Assembly (NCBI GenBank): GCA_973895155.1
Contig: OZ316898.1
Location: 7,303,079 to 7,367,078, forward strand
Direction of reading: 5' to 3'
From: Marsupella aquatica
Lineage: Eukaryota; Plantae; Marchantiophyta
DNA length: 64,000 bases
Shown here: one piece after another, positions 1 to 64,000 of the stretch
Numbering within the stretch: the first letter of the stretch is position 1
Layout of the letters: each line of letters starts with the position of its first letter
Made by a program: the position numbers and the translations under genes
Notes under the pieces: generated by a model
What the model was told of the DNA's origin: nothing
What the model saw: only the letters and a program-made list of their open reading frames with translations
Databases searched by the model: none

Positions 1-49
1 GTTTAAGGTCAAGATGCTCGAATTGGATAAACCTATGGTTCCGGCTTGA
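1..49 (+). CDS. Possible 3' end of an upstream gene (…FKVKMLELDKPMVPA*), product unknown
   Basis: Open frame from base 2 to TGA at 47-49, followed by AT-rich 3'UTR-like sequence with AATAAA at ~131. Too short to identify. Confidence 0.25.
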   Translation, partial: FKVKMLELDKPMVPA

Positions 50-630
50 GTACTGTAACTGTTTCAACTTACCAATCGTTGGTGAACAGTTCTTAAATCA
101 TTCTATTGTCAATCCTGAAACTATTTATTTAATAAAAGAAGAAAAGTACTGCGTTGATCAGTTCTGCTGTAAAATTACATGGATTCTGTCATGGAGTTGT
201 CGGTTTTTTTTGTCTCGGACAGTTGTTCGATCGATCTGCTTTAATTAAATTTACATCCTTTCAATGGTTGAACAGTGAAATCGGGTTTGGTCTGGTACAA
301 CGAAGACACTGACGCTAGCAATGATTGAGACTTCTGTAGCTGGACACCGTGTTCCAATCGATTCTTCCGCATCGATCTCTACGACATTCTCTTGGGCCGC
401 CATAGATTTCAGACCTGATCTCGTACTGATGGTAAATTTCGAGGATGCCAGGCCGCCGTGTTCTTAGTTTTCTAGTTTTACGAAAGACATGATTTATAAT
501 TAATTTAGTAAGAATTAATGTTACTGTTCCGAGTGATGAGTAAATTATATGGGCTCCTCTATGTCCTCGTCTCGTTACTGTCATTGCGCTAGTGTCAAAT
601 GGCACTGAGTGACTTCTACATCGGCTGGTT

Positions 631-680
631 TGCATTCTGCCCTTGGCTTGGCTGCATTCTGCCCTTGGCTTGGCTGCATT
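631..680. repeat. 22-bp perfect tandem duplication
   Basis: TGCATTCTGCCCTTGGCTTGGC x2 plus a partial third copy. Confidence 0.9.
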
Positions 681-1565
681 AATTGGCATATTTCATCTTG
701 CTAAATTCTTGGTGAGGCCAAGCCAAATATTTGTGTAGGATATTTACGGGCAGTTGAGTCCTTAGTTTGAATGTTCTGCATTGCCCAGCCCATGCTTGAA
801 TACATTTGTGCCCATGTTGATTAATTCATGTAGTTTGGATTTATAAGAAGGATCTTAAAAAGACTTCCATGATTGAGAACTGGCTTTCGGAAACCCTGCT
901 AAGCTTGGAAAAAAAGGGACCATCAGAAAGGTTTTTAAAAATCTGATCCAAATGTATAAGAAAGGATGAAATTGAGTGTGAAATCCCAACTATAGAAGCA
1001 GCCAATGTAATGGAACTTATAAATATGGGAAAAATAAAAAGTCTGAAAGCAGTTATTGTCCTGCAGCAAAATTGATGTATTTTTTTGAAATTTTAATGAA
1101 ACATTCACTTGGACAAAGGCTGTCAGTTATGACATAACAAGAAGAACTAATACTTATGGACACGACATAAAACTTTCCTCTCTCTAACTACTTTTTCCAT
1201 TATTCACAAGGGTGGCTAATAATAGTACAGTGAATAGTAACATCAATAACTGAAGATCCCTTGAATGAACGAACCAAAGGTCAGCCAAATACGCACTCCA
1301 CAATCCACATGAACGCTACTTAGGTCCCCTGGTTGCCATCTAGGACAGACAGACAACATACCTGAATGGACCCCCGACTTATTCTAAAGCCAACTGTAAC
1401 AATTTTCACTCATTGTACATCCTAGATTCAATTTAAGAAAATATAGGTAGAAGACAATGGCCCCAAACATCATGTGAAAGCCACCCCTAAACTAGCCATC
1501 TTTACTGCATGGCAACTTTTAGATGATTGGGACCAATCTGACTCCTAAGTCAAGTCATACCTACA

Positions 1566-1860
1566 CACCAGCTAATTTTTTAGTGCAAATTTTAGCCAAA
1601 TTCCACCTCTCCAAAAAACTGTTGCCACTTTTGGCTAGTATTGGCTACATTTTCCTGACACCACTAGCCACTCTTCCACCAAATCATGTACCCCATTAGC
1701 CACCTGATTAGCCAGAATCTAACGATCCTCCTTAAATCTAGGAATATCTGAGTCACAATTTAATTCAGTAAGATCTTACAAAGAATATTTCTAGAATCTC
1801 CTCCCTAAGAGAAGCTAACATTGGCCACACTGGCTAAAAATAAAAAACCTTAAAAAATAC
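1566..1860 (+). mobile_element. Fragment of a CACC-terminated non-autonomous DNA transposon (MITE) family
   Basis: Reverse-complement similarity to 13620-13879 (e.g. CACCAGC…AGTGCAAATTT…CCACTTTTGGCTA; TTAGCCAGAATCTAACGA) and to 44020-44193. Confidence 0.6.
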
Positions 1861-2845
1861 ACTTCTACACACTTGTACTGTCTAACTTGCATTCGTTTCT
1901 CAATTTCCTAGTCAACACAAGAAAGCCCTATAATAATACGTTTCATTCATTTCGAATTCCTTGTCCTCCTGTCAGGTGAGTGTCTGCTTTTGCGGTACCA
2001 TGACCTCATCTTCGTAATTATTTTTGGTGGGGAAAGCAAACAAAAATTCCTTATAGACTTCTGTCCACTGCTCTTCGAAAGTTGCTGAACATAATCATAT
2101 TTTCGAAGTCTGCGGCAGAGCTCGAGATATTTTGATAAAGTAAGATTGATGTTCAGCGGATTACTATTGTAGAAACTGACTGTATCAACTTACTAAAGCT
2201 GTAGGTCAGCGTTCATGCCAAACAAACAGAGCGACAAATTTGTGGACGTCAGATTCTCAGTCAACTCCCATATGTGATATCAGTATGTCACATCACATTT
2301 ATCCTTCAATAAAATATCAGTTGACAAAATGGTTGGCCTGAGCAGATAGTCAGTCAACTCTGATATTTGATCGTCATTCTGATGAAAGTAAAGTGAAGAC
2401 CGTCTCAACGGCGTCCCCTACTGTACTTTTCGTACCCCGTGGTTTGAAATTGGTTCTCAGGTGATGAGCAACGTGTCATTCTGGTGCTGGTCTTATTTAG
2501 TCGGTTTCCGATTTAGTGGCCAAAACTCTCAGCAAGACAAAGAGCACGGTCTAGGAGAAATTTGAACCATAAAGAACGTGGAGAAGGGAAGCTTCGAACG
2601 GACTGGAGGCAACAATCGCTAGAGTTTGCAAATGAATTATTAATAGTGCGTCAGGTAGTATAAAAATCATTTGGAACTTGAGGCCGTTGCGGCAATATTT
2701 ATATTATAGCACCTACTCTCGAGCTAACTTTGACATGCAGGCGGACAATCATCAAGACAGATTCTAAGCTCTCACAGAAGCAGCAGACGAATAGGGGAAA
2801 GGATGAGAGTCGCATAGCTCGTGCCGATGTGGAGTAACAGAAATA

Positions 2846-3060
2846 GAGAGTGAATGATGGTATTGTCAAACGTGTGCACTTTCTCGTGCAGAATGACACG
2901 AAGCAGACAATCTTGGCAGAGCTACTGTTGTTGAGTACGATCGATGCTTAAAATTGAATGCACCATAGTAGAGTGAATGATGGTATTCGCAAACATGTGC
3001 ACTTTCTCTTGCACATTGACACGAGTTAGACAACCTTGACAGAGTTACTATTGTTGAGTA
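2846..3060. repeat. Diverged ~90-bp direct repeat, two copies ~123 bp apart
   Basis: AGAGTGAATGATGGTATT…GTGCACTTTCTC…TTGTTGAGTA occurs twice. Confidence 0.8.
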
Positions 3061-4899
3061 TAATGTTGAACATGGAGGGAACCAGAAATTTTATAGTGGC
3101 AAAAACTTAGCTACATTACACTCTCTAAAAGTCACTTCCATGCTGTTGACTCAAAAGTTTGGTAGGTCTTCTCTCTCGGGGATTCACTTTATGAAATTGT
3201 TGTATACCATGTGTGAATGCCCCTATTTAGACACTCTCTCAAAAAGGAACAGGAAGCTCAAAAAATCCACCACGCCTGGCAAGCAATGAATCATGGAATG
3301 ACAAAGCAATGAATGGTGTAATGACAAGTGACACTTTTTGAATTTGCACCCCTTACTTTCTTGCTACTTCTAAATACTTCCTTAAAATGAATAAAACGCC
3401 CCTTACTTCATTCACACATGATCTCAACAATGATCTCAACAATTGTGGAATTGAATCCCTAGGGTCTTGTGTCTTCCAAGAGCCAGTTTCTCACAGAGTC
3501 CCATTTCAGTGAAAACTTTAGCTGTAGTAGATGTACACCGCTAAAATTTGCTAGGTTTGATGTACACCGCTAAAATTTGCTAGGTTTTTTGTCTGCAACT
3601 AGCCAATTTTCCATCCACGGCGGTCACATTTTAGTGGTCACAGTTTAGTGGCAAAAACAACTAGATTATACCTCTAAAACGTATTCCCCACTTTAGACAC
3701 TAAAATTTGCTGGGTTCTCTGTCTCTCATTTGCCAGTGTCTCACCTGGACTCAAACCCCATCACCCAGAATCTACGGCCATCATCCTTAAATATATGACT
3801 ATCAGAAATTGATCTAGGGAAATTGGATATATACTGAATATTCCTAGCAACCTCTTCTTGAGATAAGATGATATTCTCTCACAGCTGCTAGTAAAAAAAA
3901 CCTTAAAATTAGGGTGGAGTGCATTCCTCCTCATCAGTGTCATTCCCTAGCCTCTTCCAAAGCTAATGTAATCCCCAAAGTCTCCAAGGGCAAGTAAAAA
4001 TTATTATACTAGCCCTCGGTTGTGTCCCTGGGACTTGAACCTGGTAACTTGCTCACTGATCAGGCTGGAGGGTGAAACTCTATCGACACACAACACAGGG
4101 CTTATGTGGAAGGAAATTGCCCTTGGCCATATTTCATTTTAGTTATAGCTTTATTATATTTATATGCTCAAACACTCAAGCATTACTAACAATCTTCGGA
4201 TCCAAATGCTACAGTCAGTGTGAATTTCTTGTTTAGGATATAAACTTGGGTCATTCAACATAATACCGTTGCTATGTTGAGTCGTTCCACATAATACCGT
4301 GCTGGGTTCTATTTTCAATCCCCCTTACTGCCAGTTACAGGTATGGTTCCGCTGTCCTGTCACTAGATTTTGGTTTCCGTCTTTTCCAGACAACAACAAA
4401 ACAAAAACTTCGTACTGCCCAGCAATGTAGTCAACTCGCCGCCACATTGCTAGAGGTTGAACGACAGCTTCAAGCTATCCCTAACCACTTCGAAAAATCT
4501 AGAAGACTCCTTCAAATAGTGAGAAGGCTCTGACTCAACTCTCTTGTTGCTAAACGGGTATAGACAGTCACGGACTGCCAACACATCACACCTCCTTTGC
4601 GCCATACAACCGACTCAAAGAATGTAGACACACTAGTTTACTATTTTTGGGTCAAGGGAATCTAGCAAAAGGAGCTCCAACACACATCATGCTAATCAAG
4701 TGGACGGATATTGTTCGAGTGGGAACTCATGTGTTAACAGGACTTTGGGGACCACGTAACAAAGATGCTCTGACTGGAGCAACTGAGTCAGTCACTCAGA
4801 ATTGGCGGGCCACATCTCACATCGAGATTGTCTCCTAGCTAGATTTGTTCTGGTTTCACTTTTCTTTTTTTTGTCTTGAACCCAAATGGGGAGTAAATA

Positions 4900-6050
4900 T
4901 AATTAGACTGCCCCATCCCAATGTGACAGTTTTTTCTAGGGACCATCCCAATGTGACAGTTTTTTCTAGGGACCCCAGACCAGGGTGAGCCCCAATGACC
5001 AGGGTGAGCCCCAATGGATCCTGGAACCTATAGGGACCCACAAGGCAGATCTATCCCCTTCCCATGTGGGACATACTCCCATTTTGTTGAGGTTTCTCCT
5101 ATCATTTTGACAAATAAGTAGGAGAACGCGCAAAGTGGTAGAATTGCATACATTCCCTCTTCTGAATATAGGAGCTTCTCCGAGTTCTGATTTAAAGTGG
5201 GACCCCACGTTGGAATTAAATTTCCCAGTATGTTATGTAGTAATTCCTGAGGATATCTTTGGGTACTTTTAATACTTTTAAGTGGAACAAGGTACGTGTA
5301 TTGTTTATGTAGACTGTTAGGTAATGATTCATGCATCATTACCCATTTAGAATTCATTGACACAATTTTTATAGCCCAAATTGACGCTCTGGTTGAAGAT
5401 TTATGAGCAGTTTTAGTGTTTGTAGGTAAGTATACAAATTCCTGTCTGAACACAAGAGAATTGGCAGAAACCCACTTATTACCAAAGGAGAATACAAATA
5501 CTCTACTATTGTCTTTTTTGTAAGTAGGACTTAAGAACACCAATAACAAACTAGGTAAAAGTCACACATAAGGTAGGATAAATTTGATTTCCGACAGGGG
5601 CATGTGACAGTTTTTCCCTGTGACCTGCACCAGGAAGGAGAGACTATTATAAATCAGGGTCACAAAGTGGACTACCTGGGGCCGGGCCGAGCAGATAATC
5701 AGAACTCCAATCCATTACCCACAAAACCCATCCCACCCACACACATATACCCTCCATACCCAAGTGTGTGAGGAGGAAATACAATTAGACTCCCCCATCC
5801 CAATGTGACACCGTTTTTGTAGGGAACCCATACCAGGGTGAACCCCAATGGATCCTACAGGACCCCCACCTGGAAGGAGAGAGGATTATAAATCAAGGGG
5901 CAGGGCAGATAATCAGAACTCCAATCCACTACCCACTCAACACATCCCACTCACACACATATACCCTCCAAACCTAAGTGTGTGGAGGGGGGATTGATCT
6001 TGGGACCTCTCATTTCAAGGCAAATCCCCTAGCCAATTGGTTTTGGTTTT
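4900..6050 (-). mobile_element. Repeat cluster with internal duplications and a tRNA-derived SINE-like head at its right end
   Basis: 30-bp tandem CCATCCCAATGTGACAGTTTTTTCTAGGGA; duplicated block ~5630-5780/5870-5990; degenerate B-box-like head at ~5990-6045 on the minus strand resembling 36160-36300. Confidence 0.4.
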
Positions 6051-7412
6051 ATTTTGATATAGGGTTGGTTTCGCTGCCCAATTAAACTTAGCTACTGCCA
6101 TATTTCTTTTTAGAATCTACTGAGAAAATCTGTTAATTCCCACCTTCACGATAGTTCAAAGCACGGGAACGCGGACTCAGTAAACTGCGGTGTGGTGTTA
6201 CCAAAATCCTTAGACGGCTTTTCTTGTGCAGATGCCGTTCAGAAAATAAATAAATTCCTCAACAGGTCGACTTTTGTACGCCCGGCGCGTTGTTGGGCGA
6301 ACTATTTTTAGACAATTAGGATAGGTTACTCTGAGCAGTTTGCTTGTGATGACTGATCATTTTCGAGTACCTCTATTGCCTGGAAAAGTGTGCAACGCGG
6401 GCCCCCGAACGTAGAGAAAGATTTTAAAAGCGCAAATTCGAGTGTTGCTCAATCCCTCAGCGATGGAGCGAACTCTACGTGTAAGCTCCCCATTCGCCCA
6501 GACGGTCCCTCCAGGCAGCAAACTAGAATTTGCAGCTGGAAGCGACACGGTTGTTTATAAAGGAAGCTGAACATATATTGCTTTTTCATGGGAAATTGCT
6601 TGAAGTTCTTGAAGAGTACGTTTCCTCCGACAAAAATTCAAGCCCAGTCATTCTTCACTACTATAGTCAAGACTTCTTTGATTGGATTGAGTACCCCCTA
6701 CCTCCCAACTGAAGTGTATGAATGAGCATTCGATAGTTATAATATACCACGATCCCGACCATGATCCACTTCTCGGTCACGCTAGCCTCTCAAAATTTTA
6801 ACCCCCTTGTGATTGACATTGGGAGAAGTTTGCAAGTTTGCCAGTTTTATTATATATTAGCAATATCCATTATCTATTAATGTAATTTATGATGGATATA
6901 ACTCTCATCTGATGTTAGAGGTGAATATGCTGTAACTTGCCAAAATGGGTTAATCCAAACAGTTTTATCGAACTTCCTCAAGGTGCGGACTACCTGAGGA
7001 CGTTCGATAATCCAAGGGGTAGAATCAGTGAAGCCAGGTGATCTTCAGAGGTTTACTTTTCTCTAAACGCCGTTAACTAATGTGATGAAGATGCATAATT
7101 ATTCACACACACCTTTGCATGTTGAGCTCGTTTCACATTTATGTGTGGTGATCGAGGTAGCTAACTTCCAATCTGACGTTCCTGTGGAGGACAACCTAGG
7201 GCAGACAGGGTCAAGTCGTGGTATCGTTGACCATCTGAGCTCGAGATCATCGAACCCCCGTATCGAACATCGTCAGGTGCAAAGTAAATGCCTGCATGGG
7301 GGCCGCGATGACAGCGTACGTAAGTGCCGTGAATGTCGAAGGATGGGTACTTGGCAGTGTTCCTAAGTACTCGGTGTCCTCTTTCTGCTGGCTTTGCCCT
7401 CGCATTCACGCG

Positions 7413-7420
7413 TATAAATA
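7413..7420 (+). promoter_or_regulatory. TATA box upstream of Cys-motif gene A
   Basis: TATAAATA about 420 bp upstream of ATG 7832. Confidence 0.45.
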
Positions 7421-7831
7421 GCTCAGGCCCAGAGCGGCTTAGCATTGTCTATGCACCGTGTTTGTCGAGAGATTAGTCGTGTTTGTCGAGAGTCACATCC
7501 ATTCTCACGGAGGGCGATCTTGGGTAGAGCTGAGGCTGAGTTGCACTGTGCGTGTTAGCATATCGAAATTGAGCTTCATAGTCCCCTTGAAGATAGATCC
7601 CACAGAGTCAAGGCAGTCTTGGGAAGAGCTGAGCTTCCGCATCGATTTATCGAGAGTGTTAGCATACCGACTCTTAATTACTGGACCTGTGAAGCCATCG
7701 ATTCTTTCTCGATCACGGCGGGCGTTTTAGAGAAGAGCTGACCTTCCGACGTGAAGCAAGGGCGTCTCACCTGAAGTGCTCAGATTCTCGGTCGTCAAAT
7801 ATACATCACACGAGCCTTTCAGTCTTGCAAC

Positions 7832-8626
7832 ATGGCCTTGCGTGGGGACAACGCGGTTTATGGATGTTTCACAGATTCGGATGTTGTTCCGGACGGCTAT
7901 CGCCCTAAGTGCCCTTCATGCGGAGAAAAACATTGTTGGTAGGTGCATGACATACGTATCGTCAGGTCCGAGGCGTAGGTTTCAGATCTGGTCAATTCGC
8001 GCTCAAGCATCGATCGAACTTGTCCGATTAAGCCAGTTCGACAAGTTCAGCGCGAAGTACTCCCAGCTTGCATTTTTGATAATTTAGTTTACAAGTCCGT
8101 CCTTTATTTGTGTTCTGCATAATCCCGTAGTTGTCAATTCAGCTCTAATTGATTCTGGCGCCTTCCATGCGTGCAGCTGCGATGTTAACGAAAGTTGCGG
8201 AAACGGATTTGGCGAGGGACCGTCTTCGGAGAGTTGTTCAGTTCATATGGGACAAGGTAATTAAAGTTCCCGCGTTTGCTACGATGGGACTATCGATTAA
8301 ACGTTCGCTTCATTATTTGCATTCTTCAAATTAAATGTGGTTTTGTTCAAGAGATCATTGTGGATCTTCGAGCCACAGAATTGTGCGAGGTCTTCGAATC
8401 CGCGATCAGTATAGACATCTCTGATATGCTAGGCACGATCCGCGGGCTCGAGAAGTTTTTGGCCGTTCTCGACTTTCACAAGAGAGAAAACAAGGCTCAA
8501 GATGTACGAATGATCGAAGTTGTCCCATTGAATCCAGGTTTTCCATGCTAACAAGTGTTAATTTCATATCTGTATGATGTAGGCTCGTGGCATGGAGATG
8601 TTGGCGGCACAGGTGTCGATCAGTGA
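7832..8626 (+). CDS. Small Cys-motif protein, paralog A, 76 aa; exons 7832-7938, 8177-8256, 8583-8626: MALRGDNAVYGCFTDSDVVPDGYRPKCPSCGEKHCCCDVNESCGNGFGEGPSSESCSVHMGQGSWHGDVGGTGVDQ
   Basis: Manual splicing: TG|GTAGGT…GTGCAG|CTGC and CAAG|GTAATT…ATGTAG|GC give one open frame. GYRPKC matches GRRPKC of paralog C. Intron 1 is at the same codon and phase as in paralogs B and C. Confidence 0.7.
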
Positions 8627-8772
8627 AGTAACCGAGCTTGGAGGCCAATTCACTCACTATGACGGGTGATCACATGAATCAATGATGATGGAGGCTCGAG
8701 GTCTCTCGTCTGGTTGAAATGATATTAGATTACGTAGGGATCTAGATTTCGTTCACATGTTGAAAGCCAGAC

Positions 8773-8854
8773 ACTGCAGGTAGATCGACACAGGCTATGA
8801 GAGTCCTTGATGGACTGCAGGTAGATCGACACAGGCTATGAGAGTCCTTGATGG
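8773..8854. repeat. 41-bp perfect tandem duplication
   Basis: ACTGCAGGTAGATCGACACAGGCTATGAGAGTCCTTGATGG x2. Confidence 0.9.
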
Positions 8855-10081
8855 AGCTATGTAATTAGTAGTACAGCTGTACACTCCACCACCAATTCCT
8901 CTATATGTAGATTTCTAAGTCCGACTGAGGTGCAGTGTGCATTCACTGTTAATGTATTTGTCCATAGATACAGACCACGTGGCTACTAGCTAAGTATCTC
9001 GATAGTTTCCGTCGATTACCACTATTGACGTTTTCAACAAACATAATGAACAGCATGTATATTTGGAAGTGATCTTCAGTATTTCGCTTGCATGATCGCC
9101 TCAACAGCCTACTATTGGTTTTGGTTTCCATGAAGTTGCTAATTTCTCTGACTCCTGAGGCCCTGTTGCGTCACGGGCTACGTGACTCGATCCTCTTCCT
9201 TAGTCCCTCATGTGACCTGCCTCGATCAAGTCGTCTCTGAATTTGACGACCTGAACTTATCTTGATCTGCATGGGTTCTAGCGATCTAAACTTACTCTCC
9301 ATTCATTTGTTTCAAGTTGTGTTCAGATCTTTATATTTGCACTTTTTCCAGATTTTGTAACAGCTCGCAATTTGAGTCGAGCTTATCTTGCGAAGCGATG
9401 TTTCTGATATCGATGAAGCAAAGGCTAGGTATTCTTATTGATTCGAACATGATTCTTAAGACCCACAGCGGTATTACAAGATGATGAGGGGCAGAGTTCT
9501 TGACGCGTGTACTATGAGGAGTGTTCGATCACCAATATCAGTGCAGCCCATGCATTAACGCACGGTGCATCCTAGTTTGTACCACTGCATTGATGCACAA
9601 ATTCAAGGGCAACATCTAAGTCGAGAAGTACCAATCAGATCCTGTAAATTTCGCGTCGTCAAATTCAGAGACTGCGGACCGTGCTTTTGCCCAGCAGAAG
9701 CTGAGAAGACCATAGCGACTACAAGACTCATTTGTCAAGGACCACGTGTACAGTTAGAATTTCGCCCAACTTCCACTGTCGTTGCCCACTGTGTGTAGCA
9801 AATCAGATTGAAGGAGATGATCGCACCTTGCGAATTGTCTGGCCTGCATTAAATTTTCTGTAGGCCCTTGTCTGCACTTCCGACAAGAAATAGTTGAAGC
9901 CTACATCCTTCAAAGAGCACGAGAATATAGCTCTAAACTGCCCCAGGGCCCTCTGGCTTGCTGATGCTTGTAGGGTACGATTGAGAATACTATTAATGTC
10001 GGTAGCACTCGAGTTTCGGACAACGAAACATGAGCGCGATTGATCAATGCTGCCTTTTCCGACATTTCGTGATTCTTGTAG

Positions 10082-10781
10082 CGGTCAAATCAGTACCCGG
10101 TTTGGACTAGTACCCGGTTTGGACTTGCCCGGCAAATAGACCCTTCGGAGGCCGTCAACCGGTAAGTCGACACCCGGCCTCTCCCGGTCTCGATCCCCCG
10201 GTCCCAGTCCGGCCCAGCCATGACCTCCCGGCCCCATCACCCGGTCTCGTTTCCCTTTTGTTTCCTCCGTCCCGGCCCCGGTCCCCGGTCCTGGCCCGAG
10301 CACATCCCCCGGCCCCGGGTCCCTGCTCCCACATCTCCCGGCCTGCGGTCCCGGCTCGGACATCCCCCGGCTCCCGGTCCTGGCCTCCCCTCCTCACCCG
10401 GCCCTCCTCACCCTCCCTCACCCTGACCCGGGCCTCCTCACCCTCCCCTCCTCCCCTCCCCTCCCCTCCCCCCACCCGGACCCGGCCCAGCCCGGCCTCC
10501 CCTCCCCTCCCCGGACCCAGGCCTCCTCACCTTCCCCTCCTCCCCTCCCCTCCCCTCCTCCCACCTGGACCCGGCCCGGCCCCGGACCCGGCCTGCCCCT
10601 TCCCGCCCCCGGCTGCTGTTTGGCCGGGTCCGGGTCCGGGAAGGGGCCGGGCCGGGGAATAAGATGGAATATGCGTCAAATAGAGGCATTTTGGTCCGGC
10701 AAATACCGAGTTTACGTGCCAAGCAACTCGGCAAGTTGCCCATCACTTCAAACCCGGAATCAGTAGCCTTAAGTTTGACCG
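10082..10781. mobile_element. GC-rich low-complexity insert with short inverted termini (putative non-autonomous DNA transposon)
   Basis: CGGTCAAA (10082) and TTTGACCG (10774-10781) termini; core 10175-10660 is C-rich with many CCGG and CCCT(C) repeats. No TSD found. Confidence 0.4.
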
Positions 10782-13258
10782 GAAGCCCAGAAGAACTTCT
10801 TAGAAAGCACAAATTTTCTTTTGTCCGTAATCTTTTGTCGGGAACTCCTACAATATATCGTTCTAATAACTTATCGGTAAGTTGTTGAGCAGTTCCTCAT
10901 ATCGGGATAATTACATGTCTGATTGATATTACTTAGAGTATCCAAGATCCAATGTGTTGGTGGTAGGTTCTGTTACCTTTTCTGGAAGACTCAAGACAGC
11001 ATACCTAATACAACCAAAACTTACGCGTCAGTGATGCATAGATGGATGGATTCCTCTGACTTAGAAAACCTCCGTTTTGAGCTTTTGATTATCTGACGAA
11101 TCTCCTCTCAAGGTGGTTTAAGGGCCGACGAAATTTTCTATTGACCAAACGAACTAGTCCGATCCTCAAAGAAATTCTCCCGGGGACAGGGAAGAAGGGC
11201 CAGTTTGGAAGTTATGAAGGCCAGTTGGAGGTAACAAAGGCAAGTTTGAGGTTGGGATGGCCGTCTTAAAACAAACACAATGGTCATAATACTCCAGAAG
11301 CTTGCAAATTAGTAGCCCTTCTAGCAGAGAATATATGTTTCATGGTGGTGCAATTCCCATCAACTTTGATTTGTATACACCTAAATGCCGAACTCATGTG
11401 TCAATTGTGTTGCCCAAGGAAGGGAAAGGAGTTGAAAGGGAGAAACTTGAGCAGAAAGCGGATGCAAGCATTCTGCGATTCTGCTGCCACGGGTTAGAAG
11501 AGCTCTTACCATCCGTACTATTTATGCCCCCTAAGGACTAAGTTGCCATATCTCTAGGAGTTTTGTTGATGAATAAAAAATACTTGTTAATAATTCACAC
11601 TGAAATCCCTGCAAGATTCTAGACTTTGTATCTTTTGTCTTTTTGGAAGCGAATGCCCAGCACATGCTATGCGAGTCAGGGCAACTTGAGACTTGTTCTA
11701 CTTGTCTCCTGCTAAAGAAAGTATAATTTCAACTTGCATAAAGTTTGGGTTTGTATACAAGTGGGAAGACAGGAGAAAAATAATAATGAACAATAGGAGT
11801 AAAAAATCTTCCAGGGATTGCAGTGTTATTGCCCTTCAAATTCAACATGTCTTATTGATTAAAAAGTGAGCCTCCATCAGGTTGGGCTTATGACATGTGT
11901 TACTTTGTAAGTTGTCACGTGAATGTCGATTATGTCCATGCACTAGTAGCTACTGTACTACTTAGTTATCTTAGTATCTATTTCATTTTGGAAGTTTGCG
12001 ATTAGTAAGTCTTGCTAAGTATTGTACCTTAGTTCACAAAATCACGCATTCCTGGACTGTTAGAATAATTTTTTGCAACTACCAGTTGAATGTGGGCCAT
12101 TCCCAACATTATTAAATTAATAAACTGTCTACTGTCTGCGAACCTTTACAGTTTGACCTTTAAATTTTTTAATCATTTTCCTTTCCTTTTATTATTAGAA
12201 GTTGTGTGCATTCCTCTCAAATTAGGTGGAGGCTGGACTATGGTGACCTTAAAAGAATTCGAACCCAGGAATAACCATCCTACTGTACCTTGTAGCAACG
12301 TTTTCTAAAGGCCTTGCTAAAAGCCAGTTTCCCCTAAAACAAACATGAAATCATTGCTTTACAAGTTGTCGGATAGACATCCTTGGAGTAGTCAGTCGCT
12401 TCGAGACTAGTATTCCTTTGGTTCCAGCCGAGAGTTAATTGCTCAGGTGACCCACATCGAAGATCTTTCTTATTTGGGACCTCAGTAGTGGAACTCTTCA
12501 TCTTGCCGACGTGCCTTAATTGCAAACATATTCAATGGCGTGCACCACACGTCCATAGCTATGACACCATTCAAAGCGACAAACCAGGCAGCCAAATCCA
12601 ACTGCCTATGACAAGCGCGGGCTGCGCCACCGATCTCACGGCACTATAGATCACTGTCAGATCGGTGTCTGGTCGTGGAGACAAGCAAAAAAACAAATTC
12701 GGTAGCCAAGGGTTGTCGCACTGAGTAAAACGAACGCCTGCTGTGCATGTAGAAAAATTTGGACGATCCAGCAAAGCAATGGATAGGAGGCGGACTTCGC
12801 CTCATTTTCGTTTTGCATCGATCAATGAGTTGATACTATTGCCTTTGCTTGTTTGATACCAAAACTATACCGCGAACTAAAGCAGCTCGCAATTGCAACC
12901 CCACTGGAAACCTTTGAATCTATCAGCACCTGGGTCAAGCGCAGTCCGCCCTTCTTCGACCAGTCAGCCTTCCCTTCAGCGTTTCTTGTGACCACCCGAA
13001 TTCAGATAAGAAATACTTTGAGCATCTTCTCCTTCACACTCACTGAACATTCGCCACTCTGGCGAAAAAGTAAAACCCTGAACGCTACCACCGAAAGCAA
13101 AGTAGAAGACAGAAACAAATCTAGAATCTCTTGACTAACGGGAGTATTGTGATCACTGGTGCCCTTGAATCCTGTGTACGCGCACGTGCATTTTTTTGCA
13201 TGAAACGAGAATTGGGACACTATTGAGCACGTTGCATGCTAAGAGCTAATGTACGTAG

Positions 13259-13879
13259 CACCTTCTTTTTTAGTGGCGAAAATTCGCCAAATTCCAGTTC
13301 TCCCAAAAATCTTTCGCCACTTTTGGCAAAAATTAGTTACTAGTTTTTGTGTGATTGGTCACTTTTGTAAAAAATTACGGTATGCTTAGCCAGTGTTGCA
13401 CCTAATTAATACAGGCCCCATTACCCAGAATTTAAGAGTCAACCTAATCTAAATCTAGGGGGATCAAATCTAGGGAGATCTAACTGTCAAGAAAAATAAT
13501 TGAAGAGTGAATCTTTAGAGCATCTTCTCCTTCACACAGTCTTTACATTCTCCGCTCTAGCCAAAAGTAAAATCCTTAAAAAATAGGCTGCTGGGTAGGG
13601 TGAGGACCAGCTTATTTTTCGGGTTTTTTTAATTTTTAGCCAATGTGGCAAATATTTGTTTTTCTAAGGGAGTAGATCCTAGGAATATTCTCTATCATAT
13701 GACCATCACACATCCCTAGATTTAAGGAGGGTCGTTAGATTCTGGCTAATGGCCCTCCATGATATGGTGGAAGAATGGTTAACGGTGTTAAAACAATCTA
13801 GCAAATATTAGCCAAAAGTGGGGAACATTTTTTGGGGAGGTGGAGTTTGGCTGAAATTTGCACTTAAAATATGCTGGTG
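13259..13879. mobile_element. MITE with degenerate CACC…GGTG terminal inverted repeats
   Basis: Left end CACCTTCTTTTTTAGTGGCGAAAATTCGCCAAATTCC…CCACTTTTGGC resembles the reverse complement of the right end. Related pieces at 1566-1860 and 44020-44193. No TSD seen. Confidence 0.55.
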
Positions 13880-15624
13880 AGGCCCATACCATTCATTTAA
13901 TTAACTACAGATTTCAATGCTACACCCACTTTACTCATCAACCATTAGTATATGTAATCTTGTCAATTTTTCTGGTCATTTTTTACTACTTCTCTTCATT
14001 TTACTATCAATTAGTTCGTGGACCCCTTGGCTAATAAAATCAGGGGGAAGAGTCAATCTGAGCCGTCTCCATTTCTTATCTCCGGAAATCTCGTCCGTCC
14101 ATCATAATGGCCAATCTATGGCTCAAAAGAAAGATCTCAAATAGATCTATGGATGGGTTCTGTCAGTTTTGCAAATGGGTTAATATTTTTCAAATGAAAA
14201 ATTAAACAAATCCAAGCCTTCCTAGCCGTCGATTTTGTTGATTTTATGATCTTTGCCGTCCATTTTGTAATGCCTCTAGAAATCTTATTCATCCATGTTA
14301 GAAGGCGAGCTAGGGTGCAAAACAAAGATCTCAATGAGATCTACGACTGGGTATTTTTTGTTTTGAGAATGAGTAAATAGTTTTGAGTATAGAATTCGAT
14401 TAACTTTCAAGATTCCAGCCATTCCTCCTCCTCGATCCTGGGTTTCTATGTGCTCTTCCCAGCATTAATGGCCATACAATACGAGAGGTCCTTACATACT
14501 GGGAGTTGCGGTTTAACAAGGAAGTTATCAAGTTAGTTATTAGTCATTATTTATTATATGAAAAATACTTTTTTATAAATCTTTGAATTTAAGTTTTAAA
14601 ATTGGAAATGTAACTAAAATGGTTACATAGTGATAGTTTTAACCGTCTTGCTCTTTGCATTTTCAATGTTTTTACTTTTCTTTTTACGGCACGGTGTCCC
14701 AAAATTTACACCCAAATTGACACAAACACGAATGAAAACTATAAGTTTGATCTACAAAACCGACGACTCTTGTTTGTTGCGGTTGTTGTTGACGTGGCAC
14801 GCTGTGGTGCCAGGAATTTTGGAAAGTACCTCTAGTGGGGTCCGTAAATACATTTAGAGGTTTTCTGGTCATTGTTGAATTTGTGCAATTGGGTTTTATT
14901 GTTGGATTGTGTGCAATGGGGTACACTAATAGGGTATACTGTCTTGGGAGGGGGGAGGGGGCTATGTACAATAGCTACTAGAGGACAAGTCATTATAGAT
15001 TATCAACTATTATAATATACTTAAAAACAAGGTATTTTATGTTGCGAGCAAACAAAAGATTTTGATAGCGAGAAAAATGTTATTAGCGAGACACTAATAA
15101 TTTCAAATTTCATTTGCTTTTTGGTGCCTTTTATAGTTTTTTTGTTTTTTCAAAGACTCCAAATGGCTACCGAGCTTGCTAGCAAAAAGGGGAGTCACCA
15201 AAAGGGATGTTACCAATCAGGTAGTTGATAGAGAGGCAGTTGGATGTAGAAAAATAGTGACCATCAGACATGATGCAATAATGTTTTTTGCTCATGCTAG
15301 GAAAAAAATTAATGTTTGCTTGTACGTTACAATTACCCCTTAAAAAATTTGGAGTCTAAAGCCGGGTGTACATAGGGAACAACCCTCTTCAGTGAGATTC
15401 TTTCAAAGATTTTTTGTGTACTCTTTGTTTGATTGATAGGGATTGTCCAAATATATATTTACTTTTGCAATAAAACACAAAATAAGTACATCTTATGAGT
15501 GCTATCTCACATGATCACATTAATTTTGTCTTTTTCTGTCAGTCCTCGAGAAGTTTCCAAAGTACTAAGTTGGCAAGAGAATCTTTCGGGGCTTGCGAGA
15601 CTTTTGGCTTTTTCCATAGAGAGT

Positions 15625-18425
15625 TTATATAACACAGTGCCCAAGGGCAAAAATGCCAACTGGGAGACAAGATCCCAAAGTCAAAGCAACCCACTGAACC
15701 CCGGAAAAGAGGGGAAAGGGCCCGAAGAAAAAACAGGCCAAGGGGTCCCTAACTCAAAAACCAATGCAAAATTAACCTAGAGAGGAGTCTTGAAAGCTAA
15801 TGTACCCTACTGCATGGAGAACTGAAAAGCCTAGTAGAGCTCCGGAGTAAACCGCAAAGGAGGGTCCCGAAGCAGACCTGACGGGAGGCCCTAAAACCAA
15901 CTGCCTCAGCCCTACGAAGTAAGGTGAAATCCTGGGCCCGTCGAAGAGCCACAAACATCGCGCTGCCAAAAAAAGGCGGTAAGGACAGAGACAGGGGGGA
16001 AAGGCCACCTCTCAATACAATAAAAGCAGAGGCCTGCAGGACTGGTCGAAGGTAGGGTGGAGAGCACCAAAAACCTCAAGGGCAAAAGGGTAGAAAAGAT
16101 CCCCCCGAGTAGCGAACTGCATAGGCCTCCTCCTTGAACCGGGCCGCCTTGGCAGCAGCATGGCCAGGTACGTGGGCGGCAATTGCGACATGGCTACCCC
16201 CGATCGGGTCAGCAACCACCACATCCCCAAGAGCACGAACCCCGGCCCTAGAAAAGACCAGATCCGCCCCCGCCGGTCAAGAAGACCATCCCGAGGGGGG
16301 AGGACATGTCGTTCCCGGGGTTGTTGCTCCATGGCAACATGGTAACCAGAGTCCCTGGCAATGGCAGCCACTACATCCCGAATATCATCATGAGTGGTAG
16401 TCCTCTCATTCCCATGGGCACACCTAAGAATATGAACTTCCAACGAATCCAACGACGCCCCACAAACACAAGTGGGTTGGCCAAGGAGGCAAGGGTGAGG
16501 AAGTCCCAACCAAAGGCACAATAAAGTGGCAGGTGAAGTGGTAAAGAGGAAGGAGCTCATACAAAAGGGGGCCCACAAAGGACTAGTAGACAGCCACACT
16601 CCAGAACCGACTCCTGCACAAGAAAGGAGGCGAGCCCAAACCGAGTCAGAAGATGTCTCCGAGAGCATGCTGGAAAGGGTGTGATGATGCATGTGGTCGG
16701 AAATCACCTGCTGGACACGGTCCGGACTGTCTAGAGCCACCTCCATGAAGTTCGGAACAACGGCCTGCATAACCTCGGGCAGGAGTGAACGGATCTGGCA
16801 AAGGCAAACCTGGAATGGGAGGACACCCTCCTCAACCCCCATGACGTGGTCAAAGAGGATAAGTTGGATATCCACAATGAAACGAGAAGCAAGGGCAAGG
16901 GCCACCTGTGCCCAACTCCTAAGGAACGTGCACGGGGTAGTGGAAACAGCCAAGGAAATACCCATGCCACCGCCGAAAGGCGGCAGGGCAGCCAGCTGAG
17001 CTGCAAGAGAACTGTCCTCTCTGTCAAGGGCTCCAGGGCCGATAAGGTGTCCAAAGGTCCCCATCACAATGGTGTCGAAGGATGAGAGCAAGGACAAAAA
17101 CAAGGGAGTGGGTGGAACAGTCCCGAGAAGGTATGAAGGGCGCCGGACAAAGCACTAGGCCAAAGTCATGAAGGAAATCGGGATGTTGCTAAGTGCCACC
17201 AGTTGGTCGATGTGAAGAACATCCTGAGATAATGTCACTTGCAAGAACTCATGGACAAAAGCATCATCCCCGAATGGGACCCCCAGGACCCAAATGCCCT
17301 CCACACAAAGGGGGACACCAAGGGGAGGGGAGAAAGAATCTGGAAGAGGATGTGGAGACCAGACCCCTCGGGGGTCTCACTATATGGGGACCTTCCCATC
17401 GCCTGCGACGTTTTTAGGCCTCGGACCCCCTAAAATGTAAGAAAAAAATATTATTTTTTAACCCCTATAAAGTTGGAATATTCTTGGAATATTCTAAAAA
17501 TTGGATTAAAAAGACCCTAATGTTCTTATAAGTCTCAAAATTGAATTTAAAAGATCCTATTGTTCTTCTACAAAAATTCTTAAGTCTTCCCTTAGAACCA
17601 ATAAAATGACCCTATCCTTTGTCGCACGTGATATGCCATTTTTGTGGAAGTGAAACCCCCGAGCCAGACCCCGCACTTCCAAGACTCCACTGAAAGGCTA
17701 AGAAGTGCCAACTGGTCAGCAAAGTGGAGATAAGCATCCCCAAGGACTGAGGTGGGCCCCACCAGATGAGTATCATCAGCAATGGACGGAAACATGCACC
17801 CAGGAAAGGCAAGTGAGGATCCCCGGAGAGCAAGAAAGTGTGCCATGGCAAACAAACCCCCACCGATGGAATCCCCCTGCCGAGTTCTGAACTCAGAAAG
17901 AATCATTGTGTAAGACCCAAGATTGAGTTGGTCAGGATAGAACAAGAGGGCAGGGGTCCCATAGAAGGCCCGGACAAAAGGAATGAGGGAGGCAATCTCC
18001 CGCCCCGCCAACATCACGCAACTCCTAAAAAAAAGCACATTGAGAGACATTGTTGAAAGCATTGGCCATGTCAACCTGGATGACTGCCCAATTAGGACGG
18101 ATATCCACGATCGAACACAGGCCATGCACAACACTCTCACAACCCCCCAAGGTTGCTACCCCAAACTGATGAGGGGAGAGGGGAGAAGCAAAAGGTGATC
18201 GGGTCTAAAGCGGGGTCTGAAGGCAAACACAATGACTGGCCATCTGGTAAAGAATCTCAGTCACCAATGGCAAGGGGTTGCACCCCAGACGGCAGGCCAC
18301 AACAGGGGGAATATGGGCCCCAGCAACATGAGCGCAGATCGACCTGAAAAAGTTGAGAGAACCTTGACGCAGAGTAGTCAAAAAGGAAACAGTCCCTCAG
18401 GTACTCAAACATCATCCCCGAGTGA
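15625..18425 (-). mobile_element. 5'-truncated, disrupted non-LTR retrotransposon with RT and restriction-like endonuclease (CRE-like clade)
   Basis: RT motifs across frames: GVQPLAIGD, HQFGVAT.GGCE, QVDMANAFN, TRQGDSIGGGLF, SIADDTHLVG, GIWVLGVPFG. C-terminal CVCG…HILRC, THDDIRD and FYPFALEVFG fit the zinc knuckle, RHD and PD-(D/E)xK nuclease region. Frameshifts and stops present. The 3' boundary is approximate. Confidence 0.85.
17367..17663. mobile_element. 297-bp MITE inserted in the retrotransposon RT; 15-bp TIR, 8-bp TSD (hAT-like)
   Basis: TIR CTCGGGGGTCTCACT / AGTGAAACCCCCGAG; TSD CCAGACCC at 17359-17366 and 17664-17671. Removing the element rejoins the RT frame (CGVW|SPHPLP). Confidence 0.9.
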
Positions 18426-18643
18426 GATTTAATTAAAGACAAAAGTGGGTTTGTTTTGCTTTTATTAGACTCCCTATAGTTTTCTTTTGGAAGTGAAGGG
18501 GGGGAGGTGCGGGTGTGCGGGGGGGGAGAGGGAGGAAAGGACCTCGGAAGGGACTGGCAAGGGCAGGAAGAAATAGAAAAATGGGAGAATCAAGGACAAA
18601 AAATGAATGATTTTCTCCTTAGTACAAGCATCGTGCAACCACA

Positions 18644-18861
18644 CTCAGGGGTTCTCACTATATCAACTGAGGCTACCCATCATTTGGGCGGTTTTAAGCC
18701 TTAGACCCCCTGAAATGTCAGAAAAAATCAAATGTACCCCTATACACTCAATATTAGATTTAAAAGGCCCAAAAATTCTTTCATTTTTCTTTATTTTTTC
18801 CCTTGGAACCTATAAAAGAACCCTAATATTATAACTATTTCTATGGATGTGAGACCTAGAG
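18644..18861. mobile_element. Second copy of the same MITE family (218 bp)
   Basis: Degenerate TIR CTCAGGGGTTCTCAC / GTGAGACCTAGAG; TSD CAACCACA at 18636-18643 and 18862-18869; internal similarity to 17367-17663 (GACCCCCT.AAATGT.AGAAAAAA). Confidence 0.85.
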
Positions 18862-21800
18862 CAACCACACTTTGACCTCACAAAGCCCCGCTACCATGCC
18901 TTGTCTCTCTTATGCTCTGTGCCACCCTCGCCCATACCCTTTCCAACAATATGGCTATCCAATTCAAAATTAAAATGTAAAACTAAGGCCAAGGTTTATA
19001 AAATTTGTTAATTGCATGATTGATCTAAACATTTAACATTAATAAAACACTATTAAAAAAACTACACTTTTAGTGAAGGCCAATCATGAGACCAAGCTCC
19101 CAATATTTTTTCTCCCCAAGACCCAACTTGCTTGAGGTGCCTTGGGGGCGCGCATCTCTATTAGTCTTGTTGTTTTCCCTACCCACTCATTGTTCCATAT
19201 ATTTCTCTCTCATTGACAATATAGAGTTCTTGCCCAACCCTTGCCCGTACTCTCACTACTATTTGAGCCTTCTATATATTCCCTATTTTGGTGTTGACTT
19301 TGAACTGCATTTTCACTACATAAGCTTATGCGCAATGACAACACTTTTTATGATGAATGGGCAAGAACAAATGGCCTTTCATTGAAATCCATTTTCCCAG
19401 TTTGATCTATCATTCCACCAAAAATCCTTTAATCCCTCTGCCCACCCTCACTTATTGCTAGCCTTGTATGCCTTGGTTCACAATTTGTGCACTCCAGTAC
19501 GCCTCCTTTCCCATATAGTGGGCGAGAGAAGAGGGTGGCCATAACAAAGGGAGAAAGATCAAGGGTGTGAGAAAGAGAACGAGATTAAATGGGAGAGGGG
19601 AACAAAGGAAACAATTATCCAGGGTAGGCAAGGGAGAAAGATCAAGGGTGTGGGGAAAGGAACTAAATTGAGATTACATTGGAGAGGGAAAGAAGGAAAC
19701 AATTATCCTGCAAGTGGACTTGCATCTGGAACTTATTGCTCTCTCTATTGAACCTGAAAATGAACATTATCAGCTCGAGACTGAGCCAAGATCGAAACAT
19801 AGTTGCAGTTTTTGGTGAAAGAGGAAACCGCCATACAGCAGCCGCGTGAGTTTACCGAATTTATGTTTTCGGTTGGCATCTCATGTACTGTTAGTACCTT
19901 GATTATGCTCCGACCCAACTACACTGGAAGGCCGGTAGATAGACTTCTCTCGATGGGGCGAGAGGCACACTGCAGAAAAAGAAATGCATGTTTGGAAATT
20001 CTGTACTGGGACCAGAAGTGGCTGGGAACTCCCGGCCTGACAGTATAGTCCATCCATAAATTAGGGTAGGCTTTTAAGCCACTGTTTACACTCTCGAGGA
20101 CATCCCGTACTTTAGCTGCGAGCTGCTTGCTCTTCACAACACCACTCTCTTGGTAGAGGACATGAATTACCATGTGGTCAACGACAGTATGACCACATAG
20201 CCTTAGCCTTAGCCTGCATTAGGTCAATAGCCTGGCGATTCGGTCCTCCCCTTGCAATTTTCACATGTAAGTTCCAGGAAGTTTTGAAATTGCACCGCAC
20301 AAGTCGACATAATTATGCTGAAGTGGTTTCGCAGCTGTCGGGGTTGTGGTTCATGTTACGGTTGTGTTCAGTTATTTTCAATGATGGCTAAAATAAACGT
20401 CAACGTACTAGGTCTTCAGACAAGAAAACATGTACGATGTTGCCAAAAGCTATGTGATTATTTCTGCTTTCCAATTTCAGCCTTTCCAACCTGTAATTGT
20501 TTCCTACTTGTGAACACGATTTCGGAACCCGAACTTTCAAATCAGTGTGGGCCACTACTGCCGGATTGAAATTCAGCCACGAATGCCATTTTCAAAATCA
20601 CAATGAGAGTGCGTGAAGGAAACCCTACCAGGCTTGCGTGAAGGGGTGGAAATAAACATTTTTGTCACTGGGCCCACTTCTGTTTGAATGAGAAAAGAAC
20701 CGAAATCATATTGTCAAATAAACGCTCCATTGACACGTAATAGTCTATTCGCCAGGCCAGTTCGAGCAAGGTTATTGACGCAACCAGATTATTTTGATCA
20801 ACGACAATCTCTTCACTCGAGTAATTCAAGCAAGAGACACGTCAATTTTCTTGGGCTGGCGATGAAATTACTGCTTCCGATTGGAAAGCAAAGAACGGCA
20901 GAGGTCGATTTTCTAGAAGGTTTGATTGATAGTAATACCGGCCTTAACCTGGTTATGATTCGGGATAGCAACGTGTGTAACTTATGCAATTACGTAATTG
21001 AAGAGAAGAGGCGTTTACTATGGCACACGTTTTGTTAGCCGGGTTCTTCGGTTGGTTAACAACGGGGTTACCAATTTCACACAGATTCGTTAAGTTTGTC
21101 TTCTCATGATAGCTCTCGTTCTTGTTCTTCCATTTCAACATTTCAAATCTGGATCTACGTACGTATGCAAACGAAGTGAGAAGTCATACCCTGGCTTGGG
21201 TTTTTTGAGTTGCCCTCACACCGCCAGAGAACAATGTCCACCTTCTCTGAAATTCCTTCTTTGGGTTACATGAGACGTTTACAGGCAGAGGGTGGCAGAA
21301 TTGGGCCGGTGCGGCTAGCTAGAAGGTACGACCAACTAAATTCAAAGTAGGGAATCATATCTAGGTTAAGAAGGTTTTGCGTTAATTTGTGATTCCAGAC
21401 CCTACATTCAGCTCACGGTAGCCTACAACTCAAGCTGTTGTGTTCTGCATTTACACATCTAATTGGATCGACAAATGAGTTACGCGATCCGGTACGTGGC
21501 TAGATCTTCTAGTTTTGCATCTCCTACATTCATTTAGATGGGATTTTCAGATGCTCTCTTTCCTCGCATTGCCCTCTCCGTGGCGCTGCTAGTCAATCAG
21601 TCGTCGACCCGTTACTTCACTTGACGTGTGCCCTTAGATGGACAAGTACGCGAAATGCACAATTGAATTGAACAATTTTGGACTGAGCGAAATACCAAGA
21701 ATCTTGGTTGTTAAGGTCCACAGCATGTTCACTCTGGCTTGAATTGACGATTCAGACGAGCTACCGCGTGAAAGAGGACTCGTGCTGCCCAATCGTATAG

Positions 21801-22365
21801 CCTTTCCTACAGAATTCAACGTACAGCGGCCATTTGCATGGCAGCAAATTCGTTGAGGCAGTGGGCGGTGCTCTACTCCAGCAACTTACGTGCCGGAGCA
21901 TTCCAGCCGGGATGGTCCTTGATTGATCCCACTGAAGAATTTTCCGGAAAGTATAAAGGCCTTTGGATCAGCCCCAAATGCAGTAGTTGTCTACACCGCA
22001 CTCTCACAACCGTGTGGATAAACTCGAGAACTTCTAAGTGACTGCTGATTTTGAGTTCCAGTTGTGCTGTTTGGTGGCGAGCCCCAACTTTGTCATATAA
22101 ATTGCTAGTGTGTATTCACACTGTGGTCTCTCTAGACGAATCTGTGTGACTAGCCTGAGCTTTATCATAGAAATTACTAGTGTAGATCGAGCGTCTGGTT
22201 TCTCTAGATGAATGTATGAAAAATTATTAGGGTCCATTGAGCCTTTAGTCTTTCTAGATAAATTTGTGGTGTCCATTTAACTTATGATCTCTTTAGTCTC
22301 TCTAGATAAATTTGTGCTGTCCATTGAACCTATGGTCTCCTTACATACATAGTACACATAAATTT

Positions 22366-23048
22366 GTGAGATTTATTGAATTTATATATTTTTTATATTA
22401 ATATTTTAAATTAATGTTTTTCAAAAAATTATAATTAAATATTATATTTTTTATTTTAATATATATTAGTTTTATTTTTTAATTACATATAATTTTAAAA
22501 TTTTATTTTTAAAATAAAATTTACAATATTTATTGAACTTAATTTTAATTTAAATATTATAATTAAAAAATTACTTAATAATATTTATATTAATAATAAT
22601 ATTTATTATAATATTTAAAATAAATAATATTTTTAATTATTTAGAAGATCTTGAAATTAGAGATTCTATCATATATTTGTCGAATATTTTTTAATTTTTT
22701 ATTTAATTTTTTAAAAATATATTTAAATAAATATTAATATTTTATATTAAAAAATTATTCGACGTTATTTGAATTCTAATCATGAAATCTTTTTAAATAA
22801 TAAAATATATTATATTTTTTAAATTTATTATAAAACATATTATTATTATTTAAAATAAATTTAATTAATATTTTAATTATTAAATTAAATTTAAATTTAA
22901 GTTCAATAAATTATTGTAGATTAATAAAAATATTTTCATAATAAAAACTAAATTAATATTTTTGTCACATTTTAAATTAAATTAATAAATTTTTTAATAA
23001 ATTTTTGTCTAAAATTTTGTATATAAATATTTATTATACAAATCTTAC
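22366..23048. repeat. Extremely AT-rich decayed inverted repeat (foldback element)
   Basis: Symmetric anchors TATTGAACTT (22531) / AAGTTCAATA (22899) and GTCGAATA (22679) / TATTCGAC (22756) share a centre at ~22720. Very few G or C residues remain. Confidence 0.7.
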
Positions 23049-25695
23049 TAGAGTTGACTTTATTGGATTGATTTTTCAACAGAAAAAAAAGTTAAGAATC
23101 TAGAAAAAAAGAATGTTAGGAGATTGACTTAAAAATGTATTTTTTCTCTCAAATAATTGTATAAGATTGAACTAGAAACATTCTTGTGATGTGTGGATCC
23201 CACCTTCCTGATGCAATTCCAATGCAATTCAGACTGACACCTGGTGACCTGAACCCTTGGTGATGTCATTATTCTGGTGACCTGAACCCCAGGTGATGTC
23301 ATTAATTGTCATTTTTATCATAGGTTTTGATGTCTGTTTAGGGGCTTTAGCAAAGGATGACATGTGCAATCTTGTACCATATGATTTTATCTCAAATTGG
23401 ATTGAGTAGCTATAATTGTAGTGCTCCAAGCTTTCATGAACGATTGCTTAGTGATTGGCTTGACCAACAACCAACAACTTGATTCCCACATGTTCATCAT
23501 GCCTCCACTCAGATTCGCAAAACCAGTCTGCTTTCCTAAAAGCAATGGGTTTTGCTGAAACTTCAGCTGAGGCTGCCACGTGGAAGTTTGAAGAGATAGC
23601 GTTTACAGTGAAACTATTGCATCGGGTATTGCATTGCACGAGCTTCGTATTCCTTTTGGTATGGGAGTCAGCTACTCTCAAATTTGGCTTGGGATCTGTC
23701 TGTATTCAGTGTTCATGCCAAAAAATCCAGACTGAATCGCTTTTCAGTTGACTAATACACAAACCGCTACAACAGTGATGTGGGTGCACTGTAATTTCCG
23801 GATATGGCCGTCCACTAATATGTTCAATTTCCAATGTGCTCAGCTCTGATAGAAAAAGGCAACTCGTAGTACACGTTTACATCGACTGCGGATGAGCTGT
23901 TCGTGAGCATGATCAACGTCGAACAACTCAGCATGGAGGAGGTAATCAACGATTCAGAAAAAGTTTGAGCGCACCAGCCTGTTACAAGACGAACCGAGAA
24001 CAGGAATTAAATCCAATTCGAGCTTGAATTTCCATATTGTCATATGTCATTGAACGAAATTGACGAGGTGACGAGGTAGATCGCAGGTAATCTGAAAATA
24101 ATCTGCGGGCAGAAAGTTTTATTTGATGATCTTAGTTTTATTTGATGATCTGATGAGTTTTCAAGAGCCTATTTGAACAAACAGTTCGGCGTGGTTCCCA
24201 AAAAGTGAAATGATCTAAGGAGTCTTTGCCTCTCTTAGATGGAGAGAATCGAGGAGAGCCTACAAAATCATGACGTATTGAGCTTGTCAATCATGCCGAC
24301 CTTGTTGGATTACTTAGGTAGTCTTAGTAACACGTGTCATCAAAGTAAGTGATATCTGCTATGAGAGGCCAGGTTTTAGTGTCCCCGATATCGACACGAT
24401 TGGAGAATCAATTTTGCGGCATGCAAGCCTGGAAGTTAGTACAAGTCCATAACATTTAATTAGGATTTCCCAAGGACAACTGTCTTATACACATACTGAC
24501 TTGCTATAGCAGGTTTTTCAGCTGTGTTTTCACCGTTGCAAGATCATCCAAGAAAGTATTTGAACGTTTCTGAAGAACTTTGTTAGTCTTCTAAAGGTAT
24601 ATTATTTTCAGATTTTGAAATTACAAATCTTATGAAAATCGCTTGGTATGAATAACCTTTCAGTCCCTCCTGCAGCTTGTATATTAATTTTCCAGATGTA
24701 TAACTGATCTCTGTAAAGACATTTCCTATTGTTTATTTCCCCGCTTTGTTTTAGTGCCCTAGAGCCGGCACAGCCACACATATAGAGTGTTGTTTATCCA
24801 CTTAGCTGACAACACAGAACGTATGCTCCCACTGCAGGCTGTTAAGGACCTTTGCATTCCTTCAGCATGACACGGAATTTGCTCACAACTTTTGTACGAA
24901 TCTACAGAGCTACTGTAGCTGTGGAGCCTCTTTCTTTTTGCTAAATTGAATGCCCACTATCACACTCTCCAGGTCGAGTACTTGAGAGTCGGTTGGACCT
25001 TCTTTGACCTGACTGTGTTCTTTACACGAAAAAGTCTGTCGGAACTGTCATGTTACAGAATGAATAGTGAGGCTGCGCGCAGCGATGATGTAAGGTCTCC
25101 ACAGTAAGCCGACAACTGAATTAGGAGCAGCTCTACAATAATTATTATTTCTTGAGTTGCAGATATTTTAGTGTAATCGGATCCAAGAATGCGCTCTGCC
25201 ATCCATACCTCGTACGAATGCTGACGAATCTTGCAACGACACATCTCATTTTTAAAGAGCGAAGTTTTGTTTTGTCCTAGACACTTGCGTGCTAAAGTAT
25301 GCCAAAAGGAAAAGGAAAATTCAGGAAGGGCGAGCGCGGTCCTACAGTAACCCGCGATTCGTGCATGCGCCGCAGGATCGACTAAGGATCATGCTCCTTC
25401 TGCACCAATTGTGGTTGACAATCTTTTCCGCAGCAGCATCCAATCCTCTCACGTACGGTCAGTATAATTAAGTTGCTGTGATCCACCAACTTAATCCGTG
25501 CTTTAGCATCTCCTTGTGGGAATAGAAGTGTTGATGTCGACTTCAATGTGCTAGCTTTGTTGACACCAGGGACTTCTGCTAGCTTCAGCATTTGTTGACC
25601 TCGGTGACTATCGAGCTTCTTCTCCGGTCTCCTGGAAGAAGCTGACCATCGCTGAAAATCGCTCTTTCCGCAGTCCTTGTGAACTGAATCGATAG

Positions 25696-26039
25696 ATGGC
25701 CCGGCGGTTGGGAGATGAGAGCCCTAGAGCTGAAATTCCTAGGACTGTGGCAAGCGAGCCTCGTGAAAAATGTTCCATCTGTGGAGACACAGATTGCGTG
25801 TGAGTACAGTCTCAGATGAGAGCGTCAAGCTTGAAATTAACGGAATTAAGTCTTCAAACAATGGCAGTTGTTCTTTGTTCATGTGTTTAGATACCAGCAT
25901 ATACGAGTCATTAATTGATAGGAAGAGTGATCGATAACTGACCCGGCCACTTATACATGCAATCTTATATGCATGATGCAGCTGTTACCAGCCCGAGGAT
26001 AGAAACCGGATTCAGATTAAGAAACGGCGGACAAGCTAG
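25696..26039 (+). CDS. Small Cys-motif protein, paralog B, 53 aa; exons 25696-25799, 25982-26039: MARRLGDESPRAEIPRTVASEPREKCSICGDTDCVCYQPEDRNRIQIKKRRTS
   Basis: Consensus donor GT|GTGAGT and acceptor ATGCAG|CTGT. The motif DNA (ATCTGTGGAGACAC.GATTGCGT|GTGAGT) is nearly identical to paralog C exon 1. Predicted 3'UTR intron 26090-26331 has branch point TACTAAC. Confidence 0.8.
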
Positions 26040-29000
26040 CTCACTCTTTCTAAATTTTAAAGCAAGCTTAGCGGGAATCGATGGATGAGGTACGGCTGGC
26101 ATCAAACTAATTCAAATGTTCTGGCTCGAGCGATGCACTTGGTTAGATTCATTTGCAAACTCTTAGTACAGTGCGCTAACGTACTAGTTACATGATGAAC
26201 TGACGACTAGAGAGATCATCCGACCTAACAATAGAAGGCGTCATTTGAATGTTGGTTCTTTGATAAGCTATGATAAGCACTGCATTATGTCAGCCAAACT
26301 TTGCAAGGTACTAACAATTGAGTGGCTTCAGGTGCTTTGGTGCAGCATGCGGCCAATATCCGGTTTCTGTACGTACTGTTGATTATAACTAGTAAGGCTC
26401 ATGGACGGTCTTCTCAGGAATTCTCCTCTTCACGGATCCAAACAAACGTTCGATCGACAGTAGCTTGCGAGAAGTCTGTGAATTGGAGAGGCCAAGCTTG
26501 TGAAAGGTGGATTCTAGCTCGGGTGGTCGGGAGGCGACTAACCTAAAGTTGTGTTCAATGTGAACCAATTCGAACCAACATGCTATGGCCTACTTCATTT
26601 ACCATCTGTAGTGATAACTTAGTTCTCTGGTTTGAAAGTAGTGACCAGTACGTATTGTAAGATATGCACTTTCCCAGATGGTGGGCTTGTAGGACAATGG
26701 TACATGTTCAGGGAAAAAGTCGCAGTCCGCGTCTCCTAACTATTCAAAGGCAAAACTATCGAAATCAATTATTTGGGTATTGATGAATTCCGGCTTGAGT
26801 TTTTGTGACCGATGATGGCACGGATGGCTTCACTCGCGTTCTTGTCAACTCAAGGAATTGTGTCCATTCAATCAAGACAAGGGATTGTGAAGCACTATTA
26901 GTCTTTCGCGTACGTTCTCTCACTGCACACACATTAATCAACATGTTTATTGAATACCTCAATTTCTGCCTATTAACTCGTTCCATGAAATGAATGTTGA
27001 CAAATTTGCACGACGAGACCGACTTGGAATACATTATGCTTTTGTACATGATTATCTGACACGAAAGTATTCGTTGCGATCTAAGCGACTCAGTTGAACT
27101 ACTAGACCGAAGAAACAAGTCTATCATTTTCTGGAAAAACAATCATTCCGGATACTTGGCCTGGGAAATCATTGATCCACCGATGAAACAATCTGTCCTG
27201 TTAAAACACTATCAGGCAAGGCTCAGATGAGATGACTGTCTTGCAAAACTTTGCAGAAACTCTAGAATCCTTGGTCCCTGTTCAGAAATCATCCATGTTT
27301 TGGGCTTCATGCTATGTACCCAGGAACTTCAAAAATTTCCAGAAACCTACGCTCTTGTAATTATCATCTCTGAAGTAGATCCATTGCATCACTCAGAAGC
27401 GTATTGCGATTCAGACAATAACTCAAGTAAAATCTTGCCCTCTGTTTTTGGCTTTTAGGTCATCCATTACTAAAACATTGTATCCCATTCTACTACCATT
27501 TAGTTTTGAAAATCTCTCAAAGTCCCTTAAAATTTCACATCACAAAATTTTCTTTAAAGATTGAAAAACAATGACAGGTACAAAACTGCTTAGTATATAA
27601 TTGGGGCAATTGTACAAATTTATGATGAAAAAATGGCGTATCTTAGAGAAGCTGTGTCTATGCGATCCATAAATTTACACCGCTGACCAGACGTGTACTG
27701 CCAGTTTGGCTACGCATCTGGCAGAGGTGCTCATCTCCAACCTTGAAATCGAGTCTTCATCACAGTAACAGAGAATCCAGGAGATCCGCCCGACTTTTTA
27801 GTCTACTGCGGTCAACTTCTGGGTCAATTGAGGTTACTTTGAAAGCTAGCTGAACTATCTTAAGTACATAAAACTACTATAAAGTAAATTAACGCAGACT
27901 TTGCAACTAGATTCTCGCTGCAGAAAAACATATCCTTGATTTCGTTCGTAACGGTTACATCTCGTCTTTACAACGTATGATTGTAATATAAATTACATAC
28001 GACCTCATCTAGCCCGCGGTTCAGATGGACTACATGTCCCTTACAATTTAGTAGCTCGGATCCTTGCTATTGTACACAGTGAGTTCTTTCCTCCCGATTC
28101 GCGAATCTCACGAATAAAGAACTCAAATCCCCGCGAAAAATATTCATATCTTGTTTGCTTTTGATCGATACCCAACTCGAAGCAATGTCTGACAAAATTC
28201 TGATACCTGCATATCTGAACTCCATGTCACGGCAAGCAAATTGTGTGGAATAAGACGCATTCAATACCTTTGAAAGCAACGACGTAAGGTAGATACGTAC
28301 TGGATCACACTTGCACTACAATCTCTGCAAACTAATTTTGAGCTAGTCTCAGCGAGGGTGGCTGGTACGTGTCCCCTAGCGAACTGACATCCTGGCCCTG
28401 CAAATTTTACACGATTTCAAACGTTTGACATAAATATTTCATGTTCCATTAATTATTTGTAACATGTCTGCATGTCGCTGGAGAGATGAACCCTGGATTA
28501 ATCGTTTCCTTGATCGAGGGCTACTTTGATCTGCAGCTCCGATCTACAGGTGCGACAGCATAGTTCGTAGACTAATGGTCCTGGTGGCCGCCAAGCCCAC
28601 GCGCGTCCCTTGTCTATTCTTACAAGCAACATCTGGCCAGTTTCACTTGTCGAGAGAGATTGATCTTCTGTTCCCCAGGTTCTAAGAAATTGAACGGTAC
28701 GTGCAAAATTGTCAATCGGCCAGAATTTGTCCGCTTCTCTAAATCCGGTCATCTGAATTGAGTAGATCATTACCGTCCAATTTGGATCACTGATAGACAC
28801 ACAAGTGTAGTTAGTGAGCGGTTGAAGTCTTAGACGTTTACTAGCTTTTCTGGATGATAGTTGTTGTGAGGTATGGGCCTCCCCATTTTGACTTCAATTC
28901 TCACCACGCGCACCACCCTCAATTCTGCACGGGTTTGTAGCGCATCGGGTTGTAAAATGCTCGACTTTGGGCCGTACGTGAACTTGCAGGTAGAAATCAT

Positions 29001-29682
29001 TATGTCATTCTATATATCTGAATCGCTTCATGTACAAGCCAGCTCTTACTACACTCTTCGTTCATCTCGTGCTCGTTTGCGCTTTAGCTTGCATTATTAA
29101 CAAGGGCCCTCATGCCCAAAAAGTCTTCGTTATGCGACCACGCGATGCTGAAAGTGTTTCTCCCAAGCTTGAACGCACTTGCAGTCCCGCAGTAGCTCGA
29201 TCTACACTTGCGTGCAAAAGTGCATTCAGAGAAGAACATGAGAAAGTGCGTGCAAAAGCTGGAGGACCACTAGTCCACTCATACATAGTTGCCCCTGTCG
29301 ACTACGGACAGAAAAAGCTCTCGCTCCTGGGTTTTTCTTTGCATTGTGGGGAGTATCCACATGTGTGCTGATTTTGTTACACTGGTTCCGTGTGGATTCA
29401 CGCAAACTACGATTCATGTTTCATTGACAAAAGGGTCTTGTACGTGTCGTTGAAATTTACAGCACCCCTTGCTTACTTGTTTTCAAAGAGTGATTTTCGT
29501 TTGTGCTAGTGGAAAACGTGCAGTTGCATATATGGAAAGAAACTACATTGCGAGCGGGCCTAGCTCGGCGGAGGCCGGTACCGTAGTAAGTGCCGTAGGT
29601 TTCCAGCAATTGTTGGACTCTAAACTTGTCCAGTGTCCTGAGGGAGTACCTAGAAGTTGCAGTTCCCTGGCTGCATGAGACC

Positions 29683-29689
29683 TATATAA
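29683..29689 (+). promoter_or_regulatory. TATA box upstream of Cys-motif gene C
   Basis: CCTATATAAG about 250 bp upstream of ATG 29939. Confidence 0.55.
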
Positions 29690-29938
29690 GCACAAGTTGT
29701 TTGATAAGCTCGATCACACATTAGTACTGTGTTGAACTGTGCCAGCTCCTCTCCAGTTTACATTTTCTTCAATTTTTGACTAGCTTTTCTATCAGAGGAA
29801 AGGTTGCAAGTGCGAAGCCCGATCCGAGTGCTCATCAAGGCACGCCGTTCCCCCAAACTCACAGCGCCCAGACTTGCCCAATTCAATTCGCAGCTCGCTA
29901 AGTCCCTCTGTGTCGGATCTTAGCCTCAGTCTACAGAA

Positions 29939-30856
29939 ATGGACTGTTGGGTGGGAGATAAACGTCCTTCAACGGAATGTCTTATTGGACACGGGCGTCG
30001 CCCAAAGTGCTATATCTGTGGAGACACCGATTGCGTGTGAGTTTTAGACACTTCGATAGTAGACCTTCAATTTGATACCTGTAGAACGGATAGTGTTTCT
30101 TCTGCTGACTTGTGTGGGATAGACTTATTACTCAGAAGTGCGAGTTGCTCATAGCCCAATTGCACTGCGCCGTGCATTAGATGAGACTATGAATTTCAAA
30201 GATCTTATTATGTCCTATACGTTTGCAGCTGTCCGCAGCCGGAGCACAACGACCACTTAAGGAAATTGGCACAGTGTGTAGGAGATGAGCCTCCTCCAGG
30301 GTGTCCCATTTGTGGAGACACCGATTGTGTGTGAGTTCCTTCACGAGCTTAGATCAGAGCCTGCGACCTGTGCATTCCGTGTTGTATCAAAATACTCCTT
30401 GAGTGACGGTCCTGCTTTCATCCAATATTTTTACGAATTTGATATCTTGTATGCAGCTGTCCATCGTCCGAGCACACAAGATTGCGTAGGGAAACGGCGA
30501 TCCGATGGATGACAAAAGAGCCGCGTCCAAATTGTCCCGTTTGTGATGATACGGACTGTGTGTGAGTTCAATGTCACTGACAACGGAGCGACAAATTTGA
30601 TATATTTTCAAATACTTGATATATATATGCATATATAATTACGGTCTTGCTTCTCCTCACATGTCTTGCGTACGTATTAGACAGATATATTTAACAGTTA
30701 AGTCTTTCACTTTAAAAGCATGCGGGATTGCAAATGCAGATTTCCGTTGTTATGTAGTTTTTGAGCACCCAGCCCCTAATTAAAGTTCGGTATGTATGCA
30801 GCTGTCCTCCGTTTGAAGATGACGGATTCTTCAGGGAAATGGCCCGTTTCATATAA
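29939..30856 (+). CDS. Three-repeat Cys-motif protein, paralog C, 119 aa; exons 29939-30036, 30229-30330, 30457-30561, 30802-30856: MDCWVGDKRPSTECLIGHGRRPKCYICGDTDCVCPQPEHNDHLRKLAQCVGDEPPPGCPICGDTDCVCPSSEHTRLRRETAIRWMTKEPRPNCPVCDDTDCVCPPFEDDGFFREMARFI
   Basis: Three identical GT|GTGAGT donors and three TGCAG|CTGTCC acceptors give a 360-nt open spliced frame. Differences within the motif are largely synonymous, while the introns show no evident similarity. Predicted 3'UTR intron 30881-31109. Confidence 0.88.
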
Positions 30857-31936
30857 ATTGAACAATCTCCTTTAGAGGAGGTACGTTCAGATCAATGCTA
30901 ATTCTGTTTCAACGTTCGACTCGATATGTTTGATTCCTTTGCAATCCACTGTGTAGCGAGTGGAGAAACTAGTTAGTACGACCCGAATTGAACCCTACAT
31001 CATTATTTCTCTAGATGTTTTAAGAGGGCGTCATGCATGCAGCTCAGACGAATTAGAGAATTTGTTCATTCACAATGTTACTAATTCTGGAATGTCTGTC
31101 TGGTTGCAGGAATTGAGCTGCTTGCAAGGATTCTATGCAGGGGTTCTTCATTTTTTTGCCGACAGGCATGCAAAAAAATAAAGCAGGCTTTTCCATGGTT
31201 TTCGTCGACACATATTCCCTTCACACGAGGGACGTCAAACTTCTGTCCTACATGAATATTGCGAAAAGTCTGTAAACTTGGCTTTTTATCTACGGGGTTT
31301 ATTTTGTGGGTGCTTTCGGCGGGCACTCACATGTGTTTTAGCCAACACCATACGAGTAGTCCTCCGAATTTATTCTAGTAGAATGTAGTATATACTCTGT
31401 ACATTCCTCGATATGGGGATTAGGTCTACCACGTATTCTACTCTCGCTGTTTTCTGAGATGTTGGAACAAAGTAGACAAGCTAGTACTTAGCACCAGACG
31501 TGCTATCTACCATATATACAGGGCTTGAAACTGAAGACTAAATGCTTTACTTAGTTTTCTAATATGTGATGACATGTACTGTCTTCAATTCGTTTGTAAT
31601 GCTGCGTTTTAACAACACAATATCTCGTATTTCGTTGTTTGCTTTCTGTGAGACGGATCGAGTATGACATTGAATTGTACTTATCCACTGGGACTAAATT
31701 AGTCTGTGACGCGTCATGATGCATCTTCCCCTAATTGTCAGTGAACGTTTCGAGACGGGATTCAGTCCTTAACACGTGTAGCCCGGCCACACCGCAACTG
31801 GGAGTCAAAGAGTGGCTGAAGAGAGACTCGGTGCTTCCAGTCATGAGCAGGCCCAACTTCTGCCCAATTGAGCGACAGTGGCTGGATTGACTAGCTAGAA
31901 TATTTGCTTAGAAATCAAAATCGGCTTTTCTTCTTG

Positions 31937-32041
31937 AGTGGTGACGCTTGTCAAACAAGCAAACCAAAACACGGTTCGTTTTTCTTGCTCAGTGGTGACG
32001 CTTGTCAAACAAGCAAACCAAAACACGGTTCATTTTTCTTG
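31937..32041. repeat. ~53-bp tandem duplication
   Basis: AGTGGTGACGCTTGTCAAACAAGCAAACCAAAACACGGTTC…TTTTTCTTG x2. Confidence 0.85.
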
Positions 32042-32353
32042 TGTGTCTTGTCTGGCTCGATGTTCGTGCGCATCATGGCTTAGAATGCATGCTGGCGCCA
32101 CATTCTAGAAAACCACTCTCCCTTGATTCCCAGCTGAAATTGCACACTTTCGCATTAGTAATTAAGTTCCTACAACAATACAAACTTCGGTCTACATTTA
32201 TTGAGAAACCCTCAAGGCTCTCATAAAACCGCACTTATGAGTGACACTTTCATGAAGTCAATGTAATGATGAAGACTTTAGTAACAAAGCCATACGAAGT
32301 TCGCATCACTAGGTCGGTTCGATCGTTCACGTATAAAATTCGTTTGAGTTTTT

Positions 32354-32688
32354 ATACGCAACCTTTAACATCTCAAATGATGCAAAGCACAAGCTGAGCG
32401 TTACTGGAATTGAATCCTTGGTTTACTGTGCTATAAACGAGGCTATATATTGAATCTCCGTAATTTCTGGGTCTACTGTGTTTACCCTGCGACATTATTT
32501 ATGCTTCTGGGATATTTCAATACGCAACCTTTAACATCTCAAATGATGCAAAGCACAAGCTGAGCGTTACTGGAATTGAATCCTTGGTTTACTGTCCTAT
32601 AAACGAGGCTATATATATTGAATCTCCGTCATTTCTGGGTCTACTGTGTTTGCCCTGCGACAGTTTTGAAGCTTCCGGGATATTTCAA
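32354..32688. repeat. ~166-bp tandem duplication
   Basis: ATACGCAACCTTTAACATCTCAAATGATGC…GGATATTTCAA x2 with few differences. Confidence 0.9.
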
Positions 32689-34559
32689 GAAATTCTCACA
32701 TGCAATGACTTTGCTAGTGTTTTTTTAAATTTGATCAAAGTTACTGCTAGCACTGGTTTCATTTTAGTCAGGACATCTTGAACTCTTACTCTTAAGTTGC
32801 CTGATGAGGTTTCGACACCGGATTATATATGGGGAGAATCATTGGAGATATGATTTGAGGTAGGGGCGAACTAATAGGTTGTCCAGCCGGGAGAGGAGTG
32901 ACTGATTTCGGATTTTAGGCAGATATCCCAGAAAGCAAGAGCAAGACTAACAAACGGGCTAACAAAGCAACACATTTGAACAAAGGAGTAATAAAGGAGA
33001 CAGGACTATGAGAAATAAAACTCGGGATAAAACTACGATAAACCATTTCACAATGCCCATTCTCTATTAGGTAGTAATCATGTACCAGTAAAAGATCATG
33101 AAGATCATCCCTTCGCACCGGGTGACGATGTGTTGCGTTTATGTTCTCAAGTTCCTGAATCTCCTTGCAAATTACCCTTGCCTGATGTGGACGTCATGTG
33201 CACTGTCAAAATCTGAAGTACTAGCAGTCTCAGATCTAGCATCTTCTGAGAAGATGTTGTCACCGATGAATGGCCTCGGAGAATTCGGCCAAGCTTTCAA
33301 ATAAGGTCGATCTAATTTTCACCGTTCCTTCAGACTCACGATCAACCAATACACCGCTAGGGACAAATGGGCCATGCATGAGGGTCAGGACAACTAGATT
33401 ACGATCTCCTTTTGTCTGCAAATCAATTTTTTATTTTATGAGCAACATATATTGGAAACCTTGCCACTTGTATGCCAGACTGTACCACTTGCCTATGCCA
33501 GATTAATTAGTCTCACCACATCTTGTAAAAACTGTCCAACTTACTGAAGGGCGGTGGGTACGTGAATTACTCTATGCTAATTACGAAGTCTACATAGGCA
33601 ATGTATTGCTGTTGTCGTCCAGAAAACATTAATTATATAGATCAGTGATAATTGAATACAAAAGAAGTAAGTGCAGTTACTCGTTCGGAGATATTGGTGA
33701 CGTTTACCAAATGATGGACTCCGCGTACAATTCTAGACCAAGGGTAGTTGAGGAATACCTCAATGTTAGCTGTGTGTAGAGATTATGCAAGAAGTGCGGT
33801 GGCAGAGAAGCTGTCGAATTGATCTTCGTTCGATTGATGGGCTCAGTTGCCGTCTGATTGCTCATATGATCGACTTCCAAATCAAGCAAAGTGTCGCTCA
33901 AGTGAGATGTCAGTCATTCAGCGATGTGATCTCACTCGTTTGGAAGCTAATACATACTTTCCGTTTGAAGCTACAATTCTATTATACAGTCGCGAGAAAT
34001 AACTGGCGCAAGGGGTCAGTGCCTCAAATTTTGGCTTACGTTTTCACCCGCAGTTGCCGTGCAATTCAGTTGCTAAGTTCTTCATCATGTCTCGGTTGAC
34101 ATTCTCATCCAATTCCCCCATCTCGAGCGATTACTATGCAACTACTCAGTGCTTCAATCTTGTCTCGGTACATGCTCATCACTCGACTCGAACTCACAAG
34201 AAATTATCAGAAATATGCGGCTCTCATCAATTATGTGCATCACACGCGAAAAAGTACAACTACCCAGCAGGAAAGTAATTGGGTCAGCACCTACGTGTGA
34301 GCCATCCCCTAAACCTAGTGTTCGCCCAAGTTGCATTTTAGATTTTGCGCGCAATTGCCCAGTAATCGATCGCAACTCTCTGGCGTACATAAAATCAAGC
34401 GTGCCTTCATCGTCACTTGCGATCATTCTGTTGCCTCGGAGGGCCAATATTTAATTAGTTTGCAATTTTGGGGAGTCCATTGACAGAAAGCGTCTCTAAT
34501 CATCGTCAAGATCACATTCCTGGTAGCTGCTTTTAACCCACAAACACACTATTGCGTAC

Positions 34560-35590
34560 TTGGGGCTAACCGAGGACAGATCTTAGCACTTCTCGCTCCA
34601 ACCTGCGCGCAGCCACGTACGTCCGTGAGTTCAGCGACCAATCTCAATTTCCAGCCGGAAACCTCTTCCTCGCACCGACGCTAGCTACAAGTAGCTGGCC
34701 GCTGAGGTAGCAGTCGACCGGGATTTGGGAGTTAGGACGACCGTTTTTCACGCGGAGCGAGCTCGCCAGTCCCGAGAGTGGACACCTGCGTGCGGTTCAG
34801 GAAGGCCTAGCGTCAACATGATCCATTAAAGCTTGCGAGTCTTGCCCAATTTGTTGTTCACTTGGATAAAGCCCAACGCGCGCCCCGCTCCATACTCTTT
34901 CGTGAATCCAACGACCTTAACTTGCCTGCAGGAAAGGAGCCTTCGCCGAACTGTCCTTTCTAAGGTGCGTATATCTGTTGTGTGTAGGTTCATTTTCGCA
35001 TCCAATCCACTCTGTCGAAAATTGACCATTTCCAAAATGAGCAATAAATTCTAGAAATGCATATCATACCAGTTCTTCTTCATCTCAATTTTGCCCGTGC
35101 TCGGTCTTATATACCAGGCTGTGATCAAGGGACCTAGCCATGGAACTGCTTCCTTGTCATTGATTCCAAATTCGATTCTGGTTGCTCGGCAGATGTCCGC
35201 GGAGAAAAGCTTGGTTTTCTGCGCGGACTGGTATTGTACCAAGCGCTTCGGATAATTTTTTGAACGACCCAGTCAATTAGGCTCAAAAGTGTAGGCTCTT
35301 TGAAGTGCGCTAGTACCTTCCTCTCACTAAATATTAGTTCCACCACAGCTATCGCCCGAGCTATCGGTGCCTCGGAACTAATTGATGACTGAGCTGATTA
35401 AAGATTTAAAGATTCTGAATGTATCATTCACAATTCTTACTTGATTCAAGTCTGTATCTACTAATTCAAAGGGCAGCCTGTGCTTGTCTTGAAGATTTCT
35501 AAGCAATCCTTTCGTAACTAAAGATATATGCGGCCATCTCTTCTGTACGTTCATGGATACCAGGGACATGTTGTAACATGCAAACACTTA
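34560..35590 (-). pseudogene. Decayed intronless coding sequence of unknown family
   Basis: Chain of abutting minus-strand ORFs (35378-35587, 35134-35346, 35051-35242, 34826-35044). The last two are in the same frame, separated by one stop. Protein-like composition continues to ~34565. Confidence 0.35.
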
Positions 35591-35774
35591 GTCCTCGATG
35601 AAATGATGTTGAATATTTATGTGCTTAGAGCCCTCATGGGTGTTTGCTATTAAACAGCCAGGACAGTTATAATTGCACTCTTCAGAAAAGCTCTGTGGTT
35701 TCCTCTGCAAAACCAGTTATACCTTGCAGTAGTCTTCCAAGCCAAATTACTCCCGTACTGGCTTTGGCACTCAC

Positions 35775-35964
35775 TCAACACATTGACAAACGAGAAATGT
35801 GACCAGCCACACTTCTTCTTTTTTGGCCTTCAAAACCAAAATCAAGCAAGCCCATCCAAGAGAGGATAGCTCAACACATTGTCAAACGAGAAATGTGACC
35901 AGCCACACTTCTTCTTTTTTGGCCTTCAAAACCAAAAGCAAGGAAGCCCATCCAAGAGAGGATA
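35775..35964. repeat. ~95-bp tandem duplication
   Basis: CTCAACACATTG.CAAACGAGAAATGTGACCAGCC…CCAAGAGAGGATAG x2. Confidence 0.9.
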
Positions 35965-36059
35965 GACTGTCTACTTTGGAGCATGCATTTCTATGTAAGT
36001 AGCCACAAGGGGATAATACTCAGGGATCCTACAGGGACCAGACCACAGGGAGAGAGAGG

Positions 36060-36300
36060 ATTAAAACCAAAATCCAAAATGGACAACCAGAGCTGAGGAA
36101 ATAATCAATATTCCCACCACTACACCCCACCTACACACATACACCCCTTGCATGTGGATGGAGGATTGAACCTGGGACTTCTCGGTTCTAGGTTCATCAC
36201 ACATACACCCCTTGCATGTGGAAGGAGGATTGAACCTGGGACTTCTCGGTTTTAGGCTCATCCTCTGGCCAACTGACCAAAGCCAGTTGGTTACTGGCCA
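36060..36300 (-). mobile_element. tRNA-derived SINE-like element with an internal ~63-bp duplication
   Basis: On the minus strand an A-box-like TGGTCAGTTGG is followed by B-box GGTTCAATCC, present twice because of the duplication. No intact cloverleaf. Confidence 0.5.
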
Positions 36301-39300
36301 CACATCTTGTTTTACCCCGTGCAACAATTCTTATGAGGCAAAAAATATGGACTCGGAAAATGCGGGGTCAAATGTTCCAGAGAAAATTGCCTTTTCTGTC
36401 CGGTTTACTGATATCAAAAAGTGACAACTGAAACATCGAATGAATGGAGGTAGGTGAAGGCATCCCAGTTACTTAACTCATGAGAATCTTCTCAATGTGT
36501 GCTCCACTATACTGTAGTTATATTTAACTTACTATGTTTAACAAGTAACTCTGGCTAACATCAAAAAGTGTAAACAGAGGAACCCGCCCAGAAAATTTTA
36601 CCGTCACTCTCCCTGCCCAGATTGTTTTCCTCACCCTCCACACAAATTGGAAATCCAGCTACAGATTTGTATTCCAGAACTTACCAACAACAGATGCAAG
36701 GTCAGGAATATTATTTTGGTTTTCCATCTCCATCAATTTGAGTTTTCAACTTTGAATCCAAAGTGGGATTGGCAGATCCCCTGTTCTATACGAAGTCGAA
36801 GTTCTGGGGGCGCTGATAAGAACTTAGGAGCAGATTAAGGCTTAGAAATCATAAGTTGGATCAGCGAATACACTTTCGAATGTGACATCATAGTTTTCTT
36901 GAGAGGAAAGACGTCGATTTGGGCTATGGAATCCGACCTGTGACAAGGGTTTCGGACCCCCTATCCAAATGCTGGCAGTTCATATATATACAGTGCAGTG
37001 GCAAGACTGTGACCACGTTTCAAGAAACAAAATATCTAGTGTTAAGGTGGGCACGTAGCAGATCGAGGTCTGATAAATTCTGAGATGCATTCTAAGGAGC
37101 TTTATACGCTTCAAACGTCCAGCCCAAGGGCACGGAACAAAGCAGAAATTCTGATTGCAGCACCTTAAATATACAGTTCCGTAAAATCTTATCTAGAAAT
37201 TGTTCACGCTCCATGCAGTGCTGATGATTCAATAACGAAACCTGTGCGGTCTCTTGAGGTCCTTCTTGTCATTGTTGCTCTCGCTGTTGGATGGGCCCCT
37301 CAGGGTTCCAGTGTATTGTGCCTTTGAAGTGTTCGAAGTAGTGAAATGTTCACTTTTTCGTTTCCAACCCCTTTCACCCTATTCCTCTCTTTCCTCTACT
37401 TTCTAAATAAGAAGACCAGAAATACCCACAGCTCGTTCAGTTCATTGATGGTTTCCATCCCTTACGGGTAAATGTTCAGATTATTAACAGCTGGAGACAA
37501 GTGCATACAGTGAGCAGCTTACCTTGAACAAAGAGCAGTCACCGAGAAAGGAACCAGCTGGGAGACCAATTGTAGTAAGTATTACAAGCATCCCATCGTT
37601 TAGCACTGGAAATAGAAGGCTTGGCACCTTCCTGTGTGGTCAATATATCTTAGAAGGGGCAACTATAGAGTAGTAGAAAATGCATATGAACATTGGCTCC
37701 TAGCAGGATGATATCAAAAGTTGTTGTCTGGACCAGCTCTATTGACTGCCGCTGTGGTATTCAATTGTCCAAATTCTGACCTGAATTCTGACTGTACTAG
37801 GCTTTTTCTCTTCTGGGCTGGTGGAGATCATTAGAACGGTACTACTCTAGTACATTTTCGCTGCGGGTTATGCATGGTGACAGTGTAGTTCCCAATGTCA
37901 CGCTCTGCCCAATTTATGCTCTAGAGATTTTTCTTTGGCTCATAGGTTTCGAGCTTTATAGAAGCGGTACCTTTGTATTCCCAAATAGATCCATTCATGC
38001 CAGTATGAGATACAAGACTAGGAAGAGCCCTCGGGATAACCAGGATGAGGAATAAGAGTGGTCAACGTGTTGCCCCGTTACTTGTGTAAGGCTGCATCAA
38101 ATTCAATCACTTTTTCACTTGTACCTCCAGCAGATACTCAGAGCAAACTGTGCAGGATGTGGGTCACGGGTGGGTGGTTAGGTGGTAGCTGGAGTCCGCA
38201 ATTTCGATGGGAATATCCTCTAGTACCGAATTCCGACCGGATCCTCAGAGTAGCTATGCTCTTCGCTCCATCCCCCTTTTCAAAACTGCAGACGATCTAT
38301 AGGAGTGGTGATAGCTCTAGTCAGAATTACAGAGATTTTGAGCAGAAGTCCTTGCAAAGCCTTTCTCGTTTCTATCGAGTGCATCTATGTAAATTATTAT
38401 CACTAGCAAACTAAGGGGAACCTTGCAATGTTGAACTGCTCTGGCTGTCGATCGATCATCGACATGCCAACATATCTTTCACACAGTCACTACTACTGTT
38501 TACTTGAAATGTGACCTAAGGGGACTTTACAAGAAGAGAGGACAAAAGTTAAGAGGCCACATGTGTTTACCCTACCTGATTGACACGTCCATTGCAAACC
38601 TGTCTTGGGCCAAAAAGGTGGTTAGGGTCAAGTTTGGTCACCAGTGCCAAAATCTCACGACCCAGGCTGACAGGGGTTATGGCTCATAACCATCTATACA
38701 AATACGAAGGAAAAACTACAAGAGGGGTTTAAGTAGGTTCTCTTTCAATGTTGGGAGGGATTTTAGGTACAGCGTGATAATGTGAATGCAGACACCAACA
38801 TATTTGAGAGACTCAAGGGTGGTGAGAGACATTCAGAGTTTTTATAGCTCTTAGCTCTCGTGATTATAAAGGTGATAGAAATGAGTCTAGCTGTTAATCT
38901 AAACCCAACTGGGTGATCTGGGTCTGAGCTTGACTTTACTTAAGAGTCCAGCCATCTATCTGGACCATTTGTATTCAGATTTAGACTCTGTTGTTAGACT
39001 TAGCTCCATGCAGCTCCATGGACTTTCAGATCAAGATTCTTTGTTGACTCAGTTTAGTCCAATAGTCATTCTTGACAACAAGAAGTGGTCCGGGTCTAAG
39101 CTTGACTCTAAGCTCCCTTGTTGACTTGGCTTTGTCCAGGGGTCTACTTAGAAACTAAGGAAGGAGCGGTCCGTGTCGGAGCAACTGCCCGTTCTACCGT
39201 AGGATGTTCAGATCCCAGTAGAACATTGTTAGACAGGACGTCAACCGACAGAAAATCAACTCTAGTTAGTACACACCTACAATAAGTACTGTAGGTGTAT

Positions 39301-39979
39301 GAATCACCTTGAAACGTATTCATGAGACGAAAGAACATAAGATGTGGAATGGACCCTGATGACGTTAATCAAAAACATTTTCGATTATTGAATTGGATAC
39401 ATCTCGAACTCTGACTCAAGGTGAACACAAGCCTCTTGCGGCCACTCACCTACCGTTATGCCGTAAAGCTCAGTACACTACAGGATGACAAGATCATCCG
39501 CCCAAAAACAGAAGGATGGCAGGGGTAGGCCGGGGGGTAGGCCGCTGCCATATCCAATCTAAGTAGCTTCTGAACTTCCTCCGGGGATCTCAATTCGTCA
39601 GATCCCGTATACTGCTACAACGCACTATCTTGTAGTGATTAAATTTATCCATTGAAGTGCTCCTGCAATGGCCATGAACATGCATTCTATCGGCTGACAT
39701 GCATTCTATCGGCTGGCATGCATTCTATCGGCTGATGTTTTGTTCCTTGAAGTCCTGGTGGCCGTGGAGGAGATGTAAGATCAACCATGAATAGTGCCAG
39801 GTCACAGGTTCACACCCTTGACGGGGTGCGGACTATTTACATGACTTGCCAACCTCCCTTACTTGCAGGAAACCTTGGGACCATCTTTAGACGGACCGAA
39901 GTCGGTAACAAGTTTGAGAGCTGAATTATTTCTAGCTCTCAATTTAAGTCGAAGCGGGTTGAATCATCATGCAATCATC

Positions 39980-42618
39980 CTACGCTTCACCATCGCTAGC
40001 AGGAACGGTGTGCACTCTCGCGTCGCGAGCTAGATTCTCCAGCTTCTGTTCGTCGTCGACCTCGATCGAGCGTTTCGGCCCGTGGAAGGTTTTCCTCCCG
40101 CTCCAAAACCAGTAAATCACGCCCACGCCCAGGCAGCCGCTGAGGCTGATTGGGGCGTAGTTTAAGGTCGAGGCGGTGACGGGATACGATGGAGGGAAGC
40201 AGAAAAAAATGCACATCAGTCCGCCCCAGATCGCACCCCACCCGCCGATCAGTGGCCCCCATTTCCCCAAGGAAAATGGCCCATGCACGAAATTGTTTCT
40301 GTACAAGTACCTCACAACCAACACCACAGTGTATGGTCCATATGCAGTGATTGTAGACATGGCGGTAATGGCAGTGAAGGCCACGCTACTACCCAGCGCA
40401 GGGAGAGTGCAGATGAAGGCTCCGATCACTGTCACAATGGTTGCTACGATTGGGATCTTGTCCGACATTCTCAGCCTAATAAGATATTTGAACCCTGGGA
40501 GGCCTTCGTCTCTTGCCATTGCGTAAGCCTACATGCCATACCACGAAGATTTCAACTATGAGACAGGTGTATTTAATCTTGCGACACATCAGCGATCACA
40601 TAGTCCCATAACACAATGTTGTCACATTCACATTCACTACTGAAGATGTGGATGCGTCATAACAAAGCACTGCAGGGCTTCGACACATCCACATCTTCAG
40701 TTTTCTCATTTTCAGCCGACATCGGAAATCTAGCAGGAATCGCCGTTTCGTGACGGACAACTTATGCTTACATGGTTCCCCGGCCTTGTTATGTAAACAG
40801 AAAGGAACTTAGGTGAAGCCAAGTACTGACCATTCTTGCTGTGAGAGTCACGTTTGTGATATTTCCAAAGAAGAGAGAAATGGCCGCCAGTCCAGTGAAA
40901 GTGACCGAACCAGCAGTTCCATGTCCCCACCTAGCATCGAACACGTCGTAGAAAATCTGGCTTCCAGCAGAAGCATCTCCTCCACCTGCACGATTAATCA
41001 TAAAATGACCAACTTGAGCACAAGATTTACAGTTTCCGACAATGATCGGCCTCGACCGCATTGCCAGACTCAGCTTTCAATCGAAGTGAACCAAACCTTC
41101 AGGAATTTTCAATACCCCGCTGGACTGTACAAGATTTAGCTATTGTGCCCCCATTTCTTTGGCTCTGGGTTTGAAGACCATGCTCAGAAAGGAGCGCGGA
41201 AGTCGATCAGACGACTGGGCTTTAGTCTATAAGATACATCTAGTCACCTGGTGTAGCCAAAATATCCCACTTATATATATTAACACCATAAAGGTAAATT
41301 ATTGAAAGCGAAAGTATCCCTCCCTCAGTGGTAACCTTGCGAACGTACGTTGTCCGAATCCCACGTACATTCCAAGTCTTGCACCTCCTTATCATCGCCT
41401 CATTTAGAATGATATAATGATGTCAATCACAATCCATATCCTGAGCTACAGTATGTTGAACTTAGGCAGCTGACGAGATACGACTAGATTGTCTCGAAAG
41501 GTTTTTCGTTCGTACCCGCAAAGGAAGCGTTTACTGAGAACTTATTTCCAAACCCACCCAACGTCTACCTGAACATCGAACGAGGAGATTGAGAGCAATT
41601 GAATGAGAGGCGAAACTCACCAGTTGGGGTGTTCGAGCTGAGCACATTGCCAGGCACCTGAATGCAGAGGGTCATGGCCAAGAGTAAGATGATCTCCACG
41701 ACAGCTGTTACGTACACAGTGTACACCATTGCTCGAGGTCCAGACGTTGCCGCGGTACGCACTTCCTCCACCACATGAGATCCGACCTCGAAACCTGTGA
41801 GAATGGACTGGAAGTATGGGAGGCCCAGAATCACCACCATGACTGCGCTCTTGACACCAGAACCTGGAGCGTGTACGAAATGCGTGAAGACGAATTTGGC
41901 ACTCTGGTATTTGGGAGCGACTGCCATCAATGTGACGACGATGAATACAATTGATACGATTTGAAACCAAGCCCCGATTGTGCTCAGGCGTCCGAGCCAC
42001 CTAGTGTTCGTAATGGAGACCCAGAAATGCAGAAAGAAAATGCCGGCGGTGAGGGCCACAATCTGCTCATTGGCAAGAATACCCAAAGTTAGCATCCATT
42101 TGCACTCTGGACAATATTGCTAGGATAATGGCCACGAGAAATCCAATGGGGGCGGCGACTCAAGAAATTTGGCTATCATTCGCTCGACGCTAGGGATGAA
42201 AGCAAAAAATATCTGTGGGTGACTACAGATCCGTCCTCCACTCATGCATAGTCTATTGCGCCTCCAGGCATTGAGACCACGAGCCTGTAAATCGGATGAA
42301 CCAATATGCAGGACGGACAAAAAGGAGACATTTAAAAAAGCGAACGACTGCTAGAAATTCCGTCCAATTCGTCTTCGGAATCGGCTACAACGCTTCAATC
42401 TCTCAGGACAATTATCAGCTGCAATACACGGAATTCGAAGAAGACTTCCTCCTCGCGAAAATTGATTTTGTCATAGGCGAGAATGAATGAATGAACGAAC
42501 GAAATGATGACTGGGGCCAGTTGGCCTTCAATGCTGAAATGTACTGTAAAGATTTCCTGCAATGCAGACTCTTTCCAAAACAGCAGGGCAACCTGGGAGA
42601 AAGAATGAATTAAGAATC

Positions 42619-42656
<38 letters not shown>

Positions 42657-43217
42657 CTGGCTATCGGTGAGATTAACCCCGGATCCCAGCTGAATCATGG
42701 TGGAAAGTAGCTGAGCCAGCAGATACTCATTGAGAGCAGTACCGCAGAAGGATCCCACGAGGTACATCCAGCCCACGAACCACGAGAGCCAAGCCGCATG
42801 CTTCCTGGGCACCAGCTGCGCCACCCAGTAATAAACACTGCCAAGAGTCGGGAATGCGGAGCACACTTCGGACATTGCATACGCCATGCATAACGTTCCG
42901 AAGGAAGTGGCAAGCATGCCCCAGAAAATCGTGACCGGCCCTCCATACGCATACATGTAGCCATAGTATCCCGTCACAAATCCCAGCGGCGCTGTATAAG
43001 AGAAGGTGTACGCCCACTGCTGGAATGGGCTCATCTCCCGGTGGTACACCGCATTGTACCCGAGCTCATTGAGCCTCCTCTCATCGGCATCCTTGCTCTC
43101 CGCCTCCGTGCCGCTGCGCCACTTCTCATGGTCCCCATTCGTCGCTCTCTCCTGTTCCATTTCCTCTAGGCCCTTCTCGTCAGCATACTTCACCGAGTTC
43201 ACATTCTCCACTTCCAT
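39980..43217 (-). CDS. Amino-acid/GABA permease, BAT1/GABP-like (ACT family, APC superfamily), 568 aa; exons 43217-42657, 42062-41621, 40985-40831, 40528-39980
   Basis: Motifs DERRLNELGY, YGGPV, MSEVCSAFPTLGSVYYW, RMAYAMARD and GPFSLGKWG…LNYAP. All introns are GT-AG and phase-compatible, giving a 1707-nt CDS with many hydrophobic segments. Confidence 0.93.
42623..42651. repeat. (GA)n/(TC)n microsatellite at the start of permease intron 1
   Basis: GA dinucleotide run a few bases from the donor CAG|GTCCAC on the minus strand. Confidence 0.95.
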
Positions 43218-45096
43218 ACATGCAACGACTTCCCAAGCTCCCTTTGAACCGCCTCTCCGAACCTACGAAGCAGTCTCCTTCCCTCAATTGATACAGTTGA
43301 GAACCGAGGTCTCACATAGAGTAGGTTCATGCAGTACCTACCAACCTGGAAAGACATGGAATCGTCGCTTTAGACAGTCTCCCCACAGTTCTCCACGACT
43401 CCACGAGGATGGAACAGAAGAGCAGACGAGACTGAATAACTGGTGATCTTCTGGACAGGGCGGAATCTGAGGACTGTCCGGGATTGGAGGAGTGAGTGAA
43501 TAATGACAATCAACACGACACAAGCTATGGGGACCGAAGACTCGAAATGATCCACTTTTGGGGCCTTGGGGAGTTGGGGGGACTGGAATTGGAAATTGGG
43601 AATCCCTCTCGCAATTGGAGCATTGAATGCGTTAATTGCCAGACAGAATTCGTACCTTCTTATACTGGACAGACACTCAAGACAGTGGATGACAGACGGC
43701 CGTGCAGGTGATAGCTCGGAAAGGTCGTACCTCATGAGCAGCCAGAAATCAGCACGACATCATCCCAAATCCCAACATTATCACATCGACGATTTATCGC
43801 ATTATCACCTCAATTATTTAGCACTGCTAGCCGTGGATAACAGGGTAGCTTTTTAAGCTTTTTAAGCTTTTTTCCTCTTTCGCCATTGTGACATGCAGGA
43901 AGGATGCTTCGAATTGTCCTCACCTAATTTTTGAAGATGAAACTTTTACCGACCAGATGCTTGGAATTTTCCTCACCTAATTTTTCTAATTAAATTTTGG
44001 CAGACCAGCTGACAAATCTCCCTATATTCTGGCTAATGGGTACGTGGCTAGGTAGCTATTCTGGCTAATCAGGTATGTGGCTGGGTAGCTAGGAAACTGG
44101 CTAATGGAAGACAAAAACCTTATCCAATTTTTGTCAAAAGTGGCCAAGAGTCTTGAGAGAGTTGGAATCTTAGAGCAAATTTCAGTCATTATAAAACTCT
44201 GGTGGATACCATGTTGTTTGGCATCCCCCCTTGTTTGGACATCAAAATGTGACAAAATATGATGTGTTATGTCACCTCATGCCATGATAAACCCAGATAA
44301 TCTGATTAAATCATTGAGTTGTATTCTAAATATATGTACCTGGTTGTAAAATTTTGACGTTCAATTACCAGGACGTGGCTGTTTGTGCAATCTCTTGAAG
44401 CAGTTACATTGTTCAGACAATCTGCATGTCTGAGTCTGAGCGGTATCTCGTGTCTTTTTGTAATAATTTTTTAATACTCTCTCTTCCACCTAAAAGATGC
44501 CCAGGTAGATGGACTGAGAAAAAAATGAGGGTTTCACTGATATTTATGCCGTTGTGCAAGTCTACTGGGGCATCACAAGCCCACAGGCCCATCTGGGCTT
44601 ATTTGTCCTCTTCCACCACCGAAGCCCAGATAAACTCCATAAACACATGTACCAGTGTGAAACATTGCTCAAGGTGATCTTCCAAGTAAGAACTTTCTCT
44701 TCCCTGCCTCTACTGTACAAGGAAACCTTCTCCATCTTAGACCTTGGCCATTTCCAGGACACTTTGATATTACTGCCTTCTTTGGTGTATGCAGCTAACT
44801 AACTCTTGTGCCTCTTTCATTTGGGCACAGCTGTCCACCTTGGCGGGCTCTGGTACTTGTCCTTGCATTTAAGATGTAAATGTTAAAGGTTTTTCAGTTT
44901 TCATAATGGAGAGTAAGGGGAAAAAAAAACAAGGTTAATGGAGAGTAAGGGCAATCATATGTGCATTCACTTATGTAGAAAGACATGTGAGCCTCCTTTC
45001 ATCCCATAATCAAGGCTGAGCAAGTTTTGCTTTATAACTATACACAGTGAATGGCCTGATCCCCATCTGTTGCATAAGATGTTGATATGACCAAAG

Positions 45097-45292
45097 GACT
45101 TGAGTTCACTCCTTTATGTAAAGGATTCAAGTCTTTTAAGAAGTACTTGACTCCTTTCTGTGTGAAGGACTTGACTCTTTCAAACTGTAAGGAAGACTTG
45201 ACTCATTTGTGGGTGAAGAATTTGATTCCTTCTTGGGTGAAGGACTCGTCTCATTTCTGTGTGATGGACTTGACTGCTTTCTGTGTGAAGTC
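45097..45292. repeat. Degenerate 24-27-bp minisatellite
   Basis: About 7 units resembling GACTTGACTCCTTTCTGTGTGAAG. Confidence 0.7.
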
Positions 45293-46020
45293 TTTCCCTG
45301 AACAAGTTAGGAATAGTGTCCTTGTGAGTAATTTCAGAAGTTTTACTGCATTATCTTCTAAAGTGATGGTGATAAGAACCACTGACTGAAATGCTTTAAA
45401 CTACCATTGTCATCATATTTGGTGCCTTGACTAGGGACTGTTCAAGTGCTAGATCTGAGTGAGGCTCGTCCTCTTATCAGGAAGGAAGAGTTTAGAATAA
45501 TTGATGAATGACATCATGCAATTCTGTGGTGCTGGCCTGGAGTTTAATTTAAGTTTATATGCTTACTTCTTGGGTTTTGGTATACTTCCAGCCTGAATCC
45601 ACATTTGAAGCATGGGCTGGTCTGCAAATATTGCATGTTCATCCTTTAAACATGTTTCATTTTTTCTCTTGTAGTGATCTGTAAATGATAGTGCATAGTA
45701 TTTGACAGAATTGAGTGGTAAAAGTACATTTCACATAATGACCAGCAAAAGTACAAGTGCACAAATCTTGAAAGTTGTGCACATAAGGTACAGATTCTCA
45801 CTTGCCCTAATGATACTCAAATAAATAGTGGGAAATAGAATTGAAAACAAAAAGAATTGAAAAAAAACCTATACTCTTTTATGTATCTTTGCATACTTTT
45901 TTTTTGTGCATCTTTTAGATTTGTCTTATTGAGAGTCTTATTATACATTTTATATTTATTTGAGTTATGGTCTAGAGGCTTCACTCTAGACCTAACCCTT
46001 AAAAGTAGCTTCTGTTTGCG

Positions 46021-46320
46021 ATTATATAGTAAGACAAGCCATATGCCTGTGCGTTGCACGCCATAATGAGGGCCGGCCCATAGGAAGGAGGGCCGGGGGG
46101 CGAGAGGCAGTGGCAAGCGCATTGGGATCGAGGGGAGGGCGAGGCAGGGCGTCGACCGAGGGGAGGATGAGAGGCAGGGGCTAGTGCATAGGGACCGAGG
46201 GGAGGCAAGGCAGGGCATCAGGGTGAGGCATCGTGAGCATTGATGCACGTATACGTATATAGCCAGGGGGGGTCCATAAAGGCACGTGCGTGAGAGGCCT
46301 TGCCAGAGAGGGCAGGTGCT
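46021..46320 (-). mobile_element. Helitron-like terminus with adjacent GC-rich tract
   Basis: Minus strand reads CGTGCAACGCAC (hairpin)…CTTG, then TCTTACTATATAA. This resembles a plant Helitron 3' end abutting a 5' TC end. Confidence 0.4.
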
Positions 46321-47726
46321 AATCAAGCAGATACGATAATCCTCTAAAATATCCAACAGATAATTTTGATTCCCGCCAATTCTGGATTTCATAATGGGAT
46401 GAAGGATGAAAAATGCGATCACTGATTATAGTTGTAGATTGTGCAGGCAATGTACATAAGATCCTCCCTTGCTTTGCTAATGACAATAAAAACCATAAGC
46501 TTAACAAAGAAAAGTATGAGGAGGACTTTAATAAGCAGGTGTCCAGATCTCAAAGTATCAATTTCTCTCTCATACACTAGAATTGGCAAAATTCCCTAAA
46601 ATGAGTTAAAAGGGGTGGATGCACTTTATTGCAAACTAAATGTAGTGGGAAATGAGAGCACTAGGATAGCAAGATAAAAAAAATTAGAGGGGTGCCAAAA
46701 TAAATTTAAATCAAAATCAAAATTTTGGCACATTGAAATAAAAATATACAACAAAAAATATTAGTAAGACAAAATACTGAAAGGTGGATTGGCCATATAG
46801 TAGTGTCACATTTGAAGCATGGGCTGGTCTTCAACATTTGAGGCTATTGTGAGAAGCATGAAATGCTCATGAATTTTTAATTTGTCATAAATTTAGAATC
46901 ATTGTATTTCTCCATTAGTTGTTTTATTCAGGGAGCAGCACCACCGATTATTTGGGCTGGATATTTAGAGGCACTCAAGCTCTGAGGGTGATTTAATTAT
47001 AATCTTTTGTCTAATTATGCTGCAAATTTCCAGAAAGCCTACACTTACATCATATATCAAAGTGGACGCTTCTTCCTACCACAAAGCTGAATTTCCTGAC
47101 TGCCTGTAAACTATGGGTACGATCTTGCCTTGGGTTCTCAATGCACGTGACTAGCAATGGCAGCACCGCTGATCTCTTGTAACTTAGCTACTTCGATTAC
47201 TGGTTACTCTGACTTGCTAACACACCCTAGACTTATTCTATATTGAGATGCTGGTGTAAATGACCCTGAAGAACCCTAGAGTAAGTATCTGGTACAAGAT
47301 TGACTCTCCATATTGGTTCAGGATACATTTATGTACCCAACTTAAGTCACATTGAATTCAACTTCTCAGTTGAATCATCATTCAGATTATTTATGTATTT
47401 ATCTTGAGCTCATATCACTTTCCCGTTTTATTTATTATTTATTTTTGAAGAAAGGGGATGATGCCCGAGAATTTATTCCAAGCAACCAAGCAAATACAGA
47501 GAGATCTGCCCAATGGAAAAGGCAGAACCCAAAAACAACCTAAGACAGACAGGGCTGCCTGAGATACTTATTTGTTTAATGTTTACAGCAAGGTTTACAA
47601 CATCTGACTCTAAGTCTGAAAAAACACATTTGGCTCAGAGTCTAAGAATGAAGGCTGTGAGTCATGCCAATTTTGACTTGTTCAATTAGTTGTAAGTTTC
47701 AGAAATGGTTGCCAATTCATTACAAT

Positions 47727-47730
<4 letters not shown>

Positions 47731-47769
<39 letters not shown>
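47731..47769. repeat. (TC)n microsatellite
   Basis: Pure TC run. Confidence 0.95.
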
Positions 47770-47771
<2 letters not shown>

Positions 47772-50700
47772 GTGAGATGCATCATGACTTGGAGGTATTA
47801 ATCATTTGTGATCCCCTTACTTGCAATTCCCTCTTCTCACCATCAAATTGTCCACAAAATACTGCTCCGTAGGCAATGCCACTGGGTCCCAATTCCTGAT
47901 CTGCTGTAGACAGAGTGAATGGCCTGCAAGCAAGATAGAAAAATGTAGCAACCTTGAAAGACCGTTTGGGCTTCCCAACACCAAAAAAACAGGACAAGAA
48001 CTCAAAATCTAAAATATGCCAATAAATTGTCAATTTTATTCAATGGTTCAAGATCTTCCTAATCACAATGTCAAAATATAGAATTGAAGATTTTGAAAGC
48101 ATTTCAAGTGTGTATGATGTCCCTAAAAAATACAAATGACACTGACTATGATCTATATTTGCTTTCCATGCAACTCATGTTTGTACAAGTTGTGCCTGGC
48201 TTCTATGTACTACTCAATGCAAATTCCTAGACAAGTCTGAGATAAAAAAAAATGACTTCAAAGTGTCCATTATCTCAGGTGATATATATTTTGATACAGT
48301 TTCATCCCCATTGGCTTTGGCTTCAACTCCTCTGCTTTTGCATCTGCTTCAGAGGGGCACTATTCAAATCTTATAGCCCAAAGTTGTTCTCCAGTCATCT
48401 ATCACATAGATAATGGTCCATAACAAAATCATCACCTGTTAACAAATTTCTTTTCGCTTCTACTCATCCCTATAATTGCAGGACTCCTTGAAGGACTATC
48501 TTCTCATCAACTCCAATCCATTAGCTTTATTGACCTGGATCACAAGATCACCAACCTGGACAACAAAACAATACATGCATCATGTGCCACTGCCATCTTC
48601 GCAACAAAAGTGCTCGCACTCCAAGTTTCCACAGTGAGGACTGTCACACCATTCTAAGTGGTAGAATTAAAAAATGTGTTATCTAGGTTTGAGGCTTTTG
48701 TATGTGTTTTTTTTAGACTTAGTTTAAGGTTTGTGTATGTTAAAGGATAGTTATGGCTTGCAGGCCTCATCTTTTGATATCATGTAGAGTCTTCAAGCAT
48801 GAGCTCTGACATCTATGGTGTGGTTGGCTAGATAGCGTGCACGTAACCCTCACCTGGGCCCTCACTCTTAATTAATATGCTGAGGAACTTTGAACGCTTG
48901 AAGGTGATTTCTTTCTATTTCAGTGAAATCACGGGATGATTTTAATATTGGGGCAAATGATCTGGGAATTTGAAGCCCCTATGGACCGCAAGGTTGGTCT
49001 TTGGAAACCCCATGGACCACATTTCTCAGAATTTGAGTTAAATTGTAATACCTTGATATTCATAAATTTCAATACTTTTTGGTTTTGGGATATACTGGAG
49101 GTCAGCTACACTCAAAGGGACAGCTTTTTTTTGCCCATTTTCGTTGATTTTTCATCATAAAATGCAAGGGTGTAAATTTTGTTAGATTAATTTTCATTAT
49201 GTTAATATACTCAATATTGGAAAAAAATAAAATAGTGGCGTCCTATTATATCCAAAAAGCGGCCAAACAAGCCAGAGTCTAGAGAGGTAGAGAAATTCTC
49301 TAGGTCATTGCATTGTACGTAAGGGGGTAAACATATTAATAAATGACCTCATAGTCACAAGTATTTGTTCGATGGACCCCCCAAAATGAAAAGTGTTATT
49401 TGATGAAACCCATGAGGTTCTGGGTAGGTTTATGTAAGTTAGCAAAAGACTTAATGGGGCTCTTGCAGGGAAACAAACCCCAATAAATCACTTTTAAAAG
49501 AATGGGTCTCGTCAGGGACTTCTTTTCCTTGCAGGCCCCATCAAGTCTTTTAGATATTTAATGGTATTAAGGTCTATCCACAGCTGGATCCCTGGGACCA
49601 GGTCTATCAAGGGTCTGCATCATTCTGAGGTCCAATCAAGGGACACTTTTCATTGTGGGGGGTCATATACCTCGATAGTAATCGAAAACCTTGGCGAGAA
49701 CCTGGGTACTGGTCATGTTTCCAGGAAAAAATATGGATTATTTATTTACCTAAGTATTAGGTCTCCAATTTCAGGAATACTTGTAAATCCTAGTGTTAAA
49801 GAGTGTCCAGTTTGAAATGAGGACCTGGTTGCGGGTTCAACTCGCTCAGTTGCAATGTCAGGCACCTTTTGGGGGCCACTTCAATTGGGAGCGTCCCCAC
49901 TAGGCGTCTCACATATGGCCAGTTGCGGGAAATTTCAGCGCCCGGGAGTATCGGGGCCCGGGCCTCCAGACAGGACTGGTCGGGCACCGATTGTGGTGCC
50001 CGACCAGTCATGCCCGGGACATTTACACCGGAAACCCCACCCTACAGCACTTAGCCCTTCATGCAAACCAGCACAGAGATTGCGCAAAACAACACAGGAA
50101 CAGCGTCACGTCTACTCTGCGGCATCTCCATCCGCGACCCGTCTCAGAATTGACTACCTCAACATTTCTTGGCCCGCATCAACACTGTCAAAGTGTGCCC
50201 TATTGAGTCTCGGGTCCCCGGTTTTTCAAATTTTTTTTCCATAATTGAGATGCCCTATTGTAGAGTACGGGGATTTACGGGGACTTTTCTGGGGTTTCGT
50301 GAATTCATTTGGTGGTTGGGGGTCAACACTCCCACTCCCTTCTGGCCTTCTGGGGGCCACTTCAATCTGACGTCTCCCTTACTGTAGAGGGCAGTACTTT
50401 CTTAAAGTGCATGCGGGGATTTTTTGTGGAAATTTGGGATGTTTTCGGGGTTCCATGACTTCTTTAAGGGGTGGGGGTAAAACACTCCCACTCCTAATGG
50501 CGGGACCCAGGTTCCATGGGGACCGCGGTTCCCGCTAATGGGTTCAGTGATGCATGCCAGTGACGCAGCCACGCTGCTGCGGGTTGACGACGTAGGGTGG
50601 CTGCTCCGTCCAGCGAGTCGAGTGTGTTCCCTGCATCTGCCGTCGTGTGCTCGGCACGAAGTACACGGGCCACGCACGGCGGGCCTTACGCCCTGCCCGT

Positions 50701-52228
50701 GCCCTTCCAGGGTGTACCTGATCGGGCGTTTTCACTCACTCGACGGACTCATTGGCCAACGTCTGGCGGTGCAGCGGATGCCTCGACAGGTGGAGTTTGG
50801 CAAGCCGGACGGACGAGACGGACTCTGATATTGGGCCGTCTGACGAGAGCAGCATCTTGTTTTTTAGGTGCCAATTTTCGCCATTTTCCACCTCCCCCAA
50901 AAGCGAAAACTCGCTAGATTCTTTGTATAACATTCCTCACTTTCAGACCCCATCATGGACCCCATTTGCCAAAATCTAAGTGTTGCTTTGTAATTCTAGG
51001 GATATATATTAGAAAATAATTCAAGAAAAAATGACAAAGAATATTTCTAACATCTCCCCTAAGGGCTCCCTTAGAGAGACTGAGATTTGCCACACACCTG
51101 ACAAATACACTGTAGAGACTAATACACTGGAGAGCAGATGTCGATGCAAGGAAACGATATATGGGGGGATTGGGCTATGGCAGATGAGAATGAGAATAAT
51201 GTGCCTGAAATTGCTTGACACATCGCACATGGGAATTAGAGCTCTTTTCACTTTGTTTCAAATGAGACATTATGGCCCACAATGCCTGGGAGTACAACTT
51301 AAGGTCGATCAAAGTTTGGAAGGGGAAAAATGAGAGCCCTAAATTTAAGGTATATAAGACCTTCTGTTCCTCAAAGGTTTTACAGACAATGTTTGGTTCC
51401 CCAAAACTGTTCCTCCATTAACTGTGTCGAATCAGTACACTTCACCAAATGTAATCTGAGCTAACGAATCGAAGACATTTAAATTCAGTTTTTTGATGAT
51501 GTGGAGTTAACAATTGGGCAGGTGTTGTGACCCCCTAGTAGTATATAATGAAAGAAAACAAATCAGAATGCCAGGATTTGGGACCATGTATTTTACTTTC
51601 ATTTTACATTGTGAAATCTCTGTACATTGTGGTCATTGCATAATTGCGTCCCCAAAGTTCCCTCAAATCAAGAGGTGTGTTGTTGAAAATAAGCGACAAA
51701 GCTAGCGAAAGTCTTTATTATTTACACTTTGCCGTCTGACAGAAAGAAGACGTCGACGAAGGACGAGATCAGAGGATCGTACTATGGTGATGAGAATAAG
51801 TAGGGCCTGCTGCCTCGAACTTTTTGTCACATCACACATCACATAGCTACTCTGGATTTGGCATCTCCTAAAGACGAGAGCCTTCACATCACCATCTTTC
51901 CCGACGATCGAGCAATTGTCTCGACATTGGCTTGCTTGATTGCTCGCTAGCTGCTGGAGAGAATCTCGGATTGCTAGCTCCCAGTGATCGTGCCTGCCGA
52001 GAATCTAGCGGGACACGTAAAGTTGGCTTTTGCCCAACATTCTCCAGATTCGAGGGTCGATTGCTCTTCGCATAGTCGGCTGCACTGCACTGTACTGCAC
52101 TGCCTGCCTTCCGAATCGATTATTCCACCTCTCTTACTCATTAGCTGTACACCAACTTTTACCACGGTAGCTGCACTCATGCCCCTTCTGTCCGTTCCTT
52201 TCAATTGCGGACAGAATTGAACCAATTG

Positions 52229-52745
52229 TTACTTCGTTACACGTTCATTTGCCCTTCTAGTTCGTTCATTTGCCCTTCTAGTTGGGTTGACTGGCGGTTG
52301 CTCCTGTTCTTCAAAGTCTGCTTTACATCGATCAATTCGGCTAGCTTCTTCGTCAGTAGCTGGCTTCTTCGAGTCCGCCGCTGTGTACACAGCTTCCAGT
52401 TTCACTAGCTCAACAGTCGGAGACGATATATTTATCGACAATGTCGTGCGGAACCGGATGTGGATGCTGCCCCAAGTGTGGGTGCCACGTGCGGTGCACG
52501 TAAGTAGTCATGATGAATCCCGAAATAATATCTTTGAGGTGCTGTAGTTTTCTTTGGTTTGGGATTGGTTCATACATGACATACTTACACCCTAGGTAAC
52601 CTTTATCCTCCGAGCGACCACACATTAGATAACTCTTCCTAAATTGCTCAAGATTTTGAAAGTCAACCAGTTTTGCATTCCTGTTCAAATGGGTTCATTC
52701 TCGTGCGGTTGGATGCTCTCCGGTAGCCAGTAGCCATTACGTTCT
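52229..52745 (-). pseudogene. Decayed GRF-type zinc-finger coding relic, probably transposon-associated
   Basis: EPI[frameshift]NRNAKLV…SYLMCGRSEDKGYLGCKYVMYE resembles PxCxCxxxAxL…FYxC-x(n)-CxFFxW. The first Cys pair appears to be deleted. Confidence 0.4.
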
Positions 52746-53886
52746 CTAGTTACTTATGCACTCGTTAGCATGCATACTGTCCTAGCGAGAAGTTTGCCAT
52801 TCATACTTCGAATGTCATGATCATCTGTACAAGGTCGAGTGAATGCCGTATCAAACTTTGAATTCTGCCGAGAATTGCATGTCTGTCTGTTCCTCTTCTG
52901 ATCTGTACCAGCTAGAGTGATAGAATGTCATAGAATTTCGCAAAGGTTTGCGATCGATGATTCGCTTTGGGATCGAGGATGCGCTTTAGAATCTATCGAG
53001 ACATTGCTGATAAGTCTCTAAGAAGTCACCCGGGCGGCTACCTCATGGAAGGATTTATATCAGATATAGCGCTTTTGGGGCTAGGCTCCAAATGTGCACT
53101 TTTCTTTCAGTTCGGGTTCAGGGTTTCTATGCCAATGGCTGCATTGCCTGTAGTCAGAACCTTGCATGTCCATTGTTCCTCACTGGGTTTAGGGTTTAAG
53201 TCTTTAAGCTCAGGTTTTGAGTTTAATGCTCTATTGTCGACGGAACCTATTTATCTCGTTAACATATTGACTTGCTTGCTTGATACCGAACTCAACCCAT
53301 GTGCCTTGGGCTGACGAATACGCGTAGAATAACATTTCTGACCCGCAGGTGTAACAAGAGGTATGCTGATGTCCCTTCAACAGTGGGCGGGCATCTTGCC
53401 CTTCACATCAGGTACACACAGGAGCATCTCCACTCTCTACATTTCATGCTCGAATTCTTAATGCAAATACTCAGAAACGGTGTGATGGAAGGCATATGTC
53501 CCGAATGGAAGATGTTCCAGTCAGTCGCCTAATTCACGCAGTTCACCCAAAGTTTATTGGAAAGGAGTCTTTGGATTCTGAAATAATGCTCATTCTCCGG
53601 TGGCAGTGGGAAAGGTGAGTAATGAAAAATTGTCCACCTCTCTTGCAGACTGGTTACTCAGTTCCTCGAGCAGCTCAAATTTTTCTCGTGATAAGGAGGT
53701 AAATAATGAATTTGCGCTGTCTTTTATCCCAGTATCATGATTTTCTTTGCATTCGAATACTATATAACTCTAGCAACTTGAATGTTAGGTATATGCGAGA
53801 ATTCACTTGAAGAGATGATATTAGGGTGCCTTCATATTAAACATGCGTCTCTCACAATGGAGCCTGTCGCAGTCTTTTCAAATCTC

Positions 53887-54056
53887 TGACTTGTCGCACT
53901 TGTAATGTGGTATCTCACTGTGCACCAAGTCAATGTCTCTTAATGACGTATGTATACTGGTGTTTCCCTCTATGTGACTTGTCGCACTTGTAATGTGGTA
54001 TCTCACCGCACCAAGTCAATGTCTCTTAATGACGTATGTATACTGGTGTTTCCCTC
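53887..54056. repeat. ~88-bp tandem duplication
   Basis: TGACTTGTCGCACTTGTAATGTGGTATCTCAC…GGTGTTTCCCTC x2. Confidence 0.9.
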
Positions 54057-55728
54057 ATGTTACTAGGCAAATCAGCATGGCAAAGGATGATCAAGAGCAA
54101 CTGGTCTATCAATTTTGTATCGAGTTTTGTATCCGTAGAGGGTGGGGCATGACATATTAATGCAGGACCCTTTTCCAGTGAGTGGCTCGACGCCCATGAA
54201 AATAAGTTCTGTGACCGAATACCAAGTCTTACGTGGTCTACAATTCTCAAACTTGAAAGGGACTCGGCTTTTGTTACTTCTGACTCGCGGAAACCTGAGA
54301 GGAAACATCGTTCTCGGGGTGATTTCTAAATTTTGGAGGAAGTAGCTGGGCCGTTATTCGTTGATAATGACTCGTTAGTTGTTAAGTAGGCTGGTAGATG
54401 GACTTGGACGCAAGGAGCTGCCGATGCGGAGAGTGCTGCCGATCTCACTGGACAAGTACCTCTCGACCACGAGATCATACTGATTTCCGTGCAGCCCTTA
54501 ATTCGATCCTTCAAATCTGCAGTAAAGCTACCTCCAATTCATGACGCCATCAAAGGCAGCTGGAGCATCGCCGCAGCGAGAGGGTAGTTCAAGTTTTTGT
54601 GAGGAGAGACTGTGCTAGGCAGACGTTACGTTCTCAAAATGTAGTACATGGATTCCCACCATTCATCGTCGAAATTTACTCTCGCTATTATGAAACGCGA
54701 AACACAATTTTGCTGTACGTATGGTAATGTGTGGTTCTCAGCGAGAAGTTGTTACTTTCCTTATGGTGATGTGTGGTTCTCAGCGAGAAGTTGTTACTTT
54801 CCTTATAATGCTGGTATAACTGTGGTTGAACAATCGAACGCAAAGAGAGATCATCCGATTCCTTAAATGTGAACTAAATGATGGCCGAGTTTTCATTTAT
54901 ATGATCTGTAATGTCGAACTGATACATTGTCTATCGTTCATTTTCGCACCGTATTTCTGCACCAGCGAATTAGAGGATGTCGATCAACGCTTAGCTACAT
55001 GAATGGCCGTGACCGCAAAAGTAATGAAGGAATATGTTCACAGATGCAAAAGGACTTGAACTATAACCTACGTCCGTAATAAGAAACACTCTTTGAAACA
55101 CCGCTCTCTAGTTTCAAGGAGTTTCAAGTCCAGAAGTTGACATTAAGTCAAGAGTTGCCCACAAAAGAAAATGATTTTTTACTCAGCAGCACTTTCTTCG
55201 TACCCACAAGGAGCTGCAACTACTGCCAGAAGGACGGGACTAGAAGCCTCACGACACTGAGCACAATTACCAAGCAATGGTTCGGCCCACTGATTTCACG
55301 TGAAACTTAAGTCGACTTCGGAAACCCAAGACGACGTACTCAGCCAGTGCTTCGCGATGACCCCGAAACTCTTTTCTGGCTGCGTGTCGCATGGATTGCA
55401 TTGCAGAACTTAGATACTAACACTAGTACGTCTACGGATAACCAGCCAGCTGATTGATCTATCGATGCCCCACCAATGTTTCTTACGTACATCACGCTTT
55501 ATTTCACTGACCTTGACTGTGTGAGGTGCTGCGGCTGTTGAGTCGTTGTCTGTGTTGGTGACTGTAGCATGGGAATTACAAACCTTTTTTTCTTTTCATA
55601 ATTTCTGGAAAGCCCTCAAATGGCTAAAGTAAAGCCTAGATGGACAGAGGGATTTGCTCTAAAGCCCATGGATTTCCAAAACTGGGATGAATTGACTCAG
55701 AATATCAAAATCTGCTCAAATAACACTC

Positions 55729-56689
55729 GAGATATATGCTTGATGGGTCCCGGTGAACCTTTCTTACCTGATGGGTCCCTAGGTAACATTTTTTATCAAA
55801 TAGGACCCCTCTTAATGACCAGTACACCGGTTCTTGTGTGGTGCCTACACCTGTCCTTGTGTGATGTCTACTATGGATGGTGACTCCAAGCGAACTGCAC
55901 AGTTGAACCGTGCGGTCAACTTTACATGGTCGACCGAGAAACCATAGAGATTATTCGGGAGAAACCGCAAAAAGCGACTGCCGCTGTCGAAACTGCGATT
56001 TGAAGACAATATGCATTATGTCTTCGAATTCACTGGGTTAATGCCTGAAGACACAATGGATTATGTCTTCGGGTTCAAATTTTTACCGTATCGTGGGGTA
56101 GTTATTAGGTATGTTTTTCACGTTGCACACATGGGTTTTTCACGATGTTTTCATGCACGACTGTCAGCATCAGTGTGGGGTACCTCCAAATGTCCACAAG
56201 GAATATTCAAGTTCAATGTTCGGAATTTGCCTACTGCCGCCACAACAAAAATTGGCAAATGATTGATAAAATCATAATACTCCCCTATGCAATGCATACA
56301 AACAATTTCAAAAGAAGACAGACCCAAAGGTGTCGGGGTACACCATAAACCCTAAACCTTGAAACACGGGAAGACATAATCCATTGAGTCTTCAGGCATT
56401 AACCCATTGAATCCGAAGACATAATGCATATTGTCTTCAAATCATAGGTTCGACAACGATAGTCGCTTTTCGCGGTTTCTCTCAAATCATCTCTGTGGTT
56501 TCTCGGTCGACCATGCAAGGTTGACCGCACGATTCAACTGTGCAATTTGCTTGGAGTCACCATACATAGTAGGCACCACACAAGAACAGGTGTACTGGTC
56601 ATTAAGAGGGGTCCTACTTGGTAAAAAAAGTTATCTAGGGGCCCATCAGGTAAGAAAGGTTCACCAAGGGCCCATCAAGCATATATCTC
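55729..56689. mobile_element. Non-autonomous Mutator-like (MULE) foldback element, 961 bp, ~320-340-bp TIRs
   Basis: GAGATATATGCTTGATGGG… / …CCCATCAAGCATATATCTC long inverted repeats; exact 10-bp TSD AATAACACTC at 55719-55728 and 56690-56699. Confidence 0.92.
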
Positions 56690-58014
56690 AATAACACTCT
56701 TGATAATTTTGATTCACATGTGATCTGTAAGTTGGGGCTCATGCAAAACTACTCAGGGTGTCCATCATCAAAGTGAAGAGTCATCTACCAAAGTGTTAAG
56801 TTGGTGCTCGTGTCCAAGTAATGAGGGTGTTCTTCACAACAGTGAAACATCCGTTGATGGTTAGTTTATAATATTTGATTATTTTTGCACTCATCTGTGA
56901 TGGACCAAATGGTTTCAGAAAAAAGTTGTAACTCTGTGAGATAATAGATTGGACATGAGAGAACATGCTCGAAATTTTGAGATACAACAAAGTTCTAAAA
57001 GTTGTTTAAAGTAATGTACAAGTTAGTTAAAAACTAACATTTCACAGTTAGTTGGGACACCTTGAAAACCTACTCAAGGCTTCCTTCTCAAAAGTGAAGA
57101 GTCATTCTTAAGATAGCCTGAGAATGTGAATTTGGGTGTAAAGCTAAGTAGTTTCTGTTGCAGTCCATGGGGATGGGCAAAACAAACCTCTCAGTCCATC
57201 TGGGCTTAAGTCTCCTCAAAGGGCATAGAGAAACAAAGAGACAAACTCAAATGAGCAGTCAGAAAAGGGAGCTCCTTTGGAAAGATCACCCAAAAAGGTC
57301 ATACGCTCAATAGGCAATGGAGGAGCTTCTAAGCCAGATCAGCGGCAATATTACAGCCAGACTGACCCATAAGCCAGCAACTGCACTACTCAGCAAATGG
57401 AACTTTTTTTTGCCTGGGAAAAACCAAATGAATTACATTAAAAAAGCCAGCATACAACAGGGGGTGACCCACACATTAGAAAATGGCTTAAAGACTCAGG
57501 GTTTCCTTCATAAAAGTGAAAAGTGAATCTTCAAGCCATTTTCTAACAAAGAAATCCCTAATCTATTCACCAATGCTGTACAGTTATCAAGCAGTGAGCT
57601 AATGCAAAGAGTCCGCTGATGCAGAGGAAGGTACAGACTAAAAGTACAAAACAGAATAGCATACCTAGGAGAAGAAAGTCTCTAACAAAACGATTTCAGT
57701 CTTCTAGAATGATTCAAGCAGTCTCACCCCACTGCCTATGATTTGAATCTGTTTGGGCTCTAATATAGCCCATGCACCAGCTAGATGTATGTGTTTTAGT
57801 GATGATCCAGTTGCAGTCGCTTACCTGTTTATATAGAGAGACAGTGGCCCTAGAGCTATCATATCAAGGAGATGTGTTTTTTTTTGTTAGAGTGTTTGGC
57901 TGGGAGCCATCAGGTGTGAGTTTTGAAACTCACTGAGGACAATCATGAGCTGAAATTTTGGGGCTTGAAATGCAAGTAAATGCGTAAGAGCTCTGCATGG
58001 AAAAACAATTATTT

Positions 58015-58725
58015 AATCCTTGTGAGGGTGCAATATCTTGGCTGGAACCCAGGTTCCTGCAAATGTTTTCATGTGTTGAGGGCAAGCCAAATTCTCCCAA
58101 GGACCTGATATAAAATGAAGATCCAAAGTGAACTCAGTGGACGGCATGACAGGCGCAACTAAATTAATGTCAGGTCACTAACTTCCCATGATCAGTCCAT
58201 TCAACTATGCATGAGCTTCTTGAATTAATTGAGATGTGTTCTGATCAGGGTTACTTGTCTTCCCTTAGGTGTATTAGTTCCTATAATGCTGTTGCTTTCT
58301 GCAACCTGGCCTGCAAGTGTATGGTGCCTTGTGGAGGGACGGCATAATTATCGAAGCACGGAATATATGGATTGGGTGTAATGCCGAAGCATGAGTCCAA
58401 TTCTCCACAAGGAAGGCTGCCCAATGGATTTTAATTTGTTGGGTGTGGTATTGACAGTAGTTGTAGTAATTTCTCTCGATTTTCAGAAGTAAATGATGGC
58501 CTTAAGGATCTGTGGTCCCATGGGATGTCTGGCAGAGCAGTGGATGAGTTCACTACCAAGTTAAGTGCAATATCCCCTCTAATGATGTCTCATTATGAGA
58601 TTTCAATAGAACTTTGTGGAGGACTTTGATATGTTATCCTAGGATAAGTTTGTTGCCTGAGTCATCAATATATCATTGTTATGTGCAAAGCCCCAGTAGC
58701 TTTTCACACAATGCCAAAAGTATAG
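58015..58725 (-). pseudogene. Possible decayed coding relic of unknown family
   Basis: A single minus-strand frame of ~230 codons reads protein-like (…KIERNYYNYCQYHTQQIKIHWAAFLVENWTHASALHPIHIFRAS…) but contains many stops. Confidence 0.25.
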
Positions 58726-59950
58726 GGCAATATGCACCTTGACTAGACTTTTGTCCCTGCCTGTTCAATGGCACATGAATTTAACTCAAAATGTGATGGC
58801 AAGAATTTATTTGTGGTGTGGCAATGTGTTTTTTTATAGCAAAATAAGTTTAAAATTTAAAAGTTTGGATGATTATAATAAACCAAAGGGGGTTTTACAT
58901 GGGATGGGTTTTTTTTTAATCTAACAAGATGAATTTCAATGTTCCCAACAAATATGATCAGGGGTGCTAGGGGTGCTTTGGTCACATGTATACTTCATTA
59001 CTTTAAACTTGCTGAGGGCCCAGGGACTGAGAAGGGCATGCTCACCAACGCCCCTGCCAGGAGCATTGCAGACAAGGACATATTTGCTGGACCATCCAAT
59101 ACATTCACTAGCTCAGTCAAGGCACCTCCGGCAAAGCACCAGCTTCCACTACAGTAGCTGAGACGTACCCTAAACTTAATATACATAGTAACATATTAGT
59201 TTAGCCATACTGTAGCAGAGTTCGGTCATATATATGGCCGCACCCAATCTTTGTACTTGCGTATCAAACACTATAATAAGAAGTTCTGCCACTTTTTGAA
59301 GTTTTAGAATTGTTTTTCTGCGCCACAGAAAATCCCACAGCAAAACTAGAAGAGAAAATTAAAAACAAGCCCAAACAAAAAGTTGGGGGAAAATCTTCTT
59401 CATCCTCCACTTGATACTCTTCAATGTATTTGCAAGTACAGTCCCTCCCCTTGATATACTCATTGTGCTCTTGTCCAACCCTTGGCACTGTATTCTTTGC
59501 ATTCCCCTTGTATTCCCCTCTACCCCAATGTACTCCCCATGTGACATGCAATGCAAGGAGAGTGTCCTTGCCCCTCCCCTTGACACTCCCATGAAATGAG
59601 TACATTCAATGAAAACTAACATATTTGGCAAATGGACTGTGTATTTGAATGAAAACGAACATATTTGGCAAAATTGACTGTGTATTTGAATGAAAGAGCA
59701 ACTGGTTAGGGGCCAAACTACTCTAGGCCGGGGTGGCAGGGTTAAGGGATGCATATACGAGGGGACCATCACATATGATAGCATCTTTTACATTATGTCA
59801 TCTGTGCAATGTCATTTTTTTACGCATTGACATCTTTTGCACAATGACGTCTTTTCCTTGATGCGCGCCATCTTTGTGTAATGTCTTTTATTTAATGACA
59901 TCTTTTGCGTAATTATATCTTTTACTAAACAATATTTTTTTAGTAAGAGT

Positions 59951-60188
59951 ATCTTTGACATAAGACCATGTTTTGGGCAACAACATCTTTTACCCAACTA
60001 CATCTTTTGTGCAATGCATGGGGATTGAGCATCTTTGACGTAAGACCATGTTTTGGGCAACAACATCTTTTACCCAACTACATCTTTTGTGCAATGCATG
60101 GGGATTGAGCATCTTTGACGTAAGACCATGTTTTGGGCAACAACATCTTTTAACCAACTACATCTTTTGTGCAATGCATGGGGATTGA
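59951..60188. repeat. 80-bp tandem repeat, 3 copies
   Basis: ATCTTTGAC.TAAGACCATG…GCATGGGGATTGA at 59951, 60031 and 60111, preceded by degenerate ~21-bp CATCTTT subrepeats. Confidence 0.93.
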
Positions 60189-61039
60189 ACTTGTATGTAT
60201 ATAGTAGAACGTGCTTCAACATTTGACTTTTTGGTATTAAAGTGTATGTTAAACGGGGTCCATGAACTAATTTTCCTTACAGAACCTAAATCTTTCTTGG
60301 GAGGTTATGGGGAGGCTGAAAATCCCTTGAAATACATCTATGAGTGCGCTTCATTGAAGTATAACTATATAATATTGTGCTTTGTGAAGAAAGAAGCTCC
60401 CATGGACTGCCAAGTTGTTCATGATGCTCCCATGGAACAATCATGTGTAAACATTGAACATGCTCACATAGTGCACTTTACAGTTGTGTCCAAACGATGA
60501 CCTGTAATTTGAGTATCACTGGGCAACCCACTCTTGTATACGCTATTCTTATGTTATAGCCAGTTTTGCATCCATGCTGATTGCATGTTGTCCATGAATT
60601 TAAGAGGTATTTGCTTTGATTAACCCCCAAAATGAAACTTGTTACTTGATAGACCCCGGGAGGTCTATCAACGGTCCAGATCTGATATCAAAAGGTCCAT
60701 CAATGGTCCAGATTGGAGAAAAGTATCTGAGGGGGTTGATTAAACAAACTTTTTCAAGAAGGGGGTCTACTAAGCATATGTCTCATGAATTTAACCAGCC
60801 AGGCAAGTTATGAACCCGGGTTATGAACATTAGCTTGAATTCTTTTGCCCGATTTCCAATAGACATTCAGGTTTCTTCAAATCTAACACAGGGTCACTTG
60901 AAATCTTTTAACGTAATAAGCTCTTAGTACTATGTCATGATTGTCCAACTGCTGCATTGAGTGAGGGCTCAAATTGATTAGGTGCTTCACCCGGTGGTTG
61001 ACTTCATTTTTTTTAGCATGTCATGCAGCAGCTGACGAT

Positions 61040-61213
61040 GTCCAGGATGCGGAGGGAATCCCTCCCAACCAGCAGGGATTGATCTTCGCTGGGATGCTTG
61101 CTGAATACAATATTCAAAGAGAGTCGACTCTGCATCTGGTGTTGTGGCTCAGAAGTATGCAGATTTTCGTGAAGACCTTGGCAGGGAAGACCATCACTCT
61201 GGAGGTGGAGAGC
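61040..61213 (+). pseudogene. Polyubiquitin-derived fragment spanning a monomer-monomer junction
   Basis: [65 protein letters not shown] is deleted and the C-terminal GG is lost. Confidence 0.9.
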
Positions 61214-61657
61214 CAAGCCAACTCCAGTAAGCAAGGAGGATTAAGTTTTTCATGGCGAGAGCTGAGAAAGGAAAATTTCAGACGATGCTATTCACCTGAC
61301 CCAAACTGGTGGTGTTGAGCAGCACAAGACACCAGACACCATACAGGTACGATACTGCAAGGCGCACGGGGATAGGTGGTGAAAGTAGCAAGATCGCTGG
61401 ACTACATTCAAAGCCCAAAAAGACTGTCTCACCGGGGGAGAGCAGGGGACATCTTGTCAGCAGGATGGAGGATTTATTCTGGATGGGATAAATGGTTTGA
61501 CAGGAAAGAAACGGGTGAGATTGAGAGGTGGGGCGAATCAGGGCTTCTGCAGGAATTTGGTTAAACTTGACTGCTTAGCTTGAGGAGTAATTTTCTTTCG
61601 AAACACAGCTGAGATTGGAAGCCTGTTGAAGGAGGAGGAAGAGCACAATACTAGGAA

Positions 61658-64000
61658 ATGGCTACCGGTAACGCCAACTTTGGGAGCAAGAAATTGGAAC
61701 CTGGCATACTTTGGAAGGTGCATGTTGGGCTAATCCTGGTTCAGGTGGGATATGGGAGCTCCTACGTCATCAGCAAAGTTGCTCTCACTAACGGCGTCAA
61801 CCCCATTGTTTTTGCGGTCTATCGGGATATCATCTGTCTAATTGTCCTGATCCCTCTGGCAATTTTCGCGGAGAGGTCAGTGCTAACTAGCCGTTTCCCT
61901 TGCATTCTTCAGCTTCTTTATTTTTGTTCAGGGTCCTAAGGAGATCTCCTGGCTGAAAGTGTTTGAAGACGAGAAATCAACGCCTCCGAGAGGTCAACTT
62001 CATTTTCGCTAATTGAATCTGAGTCTTCCCAGATTGGCCCAAAGGTCAGCTTGGTAAACTTGACCTGGATGTCAAAGTCGTCCCATTCTTTGTGCTGAAA
62101 AGCTGGCTTATGTTCCGACATTCTCCGAACTCCCATTGTACGAACAAGTAGTTCGTTAGGTCTATTTCCTTACAAATGGTCATCCCATTCGGAAAACGCG
62201 TCTTTTTGGTTTCAAGGTTTCTCCAAAGACTTGGTGTAGAGGTCGAAACAAAACATGATCGTTATGCTCATTGCGTGCAGGACCGGATGCAAGCCAATAG
62301 CCAGATGTAACTTAACTTGACACTGAATTAATTGGGATTCCTATTATTTGAGATAACCTAAATAGGGAACAGTTCCTCAAAGATTAGATTGCGCCAGATC
62401 GCGTGCTAATGATATGTGTTACCCAAGGAATTATGTCCTATGTTGGACTTCATAATTGATCGTATTCGTGGAACAAGGAGAGAAACGGTCTCTTCTATTG
62501 TACACATTTGTTGTAGGTGAGTTATAACGAAAGGGATTTTTCTTATTTGTAGATTGATTGTCACAAACTGAATCAGAGAAAACCTCAACATACAAAGAGT
62601 CTCTGAACATCTGGAGTCAATATGCCTTCCTCGTTATTACGAACAGTTCTTTATGCAATATATCGGGAAAATCTCCTCGCAGTACATACTAGAATCGTTA
62701 ATGGTTGCACAGTTGACTTTCCAAGATGATAGTTGAATTTTTCAACTTTTTGGTCCTGGACCTCTCTTGAATTCATGTAAAGTCTGATGTTGTCTACATG
62801 CTAAAAAATTACCTCACGTATGCCGATTGAGGCTTGCTCTTCAATATGTTTACAGAGGAATTTCTTACTCTGGTTGTGGCCACTGACTTGCAGAGGGAAA
62901 CGTCCTTCTTTGACCCCTGAGATCTTTATGTTCCTTGTTGCCCTTGGATTCTTTGGGTGAGCATTTGTCTTAAAGCCCATAACTTGTCTTGTACTGAATC
63001 AGAGCAGAATCCTCGAGTAGTGCAGCTAAGATTTATTCTGAGATTGAAATTGGATTTTTCGATTGCTAGATCTAGCGTCCATCTTGGGCATACATTATTT
63101 GTTGTTTGTGTATAAGCTGTTAAATGAAAATTAGTGGGAAGGTGTTTCATTCCAAAATTATCAGGCTCGTATGTTGGGTTAGATATCATTTTAACTTCAT
63201 TTTCTTCCTCAGAGCTTTCATTACACAGATGCTATCACTGTATGGGTTAATGCTGACCTCTGCAGCTTATGCTTCCACAATATCAGTTCTCACTCCACTC
63301 TTTACCTTCATCATCTCGACGTCATGTGGGTGAGTTAGTCTTTTTCCTCTATACAGCTCTAGCTTTTGATTATATACCCGAGCGTTTGTGTGCCATAACA
63401 GTCCCTGGTGGACAAATGCGGCAATATCCTCTGATTTTAATTGACGGTTTATCATGTTTCCTTTACTTGAATATAACCAAAGACAGATCCAGAAGGGCTT
63501 ACGATCTGATATTTCTCTCAGGTTTGAGCAAATTCGATGGAAAAGAGCAGATGGGCTAGCTAAATTAGGGGGCCTAATTAGTGCAATCTTTGGGGCGGTG
63601 GTATTGGCCATCTATCTTGGCCCTGTTGTTATAGGACATCTGAACTCTGGTGTACAAGAAATTTCTTTATCAGATTTGGATATAAGAGGACCTGCTGCAG
63701 ACACATCATTGTATTCCAGTATAGGGCCTTGGCATCTTGGGGTTCTGCTACTTTTTATTGCCGGATTCACCCTGAGCCTCTCCATCAGTATTCAGGTACT
63801 TCATGAACCCTAGATTCCTGTTTAGGGCCTTGTTTGACTGTAATTGGTGAGAATATGCTGGACTGCTTGCTCCATAGTTGTCCGTGCAAATCATGCAAAA
63901 CTATATTCTAAGCCAACCATGTCTTTGAAATTTTCTGCTCCAGGCTCCACTTATGGCAAGATACCCAGCTCCAATCTCTGCGTCTGCTTGTGGATATCTG
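61658..64000 (+). CDS. WAT1-related / UMAMIT (nodulin MtN21, EamA) transporter, 3'-partial; exons 61658-61875, 62894-62956, 63213-63329, 63522-63795, 63944->64000
   Basis: Motifs ISKVALTNGVNPIVFAVYR, FAER.KRPSLT, LTSAAYAS, AKLGG…GAVVLAIYLGP and IQAPLMARYPAP. Introns are GT-AG and phase-compatible. Confidence 0.92.

Follow-up and report, generated by a model that had tools for sequence, protein, structure and literature searches.

A candidate family of small spliced proteins with putative four-cysteine metal units in the liverwort Marsupella aquatica

Short four-cysteine peptides with the spacing C-x2-C-x4-C-x-C are established metal-cluster ligands in the fungal proteins HapX and Cap2 (PMC6070739, PMC12390756). 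This is the spacing of region CRR-A in the iron sensor Cap2/HapX (PMC6070739), and the second region, CRR-B, reads CGFC-x5-C-x-C with C-[IV]-C as its last pair (PMC4232046). Peptide mimics of the HapX cysteine-rich regions bind [2Fe-2S] in vitro, and the HapX regions act cooperatively (PMC12390756). Judged by Cys spacing, CRR-A is the nearest analogue of a motif that we describe here from a 64,000-nt stretch of Marsupella aquatica DNA (the window). All five liverwort copies of the motif have the CRR-A spacing, the four Cys likewise lie in a short peptide, and the predicted products, like HapX and Yap5, would be intracellular. The C-[IV]-C terminal pair of CRR-B is also found in the liverwort motif, and its occurrence in proteins with several units recalls one of the liverwort genes, gene C. 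The differences are considerable. The fungal regions sit in bZIP/Hap4-like transcription factors of about 500 aa, whereas the liverwort products have 53-119 aa and no Pfam domain; homology does not extend beyond the Cys spacing, the liverwort spacer is GDTD rather than of the CGFC type, and the organisms belong to different kingdoms. Moreover, [2Fe-2S] binding has been demonstrated for the fungal regions, whereas for the liverwort motif it would be a putative property.

Scanning the window for C-x2-C-[GD]-[DE]-x2-C returned five copies and no more, all on the + strand and within 23 kb, at three loci: A (7832-8264), B (25696-26039) and C (29939-30856). The full motif continues across a split codon into C-x3-E, giving an 11-residue four-Cys core. 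At the DNA level the motif pattern was found five times in the window against 0.06 expected by chance, and a stricter pattern that included the splice donor was found four times against 0 expected. A sequence-only reading had proposed five aligned copies in three + strand genes of 76, 53 and 119 aa, each copy interrupted at the same codon by a phase-2 intron. The five copies were recovered exactly, as were the lengths of the second and third products and all five junctions; the product of gene A, however, is 64 aa rather than 76 aa, with the same junctions. Standard ORF and exon finders miss these genes because every coding exon is shorter than 110 nt.

Gene A begins with exon 1 (7832..7938, +), which opens with ATG and M-x3-G-D and closes with CPSCGEKHC and the first two bases of the split codon. 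After an intron of 238 nt (7939..8176, +; GTAGGT..GTGCAG, phase 2), exon 2 (8177..8264, +) ends the motif as C-C-D-V-N-E and adds a 23-aa tail and TAA. In gene B, exon 1 (25696..25799, +) carries ATG, M-x4-G-D, EPREK and CSICGDTDC, followed by the GT of a split Val codon; the intron (25800..25981, +; 182 nt, GTGAGT..ATGCAG, phase 2) is followed by exon 2 (25982..26039, +), which completes the motif as V-C-Y-Q-P-E and ends in a basic tail (KKRR) and TAG. Gene C has four exons on the + strand separated by three phase-2 introns. Its exon 1 (29939..30036) contains ATG, M-x4-G-D and CYICGDTDC plus GT, and intron 1 (30037..30228) is 192 nt long. Exon 2 (30229..30330; 102 nt, symmetric) finishes motif 1 with CPQPE and opens motif 2 with CPICGDTDC, and exon 3 (30457..30561; 105 nt, symmetric) finishes motif 2 with CPSSE and opens motif 3 with CPVCDDTDC; intron 2 (30331..30456; 126 nt) separates these two exons. 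Intron 3 (30562..30801; 240 nt) leads to exon 4 (30802..30856), which finishes motif 3 with CPPFE before a short tail and TAA. All three spliced models end in a stop codon and contain no internal stops. A possible decayed sixth copy lies 4 kb downstream of gene C (34931..34983, +; low confidence, tblastn E 0.02-0.04) and reads KEPSPNCPF-stop-GAYICCV/GTAGGT, with TAA in place of the second Cys. The DNA around the three loci is gene-poor, with many transposon relics.

We consider it very unlikely that these models are incomplete and that the motif exons are parts of longer genes. In gene A, for instance, such an extension would use a donor at 8256/8257 to reach an exon at 8352-8551. A good donor (CAAG/GTAATT) does stand just ahead of the gene A stop, splicing to the acceptor at 8351/8352 would add a 66-codon open stretch in frame, and AG dinucleotides shortly precede the ATGs of B and C. 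Searches with the putative extra exon of gene A nevertheless gave no match in Pfam, the Atlas or the protein library, an in-frame stop immediately precedes the ATG in both B and C, and there were no other coding-looking ORFs near the motif exons. The M-x3-4-G-D start common to all three genes, one of the recurring features described in the earlier reading, points to true N-termini.

The splice sites are canonical in all five copies. In every copy the donor lies 2 bases past the third Cys codon (GT/GTGAGT in four copies, TG/GTAGGT in gene A), and the acceptor, TGCAG/CTG[TC], follows 126-240 nt downstream of the donor and restores C-x3-E in frame. The junctions 7938/8177, 25799/25982, 30036/30229, 30330/30457 and 30561/30802 are all canonical GT..AG boundaries in phase 2. 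Since the donors are of the GTRAGT type in phase 2, a retained intron would immediately produce an in-frame stop. GC content is 0.51-0.55 in the exons compared with 0.36-0.46 in the introns. The arrangement could be explained by local tandem gene duplication that gave rise to A, B and C, combined with duplication of a symmetric phase-2/phase-2 exon that gave rise to the units of gene C; duplication of both kinds would place the intron at the same codon in every motif copy. That the four-Cys site is complete only after splicing, a point of the sequence-only reading that proved true, is a simple consequence of exon duplication.

Comparison of the copies suggests that they have been retained as coding sequence. 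All 5/5 copies keep four Cys and one Glu unchanged and the motif codons vary synonymously (TGC/TGT, GAC/GAT, ACA/ACC/ACG), both as first noticed, and an EP[RP]/RP segment recurs ahead of the first Cys. Exon pairs among B and the three gene C units (C1-C3) scored z = 5-11 over shuffles in 5/6 cases, with the pair C1-C3 at z 1.3. The introns, previously called unalignable, resembled each other no better than shuffled sequence (z about 0, range -1.0 to 2.3), the 400-nt flanks showed no similarity between loci, and no promoter or UTR motif common to the upstream regions of A and B rose above shuffles. Gene A is a distant family member, with weak DNA resemblance to the other copies (z up to 3.4) and a matching motif and intron position. 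Variable columns in the 11-codon core are distributed 2:2:8 over the codon positions and thus fall mostly in third positions. Core pS was 0.45-1.2 and pN 0.04-0.17, a contrast that carries some bias, since amino-acid identity was the basis for choosing the motif. Peptide-level conservation was absent from the neighbouring +1 frame. All 3/3 start codons, all reading frames and 10/10 splice sites are intact. Together, the exon-confined similarity, the third-position bias and the intact starts, frames and splice sites indicate old duplicates kept as coding sequence; they support a reading of these segments as coding exons from a small family of paralogues on which purifying selection acts, in agreement with the selection proposed at the outset. 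Among the 40 variants listed of 189, organism B has two non-synonymous changes in the gene B tail, at 26024 and 26029, which count against this reading.

These observations bear directly on the possibility that the loci are untranscribed or dead relics, i.e., intact-looking duplicated exon fragments with no present function. The four sequencing runs that contain the locus are DNA contigs and have no joints at the predicted introns, although the 5.4-kb query can hide small RNA, and relatives were not found in libraries that lack this species. GC3 in the three coding sequences is low (0.42-0.51, below the 0.60-0.71 of the neighbouring permease gene), and the probable decayed copy 4 kb downstream and the gene-poor, transposon-relic-rich surroundings would also fit a decaying locus. 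We nonetheless consider this explanation unlikely. The introns can no longer be aligned and substitution at synonymous sites approaches saturation, yet three starts, 236 codons and 10 splice dinucleotides with extended consensus are intact, and changes in the core avoid first and second codon positions, which is unexpected under neutral decay. We put at about even the chance that the three loci are real protein-coding genes and belong to one small duplicated family with putative Cys4 metal units, and they plausibly form a new small-protein family.

The predicted products would be hydrophilic proteins of 64, 53 and 119 aa, with one or three 11-residue units of the form C-x2-C-G-D-T-D-C-V-C followed by P-x2-E. 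Cys makes up 7.5-12.6% of the residues, and the Cys4 units are isolated, at about one per 35 residues. The highest Kyte-Doolittle 9-residue mean stays below 1 across all products and is 0.13-0.53 in the first 30 aa, which bears out the proposed absence of a hydrophobic signal peptide; the products are not of the secreted Cys-rich type (defensin, NCR, RALF). If transcribed and translated, they would probably be located in the cytosol or nucleus. Plant metallothioneins (types 1-4) are similarly small and intracellular, without a signal peptide, and have CxC and CxxC pairs and introns in the coding region. Membership of that group is recognised by Cys-rich N-/C-terminal CxC/CxxC clusters together with a Pfam match, a combination that the liverwort products did not show when single exons were scanned; their Cys content is low, their Cys4 units are isolated and the spacer is strongly acidic.

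Searches for relatives were made with single exons, so that one Cys4 motif was split across two queries, against libraries without this species or its close relatives; the permease ORF was itself absent from them, its best relative being 68% identical. Blank searches are weak evidence for that reason, since the libraries lack this species, and the lineage-specific status proposed at the outset is accordingly tentative. Single exons had no match at threshold in Pfam (including metallothioneins and zinc fingers), PDB sequences, the ESM Atlas or Rfam, in line with the earlier view that the spacing differs from that of plant metallothionein types 1-4, and the PDB profile search gave E of 1 or more. 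A 49-aa stop-free stretch that includes gene C exon 2 yielded no homologous protein candidate, and a DNA pattern spanning the exon-intron border had 0 matches in metagenome contigs. Five matches of a five-exon profile among 1.84 billion representative proteins were rejected as unrelated 'RPxCxxCGK'-type or low-complexity repeats, 0 of them with the CxC half. The metagenome peptide-pattern matches, at ten loci, came from one bacterial ORF family with 'CP[IV]CGEKHCYR' in an unbroken frame, a chance likeness to the gene A motif.

The sole family signal, below threshold, was PF21349, a rubredoxin-type CPxCG knuckle (14.9 bits, cut-off 26.5). The CP[IV]CG turn is common to the liverwort motif and to rubredoxin-like and zinc-ribbon proteins; the latter, however, place two CxxC knuckles on a beta-hairpin scaffold with 10-30 residues between them, whereas the liverwort motif has a single CPxCG knuckle and a second pair, CxC, four residues off. 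Scanned singly, the liverwort exons do not qualify as members of this group. The retroviral-type zinc knuckle (zf-CCHC, C-x2-C-x4-H-x4-C) is also comparable, as it is short, self-contained and often repeated, and begins with C-x2-C-G with the third ligand four residues on. In the liverwort motif, by contrast, the third ligand is Cys instead of His, the fourth follows after one residue instead of four, and the knuckle itself lacks basic or aromatic residues for nucleic-acid binding. An hmmscan of all motif-bearing exons at E up to 10 gave no match to zf-CCHC (PF00098), with single exons as queries and the fourth Cys in a separate query. In the redox-switch centre of Hsp33 (CxC ... CxxC), one Zn is bound by CxC and CxxC and is oxidation-sensitive, like the proposed liverwort site, but the Hsp33 pairs lie about 30 residues from each other within a folded chaperone domain that is not homologous to the liverwort proteins.

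From the Cys4 spacing, we infer that each unit may wrap one metal centre, most likely as a Zn(II)(Cys)4 knuckle formed by the CPxCG turn and the CxC pair. Such a site could have a structural or a redox-sensitive role, and the linkers between units would probably have little fold of their own. The chelator, sensor or interaction-decoy roles suggested in the sequence-only reading are likewise possibilities drawn from the Cys4 spacing. The cysteines could alternatively form disulfides or a thiol redox switch with no bound metal. CxxC and CxC are typical redox-active dithiols and the proteins are small, with probably little other structure, but the lack of a signal peptide would leave them in a reducing compartment, and four invariant Cys within 11 residues together with a CPxCG turn are more typical of a metal knuckle. 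We regard a metal-free function as decidedly improbable.

Another candidate ligand is [2Fe-2S], possibly shared with glutathione or a monothiol glutaredoxin, in which case the units might report or buffer iron or Fe-S status as HapX and Yap5 do. The spacing is identical to CRR-A of Cap2/HapX (PMC6070739) and near CRR-B, CGFC-x5-C-x-C with its C-[IV]-C end (PMC4232046), and the three units of gene C would parallel the several regions that HapX uses cooperatively (PMC12390756). However, the likeness covers 11 residues and concerns their spacing alone, without homology, the bZIP/Hap4-like context is absent and the acidic G-D-T-D spacer is unlike CGFC. A HapX-like system is not known in plants, which further counts against an Fe-S function, and we consider it quite unlikely. 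The liverwort motif is short enough for direct synthetic-peptide assay of Zn, Cu and [2Fe-2S] binding.

If expressed, A, B and C would represent a bryophyte family of very small intracellular Cys4 proteins that has not been seen before; if not, they are merely a curious cluster of duplicated fragments. Paralogue comparison, through exon-limited conservation, third-position bias and common intron phase, can reveal such micro-exon genes without transcript data. By analogy with the fungal regions, one might further imagine that these microproteins form a modular bryophyte family that senses metal or Fe-S and has converged on the design of the HapX regions, with alternative splicing setting the number of complete sites (1, 2 or 3); we give this only a small chance. 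Splicing could vary site number without leaving a broken site because each cassette exon completes one Cys4 site and begins the following one, and an expressed gene C would offer a simple system for splicing-tuned metal site number. When exon 2 or exon 3 was removed from gene C computationally, the frame was kept and a complete motif was rebuilt.

A six-frame scan of the 64 kb window recovered exactly five occurrences of C-x2-C-[GD]-[DE]-x2-C, all on the forward strand, in line with the sequence-only reading, which had proposed five copies of a cysteine motif split at the same codon. One copy lies in each of the small genes A and B and three (C1, C2 and C3) in gene C. The DNA version of the motif was expected 0.06 times by chance in the window and found five times; a stricter version reaching into the intron (...TGYGTGTGAGT) had an expectation of 0 and was found four times. 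In 5/5 copies the exon runs two bases beyond the third Cys codon, up to a consensus donor (GT/GTGAGT in B, C1, C2 and C3; TG/GTAGGT in A), and an acceptor TGCAG/CTG[TC] located 126-240 nt downstream restores the frame as (V/C)-C-x3-E.

The forward-strand gene models comprise exons 7832-7938 and 8177-8264 (A, 64 aa), 25696-25799 and 25982-26039 (B, 53 aa), and 29939-30036, 30229-30330, 30457-30561 and 30802-30856 (C, 119 aa), each ending on a stop codon with no internal stops. The junctions first predicted were exact, with GT donor and AG acceptor consensus at each; the lengths given for B and C hold as well, and that of A is corrected from 76 to 64 aa. All three genes display the N-terminal M-x3-4-G-D, and an EP[RP]/RP segment is present upstream of the first Cys; both had been described as recurrent. 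An alternative donor in gene A (CAAG/GTAATT at 8256/8257, forward strand, six bases 5' of the stop) could be joined to an acceptor at 8351/8352 (forward strand), which would add an in-frame 66-codon open stretch to 8551 (EIIVDLRATELCEVFES...). This possible exon had no match in Pfam, the Atlas or the protein library, and the short model is preferred because the paralogues end shortly after their last motif.

In a repeat search, similarity among copies was limited to 57 nt 5' of the donor and 28 nt 3' of the acceptor. Local alignments of exons from the B and C copies scored z = 5-11 over shuffles in five of the six pairs (C1-C3, 1.3), versus z around zero (-1.0 to 2.3) for introns trimmed of splice consensus, confirming that the introns are unalignable; the flanks of A, B and C (400 nt on either side) showed no similarity among the three genes. 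In the four close copies, variable columns of the 11-codon core fell 2:2:8 at codon positions 1, 2 and 3, and synonymous difference proportions were 0.45-1.2 versus 0.04-0.17 for non-synonymous differences, the latter biased downward by the choice of a motif for its amino-acid identity. This agrees with the purifying selection suggested by the sequence-only reading from synonymous-type variation. The neighbouring +1 frame, open in places (VETPIACEF), showed no peptide-level conservation. GC content was higher in exons (0.51-0.55) than in introns (0.36-0.46). As a caution, GC3 of the three genes (0.42-0.51) was below that (0.60-0.71) of the multi-exon amino-acid permease gene at 39980-43217 on the reverse strand (PF13520/PF00324 in three ORF pieces). 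Given that the introns have diverged past alignment, the persistence of three start codons, 10 splice dinucleotides with extended consensus and 236 stop-free codons is hard to explain without selection. Comparison of the paralogues gives good support to the reading of A, B and C as a family of small, predicted protein-coding genes under selection.

Exons 2 and 3 of gene C (102 and 105 nt) are phase 2 at either end, and each closes one motif and opens the following one. In silico skipping of exon 2, exon 3 or both kept the frame and rebuilt a complete motif. This arrangement, the hallmark of an exon duplication with a later gene duplication, sufficiently explains the shared intron position. If an intron is retained, the reading frame meets a stop at once (xxG-TGA or xxG-TAG), as an automatic consequence of a GTRAGT-type donor in phase 2. 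A possible decayed sixth copy lies 4 kb downstream at 34931-34983 on the forward strand (KEPSPNCPF*GAYICCV/GTAGGT, with a phase-2 donor; weak match, E 0.02-0.04), with TAA in place of the second Cys. About 130 nt 3' of it, within the interval 34931-35130, is a '...CCAG/GCTGTGAT' site one base off the family CAG/CTGT register. Such a copy would fit birth and death inside a tandem cluster.

A five-exon profile searched against 1.84 billion representative proteins matched only unrelated repeats. Nothing in Pfam reached threshold, the best being a rubredoxin-type knuckle (PF21349, 14.9 bits versus a cut-off of 26.5), and no match was found in PDB sequences, the ESM Atlas or Rfam, or, with the DNA pattern, in metagenome contigs. 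The sole metagenome match to the peptide pattern, a bacterial ORF family with CP[IV]CGEKHCYR in one unbroken frame, was rejected as chance. The stop-free 49-aa stretch around C exon 2 yielded no homologue candidate. These searches used exon-level queries, and the full four-Cys motif spans an intron. Moreover, a conserved exon of the permease gene had no exact library record and a best relative only 68% identical, indicating that neither this species nor its close relatives are represented in the protein libraries, so that the blanks are weak evidence. Judged by its sequence, the family is best described as short proteins of Cys4 metal-knuckle type for which no homology to known families is detectable. 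Small Cys proteins restricted to particular lineages are common among plants, which, together with the ordinary explanation of the shared intron position, makes the interest of the family moderate.

The predicted products are hydrophilic (top Kyte-Doolittle 9-residue mean <1, consistent with the absence of a signal peptide noted earlier), with predicted pI of 4.6 (A), 8.9 (B) and 5.1 (C) and a Cys content of 7.5-12.6%. These properties resemble neither secreted Cys-rich peptides nor metallothioneins, the latter distinction having also been drawn before. With its four invariant Cys packed into 11 residues and a CP[IV]CG turn holding the first pair, the unit looks like a minimal metal knuckle. 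A metal-binding role is plausible for the Cys4 unit, and one Zn(II) per unit would be the likeliest arrangement. Binding of [2Fe-2S] instead is a serious rival by analogy, as the exact spacing has one literature match, the Candida Cap2/HapX CRR-A (Cys-X2-Cys-X4-Cys-X-Cys; CRR-B is CGFC-x3-TP-C-[IV]-C) (PMC6070739). In Aspergillus HapX, the four-Cys regions work as units, bind [2Fe-2S] cooperatively and determine the state of the iron response (PMC4232046, PMC12390756), and peptide mimics are described in a citing paper as binding the cluster in vitro (Rossetto et al., 2024). The likeness to CRR-A is one of Cys spacing, that of a functional analogue only, with no homology claimed.

The locus was present in four sequencing runs from two studies, none recorded as RNA, with a 5.4 kb query that can hide a small RNA; with this query the runs aligned as DNA-like contigs without joints at the predicted introns, a result that does not speak for silence of the genes. 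Among the variants listed for organism B, the source of runs X3 and X4, two non-synonymous changes (26024 and 26029) fell in the basic tail of gene B and none in the motif. Over 25600-31000, these two runs carried two haplotypes, one nearly identical and the other diverged by a few percent and with small indels, which suggests a heterozygote, hybrid or polyploid relative of the source organism.

Between B and C, a dispersed repeat at 28677-29100 showed a several-fold rise in contig depth in 4/4 runs with many loose ends, and three runs carried a form skipping 216 nt (28846 to 29063); it is probably a transposon fragment. Between A and B, the reverse-strand interval 16012-18140 (ORFs of 363 and 182 aa, no Pfam match, AT skew 0.30, 52% GC) resembles by eye a retroelement relic. 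A C-rich low-complexity array at 10180-10600, with CCCGG/CCCCT-type units of ~29-54 nt, gives spurious proline-rich and glycine-rich ORFs on either strand. Finally, a perfect tandem duplication (8773-8855; 41-nt unit, 2.0 copies, 100% identical) lies ~500 nt 3' of gene A.
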